A DNA stretch of 64,000 nucleotides from Candidatus Poribacteria bacterium (GTDB taxonomy: Bacteria > Poribacteria > WGA-4E > WGA-3G), in assembly GCA_958295815.1 (NCBI GenBank), contig OY282374.1, positions 311,416-375,415 of the forward strand. The letters run 5' to 3'. Position numbers and translations under genes: made by a program. The notes beneath the pieces were generated by a model. That model was given only the letters and a program-made list of their open reading frames with translations, searched no databases and was not told where the DNA came from. Positions 1 to 64,000 of the stretch are shown here, one piece after another (the stretch's first letter is position 1; each line of letters starts with the position of its first letter).

Positions 1-49
1 CAGAAGAATGCATTGCACATCGTGGGTTATACACCCAGGAGGTGAACCG

Positions 50-832
50 ATGAAACTCAAGCTATTCCTTACACTCGCCTGCGCGGCTATTATTATCTTC
101 GCGGCGGCTTACACACAGATAGCATACGCGCAATCTATTGAAGATGGATTGGGCGGGCACTGGACTTTTGACAAAAGCGATACCGACGCGAAGGTAGCCA
201 AAGACGCTCTCGGTGAAAACGATGGGGAGATTAAGGGTGCCCCCAAAATTGTAGAAGGCATTGTCGGAGACGCACTTAGTTTCAACGGCAAAGAAGATTA
301 TGTCGTTATGGGTCCAGCCACCACCGGACAGGATGTTACCTACGCAATGTGGATTAAACCCGTAGCCTTACCCGACGCTCCAAAAGTCATCATCTGGGAC
401 GATGATCCACAAGGCGGCGGCGATTCATGGCTGGAACTCTTAGCGGACGGCACAATACAAACCCAAAGAGGTGGAGATGGGTTCGGGGTCTTCAAAACCG
501 CGACGTCTGTTGAAGCAGGCGAATGGACGCACGTCACGTTTGTCGCTGCTGGGGAGGACGAGAAAAAGTTCCTCTACCTCAACGGTGAACTCGATGCCGA
601 GGCAGATGGAAAGATAAACAGTCGCGAGACACGAAGCCACGTTGTTGTCGCAGTTGGACACGACCGCAATGCCTTTATCAAGCCCTTATATTTTGAGGGC
701 GAAATTGACGATGTTGCTGTCTACCATCGTGCGTTAGACAAAAAAGAAGTTGAAGAGAATTACCAAATCGCATTTGATGTTAAACCCGCAGGAAAACTCG
801 CTGTTACATGGAGTGCTATCAAAATGCGCTAA
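50..832 (+). CDS. Secreted LamG / concanavalin-A-like lectin domain protein
   Basis: ORF 8..832; the likely start is ATG at 50, preceded by AGGAGGTG at 38-45. Signal peptide MKLKLFLTLACAAIIIFAAAYTQIAYAQ. Body resembles LamG-type jelly-roll proteins (GEWTHVTFV, LYLNGEL, IDDVAVYHRAL). Confidence 0.6.
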   Translation: MKLKLFLTLACAAIIIFAAAYTQIAYAQSIEDGLGGHWTFDKSDTDAKVAKDALGENDGEIKGAPKIVEGIVGDALSFNGKEDYVVMGPATTGQDVTYAMWIKPVALPDAPKVIIWDDDPQGGGDSWLELLADGTIQTQRGGDGFGVFKTATSVEAGEWTHVTFVAAGEDEKKFLYLNGELDAEADGKINSRETRSHVVVAVGHDRNAFIKPLYFEGEIDDVAVYHRALDKKEVEENYQIAFDVKPAGKLAVTWSAIKMR

Positions 833-930
833 GTTTTTTGAAGACAGATCCGCCGTTGCTGGCAAGGTTTCCTAACCTCGCCAGCATTTCTCACACCAAT
901 TATAGACGTTCCCAACAGAGGTTTAACACC

Positions 931-1470
931 ATGTCAAAATTATACACTGAAATCCCTCAAAAACTACAGGAATTCATCGAAAACCAAAAAATATTTTTCG
1001 TCGCGACCGCTACAGCTGATAGCAGAATCAATCTATCGCCAAAGGGCATGGACTCCTTACGCGTCCTCGATCCAAATCGCGTTATCTGGTTAAACGTAAC
1101 AGGAAGCGGGAATGAAACCGCCGCGCACGTTCAAGAAAATCCTCGAATGACGCTTATGTTTACTGCATTTGAAGACAATCCCATGATCCTGCGACTTTAC
1201 GGTACTGCGAAGACTGTCCACAAAGATGATGCCGAATGGCAGCACCTCTCCCCGCTACTCCCCTCACAGCCGGGGGCACGACAAATCTTTGACCTCAATA
1301 TTGAACTTGTGCAAACTTCTTGTGGGATGGCTGTTCCGCTCTATGATTATGTCGGTGAAAGAGAGCAGCTAAATACATGGGCAACAAAGAAAGGTGAAGA
1401 AGGCGTAAAAGCGTATTGGCAAGAAACCAACCACACCAGTCTTGATGGAAAACCTACCCACTTCGCTTAA
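931..1470 (+). CDS. Pyridoxamine 5'-phosphate oxidase family (FMN-binding split-barrel) protein
   Basis: ORF 808..1470; ATG at 931 (MSKLYTEIPQKLQEFIENQKIFFVATA). FFVATA...INLSPKG and MTLMF...LRLYG resemble the PNPOx-like family. The upstream 40 codons overlap the previous gene and look non-coding. Confidence 0.6.
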   Translation: MSKLYTEIPQKLQEFIENQKIFFVATATADSRINLSPKGMDSLRVLDPNRVIWLNVTGSGNETAAHVQENPRMTLMFTAFEDNPMILRLYGTAKTVHKDDAEWQHLSPLLPSQPGARQIFDLNIELVQTSCGMAVPLYDYVGEREQLNTWATKKGEEGVKAYWQETNHTSLDGKPTHFA

Positions 1471-1481
1471 CTATTAAAAAT

Positions 1482-4085
1482 ATGAAATTACCGCTTGTCA
1501 TCATCACGCTTTTTATAACATGCCTGTCCGTCACACACGCGCTACCACCTGATCCTGAACTTCAAAGTGCAATCCAGACCGCACGGAAATTCAAGCGCCT
1601 CAAACCAAGGTACACTCTAAACGAAATAACAGAATGTGCAACCGATAGTTTTGTCACTCTCGCTAAAAATTGGCACAACTTACCCTCGGTGTATCGGCAG
1701 GAACTCAAACCAATTTTCCTACGTCCCGGACTTCCGGGCAGCTTTTTCGGCGAGATACAACTATCCGAACACTTCAACACGCCGCACTTCAGACTCCACT
1801 ATACGCGCGTCGGACCGCATGCACCACCACTTGAGGATTTCCATCCACGCAATGGAGTTCCAGATTACGTCGATCGTTGTGCCGATGCAATGGAACGCTC
1901 CTATCACATCCAGATCCACCTGATGGGATTCAAGGTCCCTTACATCGACTTTTGGGCAGCACAGAACGGCGGCAACCATAAATATGACGTCTATCTCTTT
2001 ACCTTTCCCGCGCTCGGCATCACAACCGCTGACTGGTTTGAAGGACGCATCTTATCCACAGCACTGACCGTCGCACCCTATTTCATGATCAATTCCCGTA
2101 TCTACGATTACGTCGGAAAAATGGAAGGACTTCGCTATCTCGACACAACTTGCACCCACGAATTCCTACACGGTGTACAGTTCGGGTACAACGCCTATAT
2201 GCCAACATGGTTCATGGAGGCATCCGCAACATGGATAGAAGCGATAACCTACGATGGCGGAGAAATTGATGATGGTGATAACCTCCCCGATCCAGATGAA
2301 CCCAACGAAACCAATTCCTATAACTACTACATCCATCAACTCCGCCGTTGGTTTCTAATTCCAGATATCTCGCTTGAAAGCCGTATCGGCGACCACGAAT
2401 ACGGATCCGTTATCTGGACATTGTATATAGCTGAACGGTTCGGCTACGATATCGTCCGACAGTTTTACCGGAACACCACCGATGGTAGTTATCGAGAGTT
2501 TGGAAATTTTTACGATGTTTTCACCGATAACGGCACAACCCTTGCCGAGGTGTTCAAAACCTTCACTGTATGGAATTATTTCACCCACACCCGTGCCAAT
2601 ACAACAACCCAAATACGCGGCTACAAGAACGCAAACCGTTTCCCACCAGTTGCCATTCATCCGAACGATGTTCACACCAGTTATCCAGTCCGCGCCGATT
2701 TCGATTCTGAGTCAATGCCTGAACATTTTTCATCACGGTATATTGTTTTCCGTCCTGCAGGGATTATGCCGGAATTCGCAATCAAAATTGATGGCGCGGA
2801 TATCGCGCCAATAGATCTACGTCGCCTGCCTCCTGAAGATCACGATGACATTCGGAGCGAACTGCAACGACTCAACAATACAGGTTTGCGTGGATGGGCT
2901 GCCAAATTTATCGTCAGAAAACGGGATGGTACGACTGAAATCAGGGAGGCGTTCACCTATCAACGTTCCCAAGAAGCGCAGATGACATTCAAAGATTTCG
3001 GGGGCGACATCAAGGAGATCACGCTTATCCTGATTAATATGCACCCCGATGTTGAACGTGTAATAATTCCGGGTGGAAGTTTCGGCGGTTTTGTCAGTTA
3101 TATAGCGGGAGCACCCCCTGCGGGAAGGCTGTCAAACGCACAGGTCTCTCAAGGCTCGAATGGACCTCTTGTGGCGTGGAATATTGACGATCCAACCGGT
3201 ATTCGGGAAGTCGCAATCGTCCGAAAACGCTACACACTACAGAGCGAGACAGATGTTCCACAACCTTTTCAGGTACCCGATGAAATCCTCGCTGCCGCTG
3301 ATCGTAACGACAACGGTATCCCTGATGACGATATAACTGTTGTCGGACGCATAGATGTCTCGCAAACGCGGTTTGAGGACACAACAGTTTTTGAAGGCAT
3401 TGATGTTGACAGTGATTCATTTGATCCCAACAATCTACATTATTACTACGCTGTTGTACCTGTTGACGCGATGGGACTTATGGGCACACCGAGTATTGTG
3501 CCAGACAGCATCACGCCTCAGGTAGATGCATCAAGTGGTGCTCCTGCCTTCTTTATTCATACACAACCGCACGGTACAGGTGAATGGAATGTTGAGGTGC
3601 AAAGCACGCAGCCTCTACAAAGCGCACCACACCTGACAGTAGAAAGCCCTGACAGAAACGGATATACTGTCTTTTTAACGCAGGAAACCGCAACAAAGTG
3701 GATCGGCAAACTCCGTACTGATGGATTTCCACCGACAGGGATCTATCTCTATAAAATCCGTGGGCAGACACCTACTGGCGTGAGCAGCACCCGAATTTGG
3801 CAAGGACAAACTTTTAGTTACGTTGCAAGTCACACGAATCGAAATGTCACAGTCGCACCCAACCCACTCCATGCTGGGCAAGGTAAGCATCTGACCTTCT
3901 ATCCGAAGGGATTAACCGTTGAAATCTACGATGCTTTGGGAAATTTAATTAAAGTGCTAAACGATGCCTCACAGTGGGATTGCACGAACGCACGCGGCGA
4001 AATGGTCTGCACCGGGCTATACTTTTTCCGGGCGACCGACGGAAACGGTTTCCAAAGTACCGGTAAATTCTGTGTGGTTAAATGA
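1482..4085 (+). CDS. Secreted HExxH metalloprotease-like protein with T9SS/FlgD-Ig-like C-terminal sorting domain
   Basis: 867-aa ORF with an N-terminal signal peptide. Zinc-binding-type motif THEFLHGVQ. The C-terminal ~75 aa (NPLHAGQ..LTVEIYDALGNLIKVL..GLYFFRATDGNG..GKFCVVK) matches the pattern of type-A T9SS / FlgD-like C-terminal domains. Confidence 0.6.
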   Translation: MKLPLVIITLFITCLSVTHALPPDPELQSAIQTARKFKRLKPRYTLNEITECATDSFVTLAKNWHNLPSVYRQELKPIFLRPGLPGSFFGEIQLSEHFNTPHFRLHYTRVGPHAPPLEDFHPRNGVPDYVDRCADAMERSYHIQIHLMGFKVPYIDFWAAQNGGNHKYDVYLFTFPALGITTADWFEGRILSTALTVAPYFMINSRIYDYVGKMEGLRYLDTTCTHEFLHGVQFGYNAYMPTWFMEASATWIEAITYDGGEIDDGDNLPDPDEPNETNSYNYYIHQLRRWFLIPDISLESRIGDHEYGSVIWTLYIAERFGYDIVRQFYRNTTDGSYREFGNFYDVFTDNGTTLAEVFKTFTVWNYFTHTRANTTTQIRGYKNANRFPPVAIHPNDVHTSYPVRADFDSESMPEHFSSRYIVFRPAGIMPEFAIKIDGADIAPIDLRRLPPEDHDDIRSELQRLNNTGLRGWAAKFIVRKRDGTTEIREAFTYQRSQEAQMTFKDFGGDIKEITLILINMHPDVERVIIPGGSFGGFVSYIAGAPPAGRLSNAQVSQGSNGPLVAWNIDDPTGIREVAIVRKRYTLQSETDVPQPFQVPDEILAAADRNDNGIPDDDITVVGRIDVSQTRFEDTTVFEGIDVDSDSFDPNNLHYYYAVVPVDAMGLMGTPSIVPDSITPQVDASSGAPAFFIHTQPHGTGEWNVEVQSTQPLQSAPHLTVESPDRNGYTVFLTQETATKWIGKLRTDGFPPTGIYLYKIRGQTPTGVSSTRIWQGQTFSYVASHTNRNVTVAPNPLHAGQGKHLTFYPKGLTVEIYDALGNLIKVLNDASQWDCTNARGEMVCTGLYFFRATDGNGFQSTGKFCVVK

Positions 4086-4909
4086 TGAAAAGTTATCAGT
4101 ATTCCATCATTATATTTCTCTTACTGTTTCTCGTGAGTTGTGGAGATGAAGGGTTAGTAGATCCACACGGCGAAACCACACTTCCCGCGCCACATACAAC
4201 GGGAGGTATCCACGCCATCGATTTTCCGACAGACACAGGCTCTGCATGGACCTATGTCAACGTTGACACCAATCAAGAATTCACACTCCGAATCGAGGGC
4301 ACACGCGACATCAGTGGAACAACACATCGGCAGATGACCATCAGCGAGTTGAGTCCTGTCGATCCAGACGTATTCAGTTATGAGGCTATTGACCACCTCG
4401 CAGCGAACGCATATTACTTTCGACTGGACACCGACTTTTTTGATGCCTTTCCGTTTCCGGTTTTGGCGACCTACTTTTTGAAGACTCGAGAGGCGTTGGT
4501 AGAATCTGCTTTCGACATTTTCCTTCCTATCGAAAATCCGGTATTTCACGCGAAGCATTTTCCGCCACGCCAGTTATGGGATTTTCCATTGACAGTTGGA
4601 AAGAGATGGACTGTTTTTGAGAAAACCGCCGGAATACCAGTCACAGTTACGCGCTATGTAGTCGAAAAAAACGTGCCAATTACCGTTCCCGCAGGCAGTT
4701 ACACGACCTATGTTGTACAGGAAGAAGTGGTTTATGGGGATAGCGAAGATCCATCGATTTTTCTGATTAGTCCACCGGCAATTTATTGGGTCGCACCATC
4801 AGTTGGGGTTGTCCGGTATCGCTACAACCGTTATCGCGCCACTGATGAATTCTCCGCACAAACCTTCGCACTCAAGAACGCGCATCTGCCCGGACCGAAT
4901 ACCGATTGA
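4082..4909 (+). CDS. Lipoprotein of unknown function
   Basis: 275-aa ORF. Its start overlaps the upstream stop (ATGA at 4082-4085), suggesting translational coupling. Lipobox-like signal IIIFLLLFLVSCG. Confidence 0.55.
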   Translation: MMKSYQYSIIIFLLLFLVSCGDEGLVDPHGETTLPAPHTTGGIHAIDFPTDTGSAWTYVNVDTNQEFTLRIEGTRDISGTTHRQMTISELSPVDPDVFSYEAIDHLAANAYYFRLDTDFFDAFPFPVLATYFLKTREALVESAFDIFLPIENPVFHAKHFPPRQLWDFPLTVGKRWTVFEKTAGIPVTVTRYVVEKNVPITVPAGSYTTYVVQEEVVYGDSEDPSIFLISPPAIYWVAPSVGVVRYRYNRYRATDEFSAQTFALKNAHLPGPNTD

Positions 4910-4968
4910 AATACCACGACAAATACTTTCGTTTTTGCACCTGTTGGAGTTTCTAATAGGAGTTTTTG

Positions 4969-6240
4969 ATGACACATGAACGTGCCTATGAAATTTTGGG
5001 TATATCTCCGAACACGCCGCTAAAAGATGCCAAAAAAGCGTATCGCACTTTAGCGAAAGTACATCATCCAGACAAGAATCCGACTCGCAATGCCGGTTCT
5101 ACGTTCCATTTAGTTCAGGAAGCTTGGAAGCACATTCAAGATGACCTTGAAGAGGAAGAAGTTGAAGCTGCTGAGGTAACCCCTCAGGATACAACCGAGT
5201 CAGAATTCAAAAAAGCTATCGAAAAACAGCGTCAGCTGTACAAAGAAGCTATGGAGTCCAAGCAACCTGAATGGAACACAATACAACGTGCTTACGAAGC
5301 CTACAGAGCGCACTTAGGGAACGGAACACCGCCAATTATTGAACTGCAAGGACCTGGAGAACTCTCGGACGGCAATGCTTATTATGGTGTTGATGATTTA
5401 CGATGTAATCGTTCTTATAAAAAAATGTCTTTTGGTGAGCACGATACCTACATCTGCCAGAGTAAAAGTCAGGCAGACGAAATCCTAATTGATGGACTTA
5501 ATTGCTCTGTTCAACTTTACCCCATTGGTCTTGAGAGGATTGTCCTGCTAAGGGATGCCGATGACACCCCTATATACAGGGATGGTATCTATAATTACAT
5601 AAAAACGCGCCAGTTTATCAGAGGCGAACTTCGAAATGTCTATATGCACTTGCAGTACAAAATCAAGGATACCCATAACGGTGTGTTTCCAGATCTTATC
5701 CACGGTGTTAACGCTATTATTTTGGAGAGAGATGTGAGCGAATGCACAAATCATAAGTCCGTTTATGACTACATTAAGAAGTGTAGTACCTCACCTGCAT
5801 CAAAATGGATTAACGAGGATCGTCCTGAGACGTTACCCGAGGGACTGCCTCGCGTCGCTTTCCGAATTAAGAAATACAGAAAAATTGAAATTCAGCCAGC
5901 TGGGGAAACTCGAACTAAGACAATTTTACAGAATAATTTCCCCTACATTTATCACCATCCTATAGAAATGCCTGATGCACAAGAGCTGCTTCCGCACAAA
6001 AGCGTTAGTCTTTCCTATGAGTCTAACGGATGGCGCGCATCGTGGAAAAAAGAAACACTCATGTGGCCAGATGGTGTTGAACGTGATACCTACCGTCGTC
6101 TCCATAAAGAACGTGATGGAGATCCCCCTAAGCAGGTCGATCCGCTTACACTCACTGGTAATGCTTTAGAGCAGTTTTCTTTAGAAAAATACCCGGATCT
6201 TGTTGATGGTTTAAACTGCCACGTGAGAATCTTTGATTAA
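4969..6240 (+). CDS. J-domain (DnaJ-like) protein with uncharacterised ~350-aa C-terminal region
   Basis: AYEILGISPNTPLKDAKKAYRTLAKVHHPDKN contains the HPD tripeptide of J domains. ATG at 4969 follows TAGGAG at 4957-4962. No Gly/Phe or Zn-finger region of canonical DnaJ is present. Confidence 0.75.
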   Translation: MTHERAYEILGISPNTPLKDAKKAYRTLAKVHHPDKNPTRNAGSTFHLVQEAWKHIQDDLEEEEVEAAEVTPQDTTESEFKKAIEKQRQLYKEAMESKQPEWNTIQRAYEAYRAHLGNGTPPIIELQGPGELSDGNAYYGVDDLRCNRSYKKMSFGEHDTYICQSKSQADEILIDGLNCSVQLYPIGLERIVLLRDADDTPIYRDGIYNYIKTRQFIRGELRNVYMHLQYKIKDTHNGVFPDLIHGVNAIILERDVSECTNHKSVYDYIKKCSTSPASKWINEDRPETLPEGLPRVAFRIKKYRKIEIQPAGETRTKTILQNNFPYIYHHPIEMPDAQELLPHKSVSLSYESNGWRASWKKETLMWPDGVERDTYRRLHKERDGDPPKQVDPLTLTGNALEQFSLEKYPDLVDGLNCHVRIFD

Positions 6241-6365
6241 CCTACTGGACTCTCCACTTATAAATTGTAGATGATTAGTTCGTAGTAGGGTGGTTCATCG
6301 CCCGTTGTAATCATGCATGGATGCCCGAACTTGTTCGGGTTTCCGGTAGGCGTTCAGAACAGATC

Positions 6366-7592
6366 ATGAGAACCCTTGCACATCGAAATATCCGTATTAC
6401 CATTGTTGGTGGCGGAATACACGGCGCATCTATCGCAATACGTCTACTCCGTGAAATACCAACAGCAGCAAGACATCTCGCCATTGTCGATCGACACCCG
6501 CAACCTCTTACCCAATGGCGGCGCAAAACGGAACGCCAAGGCATGACGTTTCTCCGTTCTCCTGCTGTTCATCATATCTCCCCGGATGCACTCGGTATCG
6601 TTGAATATGCCGAACGCCACAACCGAACAGATGAGTTAGCACCCCCGTATTCTCAACCCTCTACACAGCTCTTTTGGGACTTCTGCGATGGTATGCTTGC
6701 AGAATTTGAACAACACCAAGTCTATCATCAATTTGAAGTCGCTAAATTAAGGTGGGACAAAGGCGCAGGGAAATTTCCGTTTCGCCTAATCTCAGAGAAT
6801 AATGAAGGGTTTCGGAGTCGTTGCGTCATTCTTGCTGTCGGTGTTGACGATTGCCCTTACGTACCTGCGGAATTTGCCCAATGGCGGCACCAATATCCCA
6901 ATAGGATTTTACACGCCTCCGAATTTACTGTGGATTTTTGGGTTGAACAAGACGCCGAGGAATCTTTTGTTATTGTCGGGGGTGGATTGACGGCAGGAAC
7001 ACTTGCAAGAAGTCTCAGCGAGCGTGGACATAGTGTAGTGCTTATTGCTCGGAAGCCGCTAAAGACGGAGCAGTTTGATTTTCCACCGATCTGGTTGGGT
7101 CCAAAGGCACTCACCGAATTCGCAAGCGAGACCAGTTTTCAGAGGCGTTACGAGATTATTCAGCAAAATAGAGGGGAAGGGAGCATTACACCCGATATTA
7201 TGGAAACGTTGGAGGATGCCTCAAACATTAAAATCTATCCAGAGACCCGTATCCAGAATATCATTTCCGCCAAAGAAGGAAGTCCAACGCAAGGGCTGAA
7301 TGTTAAGACAAATCGTGGGGATATTATGAACGTCTCGCGTGTTATCCTCGCGACCGGGTATCAATTCAATCTTTGCCGTTACGGATTTTTGGGGGAATTA
7401 ATCACACAGCACCAGATCCCACTTGTATGTGGTTTACCACGCCTTGATGCCGACTTACAACTCTATCCAATTGAAAATCTATTCGGCTCTGGTACTATCG
7501 CGCAGCTTCAGATAGGTCCCGCTTCAGGCAATATCGCCGGTGCAAGTCTTGCTTATGAACGCCTCCGCGAAAAACTCCTTGCCCATCTGTAG
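6366..7592 (+). CDS. FAD/NAD(P)-binding oxidoreductase
   Basis: Two dinucleotide-binding motifs: RITIVGGGIHGASIA near the N-terminus and FVIVGGGLTAGTLA mid-protein. Start chosen at ATG 6366 (MRTLAH..). The stop codon TAG lies inside a TGTAGGAG repeat. Confidence 0.65.
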   Translation: MRTLAHRNIRITIVGGGIHGASIAIRLLREIPTAARHLAIVDRHPQPLTQWRRKTERQGMTFLRSPAVHHISPDALGIVEYAERHNRTDELAPPYSQPSTQLFWDFCDGMLAEFEQHQVYHQFEVAKLRWDKGAGKFPFRLISENNEGFRSRCVILAVGVDDCPYVPAEFAQWRHQYPNRILHASEFTVDFWVEQDAEESFVIVGGGLTAGTLARSLSERGHSVVLIARKPLKTEQFDFPPIWLGPKALTEFASETSFQRRYEIIQQNRGEGSITPDIMETLEDASNIKIYPETRIQNIISAKEGSPTQGLNVKTNRGDIMNVSRVILATGYQFNLCRYGFLGELITQHQIPLVCGLPRLDADLQLYPIENLFGSGTIAQLQIGPASGNIAGASLAYERLREKLLAHL

Positions 7593-7716
7593 GAGCGATC
7601 TTCATCGCTACGTGTGGCAACTGTTCGGATGGGTCTCCGTGCCCGTCCATCTTTCTGTAGGAGCGATCTCCGAATCGCGACCTTATGCCTGTCATCTTTC
7701 TGTAGGAGCAACCTTA
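7581..7716. repeat. Three degenerate tandem copies of a REP-like unit (CCATCT[TTCT]GTAGGAGCGATCT...ATCGC)
   Basis: Copies at about 7581-7612, 7641-7682 and 7688-7716. Each has the TGTAGGAGC core followed by a short inverted repeat (AGCGAT/ATCGCT). A related copy lies at 24095-24129. Confidence 0.6.
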
Positions 7717-7774
7717 TGGCGTCAACGCGTACCCAACAATATTCATAACCTGTTCAAATGCCCACATCCGTAGC
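7714..7774 (-). pseudogene. 3'-terminal remnant of a DUF4159-type gene (paralogous to the end of 15141..16109)
   Basis: The minus strand reads RMWAFEQVMNIVGYALTP*, compared with RMWAFEQGMNVVGYALTR* at the end of the intact gene. 51/56 nt are identical (7719-7774 vs 15146-15201), and the stop codon is at the equivalent position. Confidence 0.65.
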
Positions 7775-9559
7775 AACCAATTTTTCCCATCGTGGGAGAA
7801 AGGCTTCTGTTAAAAAACTGTCAAGCTGCCAAATGTTCTGTTGTGGATTTCTTTCAAAGAAGGTGCCCATCGCTAATACCAGAATATCTTTGAAGGCATA
7901 CGGTGTCTTAATCTGCGATAGGTCTTTGTAGGTTTGAATAAGTGCAGTGTGAATTCGGAGAAAGTTCAGTGCTGCGAAGCTGAATGCGTTCAGTTTCAAA
8001 TAACCGGCTTCACCTACCTTCACAGACTCCCAAGCCCATTCTGGTTGATAAAACGAGTGAAGCTGCTTCTTGCAGAGTTCAACAGCAGTGCTGAGAATTT
8101 CCGATAGTTCTTGGTGTTTTATCGTATCTTTTGGAATATCAAGTTTCTCGCAAATTTCCTTATGTAATTGCTGTTGCGTCGCTTCAGAGGCAACCCAGTT
8201 TTGGAAGATTTCGGAGGCGTGGACAAAGAAGGTACGCAGATCTACGAGTGTCAAATCCAGTTTGCTCGGAAACGCTTTGAGCAAGGAAGAACTCGGCAGC
8301 AGATGTTCTTGTTCAGGGTATAGTTCTAAGAACTTGTATTCTACCACATCTGCCAACATTTCAGCGAGAATGGGCGTAAAGGCAATGATTGCCCGTTCGT
8401 ACAATTCTGCATCGATGAATTGTTGTAGTTTGACTGGGTCAAGTTCTATTGTTCCTGCCTCAGTTTTGACAAATGTGTCAACGAGCGATGTCTGCTGCCC
8501 TAAAACGGAAGCCGTTTCTACTAAGGATAGTGGACGTTTGAATGAAGTCAATTCCGTGTAAGGTTCCTCAAAATCGAGTAAACTTTCCTGCCACTGATGT
8601 CCCCAAGTATCGTGGATTAAGTATTTGTCAAGTTCTCCTAAAGGGAGGACACCAATCATGCGCGTCAACGTTGATGTTATCAATTCCAAAGGCAATGCAG
8701 TATCGGCGGCGATTTTCTGACGCAAATTTAAGTCTAAATGTTCTGCATCAAAGGTTCCGAACACCGGGAAATGAGCAAACGGTTCAACTTCCCAAATTTT
8801 TCGCAGAAATTTTTCGTAATAGGCTTTGGAACGTTGTGGCGTGTTGTTTTCTTTACGCCGTTCATCAGCGGATGGACTCGATTCCTGTGTTTGCTCTCGT
8901 GGTTCAGGAGGGAGGCAAAAATAGAGCGCGGAGGAAGTTTTCACCAACTTTACCTCGCCTATTTCAAAGGGGGAATCCGGGTATAAAGACCGAAAAAGTT
9001 GTAGAATATCCGCGTCCAGTTTTGGGTTATCCGACACCAGATTGAAGTGAGTCTCTAAACTCTTCATAATTTGATGCCGATGCTGAAGTGGTCTCGTCCG
9101 TATAGACAGGTGCTCGGTTAACCTGTCCACCGTTTCCGAATCCAGATTGAAGGCATGTTGAAGTTCGGATTTTAGTTTGTCTTGTGCGTCAGAAGCTGTT
9201 GGGGCATCCGGTGTAAAGAGTGTAAAGATTTTAGAGCCAGCGGTATCTAAATTTTCAATCTCTGGATGATGTACGAGAGTCGGATAGTGTTCAAGGGATA
9301 ACCAGACGGCTTCAACAAAAGCAGTATCTAAAGTCTCATCATCACTATGTGTTGACGCCTCTTTCAAGAGCGCACGCGTCGATACCATCAATTCATTATG
9401 ATGTGTGTAGAACCTTTTAAGCGTTTCGCTTGAATCGGTTTTCTGCTCTTTTTTTTCTTTATTAATTTGCTGCGCCAATGCTTCAAATTTCTTTAAACGT
9501 TCTAAAATAGGTTCCCAGCTGCCAGGGATATTGTCGTAGTGCGATCTGTAGAGAGTCAT
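7754..9559 (-). CDS. Hypothetical 601-aa cytoplasmic protein (no family recognised)
   Basis: Long uninterrupted ORF preceded by AAGGA. No TM segment or signal peptide. Contains a possible metal-binding patch IHDTWGHQW. The last 7 codons and the stop are read, in another frame, from the DUF4159 remnant. Confidence 0.55.
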   Translation of the reverse strand: MTLYRSHYDNIPGSWEPILERLKKFEALAQQINKEKKEQKTDSSETLKRFYTHHNELMVSTRALLKEASTHSDDETLDTAFVEAVWLSLEHYPTLVHHPEIENLDTAGSKIFTLFTPDAPTASDAQDKLKSELQHAFNLDSETVDRLTEHLSIRTRPLQHRHQIMKSLETHFNLVSDNPKLDADILQLFRSLYPDSPFEIGEVKLVKTSSALYFCLPPEPREQTQESSPSADERRKENNTPQRSKAYYEKFLRKIWEVEPFAHFPVFGTFDAEHLDLNLRQKIAADTALPLELITSTLTRMIGVLPLGELDKYLIHDTWGHQWQESLLDFEEPYTELTSFKRPLSLVETASVLGQQTSLVDTFVKTEAGTIELDPVKLQQFIDAELYERAIIAFTPILAEMLADVVEYKFLELYPEQEHLLPSSSLLKAFPSKLDLTLVDLRTFFVHASEIFQNWVASEATQQQLHKEICEKLDIPKDTIKHQELSEILSTAVELCKKQLHSFYQPEWAWESVKVGEAGYLKLNAFSFAALNFLRIHTALIQTYKDLSQIKTPYAFKDILVLAMGTFFERNPQQNIWQLDSFLTEAFLPRWEKLVATDVGI

Positions 9560-9583
9560 AACTTTTTCCTTTGATTTTTCCTG

Positions 9584-10381
9584 CTATTCGTCATCTGTTG
9601 TTTGTTGATCAGTATCATAATTATGTGAGGGGGTTAATTCACGTATTTTCGCATCGACCTGTTTGGCAAAGGTGAGACTTTCGTCGAGTTCCGCGCGGAG
9701 GCGCGTCAGTGCTGTCTCATCGCTGTCAGGATTGAGCGTTAATATCCGGGCATAGAGGTGGGAAAGTTGAATAATCGTTTGATGAACCTCTTCAATTTGT
9801 TGTTCACGGTGTTGTTGAAGCACACTTTTAACTGTTGCTAATTGCGTATCACTTGATTTTTGATGCATTTTAAGTGTGTCTTTCAAACATTGGACGGCTT
9901 GTGTGAAGAGTTCAGAAACTTTGTCAGTAATATCTGCCCTGACACTCATCGGGAGAGTTCCGAGCCAGCCATCGCCACCTGCTTCTTCCTGGAAGGACTG
10001 GTGTAAAGCGCGGAGTTCTTCAAGCATCGTTTCTGTTCGGGCATCTCCATCAGCTTCAAGGGCTTCATGTAAGCCGTTGAGTTCCGCTTCCTGTTTTTGT
10101 TGGACTTCCTGAAGAATCTCATTGTGAACCTGTTTGGCTATATCTTCTGTACCGGTTGCCCATTTACTAATCAACGTCCCAATAGGCACCAAGATGCTAA
10201 GAATCGCACTGCCGAATAGATACAAAATCTTTGGTTCTAAGTTGAATACCCAAGATGCAAAAGCAACGGAACCTCCCGCGGCAAAGGGGAGGAGAACGTA
10301 AGGATTTCCGAGAAGATGAAGTAGGAATTTCCTCCGAAACAATCTCCGATCCATCAATTTCTTCACCACGTTAACTGTCAA
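9584..10381 (-). CDS. Membrane-anchored coiled-coil protein
   Basis: 265-aa ORF with two N-terminal hydrophobic helices (LLPFAAGGSVAFASWVF; ILYLFGSAILSILVPIGTLI). The rest is an E/Q/L-rich helical region. Confidence 0.5.
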   Translation of the reverse strand: MTVNVVKKLMDRRLFRRKFLLHLLGNPYVLLPFAAGGSVAFASWVFNLEPKILYLFGSAILSILVPIGTLISKWATGTEDIAKQVHNEILQEVQQKQEAELNGLHEALEADGDARTETMLEELRALHQSFQEEAGGDGWLGTLPMSVRADITDKVSELFTQAVQCLKDTLKMHQKSSDTQLATVKSVLQQHREQQIEEVHQTIIQLSHLYARILTLNPDSDETALTRLRAELDESLTFAKQVDAKIRELTPSHNYDTDQQTTDDE

Positions 10382-10441
10382 TAGGAAACACTTTTCTTAC
10401 TATTAAATGAGGAAAGCATGGGTTGTGGGTCAAAACCATTT

Positions 10442-12037
10442 CTAATAGGGTTTGCCGAGAAGCTCAAATGTAACGCTTTGTGCTGCCCCGCCACGCATTT
10501 TGGTGGAGGTCTGATTGCTTGCAATGGCACGAATGCGGTGGCTTGCAATACCAAAATTTCTCAGGGCTGCTGCTGCTGCTTCGGCACGTTGTAAAGCGAG
10601 AATGCGATTCGCTGCCGGATCTCCCTCCTGACGCGTATGTCCTACGACTCTGAGATAGTACTGTGGGAACGATTTCAAATTTGCAGCGAGTTCTTTCAGC
10701 GCACGTTCACTATTTCGGAGAATTCGGGCATTCCCGCGTCCGAATTGGATCGGTTCTACTTTCATCGCAGCAACAGGCGCAAGCGTAGACCAGTTTGCAT
10801 CAGAAAGTGGATTTAGAGACTCCTCTTCACGAACCTGTTCCATGGGTGTTGATCCAACGAAGATGTCATCTAATCCGTCCGTACCGCTTGCGTTCAACAT
10901 ACCAGGGTGAAATTTATCATGATGAAGTGCCCGCAGAATACCTTCAAAGAATAACTGCTCGTAATTTCCAGACACTGGATCAGCTTGGATTGAATTCGTC
11001 TGCACCAGCACCTGCGCAATCTTAGCAATCATCGCTTCGAGTCTCTCGGTCCCTTTCGCTTCCCCTGTGGAAATGATACCGAAATGCGCGTAATTCTCAG
11101 TCGTGTTTCGCCATTCAATGCCCTGAACCAATTTATTCGTCTCGTTTCGGTTAAGTGAATCACCATACTGCTTTGCGTCCGCTTGAATTAAGGAGGCTAA
11201 CCCATCGGGTTGGTTATTGTAATCGTAGTTCGCTCGGAGATACGCTTGGACAACGTGTGTGACAAGTTCACGTTGTGAATCCAAAAATTCGCGCTGAACG
11301 ACTAATACATCAACAATATAACCTTTCAGTTTTGAACTGTCTAATAGCAGATGCACTCCTTCAATAGCGAGAGCTTTTGTTACGTAAGGTTCCCAGATGA
11401 CATAGGCGTACGGATCATCGGGGTCAGCGGACTTCAGTTTCTTATACGCATCTTCAGCACCGTTTGTTTCAACTGCCCACGAAGACGGAAGACTCGGAAG
11501 GCTCATCTTGTTAATCATAATTCGGGCGAGCGTTTCACTCGGCGAATCCGGGGTCAGCACGATACGCGCCCGTGGATTACTGAGACTTGGGATTTGTGGA
11601 ACGCCTCGCTTATGGGCAACAATCGCATCTGCCCCTTTAGATTCATCAATCACGAGCACAATTGAACCGGGGAACTCACCGATTACGCTACCTGCCTTGA
11701 GGTAGGCGTCAATAGTAAAAACCGCCATCTGAACCTTACCACTTTTCAGGGCACGGGCTCTCCCTACATAATCGGCTTTATCGTCAATGAACGTCAGTTT
11801 AATCCCTTGACGGTTCAGCAGATTCTGAACAGCAGGAGAACGGAGTATCGCATACCCAGGGAAGGAGTCGTGTGCCACCTTGATGTTATGGGCGTAGCGT
11901 TGGGTACTCGTCTCTTTGACAAGGTTGCCTCGAATCAACGGTTCAACGGCGAACTTATAGACTAACCCAATCACCCCTATGATAACAAGCCAACTTGCTA
12001 CCATGATGATTACGCGTTTTTTCTTGTCTGCGTCCAT
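10442..12037 (-). CDS. Membrane-anchored periplasmic-binding-protein-like / OmpA-domain fusion protein
   Basis: N-terminal TM (VIIMVASWLVIIGVIGLVY), a central NMT1/SsuA-like type-II binding fold by eye, and a C-terminal OmpA/MotB-like peptidoglycan-binding motif LRVVGHTRQEGDPAANRILALQRAEAAAAAL. Confidence 0.65.
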   Translation of the reverse strand: MDADKKKRVIIMVASWLVIIGVIGLVYKFAVEPLIRGNLVKETSTQRYAHNIKVAHDSFPGYAILRSPAVQNLLNRQGIKLTFIDDKADYVGRARALKSGKVQMAVFTIDAYLKAGSVIGEFPGSIVLVIDESKGADAIVAHKRGVPQIPSLSNPRARIVLTPDSPSETLARIMINKMSLPSLPSSWAVETNGAEDAYKKLKSADPDDPYAYVIWEPYVTKALAIEGVHLLLDSSKLKGYIVDVLVVQREFLDSQRELVTHVVQAYLRANYDYNNQPDGLASLIQADAKQYGDSLNRNETNKLVQGIEWRNTTENYAHFGIISTGEAKGTERLEAMIAKIAQVLVQTNSIQADPVSGNYEQLFFEGILRALHHDKFHPGMLNASGTDGLDDIFVGSTPMEQVREEESLNPLSDANWSTLAPVAAMKVEPIQFGRGNARILRNSERALKELAANLKSFPQYYLRVVGHTRQEGDPAANRILALQRAEAAAAALRNFGIASHRIRAIASNQTSTKMRGGAAQSVTFELLGKPY

Positions 12038-12042
12038 AGTTC

Positions 12043-12972
12043 CTATTTCCTATTTCTCAAAGCCAAGAAACCGATAACGGAAAACACAATCAGGAGTATA
12101 ACGAACCATAGCATGCCACGATTTTCTGTATTCGGTTGTTGCGGTGTCGGAGCCTGTCTCGGTGTTGTTGTTTGCGGCGGTGTTGCTTGCGTAGACTTTA
12201 CAGCGATTGCCGTATTGCGCGGCGGTGTTGTGAGACGTTGAATCAAATCGGTAGCGATTTCCGATGAAAGCGGCGCAATGTATTCAAAGGCATCTTCACC
12301 GCCAACATCCGTACCCGTATCGCCTGTTTCCGCAAGAATCTGCGACACTGCTGCTATTAGTTCCCCTGGGTTATCTGCTTTGCGATAACTATCCACGACC
12401 TTTGCCAACATGTGATCGGTTTTCATGTCAACACCGATTACATCAACGCGAATCTGCCGATTGAGGATTTCCGGTGTATAGTGCTTGACTTTAGCAGCAT
12501 CCGTTGCCTCACCATCTGTTACAATTAACAGGCGGTAGTTCCCGTAGTTGTACTGTTCCTCCCGTTGTCCAAGGAGACGATTTGCCCCGATTCGAATATA
12601 TTTCCCCAGTGGCGTACCGCCGCCGGGTTGTGGTAAATCGATCGCTGCTATCAGTTTTTGAGTGTCCTTGGGACCCAGCGGATACACCCATTCATTTCGG
12701 ATATTGGCACCACTAAACACCAACAGTCCGATCCGCGTGTCATCAGGAACTTTCGCCAGGACTTCTTGGAGTGCCGCCTTTGCTGCTTCCATCTTCGATT
12801 TCGTCCGATCACCACTAAATGTATCCTGCATTGAACCCGAAGCATCGAGAATCACAACAATGTTATCTTTATGGATGTCGTCATCAGCACTGCAAATCTG
12901 GAGACCAAAAATAAGTAGACTTAATAGGAGAGTAAATCGCGTCCCGAACGTGGCAGTTGTAATGCATTTCAT
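12043..12972 (-). CDS. von Willebrand factor type A (VWA) domain protein with C-terminal membrane anchor
   Basis: Signal peptide. MIDAS motif VVILDASGSM, plus LLIVTDGEATD. Pro/Thr/Gln-rich linker followed by a C-terminal TM (LWFVILLIVFSVIGFLAL). Confidence 0.8.
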   Translation of the reverse strand: MKCITTATFGTRFTLLLSLLIFGLQICSADDDIHKDNIVVILDASGSMQDTFSGDRTKSKMEAAKAALQEVLAKVPDDTRIGLLVFSGANIRNEWVYPLGPKDTQKLIAAIDLPQPGGGTPLGKYIRIGANRLLGQREEQYNYGNYRLLIVTDGEATDAAKVKHYTPEILNRQIRVDVIGVDMKTDHMLAKVVDSYRKADNPGELIAAVSQILAETGDTGTDVGGEDAFEYIAPLSSEIATDLIQRLTTPPRNTAIAVKSTQATPPQTTTPRQAPTPQQPNTENRGMLWFVILLIVFSVIGFLALRNRK

Positions 12973-13070
12973 ATAAAACTATCCGTGTCATGAAAACCAT
13001 CAGTAAGGGATTTCGCGCTAACGACACATCTCTTCTGATAGTTAATGGCTAATGGCTGACCACTATTCCG

Positions 13071-14996
13071 CTAAAAATCAAAATCAGAGACTGCAACCGC
13101 TTCCGCTGAAACTTTAATCAGTGCGAATTCAACCCGCCGATTTTCTGCTGCTTCCGTCGGACTGGTTGGTTTGGCAATAACAGGCTCCTTAATGCCCACA
13201 CCTACTGGAACGATCTGGTCTGGATCAATGCGTGCGTTATTGCGATTCGCATAGGCGATAATTGACTGTTTCACCGCTTGCCCACGCTGCTCAGAAAGTT
13301 TGAGTGCAGCCCGCATCACTTGATAAGGACTCTCAATGCTACTACCGTCGTCAAACTTCTTCTCTTGAATCAGTCGAATCAGATTGCCGGTGTCTTCCAA
13401 ACTAAAAGCCTTGCCACCCATAAAGTATTTGTAGTTGCCTCGCGTACCCGTTCGCTTCAAAATACCTGTTTGGAGACCCGTTTTAACTAATACGCTCAGT
13501 GTTCGAGAGGGATCGCTGTGTCCTTTTATCGCGATTGCTGCGTTCCCATATTTTGAAGCTAATTCAACAACTCTGTCAAATTCTTCTCGGTATTGGTTAT
13601 CACTAAACGTGTCTTGGTTCGCCTTAAATTGAATCGTGAACGAGATGAGCGTCTTCTCGTCGAGCACGGCGTCTTCGTTAAACGATTCGATTTCAGCGCG
13701 CACTGTCTCTTTTTTGAAGCGGGTCTGTTTCAATTGCGCAGGAGCTGTCACAGTAGTCGTCAGCAGATTCTTAAAGGTTGACGAATTAAAATCTAAATCC
13801 GACGGAATTAACGCATATCTCTGCCTCGCAAATCCCCAATTCACCGCCATATCCAATCCTGCTTTATTGAAGCCTTCAAAACCAGTAATGGTATTTCTCG
13901 GATCGTTGAAGAAGGATATATTTCCCGGTTGCCCAACGAACGTACAATCTGCTATTAAACCGTGCGCATCCTCTTCAAGGGTCGGTAACACTTCTTTACC
14001 GTAGATGTTTTGCATCGTCGTCAGGAGCTGCGTGTATTTTTCGGATCCGCTCGTTTCATAGGCTTTTTTGAGTGCTACTACCTCTTCGGCACCCTTCAGA
14101 TAGCCAGCGAAGAAGCGTTCAACAAACGGTTTATAAGCGTCATAGAAATCCTTACGACACGCGTAGACATCCGCAATAGAACGCGAGAGCGTCGCAGTAC
14201 TCACAACAACACGCGCACCTTTGACTGTGCCTTCAGCACCCGTACCAGTGTTCTCAGGTCCACCTGTTAAACCAATCATATCAGGCGTTATCACAAAACA
14301 ACCCGCAATAGTTGCGTCGTTTCGGAAACGTTCTGCTGGTCCTTTCGCACCTGTTAATTCGTCTACCCAAACAATTTCCACCGTTGACTTTGAAAGACGA
14401 GCAGTCTTCAACATATCATAGAGCATCCCGACGTGCGGACCACCCTTTTGGATAGCGACCTTTTTGCCCCTGAGGTCAGAAATTTTCCGGATGTTTGAAC
14501 GTCCAACGAAATGATCCCCTGCCGACCAGGTAAGCTGCCCAAAAACGACAGGTTTTGTACGCGCATCTTTTCCTATGACTTCACTTGCCTGTGCTATCAT
14601 TCTAAACGTACCGCGTAGGAACGGGGATTTCCCCGCAAGATAGTCGCGAACCTGTTGCTGAAAATTATCACCGGCGGTCAATTTGATATTCATTCCCAGT
14701 TCTGCCATAATCGTACCAGGACGAGTCGTCAACCCACCATTAGCGTGGAAGAGTGCCGCTTCTCCACCCCATGTGATGTATGGCACTATTAACGGCGTTA
14801 TTGCTGTTACCTCTTGAACCCTAACAGGACCAACTGCATCTGAAAACAGTTCTTGCGCGTTCGCATGTGGGGCAAGAAAGATGAGCAGCATCACGAGACA
14901 AAGCAACGTACATTTTTGGCATAACTCCCAGATTCCCAAAAATCTGTGCTGAAAAGTGGAAAAGTTCTGGCGAACTAACCTAAAATTTCTTTTCAT
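13071..14996 (-). CDS. Periplasmic-binding-protein-like / OmpA-domain fusion protein (second copy of this architecture)
   Basis: 641-aa ORF with a signal-like N-terminus ending HANAQ, a binding-protein-like core, and a C-terminal OmpA-like region (IAIKGHSDPS ... AENRRVEFALIKV). Confidence 0.65.
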   Translation of the reverse strand: MKRNFRLVRQNFSTFQHRFLGIWELCQKCTLLCLVMLLIFLAPHANAQELFSDAVGPVRVQEVTAITPLIVPYITWGGEAALFHANGGLTTRPGTIMAELGMNIKLTAGDNFQQQVRDYLAGKSPFLRGTFRMIAQASEVIGKDARTKPVVFGQLTWSAGDHFVGRSNIRKISDLRGKKVAIQKGGPHVGMLYDMLKTARLSKSTVEIVWVDELTGAKGPAERFRNDATIAGCFVITPDMIGLTGGPENTGTGAEGTVKGARVVVSTATLSRSIADVYACRKDFYDAYKPFVERFFAGYLKGAEEVVALKKAYETSGSEKYTQLLTTMQNIYGKEVLPTLEEDAHGLIADCTFVGQPGNISFFNDPRNTITGFEGFNKAGLDMAVNWGFARQRYALIPSDLDFNSSTFKNLLTTTVTAPAQLKQTRFKKETVRAEIESFNEDAVLDEKTLISFTIQFKANQDTFSDNQYREEFDRVVELASKYGNAAIAIKGHSDPSRTLSVLVKTGLQTGILKRTGTRGNYKYFMGGKAFSLEDTGNLIRLIQEKKFDDGSSIESPYQVMRAALKLSEQRGQAVKQSIIAYANRNNARIDPDQIVPVGVGIKEPVIAKPTSPTEAAENRRVEFALIKVSAEAVAVSDFDF

Positions 14997-15140
14997 AGTT
15001 TTCCTCTCGTTCGTTTTTATAGTGGATTTCGCAGTTACCTATACACTATGAACCGGCGAGCTTAAAAAACCTCGACTACCGAGTGGCGGTGCATTTTCGC
15101 GTCTGCAAGTTAACAGTAAAAATCAATAGCCTCGTTATAT

Positions 15141-16109
15141 TTACCGCGTCAACGCGTACCCAACAACATTCATGCCCTGTTCGAATGCCCACATCCGTTG
15201 CTCTTCACCATCAGGTTCACAAACTCTACCTTCCCACGCACAATTCAGATCGCTCGGACAGAAATAGATAATCACGCGGTCGTCATCCATAATTGCTTCG
15301 TCGTAATCGGAGATGCCTGCGAGGCGTTTATCGCCGCCGAGATATTCATCATGCTTATAGAGCGTGTGATAAATCGGATGACTCATTTCCAACCGTTCAC
15401 GCTTCTTTTCTGGATAGACCTGCCGCATCATCTCATAAATATACGGACGCAAGCCACCGCGTCCACCGTTGAGGCGTGCATCACAATCTTCGACGTGGAG
15501 AAAACCACCACGTTCGAAATAGTCCCTTAACTTTCGTACCTGTTCTGTAGAAAAGTTAATCCCCCTATGTCCTGTCATGTATAGGAATGGATAGGCGAAT
15601 AACCCTTCATCGTCAATGTCAACGTATTGTGGATTCTCACGCACCTCAACATCAATTGTTGTGTTTGCAGCGAGGACCTGTGTGAACTTCAAATCCGATT
15701 GCCAACGATAGTAGTTGACAATATTTGTGTACCAATCACCACCGGGGTACTTGAGACGCACAAACGTGAATTTCTCACCTGTCGGATTCATTTCAGGATA
15801 GTGGTGTTCAATCACCCCATATCGCGTACCGTAATGAACATCTTCGGCTGCGTCATAAGGAATATATTCTCGGAAACCCCACTGTGCCTGTGCAGGCAGT
15901 ATTAATCCACCCGCCGCAAGCGCAGAGGCAGCAAGCCCAACGGAGCCCTTCAAAAAGGAACGTCGCGACAGTGAAGCCTGTTTCGATTCTCTGCTGGATA
16001 TAAGTTTTAGATGTTTGTTATCCAGTTTTTTCTTAACTTGGGGGTGTTTGCTATTATACAACATGGCTTGTTTCACCTCTTGTTCTGACCTATTTTTCTC
16101 GCAGTCCAT
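15141..16109 (-). CDS. DUF4159-like protein with twin-arginine signal
   Basis: Tat motif SRRSFLKGSVGLAASALAAGG. The core LYMTGHRGINFSTEQVRKLRDYFERGGFLHVEDC resembles DUF4159 family proteins. The true start may be an internal Met. Confidence 0.6.
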   Translation of the reverse strand: MDCEKNRSEQEVKQAMLYNSKHPQVKKKLDNKHLKLISSRESKQASLSRRSFLKGSVGLAASALAAGGLILPAQAQWGFREYIPYDAAEDVHYGTRYGVIEHHYPEMNPTGEKFTFVRLKYPGGDWYTNIVNYYRWQSDLKFTQVLAANTTIDVEVRENPQYVDIDDEGLFAYPFLYMTGHRGINFSTEQVRKLRDYFERGGFLHVEDCDARLNGGRGGLRPYIYEMMRQVYPEKKRERLEMSHPIYHTLYKHDEYLGGDKRLAGISDYDEAIMDDDRVIIYFCPSDLNCAWEGRVCEPDGEEQRMWAFEQGMNVVGYALTR

Positions 16110-16139
16110 CGTGAATAGAGATGGCGTTTTGGATTTTCC

Positions 16140-16580
16140 TCAATTTTTCTGATCGATCTCTTTAACAATCATATTGATACTTGGCATTGGTCGTCTATGC
16201 CGGTCTACGGAATAGTCACCCGCAAGCGGTTTACATTGTGAGAGAAATTTGGAGAAGCCAGTGGGCCCCAGTTCATCTTTAAGGGACTTGATTCCAAGTT
16301 CGTAGACTTCAAGATCTGTCATCTTTTGGATGTTTATTTCACAAGAATCAACTTTCCATGCTTTCGCAGATGGCTGTTCTGCTGCCTGAGCGCGTTGAAT
16401 TTCCTTAACAATCGTATCCATGTCTGGTTGCGGGAGTTTATCTCGATCTACAGAGTAATTACCTATGCCCGGATCTCCTTGCCAAAAAAAACGCATCATT
16501 CCAGCAGGACCGAGTTTATCAATAAGTAGTTCAATGCCGCGTTCGTAGATTTCAAGATCTGTCATTTTGCAAGCGTCCAT
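16140..16580 (-). CDS. Small protein made of two tandem ~65-aa repeats
   Basis: MTDLEIYERGIELLIDKLGPAGMMRFF..GNYSVDRDKLPQPDMDTIVKEIQ is repeated as MTDLEVYELGIKSLKDELGPTGFSKFL..GDYSVDRHRRPMPSINMIVKEID. Confidence 0.5.
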   Translation of the reverse strand: MDACKMTDLEIYERGIELLIDKLGPAGMMRFFWQGDPGIGNYSVDRDKLPQPDMDTIVKEIQRAQAAEQPSAKAWKVDSCEINIQKMTDLEVYELGIKSLKDELGPTGFSKFLSQCKPLAGDYSVDRHRRPMPSINMIVKEIDQKN

Positions 16581-16586
16581 TTCTAA

Positions 16587-16754
16587 TTACCTCTTGTAAC
16601 CATGTATCTGGATTTTCAACTGACGAAAGGTTTCAAGAATTCTACTAATAGATTCCGTTTCACGTCGAACTCGAATTTGCGTTTGGTCATCAAAAAAACG
16701 GCTCAAGCAGCAGGTGTCAAGATAAATTTTCCAAAATTGAGTATCAGTTTGCAA
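16587..16754 (-). pseudogene. Possible truncated PIN-domain gene (N-terminal ~55 codons only)
   Basis: Hand translation of the minus strand gives (L)QTDTQFWKIYLDTCCLSRFFDDQTQIRVRRETESISRILETFRQLKIQIHGYKR*. The IYLDTC..R.FDDQ.Q.R...E..I pattern resembles the N-termini of a PIN family that is normally ~150 aa. The only in-frame start is TTG. Confidence 0.35.
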
Positions 16755-16846
16755 ATTTTTCGTCTCTAATTCGTTTCTATGAGCTTGAAGAATGTGGTTT
16801 TCTCCTGATACCCGCTAGCAAAATATATTCACTACCCCATTATAAC

Positions 16847-18187
16847 CTAAAACCGAGAAAATATCAAGAGCGCATCCGCAATTGCGCGTCCCTGCTGCCT
16901 CGGCATCGGACGGATTCGGCGATTACCACGACCAGTTTTCGTGCTTCTCTCTGCACCTACCTTTTTCAATTCCGGTTTATCTGCCGACTTCGCACGCGCA
17001 GCGTCTTTCTCCTTAACCTTAACGCTCACAACTTCATCTCGGATAACTAACATTGATGAATTGCCACCATCAAGATTAAGCGCGTCCGTCGCACCCCATT
17101 CCAGAAACAGTTCCGCAAGCCGTGGTAACATAACCCCACGTCTAACGCCTGCCTCTGCTGCCGTTATCGTGACAAAGAGAACGGTACCATCTGCTTTTTT
17201 ACCGATTGCCGTGCGCGGATGCCAAAAACTGTGGAATGCGCGATCAAATCCTTCGCGTTCATACGCCTCTGTAGGCACTGAAGTTCCATCCCGCAATAGC
17301 AACGGACCACCGCCAATAATGTGCACAAAGCTTGCCCACAAATTGCTGTCTCCGACGCGTTCAGGGATAACCATCTCGCGTATCTGCACCGCATCACCTT
17401 CTGAGATATGTGCTAATAAATCTGTACGTTTTTTGCCACTTGCAGACAGGACATAACCGTCAGCTGGGATACGCGAACTCCCCTTCCCATTGCGGATACC
17501 GGTTACTGCCCCGTTTCTCACAACAACTTCCACACCATCGGGCATTGTCAACGTCACAACGTGAAAGTGTGGGCGGTAAATTACCAATTCATCTCTACCG
17601 CGATTGCGGTTCATACCGTCAATTGGCAGCGTTTCTCCACTCGGCAAGACCAATTCCTGCTGCAAGGCGATTCGGTCGATATATGCCTCTATTTTCCCGT
17701 CAACGGTTCGGAATCCGATCACCGCTCTGCCCTGTTCTGGTTCGCTTACCCACTCACCGTCAATTTTCAACGCACCGACAGACTCTCCACGAAGCGTTCC
17801 CACCATCTCAAAGAAACCACCGTTTATTGCGGCAAGTGCCTTGTGCCGCCGAGCAAGCGACACTAACGATTCAGTGCCAATCCCCGCACTCAATGCTCGA
17901 TATGGACGAATATCAACAGCGTCCGGCGACACCGAAAGGATGTTCGTCAGCACACCCTTGTCTAATATCTGCCGATGCGTAATTCCCTGCGCAACCGATT
18001 TCGTCACATCTGTCCGTTCACGATCCACAAAGGAGCGAAAATAATCGGTTATTTTGCTAAACTGAACTGTTTGTCCCAGCCGAATGCCGACGCTGAGGAT
18101 CAGCAGAAAACCAACTATTGTCCACGTGCGTGGATAGCGTCTGATAAAACGGAAGCACCGTCGTCCTAAATAGGTAATATCAAACAT
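16847..18187 (-). CDS. Phosphodiester glycosidase family (DUF2233-like) protein, membrane anchored
   Basis: N-terminal TM (TIVGFLLILSVGI). Motifs AAINGGFF and ATDALNLDGGNSS are typical of the NAGPA-like phosphodiester glycosidase domain. Confidence 0.65.
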   Translation of the reverse strand: MFDITYLGRRCFRFIRRYPRTWTIVGFLLILSVGIRLGQTVQFSKITDYFRSFVDRERTDVTKSVAQGITHRQILDKGVLTNILSVSPDAVDIRPYRALSAGIGTESLVSLARRHKALAAINGGFFEMVGTLRGESVGALKIDGEWVSEPEQGRAVIGFRTVDGKIEAYIDRIALQQELVLPSGETLPIDGMNRNRGRDELVIYRPHFHVVTLTMPDGVEVVVRNGAVTGIRNGKGSSRIPADGYVLSASGKKRTDLLAHISEGDAVQIREMVIPERVGDSNLWASFVHIIGGGPLLLRDGTSVPTEAYEREGFDRAFHSFWHPRTAIGKKADGTVLFVTITAAEAGVRRGVMLPRLAELFLEWGATDALNLDGGNSSMLVIRDEVVSVKVKEKDAARAKSADKPELKKVGAERSTKTGRGNRRIRPMPRQQGRAIADALLIFSRF

Positions 18188-18320
18188 GATTTGAACCTTC
18201 GTCCATTATAGTAAAGTCCGAAAATATGTGGACAGTTGTTCGGTGAATGAAAGCCTCACCGCCGCTGACGAGGTTTGGAACCTCGCCTACCACAAAATCC
18301 AAGTATTTGTATGTTTTACT

Positions 18321-18425
18321 ATAATAACCCAAGTTGCCATCTATGTAATAAGTTGTTTGATATTGGTAGCGATGATAAACAAAAAGAGTTTCAACTCATT
18401 ACTAACTGGTAACTTGGGTTATTTT
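18321..18425. repeat. 105-bp element bounded by inverted AATAACCCAAGTTNCC arms
   Basis: Left arm 18321-18338 is ATAATAACCCAAGTTGCC. The right arm 18408-18425 reverse-complements to AAAATAACCCAAGTTACC. Confidence 0.5.
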
Positions 18426-18537
18426 ACCATAATTTAGGGTTCCAATTCCCAAGAAACTCTTGCCCTTGGTGTTGCTGGGCTTCCATCCCTGCGTCAGTGA
18501 TTGTTTCGTATACTTTGACAGTTCTCGTCCGGGTTCC

Positions 18538-19095
18538 TTAAAACCCACCACCAAACCCATTACCACCACGCCTACGGCCACCGCCAGCCCCACTGTCTCC
18601 ACGCCTGCGGCTACCGCCAAAGGCAGTACCTCCGATTTCAGGCAATTCTAAATGAGGTAGTTTAATACTAGCAAACGCGGCACGCTGTGCGTCGTTAAGC
18701 ACCGCTTGGATTTCAGCAACTAATGTGTTGATCTGATTCATAAACTTGGTTCGTTGTTTATAGAATTCTTGAATTTTGGTTTGAAACTCAGTGCTGCGTG
18801 TTCCGCTTCCTTGTCTATTTCTGCGCATTTCGCCACCACCGAGGCTACCCTTGGTACTTAGCTGATTTCGTCTCCCTTGCATTTCAGACTCAAGCGTTCT
18901 TTTCGCAGATTCGTATTCCTCAATGATTGCTGCAATTTTCTTAACCTTTGGCTTAATCGTTTCGTGTTGTGTTTTGGTGAAGTTAAGTTTCGTTGAAGTC
19001 TCGTTGATATCCAGCAACTTCGTGCTGCTACATCCAGATACGGCAAACACCGTGAGTGTAAAGAGAAGGGTCATGTATAAGGTTCTACATTTCAT
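18538..19095 (-). CDS. Lipoprotein with helical core and Gly/Arg-rich tail
   Basis: Lipobox LTVFAVSGCSS. LNFTKTQ and LNDAQ are reminiscent of LTxxQ (Spy/CpxP-like) repeats, but this is a weak call. C-terminal tail is GGSRRRGDSGAGGGRRRGGNGFGGGF. Confidence 0.5.
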   Translation of the reverse strand: MKCRTLYMTLLFTLTVFAVSGCSSTKLLDINETSTKLNFTKTQHETIKPKVKKIAAIIEEYESAKRTLESEMQGRRNQLSTKGSLGGGEMRRNRQGSGTRSTEFQTKIQEFYKQRTKFMNQINTLVAEIQAVLNDAQRAAFASIKLPHLELPEIGGTAFGGSRRRGDSGAGGGRRRGGNGFGGGF

Positions 19096-19282
19096 TTTAT
19101 TTTATTTCCTTTTGATTCTTTAATAGGGTCAGTCTGAGATTGTGCCTGACCTCAGCATGTTTTTGCATATTCGCTGAGGGATGTCGCGACTTGTTAAAAA
19201 CGTGCCAGCTTAAATATGTCTTACATCGTATAACAACACAAATCGCTATAATTTAGTTTACATTTATTACGATGGGACTTTT

Positions 19283-19434
19283 ATGATAACCCAAGTTCTA
19301 CCTACAAAACTATAGACAGATATGCACCATTTCTGATTGGAAAAACAAGGAATTTTCCCTAATTCTGGTGTTCTGCGGTGCCATGTCCCTATAATTCTTG
19401 TTTATTTTTATAAGATGGCAACTTAGGTTATAAT
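19283..19434. repeat. 152-bp element bounded by the same inverted ATAACC(C/T)AAGTT arms
   Basis: Left arm 19283-19302 is ATGATAACCCAAGTTCTACC. The right arm 19417-19434 reverse-complements to ATTATAACCTAAGTTGCC. Confidence 0.5.
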
Positions 19435-19455
19435 ACGAAAGGAGTTAGGGATTCT

Positions 19456-20883
19456 CTAAACGTCAACACGGAGAAAAGAAAGAAACGCACCTGCGAACAA
19501 CACCGCAGAAAATAGGAATAACAACATAAAGTCTGTTGCTGCAGCGTTGTAGGCACCGCTGAGACTAATACGATCTTCAAATTTCGGAATAGATTCAAAG
19601 TTTACAGGCTTTTGTGAGGTTCCCTCCTTGGGACCAATTGCATGTGGGCTCTCTGAATCGACACTGTCGCTTTCGACGAGAAATTCGTTGAATTCACCCG
19701 CATATCGACCTACCTGCGCTAAGAATTGAACATGCCGAGTAAAACCCGTTCCAGCAAGGGATTCAATAGCATAGCGTACACTCGACGCAGGCGATATACG
19801 GGTTATGGATCTCGCAAGTTGAATCTGAGCGATCTGAGCGTCCAAGTGTTCCTCATCCAATTTTTCGTTGCGTTTCGCATCTTCCATGACGTATTTTGAC
19901 CATAATAACGTCTCTTTTGTGGCTGGAATCTCTCGTGAGGCTTTGGACCAACGGTTTTTGTATTGCTCGTCAAGGTTCTGGCGCAGATTCTCCCGACGCG
20001 CATTCAATTCATCGCTGGTCATGGTTGGCTGTAAACCACTGGTAAGCGCGCCCAATGTAAAAGGCAGTAAAGCTATCCAAACAACCCAAACGAGTAAGAG
20101 AATCGTGAGACTTGTTGACGAGTGGTTCACATGAGAGGAAATCAACAGCCCCAACGCGAGAAAAATTGACACATAAACAAAAGCGATAAGAGCAATAATT
20201 CCCAATCGTTCCCACTCGCTTGCTCCCAATGGAGTACTTCCTGAAGTGTAAAGTAGGAAGAGGTTAATTAACGCAGCAATCAGAAAAGGAATACTAATAG
20301 TTATCAATGCTGCAAGAAACTTGCTTACCAATGCGGTCCCACGTGAAATGCTATTGGACAGGATCAGGCGCAGTGTGCCGTGTTCTTGCTCCGAGGAGAT
20401 CGCGTCGAAAGTGAATAGGATTGCAACCAAACTCAACACCACAGAGATGATATTTCCCCAATCAACATCCGTGTAATCGGGCATTATGTTCCACAGATTT
20501 GGGTTGGTTTGCGGGTATTTCATGCGCCATATCCCTCTGATAGAAAAGCCATCAAAACCTGCGCTCCAACTGGCACTACTGCCTTGAGCGGACTCAGGTA
20601 TAAATGCTTCACCGCTATTTGCACAGAAGGAGAGTGGAGAAGGTTTTTTGTAGAGGTTGCCGGGTCCTGCTGTAAGCAGCGTATACAAACTGTCTGCATT
20701 TGATCTCATCTTATCTAAAGACGCTGAGACCTTTTCTTGATATGCCACCGATTGTGCTTTGTATTCGCCAAGATACCCAATTGCATTGATGATCATCAGT
20801 ATGAGCAGCAGTACCATTGTAAAGGCAAATCGCAGGCTATTTAAATGATCGTAGAGTTCACGTTTCGTAATATGCCAAATCAT
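19456..20883 (-). CDS. ABC-2/NosY-like membrane protein, type A paralog (pair 1)
   Basis: Start set at the conserved MIWHITKRELYDHLNSLRFAF. TM1 and a large loop are followed by the ISSEQEHGTLRL motif, five TMs, a soluble region with ISPASSV..ESLAGTGFTRH, and a terminal TM ending RVDV. Confidence 0.75.
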   Translation of the reverse strand: MIWHITKRELYDHLNSLRFAFTMVLLLILMIINAIGYLGEYKAQSVAYQEKVSASLDKMRSNADSLYTLLTAGPGNLYKKPSPLSFCANSGEAFIPESAQGSSASWSAGFDGFSIRGIWRMKYPQTNPNLWNIMPDYTDVDWGNIISVVLSLVAILFTFDAISSEQEHGTLRLILSNSISRGTALVSKFLAALITISIPFLIAALINLFLLYTSGSTPLGASEWERLGIIALIAFVYVSIFLALGLLISSHVNHSSTSLTILLLVWVVWIALLPFTLGALTSGLQPTMTSDELNARRENLRQNLDEQYKNRWSKASREIPATKETLLWSKYVMEDAKRNEKLDEEHLDAQIAQIQLARSITRISPASSVRYAIESLAGTGFTRHVQFLAQVGRYAGEFNEFLVESDSVDSESPHAIGPKEGTSQKPVNFESIPKFEDRISLSGAYNAAATDFMLLFLFSAVLFAGAFLSFLRVDV

Positions 20884-21006
20884 TTTTGGTTCTCGGTTAT
20901 AAGTTGTAAGTTGTTGGTCAGAGAGACTTGGACTCGAAAAATCCATCTCACAGCCACACGGCTTAACCAAGTACCAAGTACCAAGTACCAAAAACCAACA
21001 ACCATT
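20884..21006. repeat. Type-1 intra-pair intergenic element (GGTACTT heptamer repeats)
   Basis: About 80% identical by eye to 43247-43362. Contains ACCAAGTACCAAGTACCAAGTACC (20965-20990) and GGTTATAAGTTGTAAGTTG. Confidence 0.6.
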
Positions 21007-22518
21007 TTACACTTCCTGCCGAACGAAAATCAGAAACGTCGCCATGAAAAGCACAAGATTGATGAGTAGTAGGCAGGCCATATCGCCGCTGGCGCGCTTC
21101 AATCCTGTCAATACATCTGCTCGGTGATAGGAGAATCGTGGCAGATCATTCAAGTCAATTGCACCTCTGTCACTGGCAAACCATTGACGTGAAGAAAAAG
21201 CCTTCTTATCATAGAAATAATCAATAATCGTTTGCCGATACTGCTGGACTGTCGTGATAAAGTCCGCAATGCTATGGAGATCCGTTCCTGCCCACGCCTC
21301 TGTTGATGTATCGTACATAGCTGCTGGTGAAAGACGCATTAGGTTTCTCGCCACGTTCGCTTTACGGACGTAGACCTGATCCAAAGCCTTCTGACGAACC
21401 AGCCATGTTTGCTCTGCTGCGCGTATCCGTCGCGGCTCTGAGAATTGAAAATAGGATTTGACATAAGGCACCTGTGGTTCTGAATCTTCATCGATATTTG
21501 TCCAATGGCGATATTCTGGTTTAAAATACTTCAGTGTTGACGAATAGCCGAGATTTACGGTCCCCCAACTACTGCCACTCTTTATATTGAAGTTCGTGTT
21601 TTCCCCTTCAACACCATCGTTTTTCAAGTAATCCATCCGTTCTTTTTCAAACCGTTCCCAGATCTGCTCAATTTCTTGATAAGCTGCTTCCAATTGAGAG
21701 GGTGTGTGCCAAAGCCGATTGACTGTGAATACGCTGAGACTTGGATAGATTAGGACTAAGGAACTCCATATCACCATTGACAGCATCAAAGCGGTGGCAG
21801 TTCGGCGAGTAGTTGCCGAAATTAGTAACCCGATCAGGTAGAAAGCGGAGAGATAGATGATTGAGGTGAGCAGGATGCCACCAATCCGGAGCCAGTCGTC
21901 ACTTTTGAGCAAAATTGACCCAGATACAGAAAATAAAATCAGCGCGAGTAGCAGACTGATGATCAGAGGAAGGATCAGGCATGCCATGGCACTGGTGTAT
22001 TTCGCCAACAAAATAATGGGACGACTGACAGGATTTGCCATCGTCAACCGGAGCGTACCCGCTTCTCGTTCGCCAGCGATGGCATCGTGGGCAAAAAGCA
22101 GTGCTAGTAGACTGAGGATTACCTGAAAAATAAAAACTAAATCGACACTGGAAAATAGGTTAAGAAAGGGATTATCGGCACTGTGGGATTGTGTATCCCA
22201 CAGCGTTGGTACGAGGGTATGCCTAACGTTAATAGAGTTTCCAAGCCGTCGATCTAACCCTGCATTAAAAATACTCAACGTGTTGGGAGGGCGGTCCACA
22301 CGGATTTTTCCCTCCACCGCCGAGTAGACCTCTGCTTCTGACACCTTATGATGGTGTTGTTGCGCTGCGGTATTGTAGCTTGTCAGGCGACGTTCGTAAT
22401 CGGCGATCAACACAATAGTATTCGCAACGACCAGGGACAACGTGACAACCATCGCGACGGAAAACCGGAACGTCATGAGGTTGGCAAGCAGTTCTCGTCG
22501 AATGAGTGTCAGAAACAT
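21007..22518 (-). CDS. ABC-2/NosY-like membrane protein, type B paralog (pair 1)
   Basis: MFLTLIRRELLANLMTFRF; AGEREAGTLRL; RLSPAAMYDTSTEAWAGTDL; terminal TM ending RQEV. AAGGAG precedes the start, 24 nt after the purB stop. Confidence 0.75.
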   Translation of the reverse strand: MFLTLIRRELLANLMTFRFSVAMVVTLSLVVANTIVLIADYERRLTSYNTAAQQHHHKVSEAEVYSAVEGKIRVDRPPNTLSIFNAGLDRRLGNSINVRHTLVPTLWDTQSHSADNPFLNLFSSVDLVFIFQVILSLLALLFAHDAIAGEREAGTLRLTMANPVSRPIILLAKYTSAMACLILPLIISLLLALILFSVSGSILLKSDDWLRIGGILLTSIIYLSAFYLIGLLISATTRRTATALMLSMVIWSSLVLIYPSLSVFTVNRLWHTPSQLEAAYQEIEQIWERFEKERMDYLKNDGVEGENTNFNIKSGSSWGTVNLGYSSTLKYFKPEYRHWTNIDEDSEPQVPYVKSYFQFSEPRRIRAAEQTWLVRQKALDQVYVRKANVARNLMRLSPAAMYDTSTEAWAGTDLHSIADFITTVQQYRQTIIDYFYDKKAFSSRQWFASDRGAIDLNDLPRFSYHRADVLTGLKRASGDMACLLLINLVLFMATFLIFVRQEV

Positions 22519-22542
22519 TGATCGCTCCTTCGGACACGATCA

Positions 22543-23946
22543 TCACGGGGTATTGTAATGAGAAATTCGTTTTTCCCATTCATCGCATGTCGCATGCGTG
22601 AGTCGAACCGAGGCACCGATATAATTCGTCGGGTCCCGAAGTGCCTCACGCTGCGGTTCCGTTAGTTTATCAAGGAACGGACGAAACATCTCATCTTCCC
22701 ACAGCAATGTTGTCAAACTCTTCCCGGTCTGATGCACCTGTCCAATTAGCTTCCGGGTGTGATCATACGCATCGGGAAACCCGTAATATGCCATCAAAAG
22801 GTAGATAGGCTCAGCAATCGTATCCTCTGCACTCAGAGCGAGGTTACGCCGCATGTTATCGGCTTTTACATCCATCTCTCCCAGGGCACGCCGAAGCCGG
22901 TAAATGGCATAGTCAAACGCCGTAAACAGTTCCGTCAAGAAACGGCTTGATGCTGAATTCGTCAGGTCGCGTTGATGTTCTAAAATACTATCCATGAAAA
23001 CCGTCTGCATACGTGGCACGAACGCCTTCCACAGGCTTTTAATATTCTCATAAGTCTCTGGATTCACTTTATGTGGCATCGTCGATGACCCAACCAGTTG
23101 CGGGTTATACTTCCTACCGACCTCAGCGATTTCAGTGCGGTAGAGATGTCGCATATCATCTGCGAAGTTCGCAAGCACCGTATACGCCGCCGTAATCTGA
23201 TATGCCAAATCAGAGATAAACTCCGGCTCCACGCATTGCGTAGACGTGTGTGTATCGGACGGTTTCAAACCGAGCAATTCAAGAAAATCCGCCTCAATTC
23301 GTTCTGGATGTTCGTGAATCAGCGTGAGTCCGTTAAAGGCACCGACTGCACCTGAGAATTGCCCACGGAGATTTTCTCCTGCCTCATGGATCTTCTCAAT
23401 TCGGGTCCCGAGACGGCTAACGTAAAGTGCCAGGGAATAACCGAACGTTGTCGGCTCGGCGTGTTGACCGTGTGTCCTGCCGATTTGCACCGTCCCTGCA
23501 TGCTCACGCGCCAATCCAATAAGTTGCTGTTCCAGCGCAACCAGATCGGGAATAATCACGTTTTCAGTCAATGCTTTGAACCGTAAAGCGGTGGCAGTAT
23601 CCAAGATGTCTGCAGAAGTCGCGAACAGATGGACATAAGGACGCGCTTCAGGACTAATCTTCCGCCGAATCACATTAACAAGCGAGCGGATGTTATGCCG
23701 AATGCGAGACTGTTCTTCATAAACCTCTTCCGCGGTTACAAGATCTACTGCTTGTTCCACCTCATCAGCGATCGCCGACGAACAGACACCATAGTTTGCC
23801 AAAGTCCGTACCAATGCCGCCTCCACCTTTGCTTGATATGTAACATATCCAGCCTCAGAAACATAAGGCAGCAACCGCTTCATAAAATCAGGATCGCTAC
23901 CATAATATCTAAAGTCCAGTGGACTAACGGCTTCATAAAGTTCCAT
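22543..23946 (-). CDS. purB: Adenylosuccinate lyase
   Basis: MELYEAVSPLDFRYYG N-terminus and the fumarate-lyase signature GSSTMPHKVNP. Length is ~467 aa from ATG 23946. Confidence 0.85.
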   Translation of the reverse strand: MELYEAVSPLDFRYYGSDPDFMKRLLPYVSEAGYVTYQAKVEAALVRTLANYGVCSSAIADEVEQAVDLVTAEEVYEEQSRIRHNIRSLVNVIRRKISPEARPYVHLFATSADILDTATALRFKALTENVIIPDLVALEQQLIGLAREHAGTVQIGRTHGQHAEPTTFGYSLALYVSRLGTRIEKIHEAGENLRGQFSGAVGAFNGLTLIHEHPERIEADFLELLGLKPSDTHTSTQCVEPEFISDLAYQITAAYTVLANFADDMRHLYRTEIAEVGRKYNPQLVGSSTMPHKVNPETYENIKSLWKAFVPRMQTVFMDSILEHQRDLTNSASSRFLTELFTAFDYAIYRLRRALGEMDVKADNMRRNLALSAEDTIAEPIYLLMAYYGFPDAYDHTRKLIGQVHQTGKSLTTLLWEDEMFRPFLDKLTEPQREALRDPTNYIGASVRLTHATCDEWEKRISHYNTP

Positions 23947-24094
23947 AAAATATATTCTCCGTAGGAGCGAAGAAAACCTCACTCCTTCATAGTTGTTTTA
24001 CTTCCAATTATACACGCGATTTAGCGGAATGTAAAGTGCTTTGTTTCCAAAGATATGCCATCTGGCTCTCTATAATCTCAACTTCTTACTCCAT

Positions 24095-24129
24095 ATATCT
24101 TCTTGTAGGAGCGACCTCCTGCTCGCGAC
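24095..24129. repeat. REP-like TGTAGGAGCGACC...CGCGAC copy
   Basis: TATATCTTCTTGTAGGAGCGACCTCCTGCTCGCGAC has the same core as the copies at 7581-7716. It is followed by CTGACTGCTGATAGC and CATAACC-type heptamer tracts up to about 24200. Confidence 0.5.
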
Positions 24130-24347
24130 TTTTACTGACTGCTGATAGCTGAATTCCATTCCTTCCATAACCCACAACTCATAACCCATAACCATATTCA
24201 GACAACAATTCCCACATTAGACCGAAATTGCGTTTTTGGATTCAGTGTGTTACAATATTGATTATATATTAAACGTTACACGTAGGGGTTTCTCTACCAT
24301 ATCACTGTCCCACACAGAACTCATCGCATTTATTTCAGAGGAAAAAT

Positions 24348-26576
24348 ATGAACTATACTAAACAAGTTTGTGCTTTGGTTTTCTTAGCAATGTTATCTAC
24401 ATCTCTAACAGTCGTTGCCGATGAGGAAACCGAAGAGATTGTTATGATGGAAGAGGTCGTCGTTACTGCTCGGAAACGTGAGCAGCGATCCTTTGAAGTC
24501 CCACTCTCCGTCTCAACTATCCGAGGCGACAAATCCGATGCCTTGCGTTCATCAGGCATGGATATACGTTTTTTATCGAACCGTACTCCGAGTTTGCAGA
24601 TGGAGTCGTCATTCGGACGTATCTTTCCACGCTTTTTTATCCGTGGTCTCGGCAATACAGACTTTGACCTCAACGCCTCACAGCCAGTGTCAGTTCTCTA
24701 CGACGGGGTTGTACTCGAAAACGCGATGTTGAAAGGATTTCCCGCCTTTGACTTAGATCGGATTGAAGTGCTACGTGGACCACAAGGCACACTGTTTGGA
24801 CGCAATACACCCGCAGGCATTGTGAAGTTTGAATCGGCACGTCCTACCCAGACATTGGAGGGATACGGACGACTGAGTTACGGACGGTTCAATAGCAGCA
24901 ATTTTGAAGGCGCAGTATCGGGTCCACTCGTTCCTTCTGTGCTTTCCGCAAGACTTTCACTGCTGGCTCAGTGGCGGGATGATTGGGTGAATAACGAACA
25001 CACTGGCGAAGATGGTGTCTTAGGCGGACATCGCGACTTAGCTGGACGTCTCCAACTGTTGTGGACCCCCATGCCAGAACTCCAAGCGTGGCTTAAATTC
25101 CATGCGCGCGACCTTGACGGCACGGCGCGCCTATTTCGTGCGAATATCTTGTCGAAGGGCGAAGGCGGTCTGGTTCAGGATTTCGCCCGCGACCGTATCG
25201 CGCACGACGGACGCAATGAACAGACCCTGAGAACGCAGGGATTGACTGCTGAAGTCCGTTACGACATCGGAAATTTCCAACTCGTTTCGCTGACAGGACT
25301 GGAACAACTCACCAACTTTTCGCGTGGGGACATTGATGGCGGATACAGTGCCGCGTTCAGTCCGCCGAGTGGTCCTGGCGATATTCCTTTTCCTTCTGAG
25401 ACAGCGTCCGGTGTTCCCGCACTTCGCCAGTTTAGCCAAGAAGTCCGGTTGATGAGTCCAGAAGCGCGTCGTCTCGTCTACCAGTTCGGGGTGTACTATT
25501 TTCGTGAGTTTGTAGAGTTGGAGGATTTCAACTACAATACTTTGGCTGGAGGCACTTTGGATGGCGAAGCGCGCCAAGAGCAGACAGCCACAGCACAGGC
25601 GGCATTTGCGGCGATGACTTTCCAAATGCTTGAGGATCTGGAATTAGGGGCTGGATTACGACTGTCTCACGATGCGAAGGATTATACAGCATGGCGGGAC
25701 ATATCACCTATTGGCGCGGGTCCACTCAGTCCTATCCATCGGAACCCTCAAGACACGGTGTGGAGTGGGGATCTGAGTCTCCGCTATCGCGTAACACCTA
25801 ATGTCCAGACCTATTTGCGCGCAGCACGAGGATTCCGAGCACCCAGCATTCAGGGACGCTTACTATTTGGTGATGCCGTCACAATGGCGGATACGGAAAT
25901 CATCCATTCCTTTGAAGGTGGCACGAAGTTGCGCCTGTGGCAGCAACGGCTACACCTAAATATGGGCGCGTTCCAATACTTTATGCAGGATCAGCAACTT
26001 ACTGCGGTCGGTGGAGAGACCAATTTCAATCGGTTAGTAAATGCTGATAGTACCATTGGGCGGGGGGTTGAGGCGGAGTTAACTTTCCTACCGGTTACAC
26101 CTCTGGAAATTTCAGCGGGACTCAGTTACAACCAGACACGCATTGACGATCCGAATTTGGCTATCCAAGGATGTGGCGCACCGTGTACGATTCTCGATCC
26201 GAGTGCTTCTGCGCAGGGAACTTTTTCTATAAACGGCAACAGTCTGCCGCAAGCACCCGGTTGGATTGCAGATGTGACCCTACGCTACGTTCTTGAACTT
26301 CCGGGTGGAACGCGCCTCATCGCATCCACGGACTGGGCGTATCGGAGTCGAGTACGGTTTTTCCTCTACGAATCTGTGGAATACGCCGACGACTGGCTCT
26401 TAGAGGGTGGTGTCCGCCTTGCCTGTCTATTGCCCTATGCTGACATAGAGGTGGCACTGATCGGACGTAATATCCTCAACGATACATCGCCCACCGGCGG
26501 CATTGATTTCAACAATCTAACCGGTTATGTCAATGAACCCCGATTTTGGAGCTTGGAAATGGTGCGCCGTTTTTGA
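24348..26576 (+). CDS. TonB-dependent outer-membrane receptor
   Basis: Signal peptide. Plug region EEVVVTARKREQ and RIEVLRGPQGTLFGRNTPAGIV. Long beta-barrel region and a C-terminal aromatic residue (..MVRRF). Confidence 0.85.
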   Translation: MNYTKQVCALVFLAMLSTSLTVVADEETEEIVMMEEVVVTARKREQRSFEVPLSVSTIRGDKSDALRSSGMDIRFLSNRTPSLQMESSFGRIFPRFFIRGLGNTDFDLNASQPVSVLYDGVVLENAMLKGFPAFDLDRIEVLRGPQGTLFGRNTPAGIVKFESARPTQTLEGYGRLSYGRFNSSNFEGAVSGPLVPSVLSARLSLLAQWRDDWVNNEHTGEDGVLGGHRDLAGRLQLLWTPMPELQAWLKFHARDLDGTARLFRANILSKGEGGLVQDFARDRIAHDGRNEQTLRTQGLTAEVRYDIGNFQLVSLTGLEQLTNFSRGDIDGGYSAAFSPPSGPGDIPFPSETASGVPALRQFSQEVRLMSPEARRLVYQFGVYYFREFVELEDFNYNTLAGGTLDGEARQEQTATAQAAFAAMTFQMLEDLELGAGLRLSHDAKDYTAWRDISPIGAGPLSPIHRNPQDTVWSGDLSLRYRVTPNVQTYLRAARGFRAPSIQGRLLFGDAVTMADTEIIHSFEGGTKLRLWQQRLHLNMGAFQYFMQDQQLTAVGGETNFNRLVNADSTIGRGVEAELTFLPVTPLEISAGLSYNQTRIDDPNLAIQGCGAPCTILDPSASAQGTFSINGNSLPQAPGWIADVTLRYVLELPGGTRLIASTDWAYRSRVRFFLYESVEYADDWLLEGGVRLACLLPYADIEVALIGRNILNDTSPTGGIDFNNLTGYVNEPRFWSLEMVRRF

Positions 26577-26646
26577 GTGGATTATAGGAATAAGCAGATA
26601 TTTCGATAAACAGTGGGATCAAAAACGCTCCACTACCGCTGATTTC

Positions 26647-26730
26647 GGTCATCCTGAAAATCCTAAAATCCTGTGAATCCTGGTTCTGACAATCCATCGC
26701 TAATCGCTGATTGCTGACCGCTATTCCGCC
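26647..26730. repeat. Dispersed intergenic element GGTCATCCTGAAAATCCT...TTCTGACAATCCA...GCTGA-rich tail
   Basis: A second copy lies at 33053-33125. The tail GCTGACCGCTATTCCGC also resembles 13050-13070. Confidence 0.55.
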
Positions 26731-26762
26731 AACAACTTATACCTAATGTGGGATAAAAATAT

Positions 26763-26791
26763 TTGACATCCCACATAGGATATGGTATCAT
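26763..26791 (+). promoter_or_regulatory. Near-consensus sigma-70-type promoter upstream of the ileS leader
   Basis: TTGACA (26763-26768), an exact 17-nt spacer, then TATCAT (26786-26791). Confidence 0.55.
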
Positions 26792-26889
26792 AATTAACAA
26801 GTCCACGTTACCAAACAAATTTTTGCTGATTCAAATAATACATGGACAAAAAATTGCTTACCACATTGACGTCGCAATATGAGGAACCT

Positions 26890-26988
26890 ATGTGCTACAA
26901 TGCCCAGCATCAAAATAGCCTTCGTGCTGTTGTGGGTTCGCGCGCCATATCCATTATTATTGCTATCCGTCGTACTGTGGTGGGCTGA
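26890..26988 (+). CDS. Candidate Ile-rich leader peptide (32 aa) of an ileS attenuator
   Basis: Hand translation gives MCYNAQHQNSLRAVVGSRAISIIIAIRRTVVG*. GAGGAA lies 3 nt upstream of the ATG. Five Ile codons fall among 7 consecutive codons (26947-26967). An in-frame ATG at 26842 would give 48 aa. Confidence 0.45.
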   Translation: MCYNAQHQNSLRAVVGSRAISIIIAIRRTVVG

Positions 26989-27017
26989 TCACAGGCAGAT
27001 ACGCAGTTTTTATTCGG

Positions 27018-27064
27018 ACGCCCATCACTGAAACGAACAATTTCAGTGGGGCGTTTTCTTTTTT
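27018..27064 (+). terminator. Intrinsic terminator between the leader ORF and ileS
   Basis: ACGCCCATCACTGAAA / loop CGAACAA / TTTCAGTGGGGCGT forms 8 + 6 bp with a 2-nt bulge. It is followed by TTTCTTTTTT, about 60 nt before the ileS ATG. Confidence 0.65.
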
Positions 27065-27124
27065 AACGTAGGTAGTAGACTAAAGTCCTTGATCTAGAGA
27101 TCGAGACTACATGAGGGAATTCAC

Positions 27125-30100
27125 ATGTTTGAAGAGGTATCACCGCAATTCACGTTTGCTGAGAAAGAAAAACAGACCTTGGCGTTCTGGCGTGAAAATG
27201 ACATCTTTCAGAAGAGCATGGAGCTGCGCAAAGATGCAACACCATTTGTCTTCTTAGAGGGACCGCCGTTTGCCAATGCGCCACCCGGTGTCCATCATGC
27301 CCTCGCCCGCATCATGAAAGATGCCGTCTGCCGTTACAAGACGATGACAGGACATTACGTTCACAGAAAAGCGGGCTGGGACACGCACGGACTCCCCGTT
27401 GAATATCAGGTCGAAAAGCAACTTAATATCACAAATAAAGCCGAACTCGAGGCTTACGGCGTTCAGAACTTTATCGAAAAATGTAAAGAGAACGTGTTCC
27501 AATACGAGCAGGATTGGCGAAAGATGACGGAACGCATCGGATTCTGGGTCAACTTGGACGATGCCTATATCACGTTGTCGAACGACTACATTGAGAGCGT
27601 CTGGTGGGTCCTCCGTCAGGCATGGGATAAGGAATTGCTGTATCAGGGGCATAAGGTACAACCTTACTGCTATCGGTGCGGCACGACCTTAGCAAGCCAC
27701 GAAGTCGCACTCGGTTACCAAGAGGTCTCCGATCCATCTATCTTTGTGCGCTTCCCCTTGAAAAATAAAGAGAACGCCTACCTACTTGTCTGGACGACAA
27801 CACCTTGGACGTTGCCATCTAATGTCGCTGTTGCTGTCGGTGAGGATTACGATTATGTTGCTGTTGAACATGACGGGCAACACCTCATCCTCGCGAAGGC
27901 GTGTATGCCCAGCTTATTTGGAGATGAATCCCCGGAAATCGTCGAGAACTATAAAGGCGCGGACCTCCGAAATTGGGAATACGAACCGTTGTTTGATAGT
28001 GGACAGTATCCAGAAAAATCGCATTATATCGTCACAGCGGATTTCGTGACGACGACAGAGGGTAGCGGATTAGTCCATATCGCTCCCGCCTTCGGGCAAG
28101 ACGATTACGAGATCGGACAGAAACACAACATGCCACTCGTGCAATTGGTCGGTGCTGATGGTAGGTTCGTCCCAGAGGTTAAAGAACCCTGGGCAGGCGA
28201 GTATGTCAAAGACGCCGATCCGAAAATCATTGAGAACTTGGACGGACGCGGCTTGTTATTTAAGGCTACCGAGTATACCCACCAATACCCCTTCTGTTGG
28301 AGATGTGACAACCCACTACTCTACTACGCACGTGAATCGTGGTTTGTCCGCACGACCGCTATCCGCGATCAGATGCACCAGAACAATCAGCAGATTAACT
28401 GGTATCCAGAACATATCAAAGATGGAAGATTTGGCAACTGGTTAGAGAACAACATCGATTGGGGATTGAGTCGTGAACGTTATTGGGGGACACCCTTACC
28501 GGTCTGGATCTGCGATGGCTGTGGGAATCAACACTGTGTTGGTAGTATCGCCGAACTGCAGGAACTCGGTACCGACGTTCCAGACGATATTGAACTACAC
28601 CGTCCGTATGTAGACGATGTCGTCCTTAATTGTGGCGAGTGCAGTGGCACGATGCATCGCGTTCAAGATGTAATTGACTGCTGGTTTGACTCTGGCTGCG
28701 CACACACAGCACAATGGCACTACCCCTTTGAGAACAAAGAGATGCTGGAGCAGGCGTATCCCGCCGATTTCATCTCCGAAGCCATTGATCAGACCCGCGG
28801 TTGGTTCTATAGCCTCTTGGCAACCGGGACACTTCTCTATGATAAACCGGCTTACAAGAACTGCCTTTGCCTTGAACTAATTATGGGACCCGACGGTCAA
28901 AAGATGAGCAAGAGCCGAGGGAACACAGTGGATCCGTGGACAATCCTCAACAAGCAAGGCGCGGATGCGATGCGCTGGTATATGTTCACCGCAACCACAC
29001 CGTGGACACCACGCGCTTTCAAACCAGAGGGCATTGATGAAGCGTTGAAGAGGTTCATGGGAACCCTTCATAACGTCTATAGTTTTTTCGTCATGTATGC
29101 CAATCTGGAACAGGTTGATGTATTGCAGGATGCACCACCGGTTACGGAACGTGCTGTTGTAGACAGATGGATCTTATCGCGTCTCCATACCCTCATCGAC
29201 AACGTGCGCGGCGAGATGGAGAATTACCATCTCACAAATGCACCGCGCGCCATTGAAGCGTTTGTAGACGATCTCAGCAACTGGTACGTCCGTCGCTCCC
29301 GCGACCGCTTCTGGGGTGCGCAAGCCGGACCCGACAAGCAGGCGGCTTACGCTACGCTTTATGAGGTACTTGTAACCGTTGCGAAACTCGCTGCGCCGTT
29401 CATCCCGTTTTTGGCGGATGAACTCTACCGAAACTTGGTATGTTCGCTCGATGCTGATGCACCACCGAGTGTTCATCTTGCGGAATACCCAGTTGCAAAC
29501 GCCTCGTTGAGAGATTCACAACTTGAAACCGACATGGCTTTCACACGCGAAGTAATCAGCATGGGACATGCCGCACGTAACCGGTCAGGCATTAAAACGC
29601 GCCAACCGCTTGCTGAACTCACCCTTGGAGGTCTCTCCGATGCAGAAAAAGAGACCGTTAATCGTTTGGCGGAACTCGTCCACGATGAACTCAATGTCAA
29701 GGCTGTTGTCTTCACAGAGAATCTGGACGCATTCGCACAGGTGACACTCAAGCCCAACTTCAGAGTCCTCGGACCGAAATACGGCAAAGGTGTGCAAACC
29801 ATCGCGAAGGCACTCGCGACCGCTGATGCAATGCAGATGAAGGCTGAGTTGGAAGCCGCGGGCAGTTTACAGATCGAAGCGTCGGGAGAGACATACACGC
29901 TTGAGCAGTCAGACATCGATGTACAAACACAGAATCGAGAGGGTTTCTTTGTAGAGATGGACGCGAGGAAATTCGCTGTTCTGTCAACGGAACTGACCCA
30001 CGAGTTGACGCTTGAGGGCTTAGCACGCGAACTCGTCAACAAAATCCAGAATATGCGGAAGGATGCCGATTTTAACGTCGCGGATCGGATTAAACTCAGT

Positions 30101-30268
30101 CTGGAAACGCCATCATCACTTGTTGAAGAAGCGTTTCAGGCGCATCGGGACTATATCCTGCAGGAGACACTGACAGCAGCTGTCGTTGAGTCTCCAAGCG
30201 AAAACGCATTCACTGTTGACCAAAAATTAAACGGTGAACCGGCAACCGTGAGCGTCGAGCAGATTTAA
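27125..30268 (+). CDS. ileS: Isoleucine--tRNA ligase, long (type-2-like) form
   Basis: 1047 aa. PPFANAPPGVHHALARIMKD (HIGH-region variant), KMSKSRGN, and the editing-domain pattern WTTTPWTLPSN. GAGGGA RBS. Confidence 0.9.
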   Translation: MFEEVSPQFTFAEKEKQTLAFWRENDIFQKSMELRKDATPFVFLEGPPFANAPPGVHHALARIMKDAVCRYKTMTGHYVHRKAGWDTHGLPVEYQVEKQLNITNKAELEAYGVQNFIEKCKENVFQYEQDWRKMTERIGFWVNLDDAYITLSNDYIESVWWVLRQAWDKELLYQGHKVQPYCYRCGTTLASHEVALGYQEVSDPSIFVRFPLKNKENAYLLVWTTTPWTLPSNVAVAVGEDYDYVAVEHDGQHLILAKACMPSLFGDESPEIVENYKGADLRNWEYEPLFDSGQYPEKSHYIVTADFVTTTEGSGLVHIAPAFGQDDYEIGQKHNMPLVQLVGADGRFVPEVKEPWAGEYVKDADPKIIENLDGRGLLFKATEYTHQYPFCWRCDNPLLYYARESWFVRTTAIRDQMHQNNQQINWYPEHIKDGRFGNWLENNIDWGLSRERYWGTPLPVWICDGCGNQHCVGSIAELQELGTDVPDDIELHRPYVDDVVLNCGECSGTMHRVQDVIDCWFDSGCAHTAQWHYPFENKEMLEQAYPADFISEAIDQTRGWFYSLLATGTLLYDKPAYKNCLCLELIMGPDGQKMSKSRGNTVDPWTILNKQGADAMRWYMFTATTPWTPRAFKPEGIDEALKRFMGTLHNVYSFFVMYANLEQVDVLQDAPPVTERAVVDRWILSRLHTLIDNVRGEMENYHLTNAPRAIEAFVDDLSNWYVRRSRDRFWGAQAGPDKQAAYATLYEVLVTVAKLAAPFIPFLADELYRNLVCSLDADAPPSVHLAEYPVANASLRDSQLETDMAFTREVISMGHAARNRSGIKTRQPLAELTLGGLSDAEKETVNRLAELVHDELNVKAVVFTENLDAFAQVTLKPNFRVLGPKYGKGVQTIAKALATADAMQMKAELEAAGSLQIEASGETYTLEQSDIDVQTQNREGFFVEMDARKFAVLSTELTHELTLEGLARELVNKIQNMRKDADFNVADRIKLSLETPSSLVEEAFQAHRDYILQETLTAAVVESPSENAFTVDQKLNGEPATVSVEQI

Positions 30269-30317
30269 AGTATCCATCTTTGCTAGCGAGGTTTCCTACC
30301 CGTCCTGAAGGTATTGA

Positions 30318-30346
30318 TTGATTTTACCGTGGATCTGTGGCATAAT
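30318..30346 (+). promoter_or_regulatory. Putative promoter of the toxin-antitoxin pair
   Basis: TTGATT (30318-30323), a 17-nt spacer ending TGG (extended -10), then CATAAT (30341-30346). Confidence 0.35.
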
Positions 30347-30446
30347 TACGTTTAACCAGTCAGCGACGGTATTGATATGAATTGGAAGCACAACTACAAG
30401 CAAAACGCTGAAAGACTCTGGCGAACTTGACTAAGGGAGAAAACCC

Positions 30447-30770
30447 ATGGAAAAAATAAAGACCGTCGAAATTCATGACAAGGTCTTTGAGGAGACCTAT
30501 ACTGCCCACATCCAAAGAAACGGAACAAACTGGCTTGGATGGGTTCCAGATGTCCCAGAAGTTAAATGCGAGGAGCCTACAGAAGCCGTATTGCTGAAAA
30601 CCCTTGAAAAGAGACTGCATGAAGCCTTAGTTGTTGAAGAAGAGGCATGGGAGAAGAAGTTTGAAGAGGACGTGAAAGCGGGGCGATTGGATCACCTTGC
30701 CGAAAAAGCAGTTGAGAATTATCGAGAAGACAAATACCGCCACATAGAAGAACTACAAAAACTGTTGTAG
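30447..30770 (+). CDS. HicB-fold (UPF0150-like) antitoxin candidate
   Basis: YTAHIQRNGTNWLGWVPDVPEVKCEEPTEAVLLKTLEKRLHEAL fits the HicB N-terminal pattern. It ends 1 nt before the toxin gene. Confidence 0.5.
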   Translation: MEKIKTVEIHDKVFEETYTAHIQRNGTNWLGWVPDVPEVKCEEPTEAVLLKTLEKRLHEALVVEEEAWEKKFEEDVKAGRLDHLAEKAVENYREDKYRHIEELQKLL

Positions 30771-30771
30771 T

Positions 30772-31023
30772 ATGGCACATATTTTCGATGATGATTTTTG
30801 GGAATCTTGCGTTGAACTTCCATCCAATATCCAAAGACGCGTCCCTCAGAAGTTTCAACTCCTTCGGCAAAATCCTAGACACCCTTCTCTCCGCTTTAAA
30901 AAGGTTGGAGCCCTCTGGTCAATCCGAATCAGTAAAGGCTACAGGGCTTTAGCTCGTGAAGAAGAAGGGAATTTCATCTGGTTTTGGATTGGAACACATG
31001 GCGAATACGAGAGACGGATCTGA
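30772..31023 (+). CDS. RelE/ParE-superfamily toxin
   Basis: 83 aa. ..LWSIRISKGYRALAREEEGNFIWFWIGTHGEYERRI is typical of RelE/ParE-like toxins. Confidence 0.65.
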   Translation: MAHIFDDDFWESCVELPSNIQRRVPQKFQLLRQNPRHPSLRFKKVGALWSIRISKGYRALAREEEGNFIWFWIGTHGEYERRI

Positions 31024-31206
31024 TAAGCGTCATGGTGAAAAACGCTACTATATGCAAGTAGACTTGCACATAGTAGCACTATTTGTAAAGTAGACTTGCA
31101 CATAGTAGCGCGGTACGTGAGATTAGAGTTCATGTGTGCCACTGGAACGAATAGGCGCGTGCTGATGTAAGAAGCATAATGGTAGTTTGTTTTTTGAATC
31201 TGCGCT

Positions 31207-32979
31207 TTATTTTTCCGGGTGGGTGCTATACTTAAGAACCCCATCTGCATCCGTAAACCGCAAGTAGAGTCCCCAGCCCCAACCCTCCTGATCGATCTTA
31301 CATAATACCTCATTCCATCCGGCATTGAGTTGGCACGAAATAGTATCTTCATCCGGTCTTGCCGGGCGATAGATATTGTTTCGATGGATTTCAGTGCCGT
31401 TTAACCACACAGTAACACCATCATTGCTGCCGAGTAATAACACAGAATCAGTCGGTTTCGGTGTGTGGACGTACACCAGCGCGTATCCGATAGCTGTCTG
31501 CTCAAGACTGAGACTTTTGAGTAAGTCGAGAAAACCGTTTGTCTCCGTAGTTGCTTCTTGCCACTGAATCGTTTTGCCGCGTATACCTGTGTAAGTTGCC
31601 TCCAAGTTCAATTGACCGTCAGAATGCAGCGGTTTGTCAATTGTTTCACCCTCCGTCTTGGGAAATGGACCCAGTACCATATAGCGTTCAACAAATGGTG
31701 AGACGTTCAGCACTTGATAGGAGTCGATACCAATTTTGTAGCCTGTCGCTCCAGCATCCTTTCCGACAACACTGAACACGATTTGGTTTGTCCCGGCATC
31801 CAGAGGGGCAGTCCCAAAGGAAACCAACGTCCCAGCTATCGGTTCAGCAGAATAGCCGTCGTAGGGTATTCCCACTACGGTGCTGTTTGCCGATAGTTCA
31901 ACCTGCCCGTATTCCGGTCCACGCATTAAAACAGCACTAATTTCATAAACATCTCTGTGGGGCACTTCAATTGGAACAGTTAAAGATCCAGTCTCTCCGG
32001 TAGTTTCTGGGATCAGTGCGACATGACTTCCACCTATAGCTACGCCTGCTGAGTTATAGTTTTCTACTTGAACCGATGCGTTATGTGTTGTTGTTTTAGG
32101 CAAAAGAGCAAGTGCCGATTGTGTATCTTTTGAAGGCAAGTCCCACTCTTTTTCATACCAAAATTGTGGCAGACGGTAAAGATCACGTGCCTCATTGGTT
32201 AGTACAAGATTATATCCGTCAAAGCAGACCGCCTCACCACTAAAATTGTGTGACAAGTCCCACGGTGTACCTTGGATCATCTGTGATAAATCCCCTGCTG
32301 TCCCCTGATACACCCAGAGGGCATTGTAGGTACAGACGGCAAGTCTCGTCCCGTCCTCAGACAACCCCGCGCCTGTCACGAATTTTGCTTCAGCGAATTC
32401 ACCTACCCGTACTAAAACCTGTTTTGTATCGGGTTTCAATGCCGGAAACCGGTAAAGCACTGCGCGTTCCCGCTCCTTAGAAACGATATATGGGATGCCT
32501 TCCGCAATAAAGAGTCCTTCAGCATCCACATTTTCATCAGGATACCGATACGGATAACTTGCGATGACCTCCACCTCTGTTTCAGTGAAGGGATTCGGTT
32601 CTTCGACGACGACGACCTTCAGATCTTGCCGTAGTCTACTGTTATTTCCGATTTCACCGATCCAGAGTTGGTTTTGTGCATCAATGCCGAGTGCCTCCCA
32701 GTCAAAGTTTCCTGAACCGCGCACCGGAATTTCTTGAGTTAATTCGCCATTTATTTTTGTAGCGTAAAGTGTTGCGGGGTTGCCAGAGTCGTTGAGCGTC
32801 CAATAAACGCCTTCAAACTGCTGACTTTTAACAATACCAGAACTCTCTTGGATGTCGGGGTGTGTGTATTTTCCTGTGGGTTGCCATGGGGGTGTGTCAG
32901 GGACGTCTGCGGGGACCGCAGTAGCGGTATAAACGCCCATGCTAAGCGCGAGAATTAACAGAAGCGAGAGCAATTTCAT
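31207..32979 (-). CDS. Secreted protein with predicted beta-propeller N-domain and beta-sandwich C-domains
   Basis: Signal peptide MKLLSLLLILALSMGVYTATA. ESSGIV...VYWTLNDSGN resembles SdiA-regulated/phytase-like propeller families (weak call). Confidence 0.5.
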   Translation of the reverse strand: MKLLSLLLILALSMGVYTATAVPADVPDTPPWQPTGKYTHPDIQESSGIVKSQQFEGVYWTLNDSGNPATLYATKINGELTQEIPVRGSGNFDWEALGIDAQNQLWIGEIGNNSRLRQDLKVVVVEEPNPFTETEVEVIASYPYRYPDENVDAEGLFIAEGIPYIVSKERERAVLYRFPALKPDTKQVLVRVGEFAEAKFVTGAGLSEDGTRLAVCTYNALWVYQGTAGDLSQMIQGTPWDLSHNFSGEAVCFDGYNLVLTNEARDLYRLPQFWYEKEWDLPSKDTQSALALLPKTTTHNASVQVENYNSAGVAIGGSHVALIPETTGETGSLTVPIEVPHRDVYEISAVLMRGPEYGQVELSANSTVVGIPYDGYSAEPIAGTLVSFGTAPLDAGTNQIVFSVVGKDAGATGYKIGIDSYQVLNVSPFVERYMVLGPFPKTEGETIDKPLHSDGQLNLEATYTGIRGKTIQWQEATTETNGFLDLLKSLSLEQTAIGYALVYVHTPKPTDSVLLLGSNDGVTVWLNGTEIHRNNIYRPARPDEDTISCQLNAGWNEVLCKIDQEGWGWGLYLRFTDADGVLKYSTHPEK

Positions 32980-33052
32980 TGAGTAATCTCCTTTTGATTT
33001 ATGTATATATTTTACTGTTTTTTCGGAGAGAAATCAAAGGAGTTTCAACATC

Positions 33053-33125
33053 GGTCATCCTGAAAATCCTGATTCTGACAATCCACCGCTGACTGCTGAC
33101 TGCTGATAGCCATTTTCCCATAACC
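33053..33125. repeat. Second copy of the GGTCATCCTGAAAATCCT...CTGACAATCCA element
   Basis: GGTCATCCTGAAAATCCTGATTCTGACAATCCACCGCTGACTGCTGACTGCTGATAGCC. Compare 26647-26730. Confidence 0.55.
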
Positions 33126-33149
33126 AAAAAATCAATACCCCAAAAAAAG

Positions 33150-33178
33150 TAGACAAACCCTCTATTTTGTGGTATTAT
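33150..33178 (+). promoter_or_regulatory. Putative rpsT promoter
   Basis: TAGACA (33150-33155), a 17-nt spacer ending TGG, then TATTAT (33173-33178). Confidence 0.4.
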
Positions 33179-33262
33179 TAAGTACACGTATTGTGAAAGA
33201 TATTCAAACCCCGGTTATCTGTGTGATTATCGGGGAGATAATTCTCAAAAGGAGTATGAGTT

Positions 33263-33535
33263 TTGCATCGACAATCTGCAAAAAAGCACGCACGTGCGGA
33301 TAACGCGAAACGCATCCGCAATCGACATCGTAAATCAACGCTGCGGACATCCCTCAAACAGGCAGAGATAGCACTTGATGAAGGCAATGTTGAGACGGCG
33401 CAGGAATTGTGCAGGAACGTGGTAAGTCTCTTGGATAGAGCTGCAAGCAAAGGCGTTATCAAAAAAGGGACAGCAAATCGCCAAAAGTCCAGACTCATCC
33501 GCAAATTGCACATGCTGATGGCGGAAGCGGCATAA
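33263..33535 (+). CDS. rpsT: 30S ribosomal protein S20
   Basis: SAKKHARADNAKRIRNRHRKSTLRTSLK...KGVIKKGTANRQKSRL. TTG start at 33263, 8 nt after AGGAG (33250-33254). Confidence 0.85.
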   Translation: MHRQSAKKHARADNAKRIRNRHRKSTLRTSLKQAEIALDEGNVETAQELCRNVVSLLDRAASKGVIKKGTANRQKSRLIRKLHMLMAEAA

Positions 33536-33629
33536 TTTTGGCGTTGTATTACAATGACTTGTTACTAAGAGAAGGAGACGCGCGAGGCATCTGGGCTTTG
33601 GACCACGAGACCTCGCGTTATCGCGAGAT

Positions 33630-35033
33630 ATGAACGTTCGCAAAGTCGCTTTAGAGTGCTTGCTAACCCTTTCGCACACCAGCACGTCCATAGCGTCTGT
33701 TGTTGATAGCGCATTCGGACGCTACCCGATTGACGGGCGCGAACGTCGCCTCGTAAATGGGCTTGTCTATGGCGTTATCCGGTGGCAGCGGCAGTTGGAT
33801 TGGGTGCTGAATCAATTTATCAACCCTCGGTTCCAGTTAGACGCTCGGCATCGTAATATCCTGAGACTCGGCGCATTTCAACTGCTACATCTCGACGGCA
33901 TACCCCCACACGCAGCGATTTACGAAACCGTCCAACTCGCCACTTCTCATCTACGTAAATCTTCTGGCGGACGGAAGAGCGCGGGATTTATCAACGCTGT
34001 ACTCCGTTCCGTGCAACGTAAAGGTAGAAAATTAACCTATCCACCACTGGATGCAAATCCGATCGAACACATCGCGATTTCGTTGTCCTACCCAACGTGG
34101 TTAGTAAAGCGGTGGCTTCAGACACGCGGCGTTTCATGGACGTTAGCGTTCTGCCGGGCAAGCAACCAGATCGCACCGCTCGCACTCCGCGTAAATTCCC
34201 TCCTGACACAACGCGAAGAAGTATCCCAATCGCTCGAAGCGAACGGTATTGCCGCAACTGTCTCCAAAATCGCACCTGACGGACTGGTGCTTGAGAACCG
34301 TACCATCACAGCCTTTGATACCCCTGGCGAGCAGACACTAAAGGATGTCCTCAACCGAGAAGACATCTATGTCCAAGACGAAAGCGCGATGTTAGTACCG
34401 CATCTCCTTTCACCGGCGGACGCACGGTTCATCGTAGACCTCTGTGCTGCACCGGGTGGTAAAACATCTCATCTCGCACATCTCATGGGAAATGCTGGAA
34501 AACTCATTGCTGTAGATGTATCTGCGGAAAAGATAGCGTTGTTGCAAAAAAACTGTCGACGGGTCGGTGCCCACAACATTGAAACTCGACTAACTGACGC
34601 GACAAAAGCAGATCTTGAGTTTATTAAAACCGCTGATGCTGTGCTTGTCGATGCACCCTGTTCAGGATTCGGAACGCTTCGACGACACCCGGACATCCGG
34701 TGGAACAAAACCTTTGAGCAGGTTCGCACCCTCAGTGAAGTCCAGTATAATTTGTTAAAGAGTGCCGCACAACACATCAAACCTGGAGGCATCCTCGTCT
34801 ACAGCACCTGTAGTATTGAGCCGATGGAGAACGAAGAGGTCGTTCAGCGGTTTTTGGCGGACTTCCCAATGTATAAGGTGGAAAATGCCAGACGCTTTTT
34901 GCCAGATATCCCTCTGAGTGCTATAACACCACAAGGCTTTCTCCAGACGTTCCCTCATGAACACGGGGTTGACGGTGCGTTCGCCGCACGACTCCGACGG
35001 GTTTCTACAGAATCTAATAAAGCCGATAAATAA
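33630..35033 (+). CDS. rsmB: 16S rRNA (cytosine967-C5)-methyltransferase
   Basis: NusB-like N-domain plus SAM methyltransferase motifs DLCAAPGGKT, DAPCSGFGTLRRHPD and YSTCS. Confidence 0.8.
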   Translation: MNVRKVALECLLTLSHTSTSIASVVDSAFGRYPIDGRERRLVNGLVYGVIRWQRQLDWVLNQFINPRFQLDARHRNILRLGAFQLLHLDGIPPHAAIYETVQLATSHLRKSSGGRKSAGFINAVLRSVQRKGRKLTYPPLDANPIEHIAISLSYPTWLVKRWLQTRGVSWTLAFCRASNQIAPLALRVNSLLTQREEVSQSLEANGIAATVSKIAPDGLVLENRTITAFDTPGEQTLKDVLNREDIYVQDESAMLVPHLLSPADARFIVDLCAAPGGKTSHLAHLMGNAGKLIAVDVSAEKIALLQKNCRRVGAHNIETRLTDATKADLEFIKTADAVLVDAPCSGFGTLRRHPDIRWNKTFEQVRTLSEVQYNLLKSAAQHIKPGGILVYSTCSIEPMENEEVVQRFLADFPMYKVENARRFLPDIPLSAITPQGFLQTFPHEHGVDGAFAARLRRVSTESNKADK

Positions 35034-35060
35034 ATAGACATTATTAATGCACATCAGAAC

Positions 35061-35126
35061 GCTCTTTGTAGGAGAGGATTCTAACCCCGACTCTTTGTAG
35101 GAGGGGTTTGTAACCCCGACTCTTTG
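35061..35126. repeat. Two adjacent REP copies (CTCTTTGTAGGAGGGGTTTGTAACCCCGACTCTTT; the first is degenerate)
   Basis: Core palindrome GGGGTT-TGT-AACCCC. Followed by CCATGTAATTGCAGATTTTGCTATAA, which runs into the thiE ATG. Confidence 0.7.
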
Positions 35127-35159
35127 GAACGGTCCATGTAATTGCAGATTTTGCTATAA

Positions 35160-35774
35160 ATGATCGATTTTAGGTTGTACGCCATTACAGACAGACACCT
35201 ATGCGCACCTACCCCACTAACTGAGGTGGTTTCCGAATTGTTGGACACAGGGGTTACCACTATCCAATTGCGCGAAAAAGATTTAAGCAGTGAAGAATTG
35301 ATGCATTTAGCACAACCAATTGCTGAATTGTGTCGAGATTACAAGGCGAAACTTTTCATCAATACAGATATAAGCGTTGCCCGCAACGTCGGTGCTGCCG
35401 GTGTTCATCTTCCGGCGAATTCTGGATCTGTGAGTTTGGTAAAGGTGCAAACGGACGCGAACTTTTATATCGGATGTTCGGTACACTGTCTTAATGAGGC
35501 AAAGAAACGGGAAGCAGAAGGAGCTGATTTTCTGACGTATAGTCCTATCTATCTGACAGCGAGCAAACCGGGTTATGGTCCCGCTGTTGGTGTAGAGAAT
35601 CTCGCGAAGGTAGCAGCAGGCGTTAAGTTGCCTGTATTCGCTTTAGGAGGTATTACACCAGCGCGAGTTACAGAGTGTTTAGCGACAGGAGCCTTCGGAG
35701 TTGCTGTAATGTCAGGTGTTATGTCTCCCAAAAACGCAGGAAGACAAGCGAAACGCTATCTCGATTTATTTTAA
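35160..35774 (+). CDS. thiE: Thiamine-phosphate synthase
   Basis: LYAITD, IQLREKDL, GADFLTYSPIY, VFALGGIT. Confidence 0.85.
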   Translation: MIDFRLYAITDRHLCAPTPLTEVVSELLDTGVTTIQLREKDLSSEELMHLAQPIAELCRDYKAKLFINTDISVARNVGAAGVHLPANSGSVSLVKVQTDANFYIGCSVHCLNEAKKREAEGADFLTYSPIYLTASKPGYGPAVGVENLAKVAAGVKLPVFALGGITPARVTECLATGAFGVAVMSGVMSPKNAGRQAKRYLDLF

Positions 35775-35791
35775 CAATTGCTTCTAATCTA

Positions 35792-36020
35792 TGAGATCCG
35801 CTCTTTGTAGGAGGGGTTTGTAACCCCGACTCTTTAGAAGTTTCCATGTAATTGTAGATTTTACATATAATCCAAAGGCAGTTGGAATTAACCGAAAACC
35901 ACCGTTGAGATCCGCTCTTTGTAGGAGGGGTTTGTAACCCCGACTCTTTAGAAGTTTCCATGTAATTGTAGATTTTACTATATAATCCAAAGGCAGTTGG
36001 AATTAACCGAAAACCACCGT
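35792..36020. repeat. Tandem duplication, 114 + 115 bp (REP core plus ~80-bp conserved tail)
   Basis: 35792-35905 and 35906-36020 are identical except for one inserted base (TTACATATAAT vs TTACTATATAAT). Confidence 0.9.
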
Positions 36021-36061
36021 GAACATTGTGGAACGGTGACCAGATTTAATAGTTAAAAAGA

Positions 36062-36844
36062 ATGAAACAGATTTTGACAATCGCAGGTTCAGATTCAGGC
36101 GGAGGTGCCGGCATACAGGCGGATATCAAGGCGATTTCGGCAAATGGTGGTTATGCTATGTCCGTAATTACCTCCGTTACAGCACAAAATACAGTCGCTG
36201 TGACAGACGCATTTGATCTGCCTATTTCACTGATTGAAGCGCAATTGGATGCCGTCTTTACAGATTTTAACGTAGCCAGCGTTAAAACGGGGATGCTCTC
36301 TTCACCAGCCATTGTTGAGGCAGTTGCGGCAAAGTTGAAAACGTATACGCCGTCAGCCATTGTCGTAGACCCAGTAATGATCTCAAAAAGCAAATTCCCG
36401 CTCTTGAAAGAAGAGGCGATTGATAGCCTCAAAACAGCGTTAATTCCACTTGCAACGGTGATTACGCCGAATATTTACGAGGCGGAGCTACTCGCACAGC
36501 AGGACATCCCGAACACAGATGCGGCGAAAACCGCTGCAAAATCAATCGCTGAACTCGGTTGTCATGCCGTCCTCGTTAAAGGTGGACATCTTACTGGAAA
36601 CAGTGCTACCGATGTGCTTTATTGTAACGGGGAATGGACTTTTTTTGAGGCGGAATGGGTTGAAACAGAAAATACACACGGCACAGGCTGCACCTACTCA
36701 GCGGCAATAGCGACGCAACTCACACACGGTAAAGACTTAATTGGCGCTATCAGGACAGCGAAGACGTATATTACGGGTGCCATTCAGCACGCCTTGGATA
36801 TCGGACAAGGACACGGACCGACAAATCATTTTTTTAAGTTGTAG
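36062..36844 (+). CDS. thiD: Hydroxymethylpyrimidine / phosphomethylpyrimidine kinase
   Basis: LTIAGSDSGGGAGIQADIK, VVDPVM, LVKGGHL, HGTGCT. Confidence 0.85.
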   Translation: MKQILTIAGSDSGGGAGIQADIKAISANGGYAMSVITSVTAQNTVAVTDAFDLPISLIEAQLDAVFTDFNVASVKTGMLSSPAIVEAVAAKLKTYTPSAIVVDPVMISKSKFPLLKEEAIDSLKTALIPLATVITPNIYEAELLAQQDIPNTDAAKTAAKSIAELGCHAVLVKGGHLTGNSATDVLYCNGEWTFFEAEWVETENTHGTGCTYSAAIATQLTHGKDLIGAIRTAKTYITGAIQHALDIGQGHGPTNHFFKL

Positions 36845-36853
36845 TTGCACCGA

Positions 36854-37234
36854 TTACAACCGTTGTCGTCCCTCAAACCCGGCCTCAATTTCATGCCAAT
36901 AGCGGATTTTCGCTTCACCGACCCGCCAACAGAGATATACCTCTTTGCCATCGCGGAGGTGTGGGAAATCAACGAGTCCTGGATCAAGTCCTTTCAGATG
37001 GCATCCACGGTCCGCAATCCGGTCAAGGATGTTCTGAAACTTTTCCGTCGCTTTGAGCAGTGCTGGCGTGTACTTACTACCACCGTTAGAGGAAACTACC
37101 TCCAATAGTGGTGTGATTTCTGCATGGTATATTGAAAGTTCGTTTCTTATGGCTCTTAATAGTGAAATCTCATCGACTAATTCGGGGATGCATTGGTTGG
37201 CTTCTTCAAGCGTAAAATATCGCTTGTCCTGCAT
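36854..37234 (-). CDS. DUF2203 family protein
   Basis: FTLEEANQCIPEL... GLVDFP...GKEVYLCWRVGE..IRYWHE is the characteristic DUF2203 pattern. Confidence 0.6.
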   Translation of the reverse strand: MQDKRYFTLEEANQCIPELVDEISLLRAIRNELSIYHAEITPLLEVVSSNGGSKYTPALLKATEKFQNILDRIADRGCHLKGLDPGLVDFPHLRDGKEVYLCWRVGEAKIRYWHEIEAGFEGRQRL

Positions 37235-37366
37235 TTATGGTCTCCTTGTGTATATAGAATTTGTATTAGCAACGCCCTAAAATTTACACTAAATTAAGAG
37301 TGATGTCAAGAAGAAGTTTCGTTCTAACGTGCTGCTTGAAGTCTTTAACGCTTATTTTTCCCAGAA

Positions 37367-39007
37367 ATGGAAAACCAAACGAAATCCGCAGAGAATAACA
37401 ATCAGAATGTCACCCGTGCCGCTGGAATCGTCAGTATCGCTGTGATGGGATCGCGGATATTGGGACTCGCACGCGAAGCCGCGATCGCATACTATTTCCG
37501 GTCGAAGTTCAGTGGCGATGCTTTTTACTTAGCATTTCGCATTCCAAATTTCCTGCGTGACCTGTTTGGCGAAGGGATCTTGAGTAAGGCGTTTATTACG
37601 ACATTTCTTGCCACAGAGACTGAAGACGGAGAAGAAGCAGCGTGGAATCTTGCAAACCGTGTCTTTAATTTAACATTCCTCATTTTAATGGGGATCACGG
37701 TTCTCGGTATCGCTTTTGCTCCGGCTATTGTTGATGTTCTTGCACGCCAGGATTTTGACGAGCAGTTGGACATTACTGAACACCACGGATTTGATACGAA
37801 AGTTGAATTAACAGTCTATCTCACCCAGTTGATGTTTCCTTATTTGCTATTTGTTTCCCTTGCAGCAATCGCGATGGGGTTATTAAATAGCAAGGGACGG
37901 TTCGGTGTTCCGGCGTGTGCGTCCTCGTTCTTTAACGTGAGTTCCCTTGTTGTTGGTATAAGTGGTTACTATTTGTGTCCATTGGCGGGGATACACCCTG
38001 TAACGGGGATGGCTATCGGGGTGTTCATAGGCGGGATCGCCCAATTCGCAATTCAGGTGCCGTCTATGTATCGCGTCGGCTTTCGCTATCGTCCGCTACT
38101 AAGCCTACGTGATCCGAGGGTCCTTCAAGTTATTCATCTGGTTGGACCTGCTATCTTAGGTGTCGCCGCGGTACAGGTGAATCAATTTACGAATACGTTC
38201 TTCATTACATCAGAATCTTCTTGGTTAACGTGGATTACACGTGCCTACCGTATCGTACATCTCCCGATTGGGATATTTGGTGTAGCGATTTCAACAGTAG
38301 CACTTCCTCAACTTGCCAAGTTCGCGACAGCCGGAGAGACAGAGAATTTTCGCAACTCGCTCTCTTACGCCCTTCGTTTGATGCTTACCTTAACAGTGCC
38401 TGCAGCGGTCGGATTGATGGTGTTGTCAGAACCTATCTGTCGGTTCCTGTATGAACGTGGTGAGACTGGGACATTGGATACAGTCGGGACTGCCGAGGTT
38501 CTGTTCATTTATGCGTTTGGCTTGTGTGGGTTTTCGGCTCTTAAAATCGTTACAGACGGGTTCTACGCCTACAAAGATATTCGCGCACCTGTCATCGTTA
38601 GTATCTGTGCCGTTATACTCAACGTTTGTCTCAATTATATGTTTATCTATCGCGAACTCTTTTTAGATCCACGTGCCGTGGTCCTTTCAACGGTTTTGAC
38701 CGTAACACTGAATTGCGCCATATTGCTGTTCCTACTTCGGCATAAGGTTGGAAGATTGGGGCTGAGAGGAATCATTCAACTAACGCTCAAAATCTTGATC
38801 GCCTCGGCTGTAATGGGGCTTGTCTGCTGGTTGGCAAGTGGATTTATTGAGCAGGATTGGCTTGGTACAGAGGGTATACTGCCGCGCGTAGTCGGCGTGT
38901 TTGCACCAATCGGATTCGGTTTGATAGCACTCGCTGGAATGTATAAGCTCCTGAAGGTTTCCGAATTCGATGACATTTTGAATATGTTCAAACGGCGACT
39001 TTTTTAG
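37367..39007 (+). CDS. murJ: Lipid II flippase MurJ
   Basis: AAGIVSIAVMGSRILGLAREAAIAYYF N-terminus, ~14 predicted TM helices, 546 aa. Confidence 0.8.
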   Translation: MENQTKSAENNNQNVTRAAGIVSIAVMGSRILGLAREAAIAYYFRSKFSGDAFYLAFRIPNFLRDLFGEGILSKAFITTFLATETEDGEEAAWNLANRVFNLTFLILMGITVLGIAFAPAIVDVLARQDFDEQLDITEHHGFDTKVELTVYLTQLMFPYLLFVSLAAIAMGLLNSKGRFGVPACASSFFNVSSLVVGISGYYLCPLAGIHPVTGMAIGVFIGGIAQFAIQVPSMYRVGFRYRPLLSLRDPRVLQVIHLVGPAILGVAAVQVNQFTNTFFITSESSWLTWITRAYRIVHLPIGIFGVAISTVALPQLAKFATAGETENFRNSLSYALRLMLTLTVPAAVGLMVLSEPICRFLYERGETGTLDTVGTAEVLFIYAFGLCGFSALKIVTDGFYAYKDIRAPVIVSICAVILNVCLNYMFIYRELFLDPRAVVLSTVLTVTLNCAILLFLLRHKVGRLGLRGIIQLTLKILIASAVMGLVCWLASGFIEQDWLGTEGILPRVVGVFAPIGFGLIALAGMYKLLKVSEFDDILNMFKRRLF

Positions 39008-39146
39008 ACTATTGAATCTGGGCTGCCCTTCCGTTGTCAGGGCGGTTCTCCGATCGTTAAAAAACTGTTTCAAACCTAAATAGGATTTTTAACAATTTTA
39101 AATCGGCGTTGACAACGGAAACGCCGTCCAGGATGCATAATTAAAA

Positions 39147-39926
39147 ATGTTAACAAAACGGATAATTCCATGTTTAGATGTACGCGCAGGAAAGGTTACC
39201 AAAGGTATCGCTTTTCAGGGTAATGTTGATGTAGGGGATCCCGTTGAGATGGCGCGATTTTATTATGAAGGCGGTGCCGATGAACTCGTCTTTTACGACA
39301 TCACGGCGAGCAATGAACGACGTGATATAATGATTGATGTCGTCTCCGCTGTTGCTGCCGAAATCTTTATCCCGTTTTCGGTCGGTGGCGGGTTGCGGAC
39401 GCTTGAGGATATGCGCCGCGTCCTACTCGCCGGTGCAGAGAAGGTGAGCATAGATTCCGGTGCTGTTCGGAATCCTGAGATCATCGCGGAGGGTGCACGG
39501 GCATTCGGCAGTCAGTGCGTCGTGTTGAGCATGCAGGTGAAACACGTCCCGAAAAGCGAGCAGATTCCAAGCGGTTATGAAATTTACATAGACGGTGGGA
39601 GAAGACCGGTCGGTTGGGACGCCTTGGAGTGGTCGGCACGCGGTGTTGACTTGGGTGCTGGCGAGATTGTCGTCAATAGCATTGATGCAGATGGCACAAA
39701 AGCGGGATATGAACTTGAATTGACGGGTGCTATCGCTGATTTAGTCCCAGTCCCAGTAATCGCTTCTGGGGGCGCAGGAAATCCACAGCACTTGCGGGAT
39801 GTCTTCGTCGAAAGTAACGCAGATGCCGCAATCGTCGCCTCTATCACACACTACGGCGAATTCACAATTGATAACATCAAAACCTATCTTACGGATGAGG
39901 GTGTAAGTGTACGAGACACATGGTAA
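39147..39926 (+). CDS. hisF: Imidazole glycerol phosphate synthase cyclase subunit
   Basis: [37 protein letters not shown]. Confidence 0.85.
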
Positions 39927-40042
39927 AGTGGCTGTCAGCGATTAGCAGTCAGAAAGAGAACCTTGTGGCAGAAAGCGACAGGCAACTGCTACATACCGAT
40001 TAACCAATGGCTGAAAGCCGATAGCCGAAGAATGGAGAAAAT

Positions 40043-40945
40043 ATGGAGCCTAAATTACCTGATTCAAGAAATGAAAGTATTTTAATCCACGTCAATGGTG
40101 AACTACTACCCCGTGAAGACGCGAAAATCTCTGTGTTCGATAGCCTGGTCCAAGGAGGAGACGGTGTATGGGAAGGTTTGCGTGTCTATAACGGAAAAAT
40201 CTTTGCTTTGGATCCACATCTTGATCGACTTATCGATTCTGCACACGCTATGGCATTCGCTGGTATTCCAACGCGCGATGAAATTAAAAAGGTGATCTTC
40301 GAGACGCTTGATGCCAACGGTATGCGGGATGGTGTTCATATCCGTCTAACGCTCAGTCGAGGGAAAAAGGTCACATCTAGTATGGACGCACGCGTCAATC
40401 AATATGGGACTACCTTGATTGTGCTTGCGGAGTGGAAGCCTCCGATCTATGCCAGTAGCGGTATCCGTTTAATCACTTCAGCGATCCGACGGAATCCACC
40501 ACAGTGTGTTGACTCTAAAATCCACCACAATAACCTGATTAACAATATCCTTGCTAAAATTGAGGCAAACGTTGCAGGGGTGGACGATGCGATTATGCTT
40601 GATATTTTTGGGTATGTTTCAGAGACCAATGCGACAAATATGTTTCTTGTGAAGCGCGGTGCGGTCCTGACGCCACACGCTGATAGTTGCTTACCTGGAA
40701 TTACGCGAGGCACGGTTATTCAGATCGCTCGCGACGCTGGTATACCGTTGACAGAGCGAAACGTCTCGTTGACTGAGGTCTACACTGCAGATGAAGTATT
40801 CACGACAGGAACTGTGGGTGAGTTGAGTCCAGTCTTAGAGGTTGATGGCAGGAAGATTGGCGAAGAGGGTATCCGTCCAGTGACGACCCGACTGCAGGAA
40901 CTCTATGCAGAACTGACTGCTAACGAGGGTGAACCGCTGCCATAG
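40043..40945 (+). CDS. Class IV aminotransferase (branched-chain amino acid aminotransferase-like)
   Basis: 300 aa. EGLRVYNGKIFALDPHLDRLIDSA and LPGITRG are typical of fold-type IV PLP enzymes. Confidence 0.7.
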   Translation: MEPKLPDSRNESILIHVNGELLPREDAKISVFDSLVQGGDGVWEGLRVYNGKIFALDPHLDRLIDSAHAMAFAGIPTRDEIKKVIFETLDANGMRDGVHIRLTLSRGKKVTSSMDARVNQYGTTLIVLAEWKPPIYASSGIRLITSAIRRNPPQCVDSKIHHNNLINNILAKIEANVAGVDDAIMLDIFGYVSETNATNMFLVKRGAVLTPHADSCLPGITRGTVIQIARDAGIPLTERNVSLTEVYTADEVFTTGTVGELSPVLEVDGRKIGEEGIRPVTTRLQELYAELTANEGEPLP

Positions 40946-41031
40946 GCGCGGTTTGATAAAAGGATGGAAAAATGGAGGAACGGCAGGATGAAAGAAGAGT
41001 CTTTAGCCAGTTCACCGATATTTTTTGAGGT

Positions 41032-41373
41032 CTAAGCAGGTAACAGCAGCACAAATAATCCTCGATTGGCATCTCTTGCAAAGGTTTGGATATCCGAGTA
41101 ATGATTTCTCAAGTTATCTTCAACACTCCTTGTTGAACAATTCCCTAGACCGACCCAAATTACTTTTGGCGGAGGCCCGTAAACGGTGCTTCTATGCCTA
41201 AAGTCTGCATCTTTTGATACGATAAGATAATCGTTGTTACGAGCGTAATCCCATAACTCAGTATCGTCTACGACATCTAATCCAGCATCCTGGACATGAG
41301 TGGAATTAGGAAACAGATCCGCCAGCAGATTCACAAGATTCGGCGATAGGTTCTGATCGAATAGGAGTTTCAT
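41032..41373 (-). CDS. DUF5615 (PIN-like) toxin candidate
   Basis: MKLLFDQNLSPNLVNLLADLFP..., partnered with an upstream DUF433 gene. Start chosen at the conserved MKLLFDQN. Confidence 0.6.
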   Translation of the reverse strand: MKLLFDQNLSPNLVNLLADLFPNSTHVQDAGLDVVDDTELWDYARNNDYLIVSKDADFRHRSTVYGPPPKVIWVGLGNCSTRSVEDNLRNHYSDIQTFARDANRGLFVLLLPA

Positions 41374-41599
41374 TGGTGTAAACAACTATCTGCGATTTTT
41401 TCCAGTCGGCGGCGTACGCAAAACAGGCTCGAATATCCGTTTCAGTTAAATAGGGAAAATCATTAAGAATTTCCGCCACTGTCATACCTGATGCAAGATA
41501 TTCAAAGATATCATAAACGGTGATCCGCATGCCTCGAATGCACGGTTGCCCGCTACGTTTGCCCGGTTCAACGGTAATAATGCCTGTGTAGTCGTTCAT
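41306..41599 (-). CDS. DUF433 antitoxin candidate
   Basis: GKRSGQPCIRGMRITVYDIFEYLASGMTVAEILNDFPYLTETDIRACFAYAA. The 3' end overlaps the DUF5615 start. Confidence 0.6.
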   Translation of the reverse strand: MNDYTGIITVEPGKRSGQPCIRGMRITVYDIFEYLASGMTVAEILNDFPYLTETDIRACFAYAADWKKSQIVVYTNETPIRSEPIAESCESAGGSVS

Positions 41600-41842
41600 T
41601 GCTGTTCCCTCATTGGTAATACCAAATCTGAAAAATAAATTCGCATTTAAAAGATTTTGAAACTCTATGAAGCCGAATGTAAGAGGCGCGTGAATTGCGC
41701 TACTACGAACCGGTTTTTCGTTAATGAGAAACGATTATTCAAAAATGGTATAGGTTTCAAGCTTACTTATTCTAAAGTATACACGAAAAATTTTGAAAAA
41801 GCAAGCGATTCAGATTTCTAAGCAGCATCATTTCCCTATCAC

Positions 41843-43246
41843 TCATATCTCAAGGCGGATAAAGGCGAGATACGCACCCGACATCAGGACTACCAAAAAC
41901 AACACCAATAGCAATAAATCCGTCGCTGCTGTGTTGAAATCGCGGTTGAGACTGAGCGTGTCTTTAAATTTGGGGATCGCCTCTGGACTGACAGGCTTCT
42001 GCGACATGCCTTCGCGAATACCAACGACATGAAGGCTCGCTGGATCTGCCCTATCCGTATCAACAACGAATTCACGGTATTCACGGGCATAACGCTGCAC
42101 ATTCTCGATAAACTGCAAATGTCGTTCAAATCCTGTTCCAGCGAAGGATTCAAAGAGCCGTTGAACAATTGCCGCCGGTGAGATCCGAGTTATCGCACGC
42201 GCTCGTTTCCCTTGCATAATCTGTTCCTTCAAATACGCTTCATTGTAACGTTCGTGTTCTTCTGCTTCTTTGCTGACGTACTCGCCGAGTACATGCACTG
42301 GTGGTTTAGTCTGTGAACCGCCGTATTTGTCTTGGTATGCCGCGCGAGCCTCATCTGAGAGTCGGATGCGCTGGTTCCAAAATTCCACGTATGCTATTGG
42401 TACTGAGATTCGACTGCCGATAGATGCCAGAGTGTTAGGCATAAAAACCACAAAACTAACCCAGATTAAAAGCAAAACGACAAGGCTCACCCCACTCTCT
42501 CGCACCGCTGCTGAGATGAGGAGTCCCAAAGCAATAAAGAGACTGGCGTAAAGGATGACGATAGCGTATAAGATACCTAAACGTCCCCATGCTCCAGCAT
42601 TGAGTTGCACGGCATCTGATGTAGAGATTAGGAGTAGATTCATTAGCACCGCAATCGCAAACGGCATGTTAACACTGATAAACGCACCTAAGAACTTACC
42701 AATCAGCACAGTATGCCGTGGAACAGAATTTGCCAAGGTCAACCGTAATGTTCCCCGTTCCAGTTCGCCAGAGATTGTGTCAAAAGTAAACAGGATTGCC
42801 ACGAAACTCAGCACATAGCTGACGATGAATGCCCAATCCAGTGTTGTGAAATCAGGACGGATATTGTGGAGACTCGGTGTTTCTTGTGGGTACCCCATCC
42901 GCCAGACAGCAGTTAGGTTGGCAATGTCGCGAATATAGTTCCTGCCATCAGCGTGCTTTGGTAGAAACACCTCATCACCTTCTGCACAGAAACGGAGGGG
43001 TGAGGGTATTTTATGGAGGCCTCCAGGACCTTCTGTCGCAAGGCGATATAAACTTGTACTGCGTGCTTCTAATGCCTTCACAGCGTCGGCAGCGGCGTTG
43101 TGATATGCTTGTGTCCGCGCCGGGTGTTCTCGCAAATACACAACTGCATTGGTCAGCATCAGTGCCAACAGGAGAACCGTCGCCAATGCGAATCGGAGAC
43201 TATTGAGGTTATCGTAGAGTTCACGTTTTGCGATATGCCAAATCAT
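41843..43246 (-). CDS. ABC-2/NosY-like membrane protein, type A paralog (pair 2)
   Basis: MIWHIAKRELYDNLNSLRFAL; ISGELERGTLRL; ISPAAIVQRLFESFAGTGFERH; ends IRLEI. Confidence 0.75.
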   Translation of the reverse strand: MIWHIAKRELYDNLNSLRFALATVLLLALMLTNAVVYLREHPARTQAYHNAAADAVKALEARSTSLYRLATEGPGGLHKIPSPLRFCAEGDEVFLPKHADGRNYIRDIANLTAVWRMGYPQETPSLHNIRPDFTTLDWAFIVSYVLSFVAILFTFDTISGELERGTLRLTLANSVPRHTVLIGKFLGAFISVNMPFAIAVLMNLLLISTSDAVQLNAGAWGRLGILYAIVILYASLFIALGLLISAAVRESGVSLVVLLLIWVSFVVFMPNTLASIGSRISVPIAYVEFWNQRIRLSDEARAAYQDKYGGSQTKPPVHVLGEYVSKEAEEHERYNEAYLKEQIMQGKRARAITRISPAAIVQRLFESFAGTGFERHLQFIENVQRYAREYREFVVDTDRADPASLHVVGIREGMSQKPVSPEAIPKFKDTLSLNRDFNTAATDLLLLVLFLVVLMSGAYLAFIRLEI

Positions 43247-43362
43247 TTTTTGTTGTTGGTTATAAGTTATAAGTTGTAGGTCAGAAAGTCTTGGACTCAG
43301 AAAATTCATCGCACAGTCAGACGGCTTAACCAAGTACCAAGTACCAAAAACCAACAACCATT
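43247..43362. repeat. Type-1 intra-pair intergenic element
   Basis: Homologous to 20884-21006. Contains ACCAAGTACCAAGTACC and GGTTATAAGTTATAAGTTG. Confidence 0.6.
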
Positions 43363-44856
43363 TTACACTTCACTTCTGATAAAAATAAGAACTATCCCCA
43401 TAAATAAAACGAGGTTACATATCAATAATAGAAACAGATCCGGTAATGCACGTTTCGCATTTGTTCCAACGTCTCTTCTCTCAAAAGTAAACCGCGGGAG
43501 TGTGCTCCAATCTACCGGTCCTTTATCGGCAACAAACCACTCTCGTGATGAAAACGCATCCGTCGCGTAAAGATAGTCAATCACGACTCTCCGATACCGT
43601 CGTGTCGCATCGAAAAAATCTCTGAGGCCGAGTAGGTCTGTCCCTGCCCACGCCTGCGTTGCAGCGTCATAAATACCCACGGGTGATAACTTCAACAGTG
43701 CTCTATCCATCACGGCTTGTCGAACAAAAATATCATCAAGTGCCTGCTTCTGGACAAGCCACGCCTTGTCTGCGGCATTGGTGGCGAGTGGTTCAACGAA
43801 AGAATAATATTTCTTAGCAATAGGGACATACTTTTCAAAGTCAGGTGGGATTTCTGAAATAAGGCTCATATTTTCGAGGTAAGGTGAGAGGGTTACTGAA
43901 TCTACGTGCGCGTCGGTATAAAGACTCACCGCCTCGATAAACTGCGATGCATCTCCGATAACACTCTTGTTTTCAAGAAACTTTTTCCGCTCCCTTTCAT
44001 ATTCATCTACAATTTGTTGAATCTGGTTTTTAGCTGTTTTCGTGCGCTCTTGAACATCGGCACTCGGGTTAACTGTCGCCCGAATTAGGTTCGGGTACAC
44101 GAGTATCAGAAAACCCCATACGAACATCGCGAGCATTAGTGCTGTGCCGGTTCTACGTGTCGCTACGGAAATCAACAACCCAATGAGGTAAAATAGGGAT
44201 AGATACGCGAACGACGTAAAAACAATTCCAGCGATGCGGAGAAAATCGTCAGTTGACAATGGAATCGAACGGGTTAGCAAAAGCAGGGCAAAAAGCAGAC
44301 TCAATATCAGGGGAACCAGTAGACACGCCATAGCACTGATATATTTTGCAAGTAGGATCTGCCCGCGGCGGATAGGCTGTGCGAGGACGAGACGTAACGT
44401 CCCGCGTTCACGTTCCCCAGCAATAGCATCGTAGGCGAATATCAATCCCATTAGGCTGAGAATTACCTCAAAAACAAAGACAATATCAATTGAAGAAAAG
44501 AAGGCGATAAACGGATTGTCGGTACCGTGCATTTGGGCGTCCCAGAGTGTTGGCACAAATCCGTGATAGATACCAGTGAGATTTCCCAAGCGTTTATCTA
44601 ATCCGACATTGAAAATGCTTAACGGATTCGGAGCACGGTCAACGAACAGATACGCAGTAGAATAGGTTTTGGAATTACGTAACTCTTGATGATGCATTTT
44701 GACCGCATTGTTATAACTCTCCAAACGTTGTTCATAATCTTGAATAAGCACTGCCGTGTTTACAACAACGAGCAGCAGCGTGATGAGCAGCACTGCTGCG
44801 AAACGGAAGGTCATTAGATTATTGAGCAGTTCCCTACCAATAAGTGCTTTAAGCAT
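43363..44856 (-). CDS. ABC-2/NosY-like membrane protein, type B paralog (pair 2)
   Basis: MLKALIGRELLNNLMTFRF; AGERERGTLRL; LSPVGIYDAATQAWAGTDL; ends RSEV. Confidence 0.75.
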   Translation of the reverse strand: MLKALIGRELLNNLMTFRFAAVLLITLLLVVVNTAVLIQDYEQRLESYNNAVKMHHQELRNSKTYSTAYLFVDRAPNPLSIFNVGLDKRLGNLTGIYHGFVPTLWDAQMHGTDNPFIAFFSSIDIVFVFEVILSLMGLIFAYDAIAGERERGTLRLVLAQPIRRGQILLAKYISAMACLLVPLILSLLFALLLLTRSIPLSTDDFLRIAGIVFTSFAYLSLFYLIGLLISVATRRTGTALMLAMFVWGFLILVYPNLIRATVNPSADVQERTKTAKNQIQQIVDEYERERKKFLENKSVIGDASQFIEAVSLYTDAHVDSVTLSPYLENMSLISEIPPDFEKYVPIAKKYYSFVEPLATNAADKAWLVQKQALDDIFVRQAVMDRALLKLSPVGIYDAATQAWAGTDLLGLRDFFDATRRYRRVVIDYLYATDAFSSREWFVADKGPVDWSTLPRFTFERRDVGTNAKRALPDLFLLLICNLVLFMGIVLIFIRSEV

Positions 44857-44862
44857 TTTAAA

Positions 44863-46263
44863 TCACACCTCAACACGTACAAACGCGAGATACGCGCTCG
44901 ATAGTAGGACGACAACAAACAAGATTAACAATAGCAACTCCGTCGCAGCGGTATTAAAGTCCTTGCTGAGACTCAATGTATCTTCAAACCTCGGAATTGC
45001 TTCTGGACTCACCGGCTTCTGTGACATCCCTTCACGAACACCAATAAGATGGAGACTCTGTAGATCAGTTCTATCGGTTTCAACGATGAATTCGCTGTAT
45101 TGTCGACCGTAATGCTGCGCGTTTTCCAAAAATTGCAAGTGCCGCTCAAAGCCAGTTCCGGCAAAGGATTCAAGAAGATGCTGGACAATCGCAGCAGGTG
45201 AAATCTGGGTAATTGATCGCGCTCGTTGAACTTGTTCAACCTGCTGCATTAAACGTTTTTCAATCAGGCGGTCCTGTTCTACTTTGTCTTGAGTGACCAA
45301 CCGACTTCCCACCTGCATATCCTGCAACTTAGATACGCCTGTTTTCTGATGGTACTCCTCCCAGAGTTTGTCATTGATTTGGTATCGGCGTACTTGAAGT
45401 TCATCAGCGGACATCGGAGACGAAAAACCACTCGCGATTGAGGCGAGGATGCTGGGCATAAAAACCACGAAGGTGACCCATGTCAACAAAAGTATCACAA
45501 GACTTACCGCACTGCGTTGGACACGCGCCGACACGAGCAGCCCTAATGCTAGAAACAGACACGTGTACAGGAGCGCAATAAAGAAAACGATGCCTATACG
45601 TCCCCACGCATCCGCACCAAGATGGACAGCACTTGACGTGGAAATCACCAGAAGATTTATCAATACTGCCAGTGCGAAGGAGATGTTGACGCTTATCAAC
45701 GCACCTAAAAATTTACCTATGAGGACGGTATGGCGTGGAACCGAATTTGCTAATATCAAACGTAAGGTTCCGCGTTCACGTTCACCACTGACGGAATCAA
45801 AGGTGAATAGCAGGGCAATTAGACTCAATGCATAGCCAATGACGAATGCCCAGTCCACTTTGGTAACGTCTGGACGAATGTTTGTCAGATTAGGGGTCGC
45901 CGCCGGATACTGCATTCGCCAGAAACTACCTAAGTCATCTGTATCCCAAAAGTAATAGTGTGCCTCAACAGCACTTGACAAAAAGGTGTCGCCCCCTTCT
46001 GCGCAGAAATGAAGAGGAGAAGGCTTTTTGTAAAGTTTTCCAGGACCCTTTCGTGCGAGGTCGTATAAACTGTCTGCCCGCGACTCTAAGACATTGCGTG
46101 CGTCTACAACAGAAGAGAGATACTTCTGTATTCTCGCCGGATGCTCTTGGAGATGCACAACAGCATTGGTCAGCATTAATCCCAACAACAACACCATTGT
46201 GAGGGCAAACCGAAGGCTATTCAGATTATCATAGAGTTCGCGTTTTGCGATATGCCAAATCAT
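44863..46263 (-). CDS. ABC-2/NosY-like membrane protein, type A paralog (pair 3)
   Basis: Same conserved N-terminus, SGERERGTLRL, ISPAAIVQHLLESFAGTGFERH, ends RVEV. The stop lies 6 nt upstream of the B2 start. Confidence 0.75.
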   Translation of the reverse strand: MIWHIAKRELYDNLNSLRFALTMVLLLGLMLTNAVVHLQEHPARIQKYLSSVVDARNVLESRADSLYDLARKGPGKLYKKPSPLHFCAEGGDTFLSSAVEAHYYFWDTDDLGSFWRMQYPAATPNLTNIRPDVTKVDWAFVIGYALSLIALLFTFDSVSGERERGTLRLILANSVPRHTVLIGKFLGALISVNISFALAVLINLLVISTSSAVHLGADAWGRIGIVFFIALLYTCLFLALGLLVSARVQRSAVSLVILLLTWVTFVVFMPSILASIASGFSSPMSADELQVRRYQINDKLWEEYHQKTGVSKLQDMQVGSRLVTQDKVEQDRLIEKRLMQQVEQVQRARSITQISPAAIVQHLLESFAGTGFERHLQFLENAQHYGRQYSEFIVETDRTDLQSLHLIGVREGMSQKPVSPEAIPRFEDTLSLSKDFNTAATELLLLILFVVVLLSSAYLAFVRVEV

Positions 46264-46416
46264 TTTTGGGTTCTCGGTTGTGGGTACGGCGACTGCGTCG
46301 CCTTTAGGTCGTCAGTTAAATCCTGTGTTGGTCGAAAAGGTTTTCAATGCCGCAAATCTCATAACTCATAACTCATAACCCAAAGGGTTGCGCAGCAACC
46401 CGTACTTATAACTATT
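46264..46416. repeat. Type-2 intra-pair intergenic element with two perfect palindromes
   Basis: GGCGAC-TGC-GTCGCC (46288-46302), a CTCATAA x3 heptamer tract, and GGGTTGC-GCA-GCAACCC (46385-46401). Copies occur in pairs 4, 5 and 7. Confidence 0.8.
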
Positions 46417-47937
46417 CTACACTTCACTTTTGATGAAAATCAGAAATATTATTGTAAACAGAACCACATTGATTGTTAACAGTAGGAGTAAATCTGGTAA
46501 CGCTCGTTTTGTATTTGTTCCTATACTACTTCTTTCAAAAGAAAATTGGGGTAGTGTGTCCCAATCCACGACTGTCTCGTCTGAAGCAAACCACAGTCGA
46601 GACTTAAACGCCTCTCTATCGTATAAATAGGCAATAACTGTCCGTTGATATTGTCGAACTGCGTCGAAAAAATCTTGAAGCCCTTTCAAATCGGTACCTG
46701 TCCACGCCTGTGTCGCAGCATCGTACATTCCAACCGGCGAAAGTTTCAACAGTATTCTATCAATTAACGCCGGTTTCACGAAGATGTCCTCAAGCGTCTG
46801 CCTTCGAATTAACCATGTTTGGTCTGCTGTATCGATAATCTGACGCCAGAGGAAACCGTAATAATTTTGGGCATGTGGGACCCGCGGGAGGGATTCCTCA
46901 GTTAGCTTGCCGTTATAGTATAGGACGCTCCAATAGTAATAGGATAACGTCAATCGGTTCTCGCTAAATCCATCTCCTGCACCCCAACCATCGGGACTAT
47001 CTATGTCAAACATTGGATCTTCTCCGGGGACAGGGTCCGTGGCAAGGAAGTGTTTGCGTTCTCTATCGAATTCTTCCCATATTTGCTTAATTTGACCGAA
47101 AGCGGATGCTCCACGCTCCGCTGAGGTGTCTTGAGGAGCAGTCGTGGCAAGAACCACATTTGGATAGACCAGCACCAAAAACCCCCAAACAAAGATAGAT
47201 AGCATAAGCGCCGTGCTCGTTCTGCGAGTCACCGCCGAAATCAATAGCCCAATGAAATAAAACACCGACAGATAAGCAACGGAAGCAAGAATAATTCCAC
47301 CGACGCGGAGAAAATCGTCGGTTGTTAGGTAAATTGAAGTGGATGTTGTTAGCAAAATCAGTGCGAGAAGCAGACTCATCAGCAACGGCATAAGCAGGCA
47401 TAACATCGCGCTGATATATTTGGCAAGTAGAATATACCCGCGCTGGACAGGGTGCGTCAAAACAAGGCGTAGTGTGCCACCTTCATATTCTCCCGCAAGA
47501 GCATCATAGGCAAATATGAGTGCAAGTAGACTCAGGACAACCTCAAAGATAAACACAATATCAATTGAAGAAAAAATGTTAAGAAACGAATTATCCGAGC
47601 TATTCATTTGGGCATCCCACAATGACGGAACATGCCACGGAGACACATTAATTTCGTTGCCTAATCGGTTATCTAACCCAACATTGAATAGACTTAAAGG
47701 ATTAGGCGGTCTATCGACATACACTCTAACTATCGCGGGCGAATAGGTTTGTCTCTTACGTACATTTTGCTGATGCGTCTCGACGGAGGTGTTGTAATCC
47801 ACCAAACGTCGCTCGTAATCTTTGATGAGCACGGCGGTGGCAGCGACAACAAGCAAAAGTGTGATGAAGACTGCTGCCGCGAAGCGAAACGTCATAAGGT
47901 TGTCGAGTAATTCTCGGCGGATAAGTGTCATCAGCAT
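46417..47937 (-). CDS. ABC-2/NosY-like membrane protein, type B paralog (pair 3)
   Basis: MLMTLIRRELLDNLMTFRF; AGEYEGGTLRL; LSPVGMYDAATQAWTGTDL; ends KSEV. Confidence 0.75.
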   Translation of the reverse strand: MLMTLIRRELLDNLMTFRFAAAVFITLLLVVAATAVLIKDYERRLVDYNTSVETHQQNVRKRQTYSPAIVRVYVDRPPNPLSLFNVGLDNRLGNEINVSPWHVPSLWDAQMNSSDNSFLNIFSSIDIVFIFEVVLSLLALIFAYDALAGEYEGGTLRLVLTHPVQRGYILLAKYISAMLCLLMPLLMSLLLALILLTTSTSIYLTTDDFLRVGGIILASVAYLSVFYFIGLLISAVTRRTSTALMLSIFVWGFLVLVYPNVVLATTAPQDTSAERGASAFGQIKQIWEEFDRERKHFLATDPVPGEDPMFDIDSPDGWGAGDGFSENRLTLSYYYWSVLYYNGKLTEESLPRVPHAQNYYGFLWRQIIDTADQTWLIRRQTLEDIFVKPALIDRILLKLSPVGMYDAATQAWTGTDLKGLQDFFDAVRQYQRTVIAYLYDREAFKSRLWFASDETVVDWDTLPQFSFERSSIGTNTKRALPDLLLLLTINVVLFTIIFLIFIKSEV

Positions 47938-47943
47938 TTTGTA

Positions 47944-49347
47944 TTACACCTCCACACGTACAAACGCGAGATACGCGCCTGACAAGAGAACGGCGAGGAA
48001 CAGAATCAACAACAGTAAATCCACCGCAGCAGCGTTGAAATCACGACTGAGGCTGAGTGTATCCTCAAATGTTGGGATTGCTTCTGAGTTGATAGGCTTC
48101 TGAGACATACCCTCACGCACCCCGATGATATGGCGACTGTCTGGGTCTGCTCTATCCATATCTGTGACGAATTCCCGAAACTCGCGTGCGTAGACCTGCA
48201 CATTCTCCACAAATTGTTGATGCTGTTCAAACCCCGTTCCAGCAAAAGATTCAAAGAGATGTTGGATGAGTGCAGCTGGTGAGATGCGGGTAACGGAACG
48301 CGCCAGTTGAATTTGGGCGTGCTGCTGTGCTAAGTGTTCGTGGATCAAACGTTCCCCTCGCTCAGTACCTTTGGAGACATACTCTCCTCTCAACTCTATT
48401 CTTTTAGTGGGTACCCCACGCGTGTCTTGCAAACGAGCATTATATTCATCCCCGAGTTCAGCGTAAAGTTGTTCGTAGCGTTCCCAGTATTCCTCAGAAG
48501 TCATCGGGCTTGAAAATCCGCTTGCAGTGGAAGCGAGTGTACTCGGCATAAAAACCACGAAGGAAACCCACATCAACAGCAGTATTACGAGACTCGCTCC
48601 ACTTTGATGCACACGCGACGACACTAACAAACCTAATGCCAGAAACAGACATAAGTACAGGAGTGAAATAAAAAAAATGATGCCTAAACGGCTCCATGCA
48701 TCGGTGCCGACTTGGACGTCGCTTGACGTGGAAATCACTAACAGGTTCATCAACACCGCAAGCGTAAACGGGACGCTAATACTTACCAATGCCCCTAAAA
48801 ACTTGCCTATCAGTACGGTATGGCGCGAAACCGAGTTCGCCAGCGTCAAACGCAGTGTGCCTTGTTCGCGTTCGCCGGAAATCGAATCAAAGGTGAACAG
48901 GAGCGCGATGAGGCTCAAGACGTACCCTATCACAAATCCCCAATCTACTTTGATAGTGTTTGGACGAATGTTTTTTAAATTGGGCATCTGGTATCGATAT
49001 GACAAATACCAGAGGGTATTCAAGTCATTGGTAATCCGAGAGATAAGTATATAGATAGTATCTGGCAAAAAGACTTCGCCTCCATCCGCACAGAAATGTA
49101 GCGGAGAAGGCTTTTTGTGAAATTTTTCGGGACCCAATTGCGCAAGGTCATATAAATCTGTCCGGGATCTTAAGCGATTCAGCAGTTCTGTGCTGGCATC
49201 GTGATATTTCTGCATACGCGCAGGATGTTCCCGGAGATGCACGACAGCGTTGGTCAGCATCAAGCCGAAAAGCAGCACTGTTGCCAGAGCAAATCGGAGG
49301 CTATTCAGATTGTCGTAAATTTCGCGTTTTGCGATATGCCAAATCAT
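47944..49347 (-). CDS. ABC-2/NosY-like membrane protein, type A paralog (pair 4)
   Basis: MIWHIAKREIYDNLNSLRFAL; SGEREQGTLRL; ISPAALIQHLFESFAGTGFEQH; ends RVEV. Confidence 0.75.
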   Translation of the reverse strand: MIWHIAKREIYDNLNSLRFALATVLLFGLMLTNAVVHLREHPARMQKYHDASTELLNRLRSRTDLYDLAQLGPEKFHKKPSPLHFCADGGEVFLPDTIYILISRITNDLNTLWYLSYRYQMPNLKNIRPNTIKVDWGFVIGYVLSLIALLFTFDSISGEREQGTLRLTLANSVSRHTVLIGKFLGALVSISVPFTLAVLMNLLVISTSSDVQVGTDAWSRLGIIFFISLLYLCLFLALGLLVSSRVHQSGASLVILLLMWVSFVVFMPSTLASTASGFSSPMTSEEYWERYEQLYAELGDEYNARLQDTRGVPTKRIELRGEYVSKGTERGERLIHEHLAQQHAQIQLARSVTRISPAALIQHLFESFAGTGFEQHQQFVENVQVYAREFREFVTDMDRADPDSRHIIGVREGMSQKPINSEAIPTFEDTLSLSRDFNAAAVDLLLLILFLAVLLSGAYLAFVRVEV

Positions 49348-49493
49348 TTTTGGGTTCTCGGTTGTGGGTACGGCGACTGCGTCGCCTTTGGGTCGTCAGT
49401 TAAATCCTGTGTCGGTCGAAAAGGTTTTCAATGCCGCAAATCTCATAACTCATAACCCAAAGGGTTGCGTAGCAACCCGTACTTATAACTATT
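49348..49493. repeat. Type-2 intra-pair intergenic element
   Basis: GGCGACTGCGTCGCC at 49372-49386 and GGGTTGCGTAGCAACCC at 49462-49478. Confidence 0.8.
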
Positions 49494-50999
49494 CTACACT
49501 TCACTCTTGGTAAAGACCAGAAGTATCACCATAAAGAGAAGTAGGTTCATCATGAGTAACAAAAGCATGTCTGGTAACGCTCGCTCTGCATGTATGCGAA
49601 CATCGCTTCTCTGGAAAGAAAACTGAGGCAGACTATCCCAATCCACCGCTCCTTTGTCGGCAGAAAACCACTCTCGAGCCCTGAAAGCGTTTTTATCGTA
49701 GTAATAGTCAATCACAGTCCGTCGGTACTTTCGCGCCGCTTCAAAAAAATCTCTGAGTCCGTGCAGGTCTGTTCCTGCCCACGCTTGCGTTGCAGCGTCA
49801 TACATTCCAACCGGCGAGAACCTTAAAAGGATACGATCAACTATTGCTGGTTGAACGAAAATGGCTTCGAGTGCCGGTCTTTGAACAAGCCATGTTTGCT
49901 CTGCGGTGTCAACGCTCCGTGGTACGAGGAAGCGGTAATAATCTTGGGCGTGCGGCACCGAAGGTTCGGATTCCTCATTAAGCTCCTCAACGTGCGCGCC
50001 AGCACCGTAATGATAATAGAGCACCGATGAATCTTCGTAGAAGTATTCATAGGCGAAACCTGACTTTACCATACCAAAACTCGGATCTTCCCCTGGAACG
50101 GCGTCATTCGCAAGGAATTGCTTTCGCTCTCTGTCAAGTTCGTCCCAAATCTGTTTAATTTGGTCGAACGTGGAGACCATCCGCGCTTGAGAGGTATACG
50201 GTGGGGCAATCGCTGCAACGATTACATTCGGATACACCAACACCGAGAACCCCCAGACGAACATTGACAGCATCAGTGCCGTGCCGGTTCTGCGAGTTAC
50301 TGCTGAAATCAACATGCCTATGAAATAGAATACTGACAGATATGCGACTGAACTAAATATGATTCCACCGATACGCAGAAAATCACTAGTGCTCAAGGAA
50401 ATAGTGGTAGATGTTGTCAGCAAAATCAGTGCAAGGAGCAGACTCATCAGCAGCGGTACCAGTAAGCATATCATCGCGCTGATGTATTTCGCAAGCAGGA
50501 TTTGACCTCGGCTGACTGGATGCGTTAGGACTAGACGCAATGTGCCGCGCTCACGTTCTCCGGCGATGGCATCGTAGGCAAAAATCAGTGCCATTAGGCT
50601 CAGGACTACCTCAAAGATAAAGACAATATCTATCGAAGAGAAAAGGTTGAGAAGTGGATTCGTTGTCCCAAGCATCCGCGCATCCCACAGCGTTGGTACA
50701 TAACTGTGGTATATCCAAGTTTCGTCCCCCAACTGTTTATCCAATCCTACGTTGAAGATGCTTAATGGATTTGGTGGACGGGCAATTTCCAGTAATCCGC
50801 CCGAATAGGTTTTCCTTTCTCGCAATTGCTGCTGATGCGTTTTGAGAGCAGTGTTATAAGCTTCTAACCGTCGCTCGTAGTCCTTGATGAGCACAGCGGT
50901 GTTCGCAACGACAAGCAGCAATGTAATAAAAACGGCTGCAGCGAATCGAAACGTCATCAGATTGTCGAGTAATTCTCGACGAACGAGTGTTATTAACAT
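49494..50999 (-). CDS. ABC-2/NosY-like membrane protein, type B paralog (pair 4)
   Basis: MLITLVRRELLDNLMTFRF; AGERERGTLRL; FSPVGMYDAATQAWAGTDL; ends KSEV. Confidence 0.75.
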   Translation of the reverse strand: MLITLVRRELLDNLMTFRFAAAVFITLLLVVANTAVLIKDYERRLEAYNTALKTHQQQLRERKTYSGGLLEIARPPNPLSIFNVGLDKQLGDETWIYHSYVPTLWDARMLGTTNPLLNLFSSIDIVFIFEVVLSLMALIFAYDAIAGERERGTLRLVLTHPVSRGQILLAKYISAMICLLVPLLMSLLLALILLTTSTTISLSTSDFLRIGGIIFSSVAYLSVFYFIGMLISAVTRRTGTALMLSMFVWGFSVLVYPNVIVAAIAPPYTSQARMVSTFDQIKQIWDELDRERKQFLANDAVPGEDPSFGMVKSGFAYEYFYEDSSVLYYHYGAGAHVEELNEESEPSVPHAQDYYRFLVPRSVDTAEQTWLVQRPALEAIFVQPAIVDRILLRFSPVGMYDAATQAWAGTDLHGLRDFFEAARKYRRTVIDYYYDKNAFRAREWFSADKGAVDWDSLPQFSFQRSDVRIHAERALPDMLLLLMMNLLLFMVILLVFTKSEV

Positions 51000-51002
51000 C
51001 TG

Positions 51003-52412
51003 TTATACCTCTGCACGTACAAACGCAAGGTAGGCTCCTGAAAGAAGCACTATAACAAACAACGCCAATAGCAGTAACTCCATCGCTCTGGTATTGAAGT
51101 CCTTATTGAAGTCGAGTGTATCTTCAAATTTCGGAACAGTCTCCGGCAAGATCTTCTTCTTTGTCATACCCTCGCGAACCCCAATGATATGTAAACTCTC
51201 CGGATCCGATTTATCAGTGTCAGCGACAAATTCACGGAGTTGCCGAGCATAACGTTGCGTGTTCTCCACAAATTGCAAATGCCTCTCAAATCCTGTTCCT
51301 GCAAACGATTCAAGGAGATGTTGGAGAAGCGTAGCCGGGGACACGCGAGTGATCGCGCGGGCGTATTGAACCTGCGCAACCTTTTCGGTTAAGCCTTCAC
51401 GGTTTAAACGTTCTTCCGCTTCTGCGTCTTTGGTGAAGAATTCGCTCTTTGCTGTCAGCGTTTCTTTTTCCGTTCTGTTTGTCCAGAGCCATTTATCGTA
51501 TTTAGTCCAGAGTTCGTCTTGAATTTCGTTGTGGCGTTTCCAGCGTGGCTCGGATGATATTGATGGTGAGAATTCACTTGCGATTGAAGCAAGGGTACTT
51601 GGCATAAAAACAACAAAGGTGACCCAGACCAACAGGAGTATCACCAGACTTACTGCGCTCCGTTGCACGCGCGTAGATATTAACAAACCTAATGCCAGAA
51701 ACAGACACGTGTACAGGAACGCGGTAAAGAAGATGATACCTAAACGTCCCCACGCTTCGGTGTCGAGGTGAACAACACTTGAAGTGGAAATTAGCACAAG
51801 GTTCAGCAGCACCGCAAGCGTAAAGGGGATACTCACACTTATCAATGCTCCTAAAAACTTACCAATAAGGACGGTGTGCCGTGGAACTGAATTTGCAAGC
51901 ATCAATCGGAGTGTGCCACTCTCGCGTTCACTGGAGACGGCATCAAAAGTGAATAAGAGTGCGATCAGACTCAAGACATAACCGATGACAAATGCCCAGT
52001 CCGCCTTGGTAACATCCGGTCCAACGCGCTTCATATTTATATTGGCATCCGGATATTTCAATTTCCAAACCCCTCTTAGATTATCGGAGTACCCAAAAGG
52101 GCTACCGCCTTCAACGACGTCTGGTAAAAGATGTTCTCCGCCCTCTGCACAAAAATAAAGAGGTGACGGCTTTTTGTAGAGCATTCCGGGTCCCTGTTGT
52201 GCGAGCATATATAAACTGTCGTCGGTATGAGACGCTAAACCGTCCAGAGATTTGATGACGGCTTCGTTATACTTCTGTATTCGCTTTGGATGCTCTCGAA
52301 GATGGCTGACAGCATTAGTCAGCATCAACCCCAACAGCAAAACAGTCGTTAGTGCGAATCGAAGGCTATTGAGGTTATCGTAGAGTTCACGTTTTGTGAT
52401 GTGCCAAATCAT
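51003..52412 (-). CDS. ABC-2/NosY-like membrane protein, type A paralog (pair 5)
   Basis: MIWHITKRELYDNLNSLRFAL; SSERESGTLRL; VSPATLLQHLLESFAGTGFERH; ends RAEV. Confidence 0.75.
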   Translation of the reverse strand: MIWHITKRELYDNLNSLRFALTTVLLLGLMLTNAVSHLREHPKRIQKYNEAVIKSLDGLASHTDDSLYMLAQQGPGMLYKKPSPLYFCAEGGEHLLPDVVEGGSPFGYSDNLRGVWKLKYPDANINMKRVGPDVTKADWAFVIGYVLSLIALLFTFDAVSSERESGTLRLMLANSVPRHTVLIGKFLGALISVSIPFTLAVLLNLVLISTSSVVHLDTEAWGRLGIIFFTAFLYTCLFLALGLLISTRVQRSAVSLVILLLVWVTFVVFMPSTLASIASEFSPSISSEPRWKRHNEIQDELWTKYDKWLWTNRTEKETLTAKSEFFTKDAEAEERLNREGLTEKVAQVQYARAITRVSPATLLQHLLESFAGTGFERHLQFVENTQRYARQLREFVADTDKSDPESLHIIGVREGMTKKKILPETVPKFEDTLDFNKDFNTRAMELLLLALFVIVLLSGAYLAFVRAEV

Positions 52413-52557
52413 TTTTGGGTTCTCGGTTGTGGGTACGGCGACTGCGTCGCCTTTGGGTCATCAGTTAAATCCTGTGTCGGTGGAAAAGGTTGTCAATGCC
52501 GCAAATCTCATAACTCATAACCCAAGGGTTGCGTAGCAACCCGTACTTATAACTACT
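52413..52557. repeat. Type-2 intra-pair intergenic element
   Basis: GGCGACTGCGTCGCC at 52437-52451 and GGGTTGCGTAGCAACCC at 52526-52542. Confidence 0.8.
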
Positions 52558-54060
52558 CTACACTTCACTCTTAACGAAGACCAGAAATATTGCTGCGAAA
52601 AGGACGAGGTTAATCATCAATAATAGAAATAAATCCGGAAACGCGCGTTTTGCATTTATGCTTATATCACTTCTCTGGAAGGAGAACTGAGGTAGAATAT
52701 TCCAATCAACCCCTCTCTTGTCGCCGGTAAACCATTGTCGAGACTCGAACACCTTTTTGTCATGGAAAAAATCTACGATTGCTTGGTGGTAGCGTTGCCC
52801 CGCAGTGAAAAAATCTTGGAGTCCATTTAAGTCGGTGCCTGTCCAAGCTTCAGTTGCCGAATCATACAGACCTACAGGGGAGAACTTTAACAACATCCGT
52901 TCCATTTTTGCGGGTTGGACGTAGAGAGCCTCCAGCGCAGGTTTTCGGACGATCCATGTTCGGTCTGAGGTGTTGGTAATCTGTAAACCGAGAAAACGGT
53001 GATAATTCTGGGCGTGGGGCACCTGTGGTTCTGATTCCTCTAAAAGTTCTTCAAAGTGGAATCCGGAGTAGTTGTAATATAGTAATGATGGTGAATCATC
53101 TCTGCCACCCCAAAAACTGTAGCCTTTACCCCACAAACCGAAATCCCAATCATCTTCTGGTACTGGATCGTTGGCGAGAAACTGCATTCGCTCTCGATCA
53201 AATTCGTCCCATATCTGTTTGATTTGGTTGTGGGCAACGGTTTCTGTATCCGCTTGTGGAGCAGTTTCAATCGCCGTAAGAATCATATTTGGATACACCA
53301 AGACTAAGAAACCCCAGACGAACATAGAGAGCATAAGGGCTGTACTCGTCCGACGAATCGCCGCTGAAATCAGCATACCGATGAGATAGAATAACGACAG
53401 ATAAGCAAACGACGTAAAAATAACCCCACCAATACGGAGAAAATCATCGGTTCTCAGAAAAATAGAAGTAGAGGTCGTTAGCATAATCAACACCAGGAGG
53501 AAACACATCAGTAGCGGTATAAGTAAGCATGTCATCGCACTAATGTATTTCGCAAATAGAATCTGGCCGCGCGAAACCGAATGTGTCAAAACGAGTCGTA
53601 AAGTGCCGCGTTCACGTTCCCCCGCAAGTGCATCGTAGGCAAAAACGAGTGCCAATAGGCTGAGAACTCCTTCAAAGATAAAGACAATATCAATCGAGGA
53701 GAAGAGATTGAGGTATGTGTTATTTGTCCCGTGTTTACCTGCATCCCACAGTGATGGGATGTAAAGGTAATAAACGCCGAGTGTGTTCCCTAACCGTTTG
53801 TCCAAACCGAGGTTGAAAATGCTCAATGGATTCGGAGGACGATCAAGGATTAAATCTACCGATGAATATGTTTTTGTTTCCAGTAGCTCCTGTCGATGCT
53901 TTTCGACGGCAGTGTTGTAACTCGTCAACCGACGTTCGTAATCTCTGATGAGCACAAAGGTATTGGCAACCACAAGCAACAGCATAATAAAAACCGCTGC
54001 AGTAAAACGGAATGTCATCAGATTGTCAAGGAGTTCTCGACGAATGAGTGTTATTAGCAT
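52558..54060 (-). CDS. ABC-2/NosY-like membrane protein, type B paralog (pair 5)
   Basis: MLITLIRRELLDNLMTFRF; AGERERGTLRL; FSPVGLYDSATEAWTGTDL; ends KSEV. Confidence 0.75.
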   Translation of the reverse strand: MLITLIRRELLDNLMTFRFTAAVFIMLLLVVANTFVLIRDYERRLTSYNTAVEKHRQELLETKTYSSVDLILDRPPNPLSIFNLGLDKRLGNTLGVYYLYIPSLWDAGKHGTNNTYLNLFSSIDIVFIFEGVLSLLALVFAYDALAGERERGTLRLVLTHSVSRGQILFAKYISAMTCLLIPLLMCFLLVLIMLTTSTSIFLRTDDFLRIGGVIFTSFAYLSLFYLIGMLISAAIRRTSTALMLSMFVWGFLVLVYPNMILTAIETAPQADTETVAHNQIKQIWDEFDRERMQFLANDPVPEDDWDFGLWGKGYSFWGGRDDSPSLLYYNYSGFHFEELLEESEPQVPHAQNYHRFLGLQITNTSDRTWIVRKPALEALYVQPAKMERMLLKFSPVGLYDSATEAWTGTDLNGLQDFFTAGQRYHQAIVDFFHDKKVFESRQWFTGDKRGVDWNILPQFSFQRSDISINAKRAFPDLFLLLMINLVLFAAIFLVFVKSEV

Positions 54061-54063
54061 CTA

Positions 54064-55476
54064 TTATACCTCAACGCGCACAAACGCCAGATACGCGCCT
54101 GACAGAAGCACTAAGACAAATAACATTAGCAGTAACAATTCCATTGTAGCAGTATTGAAGTCCTTACTCAGATTAAGCGTATCTTCAAATTTCGGGATTG
54201 CCTCTCGGTTGACAGGCTCCTGCGACATACCAGTACGAACACCAAAGATGTGAAGGCTTTCTGGATCCGCGCTATCTGTATCAACAATAAATGTGCGAAA
54301 TTCTCGTACGTAAGCCCTTACATTTTCTAAGAATTGGAGATGTCTCTCAAACCCCGTTCCAGCGAAGGATTCAATAAGGTTCTGTACAATTGTAACAGGA
54401 GAGATACGGGTTATAGTGCGCGCTTGATGTACCTCAGCTATCCGCTGGTTTAAGCGTTCTTCGTGCAGCCTCTCCTGCTGTTCAGCATCTTTGGTGACGT
54501 ACGCACCATCAATTTGTATTCTCTTGATAGAACCCTCAGCCTCTTTATGGCGACGAGGCGAGTATTCGTCTCGTAGTTCACCATGAATTTTCCATGAACG
54601 TTCTGAGAAGTCAAATGTAGGACCTGATGGTGTAGATTTCCCCGCAATTGAAACGAGGGTACTCGGCATAAATACCACGAATACAACCCAAACCAATAGA
54701 AGTATTACGAGGCTCACCGCGCTCCGTTGCACACGTGCCGACACGAGTAGACCCAATGCAAGAAAAAGGCAGGTGTAAAGGACAGCAATAAGGAAGATTA
54801 TGCCTAAACGTCCCCACGCCTCCGCACCAAGGTGGACATCACTTGACGTAGAAATTACCAAAAGGTTCACCAGGACGGCGAGGATGAAGGGGATGTTAAC
54901 ACTTATCAACGCTCCTAAAAACTTACCAATTAGAACGGTGTGCCGCGGAATTGAGTTCGCCAAGGTCAGTCGGAGTGTGCCGTGTTCGCGTTCGCCGGAA
55001 ATCGAATCAAAAGTAAACAGGAGTGCAATGAGGCTTAAAACGTAGCCAATAACGAACCCCCAATCCACTTTGGTAACGTCTGGCCGAACATTATCCCGAT
55101 TAGGGGTGGCAGATGGGTATGTGAGTATCCAAAAACTTTTGAGTGTGTCGGTACTCCAGCGGTGGTGACCTGCCCATGCCCGATCTGACATAAACGCTTC
55201 GCCACCCTCTGCACAAAAACGGAGATCGGACGGTTTTTTGTGCAGATTGCCCGGTCCTTCCTGCGCAAGGTCATATAGACTGTTTGCCGCATGAGATGCT
55301 ATGTGATTCTGGTATTGGGAAACGCGGTCACGATATCGCTGCACCCGCTCTGGATGTTCCCGAAGATGTACAACAGCGTTCGTCAGCATCAACCCCAGCA
55401 ACAATACCGTTGCAAGCGCGAAGCGTAGGCTACTTAGATTATCGTAAAGTTCTCGTTTTGCGATATGCCAAATCAT
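54064..55476 (-). CDS. ABC-2/NosY-like membrane protein, type A paralog (pair 6)
   Basis: Start set at the conserved MIWHIAKRELYDNLSSLRFAL (ATG 55476). SGEREHGTLRL; ISPVTIVQNLIESFAGTGFERH; ends RVEV. Confidence 0.75.
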   Translation of the reverse strand: MIWHIAKRELYDNLSSLRFALATVLLLGLMLTNAVVHLREHPERVQRYRDRVSQYQNHIASHAANSLYDLAQEGPGNLHKKPSDLRFCAEGGEAFMSDRAWAGHHRWSTDTLKSFWILTYPSATPNRDNVRPDVTKVDWGFVIGYVLSLIALLFTFDSISGEREHGTLRLTLANSIPRHTVLIGKFLGALISVNIPFILAVLVNLLVISTSSDVHLGAEAWGRLGIIFLIAVLYTCLFLALGLLVSARVQRSAVSLVILLLVWVVFVVFMPSTLVSIAGKSTPSGPTFDFSERSWKIHGELRDEYSPRRHKEAEGSIKRIQIDGAYVTKDAEQQERLHEERLNQRIAEVHQARTITRISPVTIVQNLIESFAGTGFERHLQFLENVRAYVREFRTFIVDTDSADPESLHIFGVRTGMSQEPVNREAIPKFEDTLNLSKDFNTATMELLLLMLFVLVLLSGAYLAFVRVEV

Positions 55477-55526
55477 TTTTTTATGGCTTTCAGCTGTCAG
55501 CAATCAGCCTTCAGCAAAGAGCCTCC

Positions 55527-55597
55527 ACTCTTTGTAGGAGGGGTTTGTAACCCCGATTCTTTACTCTTTGTGGGAGGGGTTTGTAACCCCGATTCTT
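55527..55597. repeat. Two REP copies (GGGGTTTGTAACCCC core) occupying the pair-6 intergenic region
   Basis: CTCTTTGTAGGAGGGGTTTGTAACCCCGATTCTTT followed by CTCTTTGTGGGAGGGGTTTGTAACCCCGATTCTT. Same family as 35061-35126 and 35800-35950. Confidence 0.8.
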
Positions 55598-55626
55598 ACG
55601 TAGCGACCTGACGGCTGACCGCCACT

Positions 55627-57132
55627 CTACACTTCACTTTTAACAAAAATCAGAAATATGATAATGAACAGAACGACATTAATCATGAGCAGTAAACACA
55701 CGTCCGGTATCGCTCGCTTTGCATTTATGTTGATGTCATCTCTTTGAAATGAGAACTGAGGCAGACCGCTCCAATCCGCCGCCCCCTTGTCCCCAGAGAA
55801 CCATTGTCTCGATTCAAACACTTTATTATCGTAAAAATAGCTAATTACGCTTTGTCTATATTGTCTCGCATCGTGAAAGAAATCTCTGATCCCGAGCAAA
55901 TCGGTTCCTGCCCACGCTTGCGTTGCAGCATCGTACAAACCTACAGGCGAGAGTTTCAACCAGATTCTCTCCATATTTGCGGGTTGAATGAAAATTTCTT
56001 CGAGTGTGGGCTTTCGGATGAGCCATGTTCGATCCGCTGCGTCAATAGTCTGCGCGCCAAGGAAACCAAAATGTTTCTGGGCGTGAGGCATCTTGGGTTC
56101 ATCTTCTTCACCAAATCCTTCGAAATCCATAGTACTTCTATAGGTGTAAGATAGCGTCCGGGCATTATCCAAAAAATAAGCACCGCGCGAACCCCATCCT
56201 TTTAACTCATAACCCCAATCTTCTCCTGGGAAATCGTCGGTAGCAAGGTAGTGTTTACGCTCTCTGTCAAATGTGTCCCAGATACTTTCAATTTGGTTGA
56301 AAGCGGATGTTCTGAGAGCATCTGGAGCCTCTGGACGTGGGGTCACAGTGAGAATCACATTTGGGTAGACTAAGACCAAAAAGCCCCAAATAAACATTGA
56401 CGACATCAAGGCAGTACTTGTTCGGCGAGTTGCCGCTGAAATCAGCAATCCGATGAGGTAGAATACGGAAAGATACGCAATGGATGTGAAAATAATACCA
56501 CCGATGCGAAGAAAATCATTATTATTCAGGGATATGGAGGCGGATGTCGTCAGCAAAATTGTCGCGAGGAGCAAACTCATCAACAATGGCACAATTAGGC
56601 AGAGCATTGCACTAATGTATTTAGCAACCAATATTTCTCCTCGTCCAATAGCATGCGTCAAGACTAAACGCAGTGTTCCGCTTTCGTATTCTCCCGCGAA
56701 TGCATTATACGCGAAAATTAGTGCTAACAGACTCAGGATTACCTCAAAGATAAAAACAATATCCATTGAAGCAAACATATCCATAAACGGATTTGCAGAC
56801 TCGTGCATGTTAGCATCCCACAGCGACGGCACCGATCCGTGAGAGATCCGTACTTCGTTGCCAAGACGCTTGTCAAACCCAACATTGAAAATACTCAATG
56901 GGTTAGGGGGGCGGTCAACGCGCACTGCACCGGCGGAATAGGTAATTTTTTCTTGCAGTTGACGTTGATGCATTTTGACAGCCTCGTTATGACTTGCCAA
57001 ACGTCGTTCATAATCCGTAATCAACACAAAGGTATTGGCAACTACAAGCAGCAGCATGATGAAGACTGCTGCTGCGAATCGAAATGTCATAAGGTTGTCG
57101 AGTGTTTCTCGACGGATAAGTGTTCCTATCAT
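55627..57132 (-). CDS. ABC-2/NosY-like membrane protein, type B paralog (pair 6)
   Basis: MIGTLIRRETLDNLMTFRF; AGEYESGTLRL; LSPVGLYDAATQAWAGTDL; ends KSEV. Confidence 0.75.
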   Translation of the reverse strand: MIGTLIRRETLDNLMTFRFAAAVFIMLLLVVANTFVLITDYERRLASHNEAVKMHQRQLQEKITYSAGAVRVDRPPNPLSIFNVGFDKRLGNEVRISHGSVPSLWDANMHESANPFMDMFASMDIVFIFEVILSLLALIFAYNAFAGEYESGTLRLVLTHAIGRGEILVAKYISAMLCLIVPLLMSLLLATILLTTSASISLNNNDFLRIGGIIFTSIAYLSVFYLIGLLISAATRRTSTALMSSMFIWGFLVLVYPNVILTVTPRPEAPDALRTSAFNQIESIWDTFDRERKHYLATDDFPGEDWGYELKGWGSRGAYFLDNARTLSYTYRSTMDFEGFGEEDEPKMPHAQKHFGFLGAQTIDAADRTWLIRKPTLEEIFIQPANMERIWLKLSPVGLYDAATQAWAGTDLLGIRDFFHDARQYRQSVISYFYDNKVFESRQWFSGDKGAADWSGLPQFSFQRDDININAKRAIPDVCLLLMINVVLFIIIFLIFVKSEV

Positions 57133-57138
57133 TTTATA

Positions 57139-58551
57139 TTATACCTCAACGCGCACAAATGCGAGATAAGCCCCTGACAGAAGTACGACGACAAACAATG
57201 TTAGCAGTGCCAACTCCGTTGCGGCGGTATTGAAATCCTTGCTGAGATCAAGCGTGTCTTCAAATTTTGGAATCGCCTCTGGACTGACAGGCTTCTGTGA
57301 CATACCCTTACGAATACCATAAATATGAAGGCTCTCTGGATCCGCTTGATCGGTATCAGCGATGAATGTCCTATATTGCTGAGCGTAGGATTGTACATTC
57401 TCCAAGAATTGCAAATGCCGCTCGAAACCTGTTCCAGCAAAAGATTCGAGCAGATGCTGAACAATCGTAACAGGTGAGATACGAATTACGGCTCGCACTC
57501 GGCTCATTTGAGAAATCTGTTGTTTTAAGAGTTCTTCGTGCAAGCGTTGCTGCGCCTCAGCGTCTTTAGCAACGTACGCCCCACCCAACTCTATTCTTTT
57601 CGTCGAGTCTTTAGGCTCCTCAAACCAGCGAGAGAAGAATTCAGCTTCACTTTCACGCTTAAGTTGCCAAGACCGTTCGTAAAACTCATCAGAGGACATG
57701 GGCGATGAAAGACCACCAACGATGGAAGCGAGCGTATTTGGCATAGACACAACAAAAACAACCCATACCAGCAGAAGTATCACAAGACTCACAGCACTCC
57801 GCTGCACACGGGCAGACACTAATAAACCCAACGCGAGAAAAAGACACATGTATAGCAGTGCAATAAGGAAGATGATACCTAAACGTCCCCACGCTTCAGT
57901 GCTGAGATGAACATCGTTTGCTGTGGAAATCACCAACAGATTCAATAACACCGAAAGTGCAAAAGGGATAGTGATACTTATTAATGTTCCTAATAGCTTA
58001 CCGATCAGTGCCGTGTGTCGTGGCACAGAATTCGCCAACATCAATCGTAGCGTGCCGCGTTCGCGTTCACCGGAGATCGCATCAAACGTGAACAACAAAG
58101 CCACGAGGCTTAAGACGTAGCCGATGATAAATCCCCAATCTACCTTGATAACATCTGGACTGATATTTCTCAAATTGGGAGTAATCGGTGGATATGCCAG
58201 TATCCAGAAACTTTCAAGGTCGTCCATACCCCAACGGCCGAAACCGCCTTCCACATTATCTGGCAAAAAGGTTTCTCCGCCTTCTGCACAAAAGCGCAGA
58301 GGTGATGGTTTTTTGGGAAGACGTCCAGGACCTTGCTCCGCAAGTTTATATAAACTATCAGCAGCGGAGGATTCTAAGCGATTCTCATGTCTGACAACAG
58401 TATCGCGATAATTTTGTAACTGCTTTGGATGCTCTCGGAGATGCATAACGGCATTGGTCAACATCAAGCCGAGCAGCAACACTGTTGTCAGCGCGAAGCG
58501 AAGGCTATTGAGGTTATCGTAGAGTTCACGTTTTGTGATATGCCAAATCAT
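57139..58551 (-). CDS. ABC-2/NosY-like membrane protein, type A paralog (pair 7)
   Basis: MIWHITKRELYDNLNSLRFAL; SGERERGTLRL; ISPVTIVQHLLESFAGTGFERH; ends RVEV. Confidence 0.75.
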   Translation of the reverse strand: MIWHITKRELYDNLNSLRFALTTVLLLGLMLTNAVMHLREHPKQLQNYRDTVVRHENRLESSAADSLYKLAEQGPGRLPKKPSPLRFCAEGGETFLPDNVEGGFGRWGMDDLESFWILAYPPITPNLRNISPDVIKVDWGFIIGYVLSLVALLFTFDAISGERERGTLRLMLANSVPRHTALIGKLLGTLISITIPFALSVLLNLLVISTANDVHLSTEAWGRLGIIFLIALLYMCLFLALGLLVSARVQRSAVSLVILLLVWVVFVVSMPNTLASIVGGLSSPMSSDEFYERSWQLKRESEAEFFSRWFEEPKDSTKRIELGGAYVAKDAEAQQRLHEELLKQQISQMSRVRAVIRISPVTIVQHLLESFAGTGFERHLQFLENVQSYAQQYRTFIADTDQADPESLHIYGIRKGMSQKPVSPEAIPKFEDTLDLSKDFNTAATELALLTLFVVVLLSGAYLAFVRVEV

Positions 58552-58673
58552 TATGGGGTTCTCGGTTGTGGGTACGGCGACTGCGTCGCCTTTGAGTCGT
58601 GAGTTAAATCCTGTCTCTTAACTCATAACTCATGACCCAAAGGGTTGCGCAGCAACCCGTACTTATAACTATT
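58552..58673. repeat. Type-2 intra-pair intergenic element (shortened copy)
   Basis: GGCGACTGCGTCGCC at 58576-58590 and GGGTTGCGCAGCAACCC at 58642-58658. Confidence 0.8.
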
Positions 58674-60179
58674 CTACACTTCACTTTTGACGAAGATCAG
58701 AAATATTACGATGAAAAGAACGGCGTTAATCATGAACAAAATAGATACGTATGGTAGTGCTCGCTTAGCATTTGTATCAACATCAACCCGTTGAAAGAAA
58801 AACCGTGGGAGACTGTCCCAATCTGGTGTGTCTTTATCTCCAGCGAACCATTGTCGAGACGCAAAAACCTTTTCATTGTGATAATGGTTAACCACTTGCT
58901 GTCTGTATTCTCTCGCCGCCTCGAAAAAGTCTCGGATCCCATTTAAATCGGTTCCTGCCCAGGCTTGTGTTGCTGCGTCATACAGCCCTGCTGGTGAGAG
59001 TTTCAACCAAACTCTTTCCATATTTGTGGGTTGGACTAAGATTTCCTCAAGAGCGGGCATTCGGATAAGCCATGTTTTCTCTGCTGTGTCTGTAACGCGT
59101 GGGCCGAGGAACCCATAATAATTTTGGGCGTGAGGTACTCGAGATTCAGCGTCCTTAACAAGTTCTTTCATGTGTAGAGCACTATGATAAACATACCATA
59201 GTGATGATGAACTTCCGTAAGAGTATTCGTTATACCATCCAGACGCCATCATTTCAAAAGTCGTCTTCTCTCCTGGGAAGGCATCATTTATGAGGAACTG
59301 TTTGCGTTCTCTGTCGAATTCTTCCCAAGTCTGCTCAATTTGGCTGTAAGCGGATGCAACACGTGCTTTTGGTGCCTCAGGTCGTGGGATGGCTGCAAGG
59401 ATCATATTTGGATAGACCAGCACCAAAAATCCCCATGCGAACATTGACAGCATCAATGCGGTACTCGTTCGGCGGGTTGCCACTGAAATCAATATGCCGA
59501 TGAGATAGAATACCGACAAGTACACAACGGAGGTCAAAATGATGCCACCAATCCGTAGAAAATCATCTGTATTCAGAGAGATAGAGGTGGAGGTCGTTAG
59601 CAAGATTACTGCGAGGAGCAGGCTCATCAGCAGGGGCACGAGCAGGCAAAGCATCGCACTAATGTATTTGGCGAGTAAGATATATCCGCGACGGACGGAG
59701 TGCGTCAAGACTAAACGTAATGTACCACGTTCATATTCCCCAGCAAGGGCATCGTAGGCGAAAATCAGTGCCAGCAGACTCAGGATAGCCTCAAAGATAA
59801 ACACGACATCCATTGAGGCGAACATGCCCATAAATGAATTCGTTGAACCATGACTGCCAGCATCCCACAACGTCGGGACATACCTGTGTGATACTTCAAC
59901 CTCATTTCCGAGCCGCTTATCGAACCCGACATTAAATATGCTCAATGGGTTAGGAGGGCGATCAACTTCCAATTTTCCAGCGGAATAGGTTAGTTTTTCC
60001 TGCAGTTGCTGCTGATGGGTTTTGAGAGCGGTGTTGTAGTCTGCTAATCGATTTTCGTAGTCTTTAATGAGCACAACGGTATTGGCAACTACCAGCAACA
60101 GCATAATCAAAACAGCTGCTGCGAAGCGGAAAGTCATCAGATTGTCGAGGAGTTCGCGGCGGATGAGTGTTGTTAGCAT
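58674..60179 (-). CDS. ABC-2/NosY-like membrane protein, type B paralog (pair 7, first gene of the array)
   Basis: MLTTLIRRELLDNLMTFRF; AGEYERGTLRL; LSPAGLYDAATQAWAGTDL; ends KSEV. Confidence 0.75.
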   Translation of the reverse strand: MLTTLIRRELLDNLMTFRFAAAVLIMLLLVVANTVVLIKDYENRLADYNTALKTHQQQLQEKLTYSAGKLEVDRPPNPLSIFNVGFDKRLGNEVEVSHRYVPTLWDAGSHGSTNSFMGMFASMDVVFIFEAILSLLALIFAYDALAGEYERGTLRLVLTHSVRRGYILLAKYISAMLCLLVPLLMSLLLAVILLTTSTSISLNTDDFLRIGGIILTSVVYLSVFYLIGILISVATRRTSTALMLSMFAWGFLVLVYPNMILAAIPRPEAPKARVASAYSQIEQTWEEFDRERKQFLINDAFPGEKTTFEMMASGWYNEYSYGSSSSLWYVYHSALHMKELVKDAESRVPHAQNYYGFLGPRVTDTAEKTWLIRMPALEEILVQPTNMERVWLKLSPAGLYDAATQAWAGTDLNGIRDFFEAAREYRQQVVNHYHNEKVFASRQWFAGDKDTPDWDSLPRFFFQRVDVDTNAKRALPYVSILFMINAVLFIVIFLIFVKSEV

Positions 60180-60567
60180 TATGTTCCTCTACCTATAGTT
60201 TACCAGTTTCGCGTTTTTTGAGCGAATGCAAAATGTCTGTACTGAGACGCCTCAAACCTCACCAGCAAGTCTTGTTGTGCGGACTTTAGAAGATGTTTAA
60301 TCTGCGGTGCTAATACGTTATAACCTAATCTACTTCTTTTTCTTCATTATAGAACGGGTGCCGCGAACTAACAGTTTACGCTACAATACCCTTTCATTGA
60401 ACTCACGTTAATATAAAGACACAGTTTTGTGATGGAAAGGATGCATAAATTTGATGCTACTGAATTTTTATGTTAACTACGTGGGTGGATGCATAGTATA
60501 GGCGCACGAAGGGTGAAGCAGGATTATGAAGTGATGATGGTAAAAGGGTGGTTAGGAAAGGAAAAAG

Positions 60568-60641
60568 TGGGCTTACCTGGAATCGAACCAGGGACCTCGC
60601 GCTTATCAGGCGCGCGCTCTAACCGTCTGAGCTATAAGCCC
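60568..60641 (-). tRNA. tRNA-Ile (anticodon GAU)
   Basis: The minus strand folds by hand into a cloverleaf: GGGCTTA-TA-GCTC-AGACGGTTA-GAGC-G-CGCGC-CTGATAA-GCGCG-AGGTC-CCTGG-TTCGATT-CCAGG-TAAGCCC-A. The anticodon loop is CUGAUAA. CCA is not encoded. Confidence 0.9.
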
Positions 60642-60765
60642 ACAAGGAATGTCTTGCGGAGGATAGATGTTTAAGAGAGAACATCTTCGTATTTACTTGT
60701 CAAAAGACAATGTTAATTATACACGCTAAGAGAGGGGTTGTCAAGTTAATTTGTTACTGATTTTC

Positions 60766-61563
60766 TTATGGAAAGTATGTTATTCTTTTCCCAATTGTTT
60801 CAGATGCATCAACGTATTTAGCCAGATCACGCAACGCAATAACGGCAGAGCAATTGTCCCGAAGATAATCCATGTATGTTTTAAACAACTCAGGAGAAGT
60901 ATCGACCCATGGGTGTTCAAGGGCAGGTACACCGTGAAACGTCAGAACGGCGATTTTCCCATCTTTCGCCTGTTCAACCGCCCAGACCAAATCCTCGAAC
61001 CCCCAGTTCGGACCGGGAACACCTGCTGACGGAACGACCAACGGGTGATGGACATCCGGATCGTAAGCCGGTCCACGTCCGCCCTCTGGATGAAATGGAA
61101 ACTCCGGTCCAATACCACACCGCGCGAAATGATACCCTTTTTCTGACAACACTTCTATCGCTTCAGGTCCGCGACAATCCGCCGGATAGCCAAAGGTCTC
61201 AGGAACAGGGATACCGTATTCTTCGCACCGTTCATCGATGTGTATCAAGTCTGCCAGCAATTCCTCTTTCGATTGTGTGTTGGTATGCTTATGATGACGG
61301 GTGTGGTTACCGATCTCAAAACCCTCGTCGTGCAACTCACGGATCTCTTCCCATGTGACATAGTGTGCCTTGCTGTTGAGGAAATTTAGACCTTCAGTGA
61401 TGAAAAACGTTGCCCCAAAACCGTACTGCTTCAGCAACGGTCCAACGTAAGTATAATCCGACTTGTTACCGTCGTCAAAGGTGAGGACAACCAATCCATC
61501 GGGGATGGGTTGCAAGGTTTCAGCTTCAGATAATCCGTGATTCTCTTTTTTCATTTTTTTCAC
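60766..61563 (-). CDS. Polysaccharide deacetylase (NodB-type) family protein
   Basis: VVLTFDDGNKSDY and GNHTRHHKH motifs; 265 aa. Confidence 0.7.
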   Translation of the reverse strand: MKKMKKENHGLSEAETLQPIPDGLVVLTFDDGNKSDYTYVGPLLKQYGFGATFFITEGLNFLNSKAHYVTWEEIRELHDEGFEIGNHTRHHKHTNTQSKEELLADLIHIDERCEEYGIPVPETFGYPADCRGPEAIEVLSEKGYHFARCGIGPEFPFHPEGGRGPAYDPDVHHPLVVPSAGVPGPNWGFEDLVWAVEQAKDGKIAVLTFHGVPALEHPWVDTSPELFKTYMDYLRDNCSAVIALRDLAKYVDASETIGKRITYFP

Positions 61564-61577
61564 CTAACAGTTAAACC

Positions 61578-62468
61578 TTACTCAGCAGGTTTTGTCCTCC
61601 TACGTCGATGATAAGACGGTTGGATGTTCATGTCAATTGAATTCCAGTAATACTTCAGCGAGTCGTGTGTTTCCCATTCCGAATAGACTTCTTCCCATTT
61701 CGCGCAGCCCAGATGAACGCTGAGAGCATCTTCATCAACAGGTTCATTGACCGACTGGTAGCGAGCACTCGTTGCGAGTCGTATGCGATCCTGGGTCATG
61801 TTGTCACGACCGCGGTGAATCGTTAAGCTGTGAAACATGAGAACATCTCCACACTTGAAGGGGTTCCATACCCATTCCGTCCTGTCTTCGAGCAGTTTCC
61901 ATGAACGGACGTCGTTGTCCTTTAGGAACCCGCGGCGGTTCGATCCACGTGCTATCGCTAAGCCTCCCAATTCGGCATCACAGTCTCCGAGTGGTGTCCA
62001 CACGGTCCACGTATCCTGCGTACCGCGAACCGGATGGAAGTCCTGATGCGGCGGAGTGGTATACTGATGTTCTCCTGGGAAGATGGCGTGACAGATGTGA
62101 CGCGGATGGACGAAAACAGGGGTGCCGAATAGGACTTCCAAAACATGCAAGATACGCTCGTGATGCGGAAGAGCGTGGAAAAGTCGGAGTTTCTGGATGT
62201 CAATGTAGAAACGTCTGAAAGTTTCGGATCCATCCTGTTCACAGATGAAGACGCCTCTTCTGCGGATAGCGGCATCGGGATGGGTATCTGGTTCAAGGAG
62301 TTCGTGCTGATCTGCCACACGAAGTACCTGTTTGCGTAGTTCAAGCACCAGCTCTGCAGGGAGTAGCTTGGAAAAAAATAAATATCCGTTCTGGCGACCG
62401 TGCTCAAGAAGCCGATCACGATCGTCGATCAAGTCTGTGCAGTCTGCGAATGGCGATTCGGCGTGCAT
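61578..62468 (-). CDS. Phytanoyl-CoA dioxygenase (PhyH) family Fe(II)/2-oxoglutarate oxygenase
   Basis: HQDF (H-x-D) facial-triad motif and a distal HSLTIHRGRDN; 296 aa. Confidence 0.65.
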   Translation of the reverse strand: MHAESPFADCTDLIDDRDRLLEHGRQNGYLFFSKLLPAELVLELRKQVLRVADQHELLEPDTHPDAAIRRRGVFICEQDGSETFRRFYIDIQKLRLFHALPHHERILHVLEVLFGTPVFVHPRHICHAIFPGEHQYTTPPHQDFHPVRGTQDTWTVWTPLGDCDAELGGLAIARGSNRRGFLKDNDVRSWKLLEDRTEWVWNPFKCGDVLMFHSLTIHRGRDNMTQDRIRLATSARYQSVNEPVDEDALSVHLGCAKWEEVYSEWETHDSLKYYWNSIDMNIQPSYHRRRRTKPAE

Positions 62469-62483
62469 TAAAATTGTTCCTTC

Positions 62484-63173
62484 TCACTTTTTAAGTTCAC
62501 CCCATGTGACAGGTAGGGAATCATTGGGATCTATCGCAAAACTGTGCCCCACGGTTGTAACTAATAGATTGTCATACAGGGAATGTTCACCACCACCGGC
62601 TCTGAAGCCTATGCCGCCCTGGTCATGGGTTTTATCGTTCCACGTGCAAGATAATTCCAGTTCCTCACCCTGTTCACCCAGGTAGAGATCGTAACGGTCA
62701 CCTTCAGCAACTATCTTTATTGTATACCATTTGCCAAGCTCAGGTTGCACACCTGATTCATTATCCAACTTATCATCATCTTTAACAATATACGCACCGC
62801 CGACTCTCGTAAACCACCAAAATTGATTACGATTATCTGCAACAACTTGAACCAGCGTACAATTGTTTATATCTTTCCCACGTACGACCCAATTCGATGC
62901 CCATAGCGGATTTATCATGTGAAAATCGACATAGAATTCAAAGTCAGTGAAGTCGTCTTTGACACTAATCCCCACTTCTCCGCCGTTAACGACGAGTGCT
63001 TCATCATCTATGGACCAGGAGGCTGCAGGTATCCATTTACCCTTGTCAATGTCTTTTTTATTAAAGTCATCTTCAAATAGCACTTCACTAACACAAAAAG
63101 GCGCGTATATTGAGATGAGTGTAAATAAAAAGAATGTAAAGATGCTGAATCTCATTGCTTTTGATTTTATCAT
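62484..63173 (-). CDS. DUF1080 (3-keto-disaccharide hydrolase-like, LamG fold) secreted protein
   Basis: FEDDFNKKDIDKGKW...WSIDDEALVVNGG...DFEFYVDF...GGIGFRAGGGEHSLYDNLLV. Start chosen at MIKSKAMRFSIFTFFLF (signal peptide); the ORF extends to 63266. Confidence 0.6.
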   Translation of the reverse strand: MIKSKAMRFSIFTFFLFTLISIYAPFCVSEVLFEDDFNKKDIDKGKWIPAASWSIDDEALVVNGGEVGISVKDDFTDFEFYVDFHMINPLWASNWVVRGKDINNCTLVQVVADNRNQFWWFTRVGGAYIVKDDDKLDNESGVQPELGKWYTIKIVAEGDRYDLYLGEQGEELELSCTWNDKTHDQGGIGFRAGGGEHSLYDNLLVTTVGHSFAIDPNDSLPVTWGELKK

Positions 63174-63510
63174 AATTTTTCCTTCTTGTTCGGGACACGA
63201 CACAAGAGCCCGAATAAATTCGGGCATCCAGACAATAGACCTCTTTTTGTTCAAAGTCATCGACAAAAAGAATCTTGGCGTTTGCGATGCCGAATGTGGT
63301 TAAAAATCGGACTTAAAAGGCTCTTTTTATGAACACAATTCTAAGGAAATTCAGATTGAGATATAAGGGGAAATCGGATTGGTTAGTATAGCAATAAGAT
63401 TGCTGTATCCTGTAGAGAAAATGTTCTTGAAAGTTAAATAGTTTGGGTGCGTGTCTTCTAAGGTAAAGAGCTGTGAACAGATGAATTGTGTTAGAACACA
63501 TCTGTTAATG

Positions 63511-64000
<490 letters not shown>

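Follow-up and report, generated by a model that had tools for sequence, protein, structure and literature searches.

Leader-peptide attenuation is a textbook mechanism for the control of biosynthetic operons and of E. coli pheST, where the charged tRNA that the regulated enzyme produces mediates the feedback, and ileS is known as a target of the T-box. Among biosynthetic leaders, those of the ilv operons carry mixed Ile, Val and Leu codons. Several aminoacyl-tRNA synthetase (aaRS) genes are preceded by comparable elements: pheST constitutes the gamma-proteobacterial example of aaRS leader-peptide attenuation, and the trpS and leuS attenuators of Streptomyces contain an upstream ORF with cognate codons (PMC1262725). 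His leaders have been reported for Bacillus hisS paralogs (PMC2965389), leader peptides for Deinococcus deserti cysS and other aaRS genes (PMC4007540), and ribosome profiling in Caulobacter has listed a trpS leader and an 'ileS leader CDS CCNA_03934' (PMC4117421). The latter precedes the same gene that we analyze here, but in PMC4117421 it is only named and used as a control. All four reports (PMC1262725, PMC2965389, PMC4007540 and PMC4117421) address other phyla and offer no covarying ileS switch model, and a literature search for an Ile leader of ileS, or for any attenuator in Poribacteria, returned nothing specific. The suggestion of a first-pass annotation that such a mechanism had not been described for ileS was hence nearly right, save for the unelaborated Caulobacter entry (PMC4117421).

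Here we analyze the region upstream of ileS in a window of 64,000 nucleotides (the whole stretch of DNA under analysis) from a Candidatus Poribacteria bacterium. Our computational results support the reading of this leader as a pheST-like, ribosome-mediated and Ile-sensing transcription attenuator of ileS, to which we assign a probability of roughly 0.8. The elements on which this reading is based are the following:

26763-26791, + strand: sigma-70 promoter, with -35 element TTGACA (26763-26768), a 17-nt spacer and -10 element TATCAT (26786-26791).
26842-26988, + strand: leader ORF of 48 codons plus a TGA stop, encoding the peptide MDKKLLTTLTSQYEEPMCYNAQHQNSLRAVVGSRAISIIIAIRRTVVG*.
26857-26885, + strand: region 1 (5' strand of a putative anti-antiterminator), with segments CUUACCACA, UGACG and GCAAUA, whose partners are region 2 and the Ile run.
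26881-26892, + strand: alternative in-frame start, with the Shine-Dalgarno-like GAGGAA (26881-26886) and an ATG (26890-26892).
26947-26967, + strand: putative regulatory Ile codon cluster, ATA TCC ATT ATT ATT GCT ATC (I-S-I-I-I-A-I).
26975-26985, + strand: region 2 (5' strand of the antiterminator), CUGUGGUGGGC, adjoining the stop codon at 26986-26988.
27016-27064, + strand: intrinsic terminator, with 5' arm (region 3) at 27016-27033, loop at 27034-27040, 3' arm (region 4) at 27041-27056 and U-tract at 27054-27064.
27113-27118 and 27125-30268, + strand: Shine-Dalgarno sequence GAGGGA of ileS and the ileS ORF.

The arrangement shares with E. coli pheST and its pheM leader peptide the position of a leader-peptide attenuator before an aaRS gene, the use of cognate codons and the presence of alternative hairpins. 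It differs from pheST in amino acid (Ile instead of Phe), in the regulated gene (a type-2 ileS) and in its distribution (Poribacteria and uncultured relatives), and the two show no sequence similarity; moreover, the Poribacteria leader ORF is longer (37-50 codons) and its stop directly adjoins the antiterminator strand. The proposed logic of 1:2, 2:3 and 3:4 pairing, with regulatory codons located 5' of region 2, is that of the trp, his, leu, thr, ilvGMEDA and ilvBN attenuators, and the ilv leaders also employ Ile codons. In contrast to biosynthetic-operon attenuators, the gene controlled here encodes a synthetase, and in contrast to the ilv leaders Ile is the sole enriched codon class. The Rfam leader families return no match, and assignment to a curated family was discarded on this basis (Trp, His, Leu, Thr and Phe leaders in Rfam; leader peptides in NCBIfam and Pfam). 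The ileS T-box (Firmicutes; translational in Actinobacteria) also senses tRNA-Ile charging in the 5' leader through a terminator/antiterminator or sequestrator switch, but its sensor is the direct binding of tRNA by RNA, whereas here a translating ribosome would fulfill that role and T-box motifs are absent.

The promoter matches 11 of 12 consensus positions and includes an extended -10 TG at 26783-26784 in addition to the TTGACA and TATCAT hexamers that the first-pass annotation had correctly located. Its -35 and -10 positions show no or almost no variation across 56 aligned leaders, and place the inferred transcription start at around 26798, leaving a leader of approximately 330 nt ahead of ileS. 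In one related locus (L059) the leader has been deleted and the same promoter is joined straight to ileS. The ileS product is a 1047-aa type-2 IleRS with PF00133, Anticodon_1 and C-terminal DUF5915 domains, which shows 64-93% identity to other Poribacteria IleRS.

All sequences analyzed come from metagenome-assembled genomes, with families B' and C represented by metagenomic contigs. Within this set, computational comparison establishes both the sequence elements and their conservation: of 75 sponge-type Poribacteria loci, 71 carry the unit running from promoter to terminator ahead of ileS, and three of the four loci without it are truncated contigs. The survey of relatives that had been proposed as a check shows that about 70 Poribacteria ileS loci have kept the Ile-rich ORF together with the terminator and the antiterminator pairing; in lineages further removed the same elements reappear, built from different sequences. 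A TonB receptor gene is found upstream in just 9 of 102 loci, and it follows that the unit travels with ileS and not with the upstream gene; identification of the hairpin as the terminator of the TonB-receptor gene was consequently rejected, the leader accompanying ileS across neighbourhoods. Independent leader families, in which IleRS is 51-64% identical to that of the window, encode unrelated peptides (MLTITVIISSVLISIIILIDGGQKA*, ...SSIIIIIRLLKDGGQENRS* and ...YIIIIRLLQTMVGNEISS*) with Ile runs of 3-5 codons directly before the same RNA motif. This motif, GGUGGGC, is read as GUG-GGC in families A and C and as GGU-GGG-C in families B and B', so that the Ile ORF has been kept in different frames with respect to the RNA core.

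The leader ORF, which lies 3' of the promoter and 5' of the structural gene, displays a coding signature that is established by computation. The leader frame is open in all 56 aligned leaders, versus 17 and 7 for the other two frames, and the aligned stop is shared by 54 of the 56 ORFs. ORF length is a multiple of three in 55 of 56 cases despite taking nine distinct values, while the non-coding flanks show no phase preference (27 lengths for the 5'UTR; a spacer of 25-28 nt). Among the exceptions, stops close the Ile frame in L068 and L084, and L052 is frameshifted. The first-pass annotation had delimited the ORF as 26890-26988; its frame, its Ile codons and its stop, preceded by the C-terminal peptide ...GSRAISIIIAIRRTVVG*, hold, but the ORF reaches upstream to ATG 26842, which is kept in 53 of 56 relatives. 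This ATG lacks a Shine-Dalgarno sequence in the window, and in 32 of 56 relatives it has at most a weak one; the 16S 3' end reads ...CACCUCCUUU. The codon aligned to 26890 is NTG in 44 of 56 loci, with an AGGA, GGAG or GAGG motif upstream in 43 of 56, and no locus has lost both starts. Since the well-positioned Shine-Dalgarno sequence belongs to the internal 26890, the choice of start is tentative; most likely, the conserved start is 26842 rather than 26890, in the same frame. The middle part of the peptide is not conserved across leaders, as expected of a regulatory ORF, and codon-position entropy shows no excess of third-position variation in mid-ORF, which we read as a constraint on frame only and not as evidence against coding.

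The codon cluster of the ORF is cognate to the regulated gene. Five of its seven codons specify Ile, and the ATA, ATT, ATT, ATT and ATC codons that had been noted within 21 nt are indeed present at 26947-26967. Among 753 other short ATG-initiated ORFs in the window, 0.27% contain at least four Ile in seven codons and none contains five, and when the ORF was shuffled 20000 times, five in seven came up in just 4 cases; a chance origin of the cluster is excluded. Clusters with at least four Ile in seven codons are found at 87 of approximately 114 loci. The cluster is conserved and grows to IIII or IIIII in some leaders, with a variable interposed codon (S, F, H, R, Q or D). One locus (L007) retains just two Ile.

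These data bear on the alternative that the leader is a translation-coupled attenuator sensing general translation capacity or ribosome availability, with the Ile run as an incidental product of AT-rich sequence or of slippage in ATT repeats. In family A the run does resemble an (ATT)n microsatellite tract that expands and contracts, and it pairs with the GCAAUA segment of region 1; this participation in an RNA helix (UAUUGC:GCAAUA) confounds the interpretation of nucleotide conservation in that family. Families D and E (L066, L085 and L090; L070, L071 and L102) moreover manage on two to three Ile codons each. Incidental sequence does not, however, readily account for Ile runs in at least four independent families with differing nucleotide sequences and in more than one frame with respect to the RNA core, in which all three Ile codons are used synonymously and ATG never (in families B, B' and C, 38 ATT, 22 ATC, 17 ATA and 0 ATG), against a background of at most 0.27% for such clusters and upstream of a synthetase specific for Ile. 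We hence regard an attenuator blind to Ile as unlikely, and take selection on the Ile codons as computationally established.

The RNA elements of the leader follow the same pattern of conservation. As anticipated by the first-pass annotation, a strong Rho-independent terminator separates the leader ORF from the structural gene, ending 60 nt before the ileS ATG at 27125; its 16-bp stem (27016-27056) has a folding energy of -20.1 kcal/mol, and a terminator is found in all leader-bearing loci. It is mutually exclusive with the antiterminator formed by CTGTGGTGGGC (26975-26985) and GCCCATCACTG (27020-27030), for which the proposed pairing at 10 of 11 positions was verified, with one G-U pair and one U-U mismatch, and which has an energy of -16.6 kcal/mol. 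The 8-bp core of the antiterminator is fully paired in the 56 leaders. Across families it is 91.8% paired, versus 32-67% in slid controls, with compensatory changes in three pairs and a covariation score that none of 500 shuffles reached, and RNAalifold recovers the helix unguided. Region 1, in turn, pairs with 26950-26984 in minimum free energy structures, generating a hairpin of -40.2 kcal/mol. The 1:2 helix is 90% paired in the 56 family A leaders (24-62% in slid controls) with almost no covariation, and its counterpart in family C, an independent family, presents compensatory changes. The terminator of family C also covaries, whereas column-wise terminator covariation in alignment A1 is uninformative because the register of the 3' arm differs between clades (GGGGCG vs GAGGGTG). 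Helix covariation is in this manner established computationally for the antiterminator and, in family C, for the 1:2 helix and the terminator, and region 1, as a putative third element, would complete the four regions of a classical attenuator.

A leader of this kind might instead be a riboswitch, either a divergent T-box or a new aptamer, sensing uncharged tRNA-Ile or a metabolite with no translation of the ORF. With ~270 nt the leader is long, and it is structured (z = -2.6); region 2 contains a UGGU that superficially resembles the T-box UGGN, and ileS is a T-box target in Firmicutes and Actinobacteria (PMC1262725). Against this, the antiterminator is a continuous helix that lacks the 7-nt T-box bulge, and conservation is poor in mid-leader, where in-frame deletions of 12-18 nt occur. 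Frame conservation, with indels in multiples of three confined to the ORF, and synonymous variation of the Ile codons are likewise at odds with an untranslated leader. A cmscan search of positions 26500-27300 (801 nt) at E<=1 detected no T-box, yielding sub-threshold chance matches to Yfr11 and mir-246, and at Rfam gathering thresholds neither the window nor 18 related loci matched the T-box or any relevant family. Assignment to T-box RF00230, defined by a stem I specifier loop and a bulged UGGN antiterminator, was rejected given the continuous helix and the lack of a model match. Taken together, these results make a ligand- or tRNA-binding riboswitch very unlikely.

Comparably slim is the prospect that the balance between terminator and antiterminator is shifted by a protein bound to the leader, either IleRS (as ThrRS does on its own mRNA in E. 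coli) or some other RNA-binding protein, relegating the small ORF to a secondary role. Autoregulation by way of attenuators is frequent among RNA-binding proteins (PMC2965389), and such control could form an additional layer; nevertheless, ARAGORN and Rfam identify no tRNA-Ile-like fold or anticodon-arm mimic in the leader, and the coding signature and the selection for Ile codons would be left unexplained. The same searches locate the real tRNA-Ile of the window at 60567-60641.

Least probable of all is a functional small hydrophobic protein as the product of the ORF, with the hairpin terminating the ORF or the upstream gene and ileS transcribed from its own unrecognised promoter: family A does conserve the amino acids of the C-terminal ...IIIAIRRAVVG, but between families A, B and C the peptides have no relation to one another except for the Ile run, the peptide middle has no excess of third-position variation, no promoter-like site was found between the terminator and ileS, the terminator lies just 13-23 nt from the ileS ATG in some relatives, and the unit follows ileS instead of the upstream gene. 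Searches of Pfam and NCBIfam with four representative leader peptides returned no match, and the small-protein identity was rejected on these grounds, conservation being limited to the Ile run and to the RNA-constrained parts.

Returning to the attenuator model, equilibrium folding of the full leader always yields the terminator (-20.1 vs -16.6 kcal/mol for the antiterminator). The folding check suggested by the first-pass annotation recovers an alternative pairing, which is not favoured over the terminator at equilibrium; as in classical attenuators, the decision must then be kinetic. In constrained folding of nascent transcripts, a ribosome placed on the Ile codons allows 2:3 pairing in 37-40 of 56 leaders and a ribosome placed on the stop codon in none of the 56. 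Ribosome-free nascent transcripts form 2:3 in 28 of 56, which together with the equilibrium results indicates that the switch would rest on kinetics. In the window leader itself, simulated stalls at Ile40 and Ile42 produce other local folds. Taken as a whole, the full-length and the constrained folds are compatible with the model without being decisive, the latter being only partly discriminating. In the window, 22 nt separate the first codon of the Ile run from region 2 downstream, and in families B and C approximately 15-27 nt. The downstream reach of a ribosome is about 13 nt, and since the distance exceeds this reach a ribosome stalled on that first codon should remain outside region 2; under this assumed footprint size, the geometry of both stall and stop agrees with the model.

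Leader translation, stalling geometry, kinetic competition and the response to Ile are components of the mechanism that we infer, as follows. Transcription from the promoter at 26763-26791 would begin at around 26798, and the leader ORF would be translated from 26842, or from the in-frame 26890, to 26988. When Ile-tRNA-Ile is plentiful, the ribosome would reach the stop codon at 26986-26988 and cover region 2 (26975-85); when no ribosome is engaged, region 2 would be held by region 1 (26857-85). With region 2 covered or held, regions 3 and 4 would pair and the terminator (27016-27064) would arrest transcription 60 nt short of ileS. Scarcity of Ile-tRNA-Ile would stall the ribosome within the Ile codon cluster (26947-26967), with a footprint that breaks most of the 1:2 helix and ends before or just inside region 2. 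The freed region 2 could then pair with the emerging 5' arm of the terminator (27020-30), precluding the terminator and allowing read-through into ileS. This is in essence the logic originally proposed for the locus, in which stalling leads to read-through and arrival at the stop to termination, and it is supported by each check named there that lends itself to computation: by conservation, by the compensatory changes in the antiterminator and by the RNAalifold result. Because IleRS makes Ile-tRNA-Ile, such a circuit would place the enzyme under negative feedback from what it produces, in the manner of E. coli pheST.

Mechanisms of this class are well established and no concept is changed by the present case, but the comparative evidence is unusually clean, encompassing some 90 loci, several independent families and a single RNA core re-used in shifted frames, with covariation in the antiterminator and anti-antiterminator helices and in the terminator of family C. 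The model predicts induction of ileS in these bacteria when Ile is limiting or when IleRS is inhibited, for instance by mupirocin. The ileS leader could seed a new Rfam or NCBIfam family, improving the annotation of Poribacteria and related metagenome-assembled genomes, and may serve in synthetic biology as a compact sensor of Ile-tRNA charging. We lean, with modest conviction, towards considering these leaders as one ancient family of type-2 ileS attenuators spanning Poribacteria and neighbouring uncultured lineages, down to an IleRS identity of ~54%, which would have retained the GGUGGGC/GCCCAYC core and a CACCA-type region 1 while its ORF was repeatedly rebuilt, including a shift of frame, always with an Ile run. 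If so, it would constitute a natural experiment in which codon identity is selected instead of peptide or nucleotide sequence, the first defined cis-regulatory RNA of this candidate phylum, and a leader-peptide counterpart of the ileS T-box. For the organism itself, the finding would mean that a diderm candidate phylum without cultured members matches IleRS to the charging of tRNA-Ile by means of a ribosome-sensing switch.

The sequence upstream of ileS is best read as a classical ribosome-mediated attenuator, a reading to which we assign a probability of about 0.8 on comparative evidence. Its elements, their conservation, the coding signature of the leader and the covariation of its helices are computational observations. 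The elements and the relevant RNA genes in the window are the following:

26763-26791, + strand: sigma-70 promoter TTGACA-17-TATCAT, with 11 of 12 consensus positions and a TG extended -10 element (promoter scan)
26842-26988, + strand: leader ORF of 48 codons, including an upstream in-frame extension to ATG 26842
26947-26967, + strand: Ile codons ATA, ATT, ATT, ATT, ATC
26975-26985 with 27020-27030, + strand: antiterminator, CUGUGGUGGGC with GCCCAUCACUG, 10 of 11 positions paired, one G-U and one U-U mismatch
27016-27056, + strand: terminator stem of 16 bp with an AU bulge, -20.1 kcal/mol, then UUUUCUUUUUU
ATG 27125, + strand: ileS, the presumed regulated gene, encoding a 1047-aa type-2 IleRS (PF00133, Anticodon_1, DUF5915)
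60567-60641, - strand: tRNA-Ile(GAU), which reads the ATT and ATC codons of the leader
63519-64000, - strand: 16S rRNA gene

The first-pass annotation had recognized most of this arrangement, and its sequence observations are confirmed: the near-consensus promoter, the five Ile codons within 21 nt, the strong intrinsic terminator, which stops 60 nt short of the ileS ATG, and the pairing of the antiterminator segment with the terminator 5' arm. The leader frame (...GSRAISIIIAIRRTVVG*) and its stop at 26988 also stand; the ORF reaches further upstream to ATG 26842, which makes the start proposed at 26890 an in-frame internal candidate. The attenuator interpretation is supported with two refinements, the probable start at 26842 and a putative additional anti-antiterminator. 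The 64-kb window has 753 other short ATG-ORFs; 0.27% of them hold at least four Ile in any seven codons and none holds five, a density reached by just 4 of 20000 shuffled versions of the leader ORF. The leader RNA folds more stably than its shuffles (z = -2.6).

Scanning with IleRS yielded 80 loci at 64-93% identity, all from Candidatus Poribacteria MAGs. Using the promoter-to-terminator segment of the window as nhmmer query, the complete unit was found upstream of ileS at 71 of 75 sponge-type loci, so that the Ile-rich ORF and hairpins are conserved in relatives, a check the first-pass annotation had named. Three of the four remaining loci are truncated contigs. At the fourth (L059:2640-3003, Poribacteria MAG CATQHZ020000001.1), the promoter TTGACAT...TATGGTATCATAAT precedes the ileS ATG by about 60 nt, and both leader ORF and terminator are absent in between. 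This locus is a natural attenuator deletion fusing the promoter directly to ileS, which would consequently be constitutive in that lineage. The gene upstream of the unit in the window encodes a TonB-dependent receptor, a homologue of which is found upstream at just 9 of 102 loci, indicating that the unit is tied to ileS rather than to its upstream neighbour. Neither terminator nor leader was found at ileS loci with IleRS identity of 45% or less.

The coding signature was assessed in an alignment of 56 leaders of the window's own sequence family (family A). ATG 26842 is conserved in 53 of them, and 54 have ORFs spanning the aligned ATG to the aligned stop. ORF length takes nine distinct values (37-50 codons) and is a multiple of three in 55 sequences; the 5'UTR occurs in 27 lengths without favouring any phase, and the spacer from stop to terminator changes by single nucleotides. 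The ORF frame is open in 56/56 sequences, versus 17 and 7 for the alternative frames, and the middle of the peptide displays no excess variation at third codon positions. This pattern points to selection on the frame without selection on the amino-acid sequence, as expected of a regulatory leader ORF. The Shine-Dalgarno (SD) sequence of ATG 26842 is weak or missing at 32 of the 56 loci; the codon equivalent to 26890 is NTG at 44 and has a good SD at 43, every locus retains at least one of the two starts, and the window's 16S rRNA has a canonical 3' end (...CACCUCCUUU). Indels between the two starts are likewise multiples of three, which favours 26842 as the probable start.

The predicted RNA switch involves region 1 (26857-26885), region 2 (26975-26985) and the terminator 5' and 3' arms (regions 3 and 4). 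In family A, the 8-bp core of the 2:3 antiterminator is paired in 100% of cells, with one compensatory pair. Across families, 91.8% of 2:3 positions are paired in 32 distinct region-2/region-3 combinations, versus 32-67% in slid controls, with two-sided changes at three pairs (G-C to A-U; C-G to U-A; G-U/A-U/G-C at 26980:27025) and a covariation score matched by none of 500 shuffles. The anti-antiterminator (1:2) appears in the minimum free energy structure as a hairpin of -40.2 kcal/mol joining 26857-85 with 26950-84; it is 90% paired in family A, versus 24-62% in slid controls, with little covariation. RNAalifold recovers the 2:3 helix unguided from the family-A alignment. In the folding check suggested earlier, full-length leaders at equilibrium invariably adopt the terminator (-20.1 versus -16.6 kcal/mol for the antiterminator), as in classical attenuators. 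When nascent transcripts of the 56 leaders were folded with a simulated ribosome footprint, 2:3 formed in 37-40 with the A-site on the Ile codons and in none with the A-site on the stop codon; ribosome-free RNA formed 1:2 in 24 leaders and 2:3 in 28. These simulations are compatible with the attenuator model and not decisive, because the choice between terminator and antiterminator must be kinetic.

In family A, the Ile run also base-pairs with GCAAUA of region 1, which confounds codon and RNA constraints, and more distant relatives were therefore examined. These comprise family B (IleRS 64% identical to that of the window; leader peptide MLTITVIISSVLISIIILIDGGQKA), family B' (59-62%; ...SSIIIIIRLLKDGGQENRS and ...AIIIIIRAISNDGGQARTTP) and family C (51-58%; M[DNS]FAGK...YIIIIRLLQTMVGNEISS; 12 sediment and groundwater contigs, most with an AGGTG SD). 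All of these ORFs stop 13-60 nt ahead of a strong terminator, and its 5' arm (GCCCAYC...) complements a segment at the ORF 3' end that includes GGUGGGC. This motif is read as GUG-GGC in families A and C and as GGU-GGG-C in B and B', so the Ile-rich ORF has been maintained although its frame relative to the RNA core differs between families. For family C, RNAalifold further predicts a covarying terminator and an equivalent 1:2 helix (CUCACCAUUGG with CGAUGGUGGG) with compensatory pairs. Cluster Ile codons in families B, B' and C vary synonymously (38 ATT, 22 ATC, 17 ATA, 0 ATG); in family A they are fixed, and the codon separating the first Ile from the run is free (S, F, H, R, Q, D). Such recurrence of Ile runs, varying synonymously and independent of frame, makes a sensor of translation in general, with no amino-acid specificity, an unlikely explanation.

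At least four Ile in seven codons occur at 87 of about 114 loci overall. Exceptions are a frameshifted locus (L052), one with just two Ile left (L007), families D (L066, L085, L090) and E (L070, L071, L102) with just two or three, and two independent contigs (L068, L084) in which stop codons interrupt the Ile frame. The latter, from a family-B relative, still have the RNA core, about 130 nt upstream of ileS, together with a stretch rich in ATT/ATA; two TAA codons shut the Ile frame, and the open ATG frame (MSSVLNYNNFDYNSD*) lacks Ile and ends at the 5' edge of region 2. An attenuator in decay, one whose specificity has changed, or non-canonical initiation could account for this arrangement. 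In family C (L094, L097 and others), the first ORF codons (UUUUGCUGGAAA) are complementary to the last codons and stop (UUUCCAGCUAA; alignment columns 19-30 with 168-180), forming a long-range helix that brackets the entire ORF, may act as a translation-dependent clamp or pause structure, and is not evident in family A.

We infer leader translation, stalling, kinetics and Ile response as follows. With ample Ile-tRNA-Ile, the ribosome would reach the stop at 26986-88 and mask region 2, and the terminator would form; with no ribosome, region 1 would hold region 2, with the same outcome. Under scarcity, a ribosome stalled at 26947-67 would open 1:2 and keep 26975-85 free to capture the terminator 5' arm, allowing ileS transcription. 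A divergent T-box or other riboswitch is very improbable given the lack of any Rfam match, the unbulged antiterminator and the coding signature. IleRS autoregulation, conceivable as an extra layer, merits equally little credence, as it accounts for no coding feature. Least probable is that the ORF encodes a functional small protein and the terminator is unrelated to it, which is contradicted by the absent third-position excess, the lack of a curated peptide family match, the association of the unit with ileS, the lack of a promoter-like site past the terminator in the promoter scan and the terminator-to-ileS distances in relatives.

The distance from terminator to ATG ranges from 13 to 747 nt among related loci. 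In many genomes (e.g. loci L012, L014, L016, L021, L046, L058, L062) this spacer is packed with short repeats, either AACTGATAACCGATAAC-like or GGAAGG...CTTCC inverted units, as if repeatedly invaded by small repetitive elements. In the window it contains, ahead of the ileS SD, a small hairpin (CUUGAUC-UAGA-GAUCGAG, 27088-27105) that is kept, with some bases altered, in the nearest relatives (L001, L006, L065). An iterated ATCCTG-type motif (TCCTGAAAATCCTAAAATCCTGTGAATCCTGGTTCTGACAA, 26652-26716) in the stretch separating the TonB-receptor gene from the ileS promoter closely resembles strings near ileS at Poribacteria loci L011, L018, L063 and L072, and may be a phylum-specific intergenic repeat. 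In MAG p16x63bins.62, two contigs (L077, L079) bear separate ileS genes, 83-84% identical to that of the window and each preceded by a leader of its own, which could reflect a strain mixture in the bin or a duplicated ileS. The tRNA-Ile(GAU) gene lies about 2.9 kb past the 3' end of the 16S rRNA gene; the other 63.5 kb of the window yielded no 23S rRNA, suggesting that the rRNA operon is split or its genes are unlinked.

The mechanism class is textbook: the ileS leader would work in the same way as E. coli pheST (pheM) and the trp/his/leu/ilv leaders, as judged here computationally. Synthetase genes with a predicted or profiled leader peptide upstream include Streptomyces trpS and leuS (PMC1262725), Bacillus hisS paralogs (PMC2965389), Deinococcus cysS and others (PMC4007540) and Caulobacter trpS (PMC4117421), the last study mentioning an 'ileS leader CDS' solely as a control. 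The documented mechanism for ileS is the T-box (PMC1262725). Our literature search found no paper on an Ile-codon attenuator of ileS or on any Poribacteria attenuator, and the leader matches no curated RNA or peptide family; it is therefore a new example of a known attenuator class. The comparative case is unusually clean, and for an uncultured phylum it supplies the ileS entry in the list of leader-peptide attenuators.

Follow-up and report, generated by a model that had tools for sequence, protein, structure and literature searches.

The window, by which we mean the whole 64-kb stretch of Candidatus Poribacteria DNA analysed here, contains a tandem array of membrane protein genes whose 12 intact open reading frames fill the minus strand from 41843 to 60179. 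They form six B-A pairs, with B proteins of 497-506 aa and A proteins of 466-470 aa, in agreement with an earlier note on this DNA that had described six tandem, intact pairs of near-constant length. A tRNA-Ile gene upstream (ARAGORN, Rfam) and a toxin-antitoxin-type pair downstream (matches to DUF433 and DUF5615) delimit the array, as that note had also claimed. A seventh pair, B7-A7, lies at 19456-22518, about 19 kb away, so that the "sevenfold" amplification it reported holds for the number of pairs but not for a single array, which contains six. The B7-A7 pair sits directly 3' of a purB-like lyase gene. Within the array just 3-6 nt separate each A from the next B, and a structured spacer of 116-153 nt lies between B and A. 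The A2 and A6 reading frames were called with a TTG extension; their true start is the conserved ATG of MIWHI. The genes and boundary features are as follows.

60567..60641, minus strand: tRNA-Ile(GAT), upstream boundary on the same strand as the array; ARAGORN, Rfam tRNA 74.1 bits
58674..60179, minus strand: B1, ABC-2/DUF3526 permease of 501 aa, the array's first gene; PF12679 E 1.5e-28, PF12040 29.3 bits
57139..58551, minus strand: A1, ABC-2/DUF3526 permease of 470 aa; PF12679 E 1.2e-32, PF12040 36.5 bits
55627..57132, minus strand: B2, 501 aa; 69% identity with B1, other-species orthologs 89-90%
54064..55476, minus strand: A2, 470 aa counted from the conserved ATG; 71% identity with A1, orthologs 88%
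52558..54060, minus strand: B3, 500 aa
51003..52412, minus strand: A3, 469 aa
49494..50999, minus strand: B4, 501 aa
47944..49347, minus strand: A4, 467 aa
46417..47937, minus strand: B5, 506 aa
44863..46263, minus strand: A5, 466 aa
43363..44856, minus strand: B6, 497 aa; PF12679 E 1.2e-30, PF12040 25.7 bits
41843..43246, minus strand: A6, 467 aa counted from the conserved ATG, the array's last gene; PF12679 E 5.2e-32, PF12040 33.3 bits
41032..41620, minus strand: DUF433 / DUF5615 (PIN-like) toxin-antitoxin-type pair, downstream boundary; PF04255 E 6e-26, PF18480 E 4e-34; 5' limit of the DUF433 reading frame approximate
21007..22518, minus strand: B7, 503 aa; PF12679 E 1.6e-24, PF12040 32 bits; 51-53% identity with B1-B6
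19456..20883, minus strand: A7, about 475 aa; PF12679 E 1.4e-30, PF12040 37.4 bits; 48-50% identity with A1-A6

The spacers between B and A fall into three repeat types.

58552..58673, minus strand: B1-A1 spacer, a type I structured repeat in shortened form; 75-79% identity with the remaining type I copies; MFE -41.1 kcal/mol, z -5.05
55477..55626, minus strand: B2-A2 spacer, type III repeat with two copies of GAATCGGGGTTACAAACCCCTCC; z -4.06
52413..52557, minus strand: B3-A3 spacer, type I repeat
49348..49493, minus strand: B4-A4 spacer, type I repeat; MFE -45.5 kcal/mol, z -5.09
46264..46416, minus strand: B5-A5 spacer, type I repeat
43247..43362, minus strand: B6-A6 spacer, type II repeat common to B7-A7 (84% identity with 20884-21006); z -3.13

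The B3-A3 and B4-A4 spacers are 97% identical, against 72-73% for the coding sequence on either side. The type III repeat recurs in the window at unrelated intergenic sites (35062-35125, 35797-35836 and 35911-35950), and related palindromic repeats occur between the genes for C and X and between those for X and OEP (described below), and also, on either strand, in intergenic DNA of no relation to these genes. These recurrences, together with an Rfam search of the B-to-A spacers that returned no match, led us to reject a dedicated regulatory RNA as the primary reading; the spacers look like genome-wide REP-like repeats. Promoter-like sites in the array showed no excess (31 versus 29.9 in shuffles). 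Terminator-like sites were mildly enriched (29 versus 19.4), and two of them coincide with the leading hairpin of a type I spacer.

PF12679 (ABC2_membrane_2) matched the eight A/B copies scanned with 87-114 bits (E 1e-24 to 1e-32; gathering cut-off 27.2 bits), the A1 match covering profile positions 1-278 of 283. PF12040 (DUF3526) scored 25.7-37.4 bits against a cut-off of 25, marginal yet consistent across the copies scanned, and these matches above the gathering score confirm the DUF3526 resemblance that the earlier note had suspected in the C-terminal motif. The Pfam scans took in B1, A1, B6, A6, B7 and A7, with the remaining copies assigned by alignment, and DUF3526 matches are also precomputed for homologs of the array proteins. 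The E-x-E-x-G-T-L-R-L motif, previously noticed in both protein types, proved invariant in all 14 copies (7/7 A and 7/7 B), and ExExG is nearly invariant family-wide despite 30% mean identity. Two outliers from the common C-terminal tail, FLRVDV and FIRLEI, do exist; they had been assigned to A1 and A2 but belong to A7 and A6 respectively, and FTKSEV of B4 is an additional one. The soluble insertion had been placed after TM6 and followed by an extra terminal helix; instead, 180-215 aa lie between TM5 and TM6, and there are six TM helices in all.

An AF2 model of B1, built from a diverse alignment, has a pLDDT of 93.3 and six TM helices. In a Foldseek search its best match was NosY (TM-score 0.65-0.73 over the target), followed by PmtD and ABCG/ABCH/ABCA, and sequence-profile matches likewise pointed to NosY (E 5e-10 and 3e-9) and PmtD. 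The A1 model, from a shallow alignment, was poor (pLDDT 61); from their sequences the A subunits probably share the six-TM type V exporter fold. Identification as NosY, GldF or PmtD was rejected. GldF (TIGR03518) scored 20.5-37.8 bits against an equivalog cut-off of 288.5 and PmtD (NF047564) 18.5-29.8 bits against 220, with gene context also against both; for NosY there was no NCBIfam equivalog match, and the proteins here have 466-506 aa with two large insertions versus about 270 aa. Nos proteins were absent among the neighbours both in the window and at 157 loci of the family. The annotation "ABC transporter permease subunit" is routine for such proteins, but the family, with more than 4,000 clusters at 50% identity for DUF3526, is uncharacterised, so the suggestion that they might fall into a well-characterised, routinely annotated family is borne out only as far as the annotation goes. 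A literature search found nothing on DUF3526 in the searchable library, and no paper there linking Poribacteria to ABC-2, DUF3526 or permease expansion.

The array has no ATPase of its own at hand. The Walker A pattern G/AxxxxGK[ST] was found in no real open reading frame in six frames of the 64-kb window, Pfam scans of the other window reading frames gave no ABC_tran, and tblastn with the relatives' ATPase, here called C (its sequence includes MLETRDLTKVYNENVLAVN), gave no match in the window, all in line with the earlier observation that no reading frame there has a Walker A or ABC signature. Window-wide searches for genes encoding the ATPase, the periplasmic protein X, the outer-membrane protein OEP and ECF sigma found none of them. 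The description of this locus as "not a standard ABC operon" is a fair one.

In related Poribacteria genomes, B-A pairs and arrays are common, and core loci are ordered ECF-sigma, B, A, C, X, OEP. Homologous B/A genes adjoin C in 84/88 C-containing Poribacteria loci, and in 76/88 the genes for X and a TolC-like protein come next after C. The ABC ATPase C is of the DrrA/GldA type, with top scores against DrrA, GldA and NodI, a class that partners ABC-2 permeases. X is a periplasmic protein of about 770 aa that has a signal peptide and a C-terminal TM anchor, as well as a coiled coil and repeated beta-sandwiches; its only Pfam match was NPCBM_assoc, with no HlyD match and no sequence relative in the PDB. 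The OEP of core loci matched PF02321 (E 1.4e-37) and TIGR01844 (E 6e-13). In a comparison of 40 core loci, conservation reached 93% for C, 83% for X and 79% for OEP, versus 52-54% for the adjacent A and B, a contrast that is only suggestive, as ATPases tend to change less than permeases do. Many satellite pairs in relatives follow ECF-sigma-WD40 genes. Some arrays elsewhere span the whole 20 kb retrieved, and an ATPase gene may lie just outside those; that of the window is bounded on both sides.

On 22 chromosome-scale Poribacteria assemblies there are several permease operons that lack an ATPase, while ATPase genes, one or a few in number, lie at other sites of the same genome; the ATPase-less B-A pairs and arrays are 0.1-4 Mb from C loci. 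Beyond Poribacteria, a single-protein locus search returned two Latescibacteria loci and no more. A Latescibacteria-type contig carries X-like, OEP, ATPase, ECF sigma, B and A genes together in one locus, and the gene set is therefore a conserved functional unit.

Because the motor, periplasmic protein and channel are encoded once or twice elsewhere in relatives, the array most likely represents interchangeable heads for one engine. We consider it probable, if well short of certain, that it is a satellite operon whose six B-A heterodimers are ancient, differ in function and are served by a trans-encoded, shared ATPase and envelope conduit. The B and A of each pair would form a heterodimer, and orphan pairs would be energised in trans by C. 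One or two core loci would supply C, the C-terminally anchored, multi-beta-sandwich periplasmic protein X and the TolC-family OEP; for the window's organism, a C-X-OEP locus is assumed from relatives 63-94% identical. The pairs would then act as exchangeable heads, specific for a substrate or a partner, on a common engine and conduit. Their likeliest job may be to extrude hydrophobic or toxic compounds, or extract them from the membrane or periplasm, through the TolC-like channel, both direction and conduit being presumed. A shared ATPase encoded elsewhere was among the options offered before, and it is supported by C beside B/A in relatives, by the distant ATPase-less arrays and by a common coupling motif.

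The permeases may instead be true ABC permeases powered by other ABC-2-type ATPases elsewhere, possibly pair-specific, rather than by the core-locus C. Consistent with this, no ATPase is linked to the array, and some chromosomes have two C paralog loci of unlike composition (B-A-C-X-OEP and Prx-B-C-X-OEP), which points to more than one engine. Among 157 loci, however, C is the sole ATPase recurrently linked to the array's permease family, other ABC ATPases near family loci being PotA-type or ABCB-type and unlinked or on the opposite strand, and the coupling-loop consensus is identical between C-adjacent and orphan copies. We therefore regard dependence on other ATPases as unlikely.

The distribution of conservation within the proteins speaks to a common docking surface. 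Among the seven paralogs, identity is 83-91% in the cytoplasmic N-terminal helix and 76-80% in the coupling loop, versus 47-58% in ECD1 and 32-39% in the variable part of ECD2; the cytoplasmic segments that contact the ATPase are the best-conserved parts of A and B, and the periplasmic domains the most divergent. The amphipathic N-terminal helix and the ExExGTLRL coupling loop would form the surface on which C docks. What would vary from dimer to dimer is the periplasmic side: ECD1, which lies between TM1 and TM2, and the DUF3526 stalk, a long helical element with a beta-hairpin that separates TM5 from TM6. One could also read the large, divergent periplasmic domains, the absence of an ATPase from 64 kb and the hint of signalling in the ECF-sigma-WD40 genes ahead of many relatives' satellite pairs as signs that ATPase dependence has been lost, leaving an ATP-independent scaffold, sensor or receptor comparable to YhgE/Pip-type ABC-2-like proteins. 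The conservation of precisely the helix and loop, with ExExG kept nearly throughout the family, is difficult to account for unless an NBD partner exists, and core-locus homologs lie directly upstream of an ATPase; we find this alternative improbable. The non-transport function that had earlier been entertained likewise gains no support, the ATPase-contact elements being the best conserved. The best reading is that the array fits the shared-ATPase theme of MceG and MsiK rather than a non-ABC function.

The copies are 56-71% identical to one another, with saturated dS between paralogs, and dN/dS measured against a 94% relative is 0.10-0.20. For each window pair, other species have a specific ortholog at 78-90% identity. 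An exact search for B1 in public assemblies returned nothing; the relatives there are 94-99% identical and include an independent assembly with the same layout. On these sequence comparisons the copies are functional and old. Redundant duplicated DNA or an assembly artefact of no differentiated function is scarcely credible: tandem paralogs often break assemblies, and the 130-kb contig of the 94% relative does stop within the array, but 14/14 reading frames are intact and the divergence, dN/dS values, copy-specific orthologs and independently assembled layout all argue against it. Unit-wise duplication, proposed earlier as a point to check, is favoured by mirror-tree analysis, in which the B_i-A_i pairing gave r = 0.74 (rank 15/720) and the shifted pairing r = -0.56; the duplication unit thus seems to be B_i-A_i. 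A true pair of A_i with B_(i+1), as translational coupling might imply, was rejected on this result and on the overlap of the relatives' B and A genes outside Poribacteria.

By profile and fold, the closest solved relative is NosFY of the NosDFY(L) copper-delivery complex (PDB 7o0y, 7o0z, 7znq), which likewise combines a type V / ABC-2 core of six TM helices with a partner in the periplasm and a separate ATPase of the DrrA class. NosY differs in being a 270-aa homodimer with neither ECD1 nor a DUF3526 insertion, whereas the genes here come as A/B hetero-pairs, many times over; in place of NosD, NosL and NosZ, whose genes are not nearby, the partners in relatives are X, with NPCBM_assoc-type beta-sandwiches, and a TolC-like channel. 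GldAFG and PmtCD show weak NCBIfam similarity, A/B to GldF and PmtD and C to GldA and PmtA, but the A/B and C loci have no GldG-type partner and scores are 20-38 bits against cut-offs of 220-288. Tripartite ABC efflux systems of the MacAB-TolC and YbhGFSR types are not known to occur without the ATPase in the operon; the MacB fold is type VII, and YbhS and YbhR are two ABC-2 permeases. As in our loci, a TolC-family outer-membrane protein is encoded alongside an ABC transporter whose periplasmic domains are sizeable, but the analogy is loose, as X is not a recognisable HlyD-type adaptor and no HlyD/MFP adaptor was detected.

Sharing of an ATPase is established for importers, namely MsiK, MsmK, ECF transporters and the Mce lipid importers, and in Streptomyces MsiK is one ATPase shared among sugar importers. 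In Streptococcus, MsmK is shared in the same way (PMC4519317). As proposed here, one ATPase in these sugar systems energises many permease modules that lack their own; unlike the present array, they are type I importers that use substrate-binding proteins and have neither an envelope conduit nor permease genes in tandem arrays. Mycobacterial Mce systems have YrbEA/YrbEB permease pairs in several operons and a single ATPase, MceG, for all (PMC9947336, PMC13492129). The likeness extends to ATPase-less heterodimeric permease operons, an ATPase elsewhere and periplasm-spanning accessory proteins, but Mce systems are MlaE-like in fold, import lipids and number four operons, whereas the Poribacteria proteins have an ABC-2 fold, are presumed exporters and occur in tandem pair arrays; sharing was shown by experiment for Mce and is inferred for the Poribacteria array. 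We found no description in the literature of ATPase sharing in ABC-2 / type V exporters or of tandem heterodimer-cassette arrays.

We tentatively extend this reading to a "one engine, many heads" envelope exporter in Poribacteria and at least some Latescibacteria, in which a C-X-OEP chassis, one or two per genome, may serve a library of ancient, individually conserved B-A cassettes, seven of them within this 64 kb, differing mainly in their periplasmic DUF3526 stalks; in relatives, many cassettes follow an ECF-sigma-WD40 sensor of their own. If true, this would make it the first exporter-type system of ABC-2 fold to work with plug-in substrate modules, and a natural setting in which to ask how a single NBD dimer services many transmembrane partners. 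It would also supply the first proposed function for DUF3526, testable across a large uncharacterised family. For annotation, a "permease without ATPase" in these genomes would reflect a lineage-wide design rather than an incomplete operon. The modular model, if right, would also account for the conspicuous expansion of these genes in a phylum that is dominant among sponge symbionts, where a plausible role is to tolerate the chemically rich matrix of the sponge or to traffic in it.

The minus strand at window positions 41843-60179 is filled by 12 intact ORFs, in which permeases of type B (497-506 aa) alternate with permeases of type A (466-470 aa). These ORFs and their Pfam matches bear out the array of six tandem pairs (B1-A1 to B6-A6) described in the earlier note, with minor anatomical corrections, and its flanks are as claimed there. 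A seventh pair lies apart from it:

60567-60641: tRNA-Ile(GAT), upstream boundary of the array
Downstream boundary of the array: DUF433 / DUF5615-PIN pair (Pfam)
21007-22518, minus strand: B7 of the seventh pair, immediately after a purB-like lyase gene
19456-20883, minus strand: A7 of the seventh pair, ~19 kb from the array

As listed, the A2 and A6 ORFs begin at upstream TTG codons; because both contain the conserved start of the other A copies, MIWHI(A/T)KRELYDNL, their true starts are placed at 55476 and 43246. Pfam confirmed membership in ABC2_membrane_2 (E 1e-24 to 1e-32) and, marginally, DUF3526 (25.7-37.4 bits vs a threshold of 25) for the eight A/B copies scanned. NCBIfam similarity to GldF and PmtD fell below threshold, and its scores rejected membership in the NosY, GldF and PmtD equivalogs. 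A and B are 24% identical; array copies of one type share 56-71% identity, and the seventh pair 48-53% with them. All 14 proteins carry E-x-E-x-G-T-L-R-L without variation. A TonB-dependent receptor gene (24348-26576) lies on the opposite strand ~1.8 kb from the seventh pair; DUF3526 genes adjoin such receptors in other phyla.

Hydropathy, the Pfam alignment of A1 (residues 3-465 spanning ABC2_membrane_2 positions 1-278 of 283) and a high-confidence AF2 model of B1 (pLDDT 93.3, pTM 0.90) concur on six TM helices. At the cytoplasmic end, an N-terminal amphipathic helix precedes TM1, which extends into a long helix; there follow a first periplasmic domain (ECD1, ~85-100 aa), TM2, a cytoplasmic coupling loop with ExExGTLRL, TM3-TM5, a second periplasmic domain (ECD2, ~180-215 aa), TM6 and a short tail. 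The ECD2 of the B1 model comprises a helix, a beta-hairpin, a 50-residue helix and two more helices. An insertion after TM6 and an extra terminal TM, as first proposed, do not fit this ordinary ABC-2 core: given the six-TM layout, the insertion sits between TM5 and TM6, with no extra TM. Sequence profile and fold both point to NosY as the nearest solved structure, with PmtD and ABCG/ABCH/ABCA next; the fold search returned no structural matches for the periplasmic domains. In one 819-aa relative (L159 232-2691), the ABC-2/DUF3526 body is preceded by a fused Laminin_G_3 (LamG) domain at the N-terminus, a hint that some members bear an extension for binding carbohydrate or protein.

No ATPase accompanies these genes, as the earlier note had observed. 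The motif GxxxxGK[ST] is absent from all six frames of the 64-kb window, the looser [AG]xxxxGK[ST] is confined to four stop-to-stop stretches of 22-86 aa, and Pfam scans found no ABC_tran among the window's other ORFs, which encode housekeeping and envelope functions (IleRS, RsmB, ThiE, ThiD, MurJ, a HisF-like protein, the TonB-dependent receptor and others).

Related loci offer a candidate for the missing partner. ORF classification placed B-A pairs and arrays throughout 77 Poribacteria loci, in some of which a 240-aa ABC ATPase (C) immediately follows the last A. C matches PF00005, scoring highest against DrrA, lantibiotic-protection, GldA and NodI-type ATPases; the DrrA/GldA/NodI class pairs with ABC-2 permeases. 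The best 80 of 166 matches to C were 89-100% identical. B/A genes adjoin C in 84 of 88 C-containing loci, and in 76 of the 88 the order is C-X-OEP, where OEP belongs to the TolC family (PF02321, E 1e-37). Besides a signal peptide and a coiled coil, X (~755-820 aa; e.g., L097 10742-13009), which regularly follows C, contains beta-sandwich segments in repeated form and is anchored by a C-terminal TM. Its one Pfam match is NPCBM_assoc, and profile and sequence searches found neither an HlyD signature nor a PDB sequence relative; we regard it as a predicted, uncharacterised periplasmic component. Many of these core loci, and many single satellite pairs, have directly upstream an ECF sigma factor to which a TM segment and WD40 beta-propeller repeats are fused (~560-1050 aa; e.g., L001 3619-5310, L148 3825-6989, L011 5269-8241). 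The window was found to contain neither this sigma fusion nor C, X or OEP.

On 22 chromosome-scale assemblies, one or two core loci, ordered ECFs-B-A-C-X-OEP or ECFs-Prx-B-C-X-OEP (ECFs, ECF sigma), are accompanied at 0.1-4 Mb by B-A pairs or by arrays, the largest of five or more pairs. The B-only variant, which forms the second core locus on several chromosomes, has upstream a 400-540-aa protein with a C-terminal AhpC/TSA-redoxin domain (Prx; e.g., L120 2487-4121, L148 7026-8273). A Latescibacteria-type contig brings together in a single locus B, A, C, an X-like gene, OEP and ECF sigma, which makes the set a functional unit conserved outside Poribacteria too. The linkage of C to B/A in relatives supports a shared ATPase encoded elsewhere, one of two options raised at the outset. 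Such distant pairs could instead be powered by other, different ATPases, a reading we consider unlikely; the coupling consensus (A, FD..SGERERGTLRL.LAN; B, YDA.AGE.E.GTLRLVLTH) is identical for C-adjacent and orphan copies.

Structures of type V ABC exporters (NosFY, ABCG and Wzm-Wzt) have the NBD contacted by the N-terminal helix and coupling loop, and these are the regions most conserved among the paralogs:

Pairwise identity by region within each type (seven paralogs)
Cytoplasmic N-terminal helix: 83-91%
Coupling loop: 76-80%
ECD1: 47-58%
Variable half of ECD2: 32-39%

ExExG is nearly invariant in a 93-sequence alignment of 30% mean identity. In a comparison of 40 core loci from different species, conservation reached 93% for C, 83% for X and 79% for OEP, but only 52-54% for the adjacent A and B. 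An ATPase-independent role by analogy with YhgE/Pip, in line with the non-transport function that was the other option, might suit an array with no ATPase in its 64 kb; conservation of the NBD-contact elements weakens it, comparative genomics lends it no support, and we think it improbable.

Window copies compared with a 94% relative give dN/dS of 0.10-0.20 and are therefore under purifying selection; they are also old, since paralog dS is saturated. For every copy a separate ortholog (78-90% identity) exists in other species, where the array order differs. Meaningless duplicates or an artefact, which this selection and orthology contradict, merit almost no credence.

Gaps within the array are asymmetric, 116-153 nt from B to A and 3-6 nt from A to the next B (Poribacteria-wide medians 132 and 6 nt); outside Poribacteria, relatives' B and A genes overlap. 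Mirror-tree correlation was r = 0.74 for B_i-A_i (rank 15 of 720 assignments) and r = -0.56 for A_i-B_(i+1), which rules out the latter as the co-duplicated unit. Despite the gaps, the comparison shows B_i-A_i to be that unit, and a B-A heterodimer would be its likely product.

The B-to-A spacers carry repeats of their own. Type I spacers (52413-52557, 49348-49493, 46264-46416 and a shortened copy at 58552-58673, 75-79% identical to the others) are otherwise mutually 90-97% identical, vs 69-76% for the 300 nt of coding sequence next to them. Their folding is strong (MFE -45.5 kcal/mol, z -5.1), and they are nearly absent in other Poribacteria species. A young REP/MITE-like element would account for them, as would gene conversion restricted to the spacers. 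The B2-A2 spacer (55477-55626) holds two copies of a hairpin repeat, GAATCGGGGTTACAAACCCCTCC(C/T)ACAAAGAGT, which recurs at unrelated intergenic sites around thiE (35062-35125, 35797-35836, 35911-35950) and in other Poribacteria loci, and appears to be a genome-wide REP-like family. The B6-A6 (43247-43362) and B7-A7 (20884-21006) spacers share an 84%-identical element made up of tandem heptads (TTGGTAC...) and a 3' arm of partial complementarity, although their flanking genes are only ~50% identical; many Poribacteria B-to-A spacers have similar heptad-repeat arms (CAGTTTT, CAGTTGT, GTCAGC).

All close relatives of A1 are from Candidatus Poribacteria MAGs or chromosomes (best 80 of 417 matching stretches, 63-78% identical), and metagenome proteins reach 94-99% identity. 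Clustered at 50% identity, the family forms 4,485 clusters with E <= 1e-3 and 1,131 with E <= 1e-30, its members named 'ABC transporter permease subunit' at NCBI and after COG NosY at JGI. Our literature search found no paper on DUF3526 or the Poribacteria permease expansion. On a 130-kb contig, the 94% relative carries 16S rRNA, three protein genes, tRNA-Ile and B1-A1-B2-A2, the contig end falling inside the array. In the window, the 16S 3' end (63519-64000, minus strand) is followed, within 60567-63266 on the same strand, by 3-keto-disaccharide hydrolase-like, PhyH dioxygenase and polysaccharide deacetylase genes and tRNA-Ile(GAT), and then by the permease array; no 23S was found at this locus. 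We read this as a split rRNA operon with protein genes in between, an arrangement conserved in the 94% relative (L157 2511-7862).

Taken on sequence evidence, the array probably encodes six members of a set of seven or more differentiated B-A heterodimeric permeases that would dock onto one common C encoded in trans, their long periplasmic stalk domains coupling them to X and the TolC-like channel, through which export would proceed. We favour the speculation that hydrophobic or toxic compounds are extruded or extracted by an organism living in a metabolite-rich sponge matrix, and speculate that the ECF-sigma-WD40 genes may be envelope-stress sensors. Closest in working are shared-ATPase ABC systems, namely MceG with its YrbEA/B pairs (PMC9947336, PMC13492129) and MsmK (PMC4519317). 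MacAB-TolC and YbhGFSR are loosely alike in envelope layout, though Pfam found no HlyD-type adaptor among the core-locus proteins, and NosY is alike in transmembrane fold. The shared-ATPase principle thus has precedent; it is not known to have been described for ABC-2 exporters, for the uncharacterised DUF3526-type family or as tandem cassette arrays. The missing ATPase would have an ordinary explanation, but the system has yet to be characterised; its scale is lineage-defining, and it can be tested directly.
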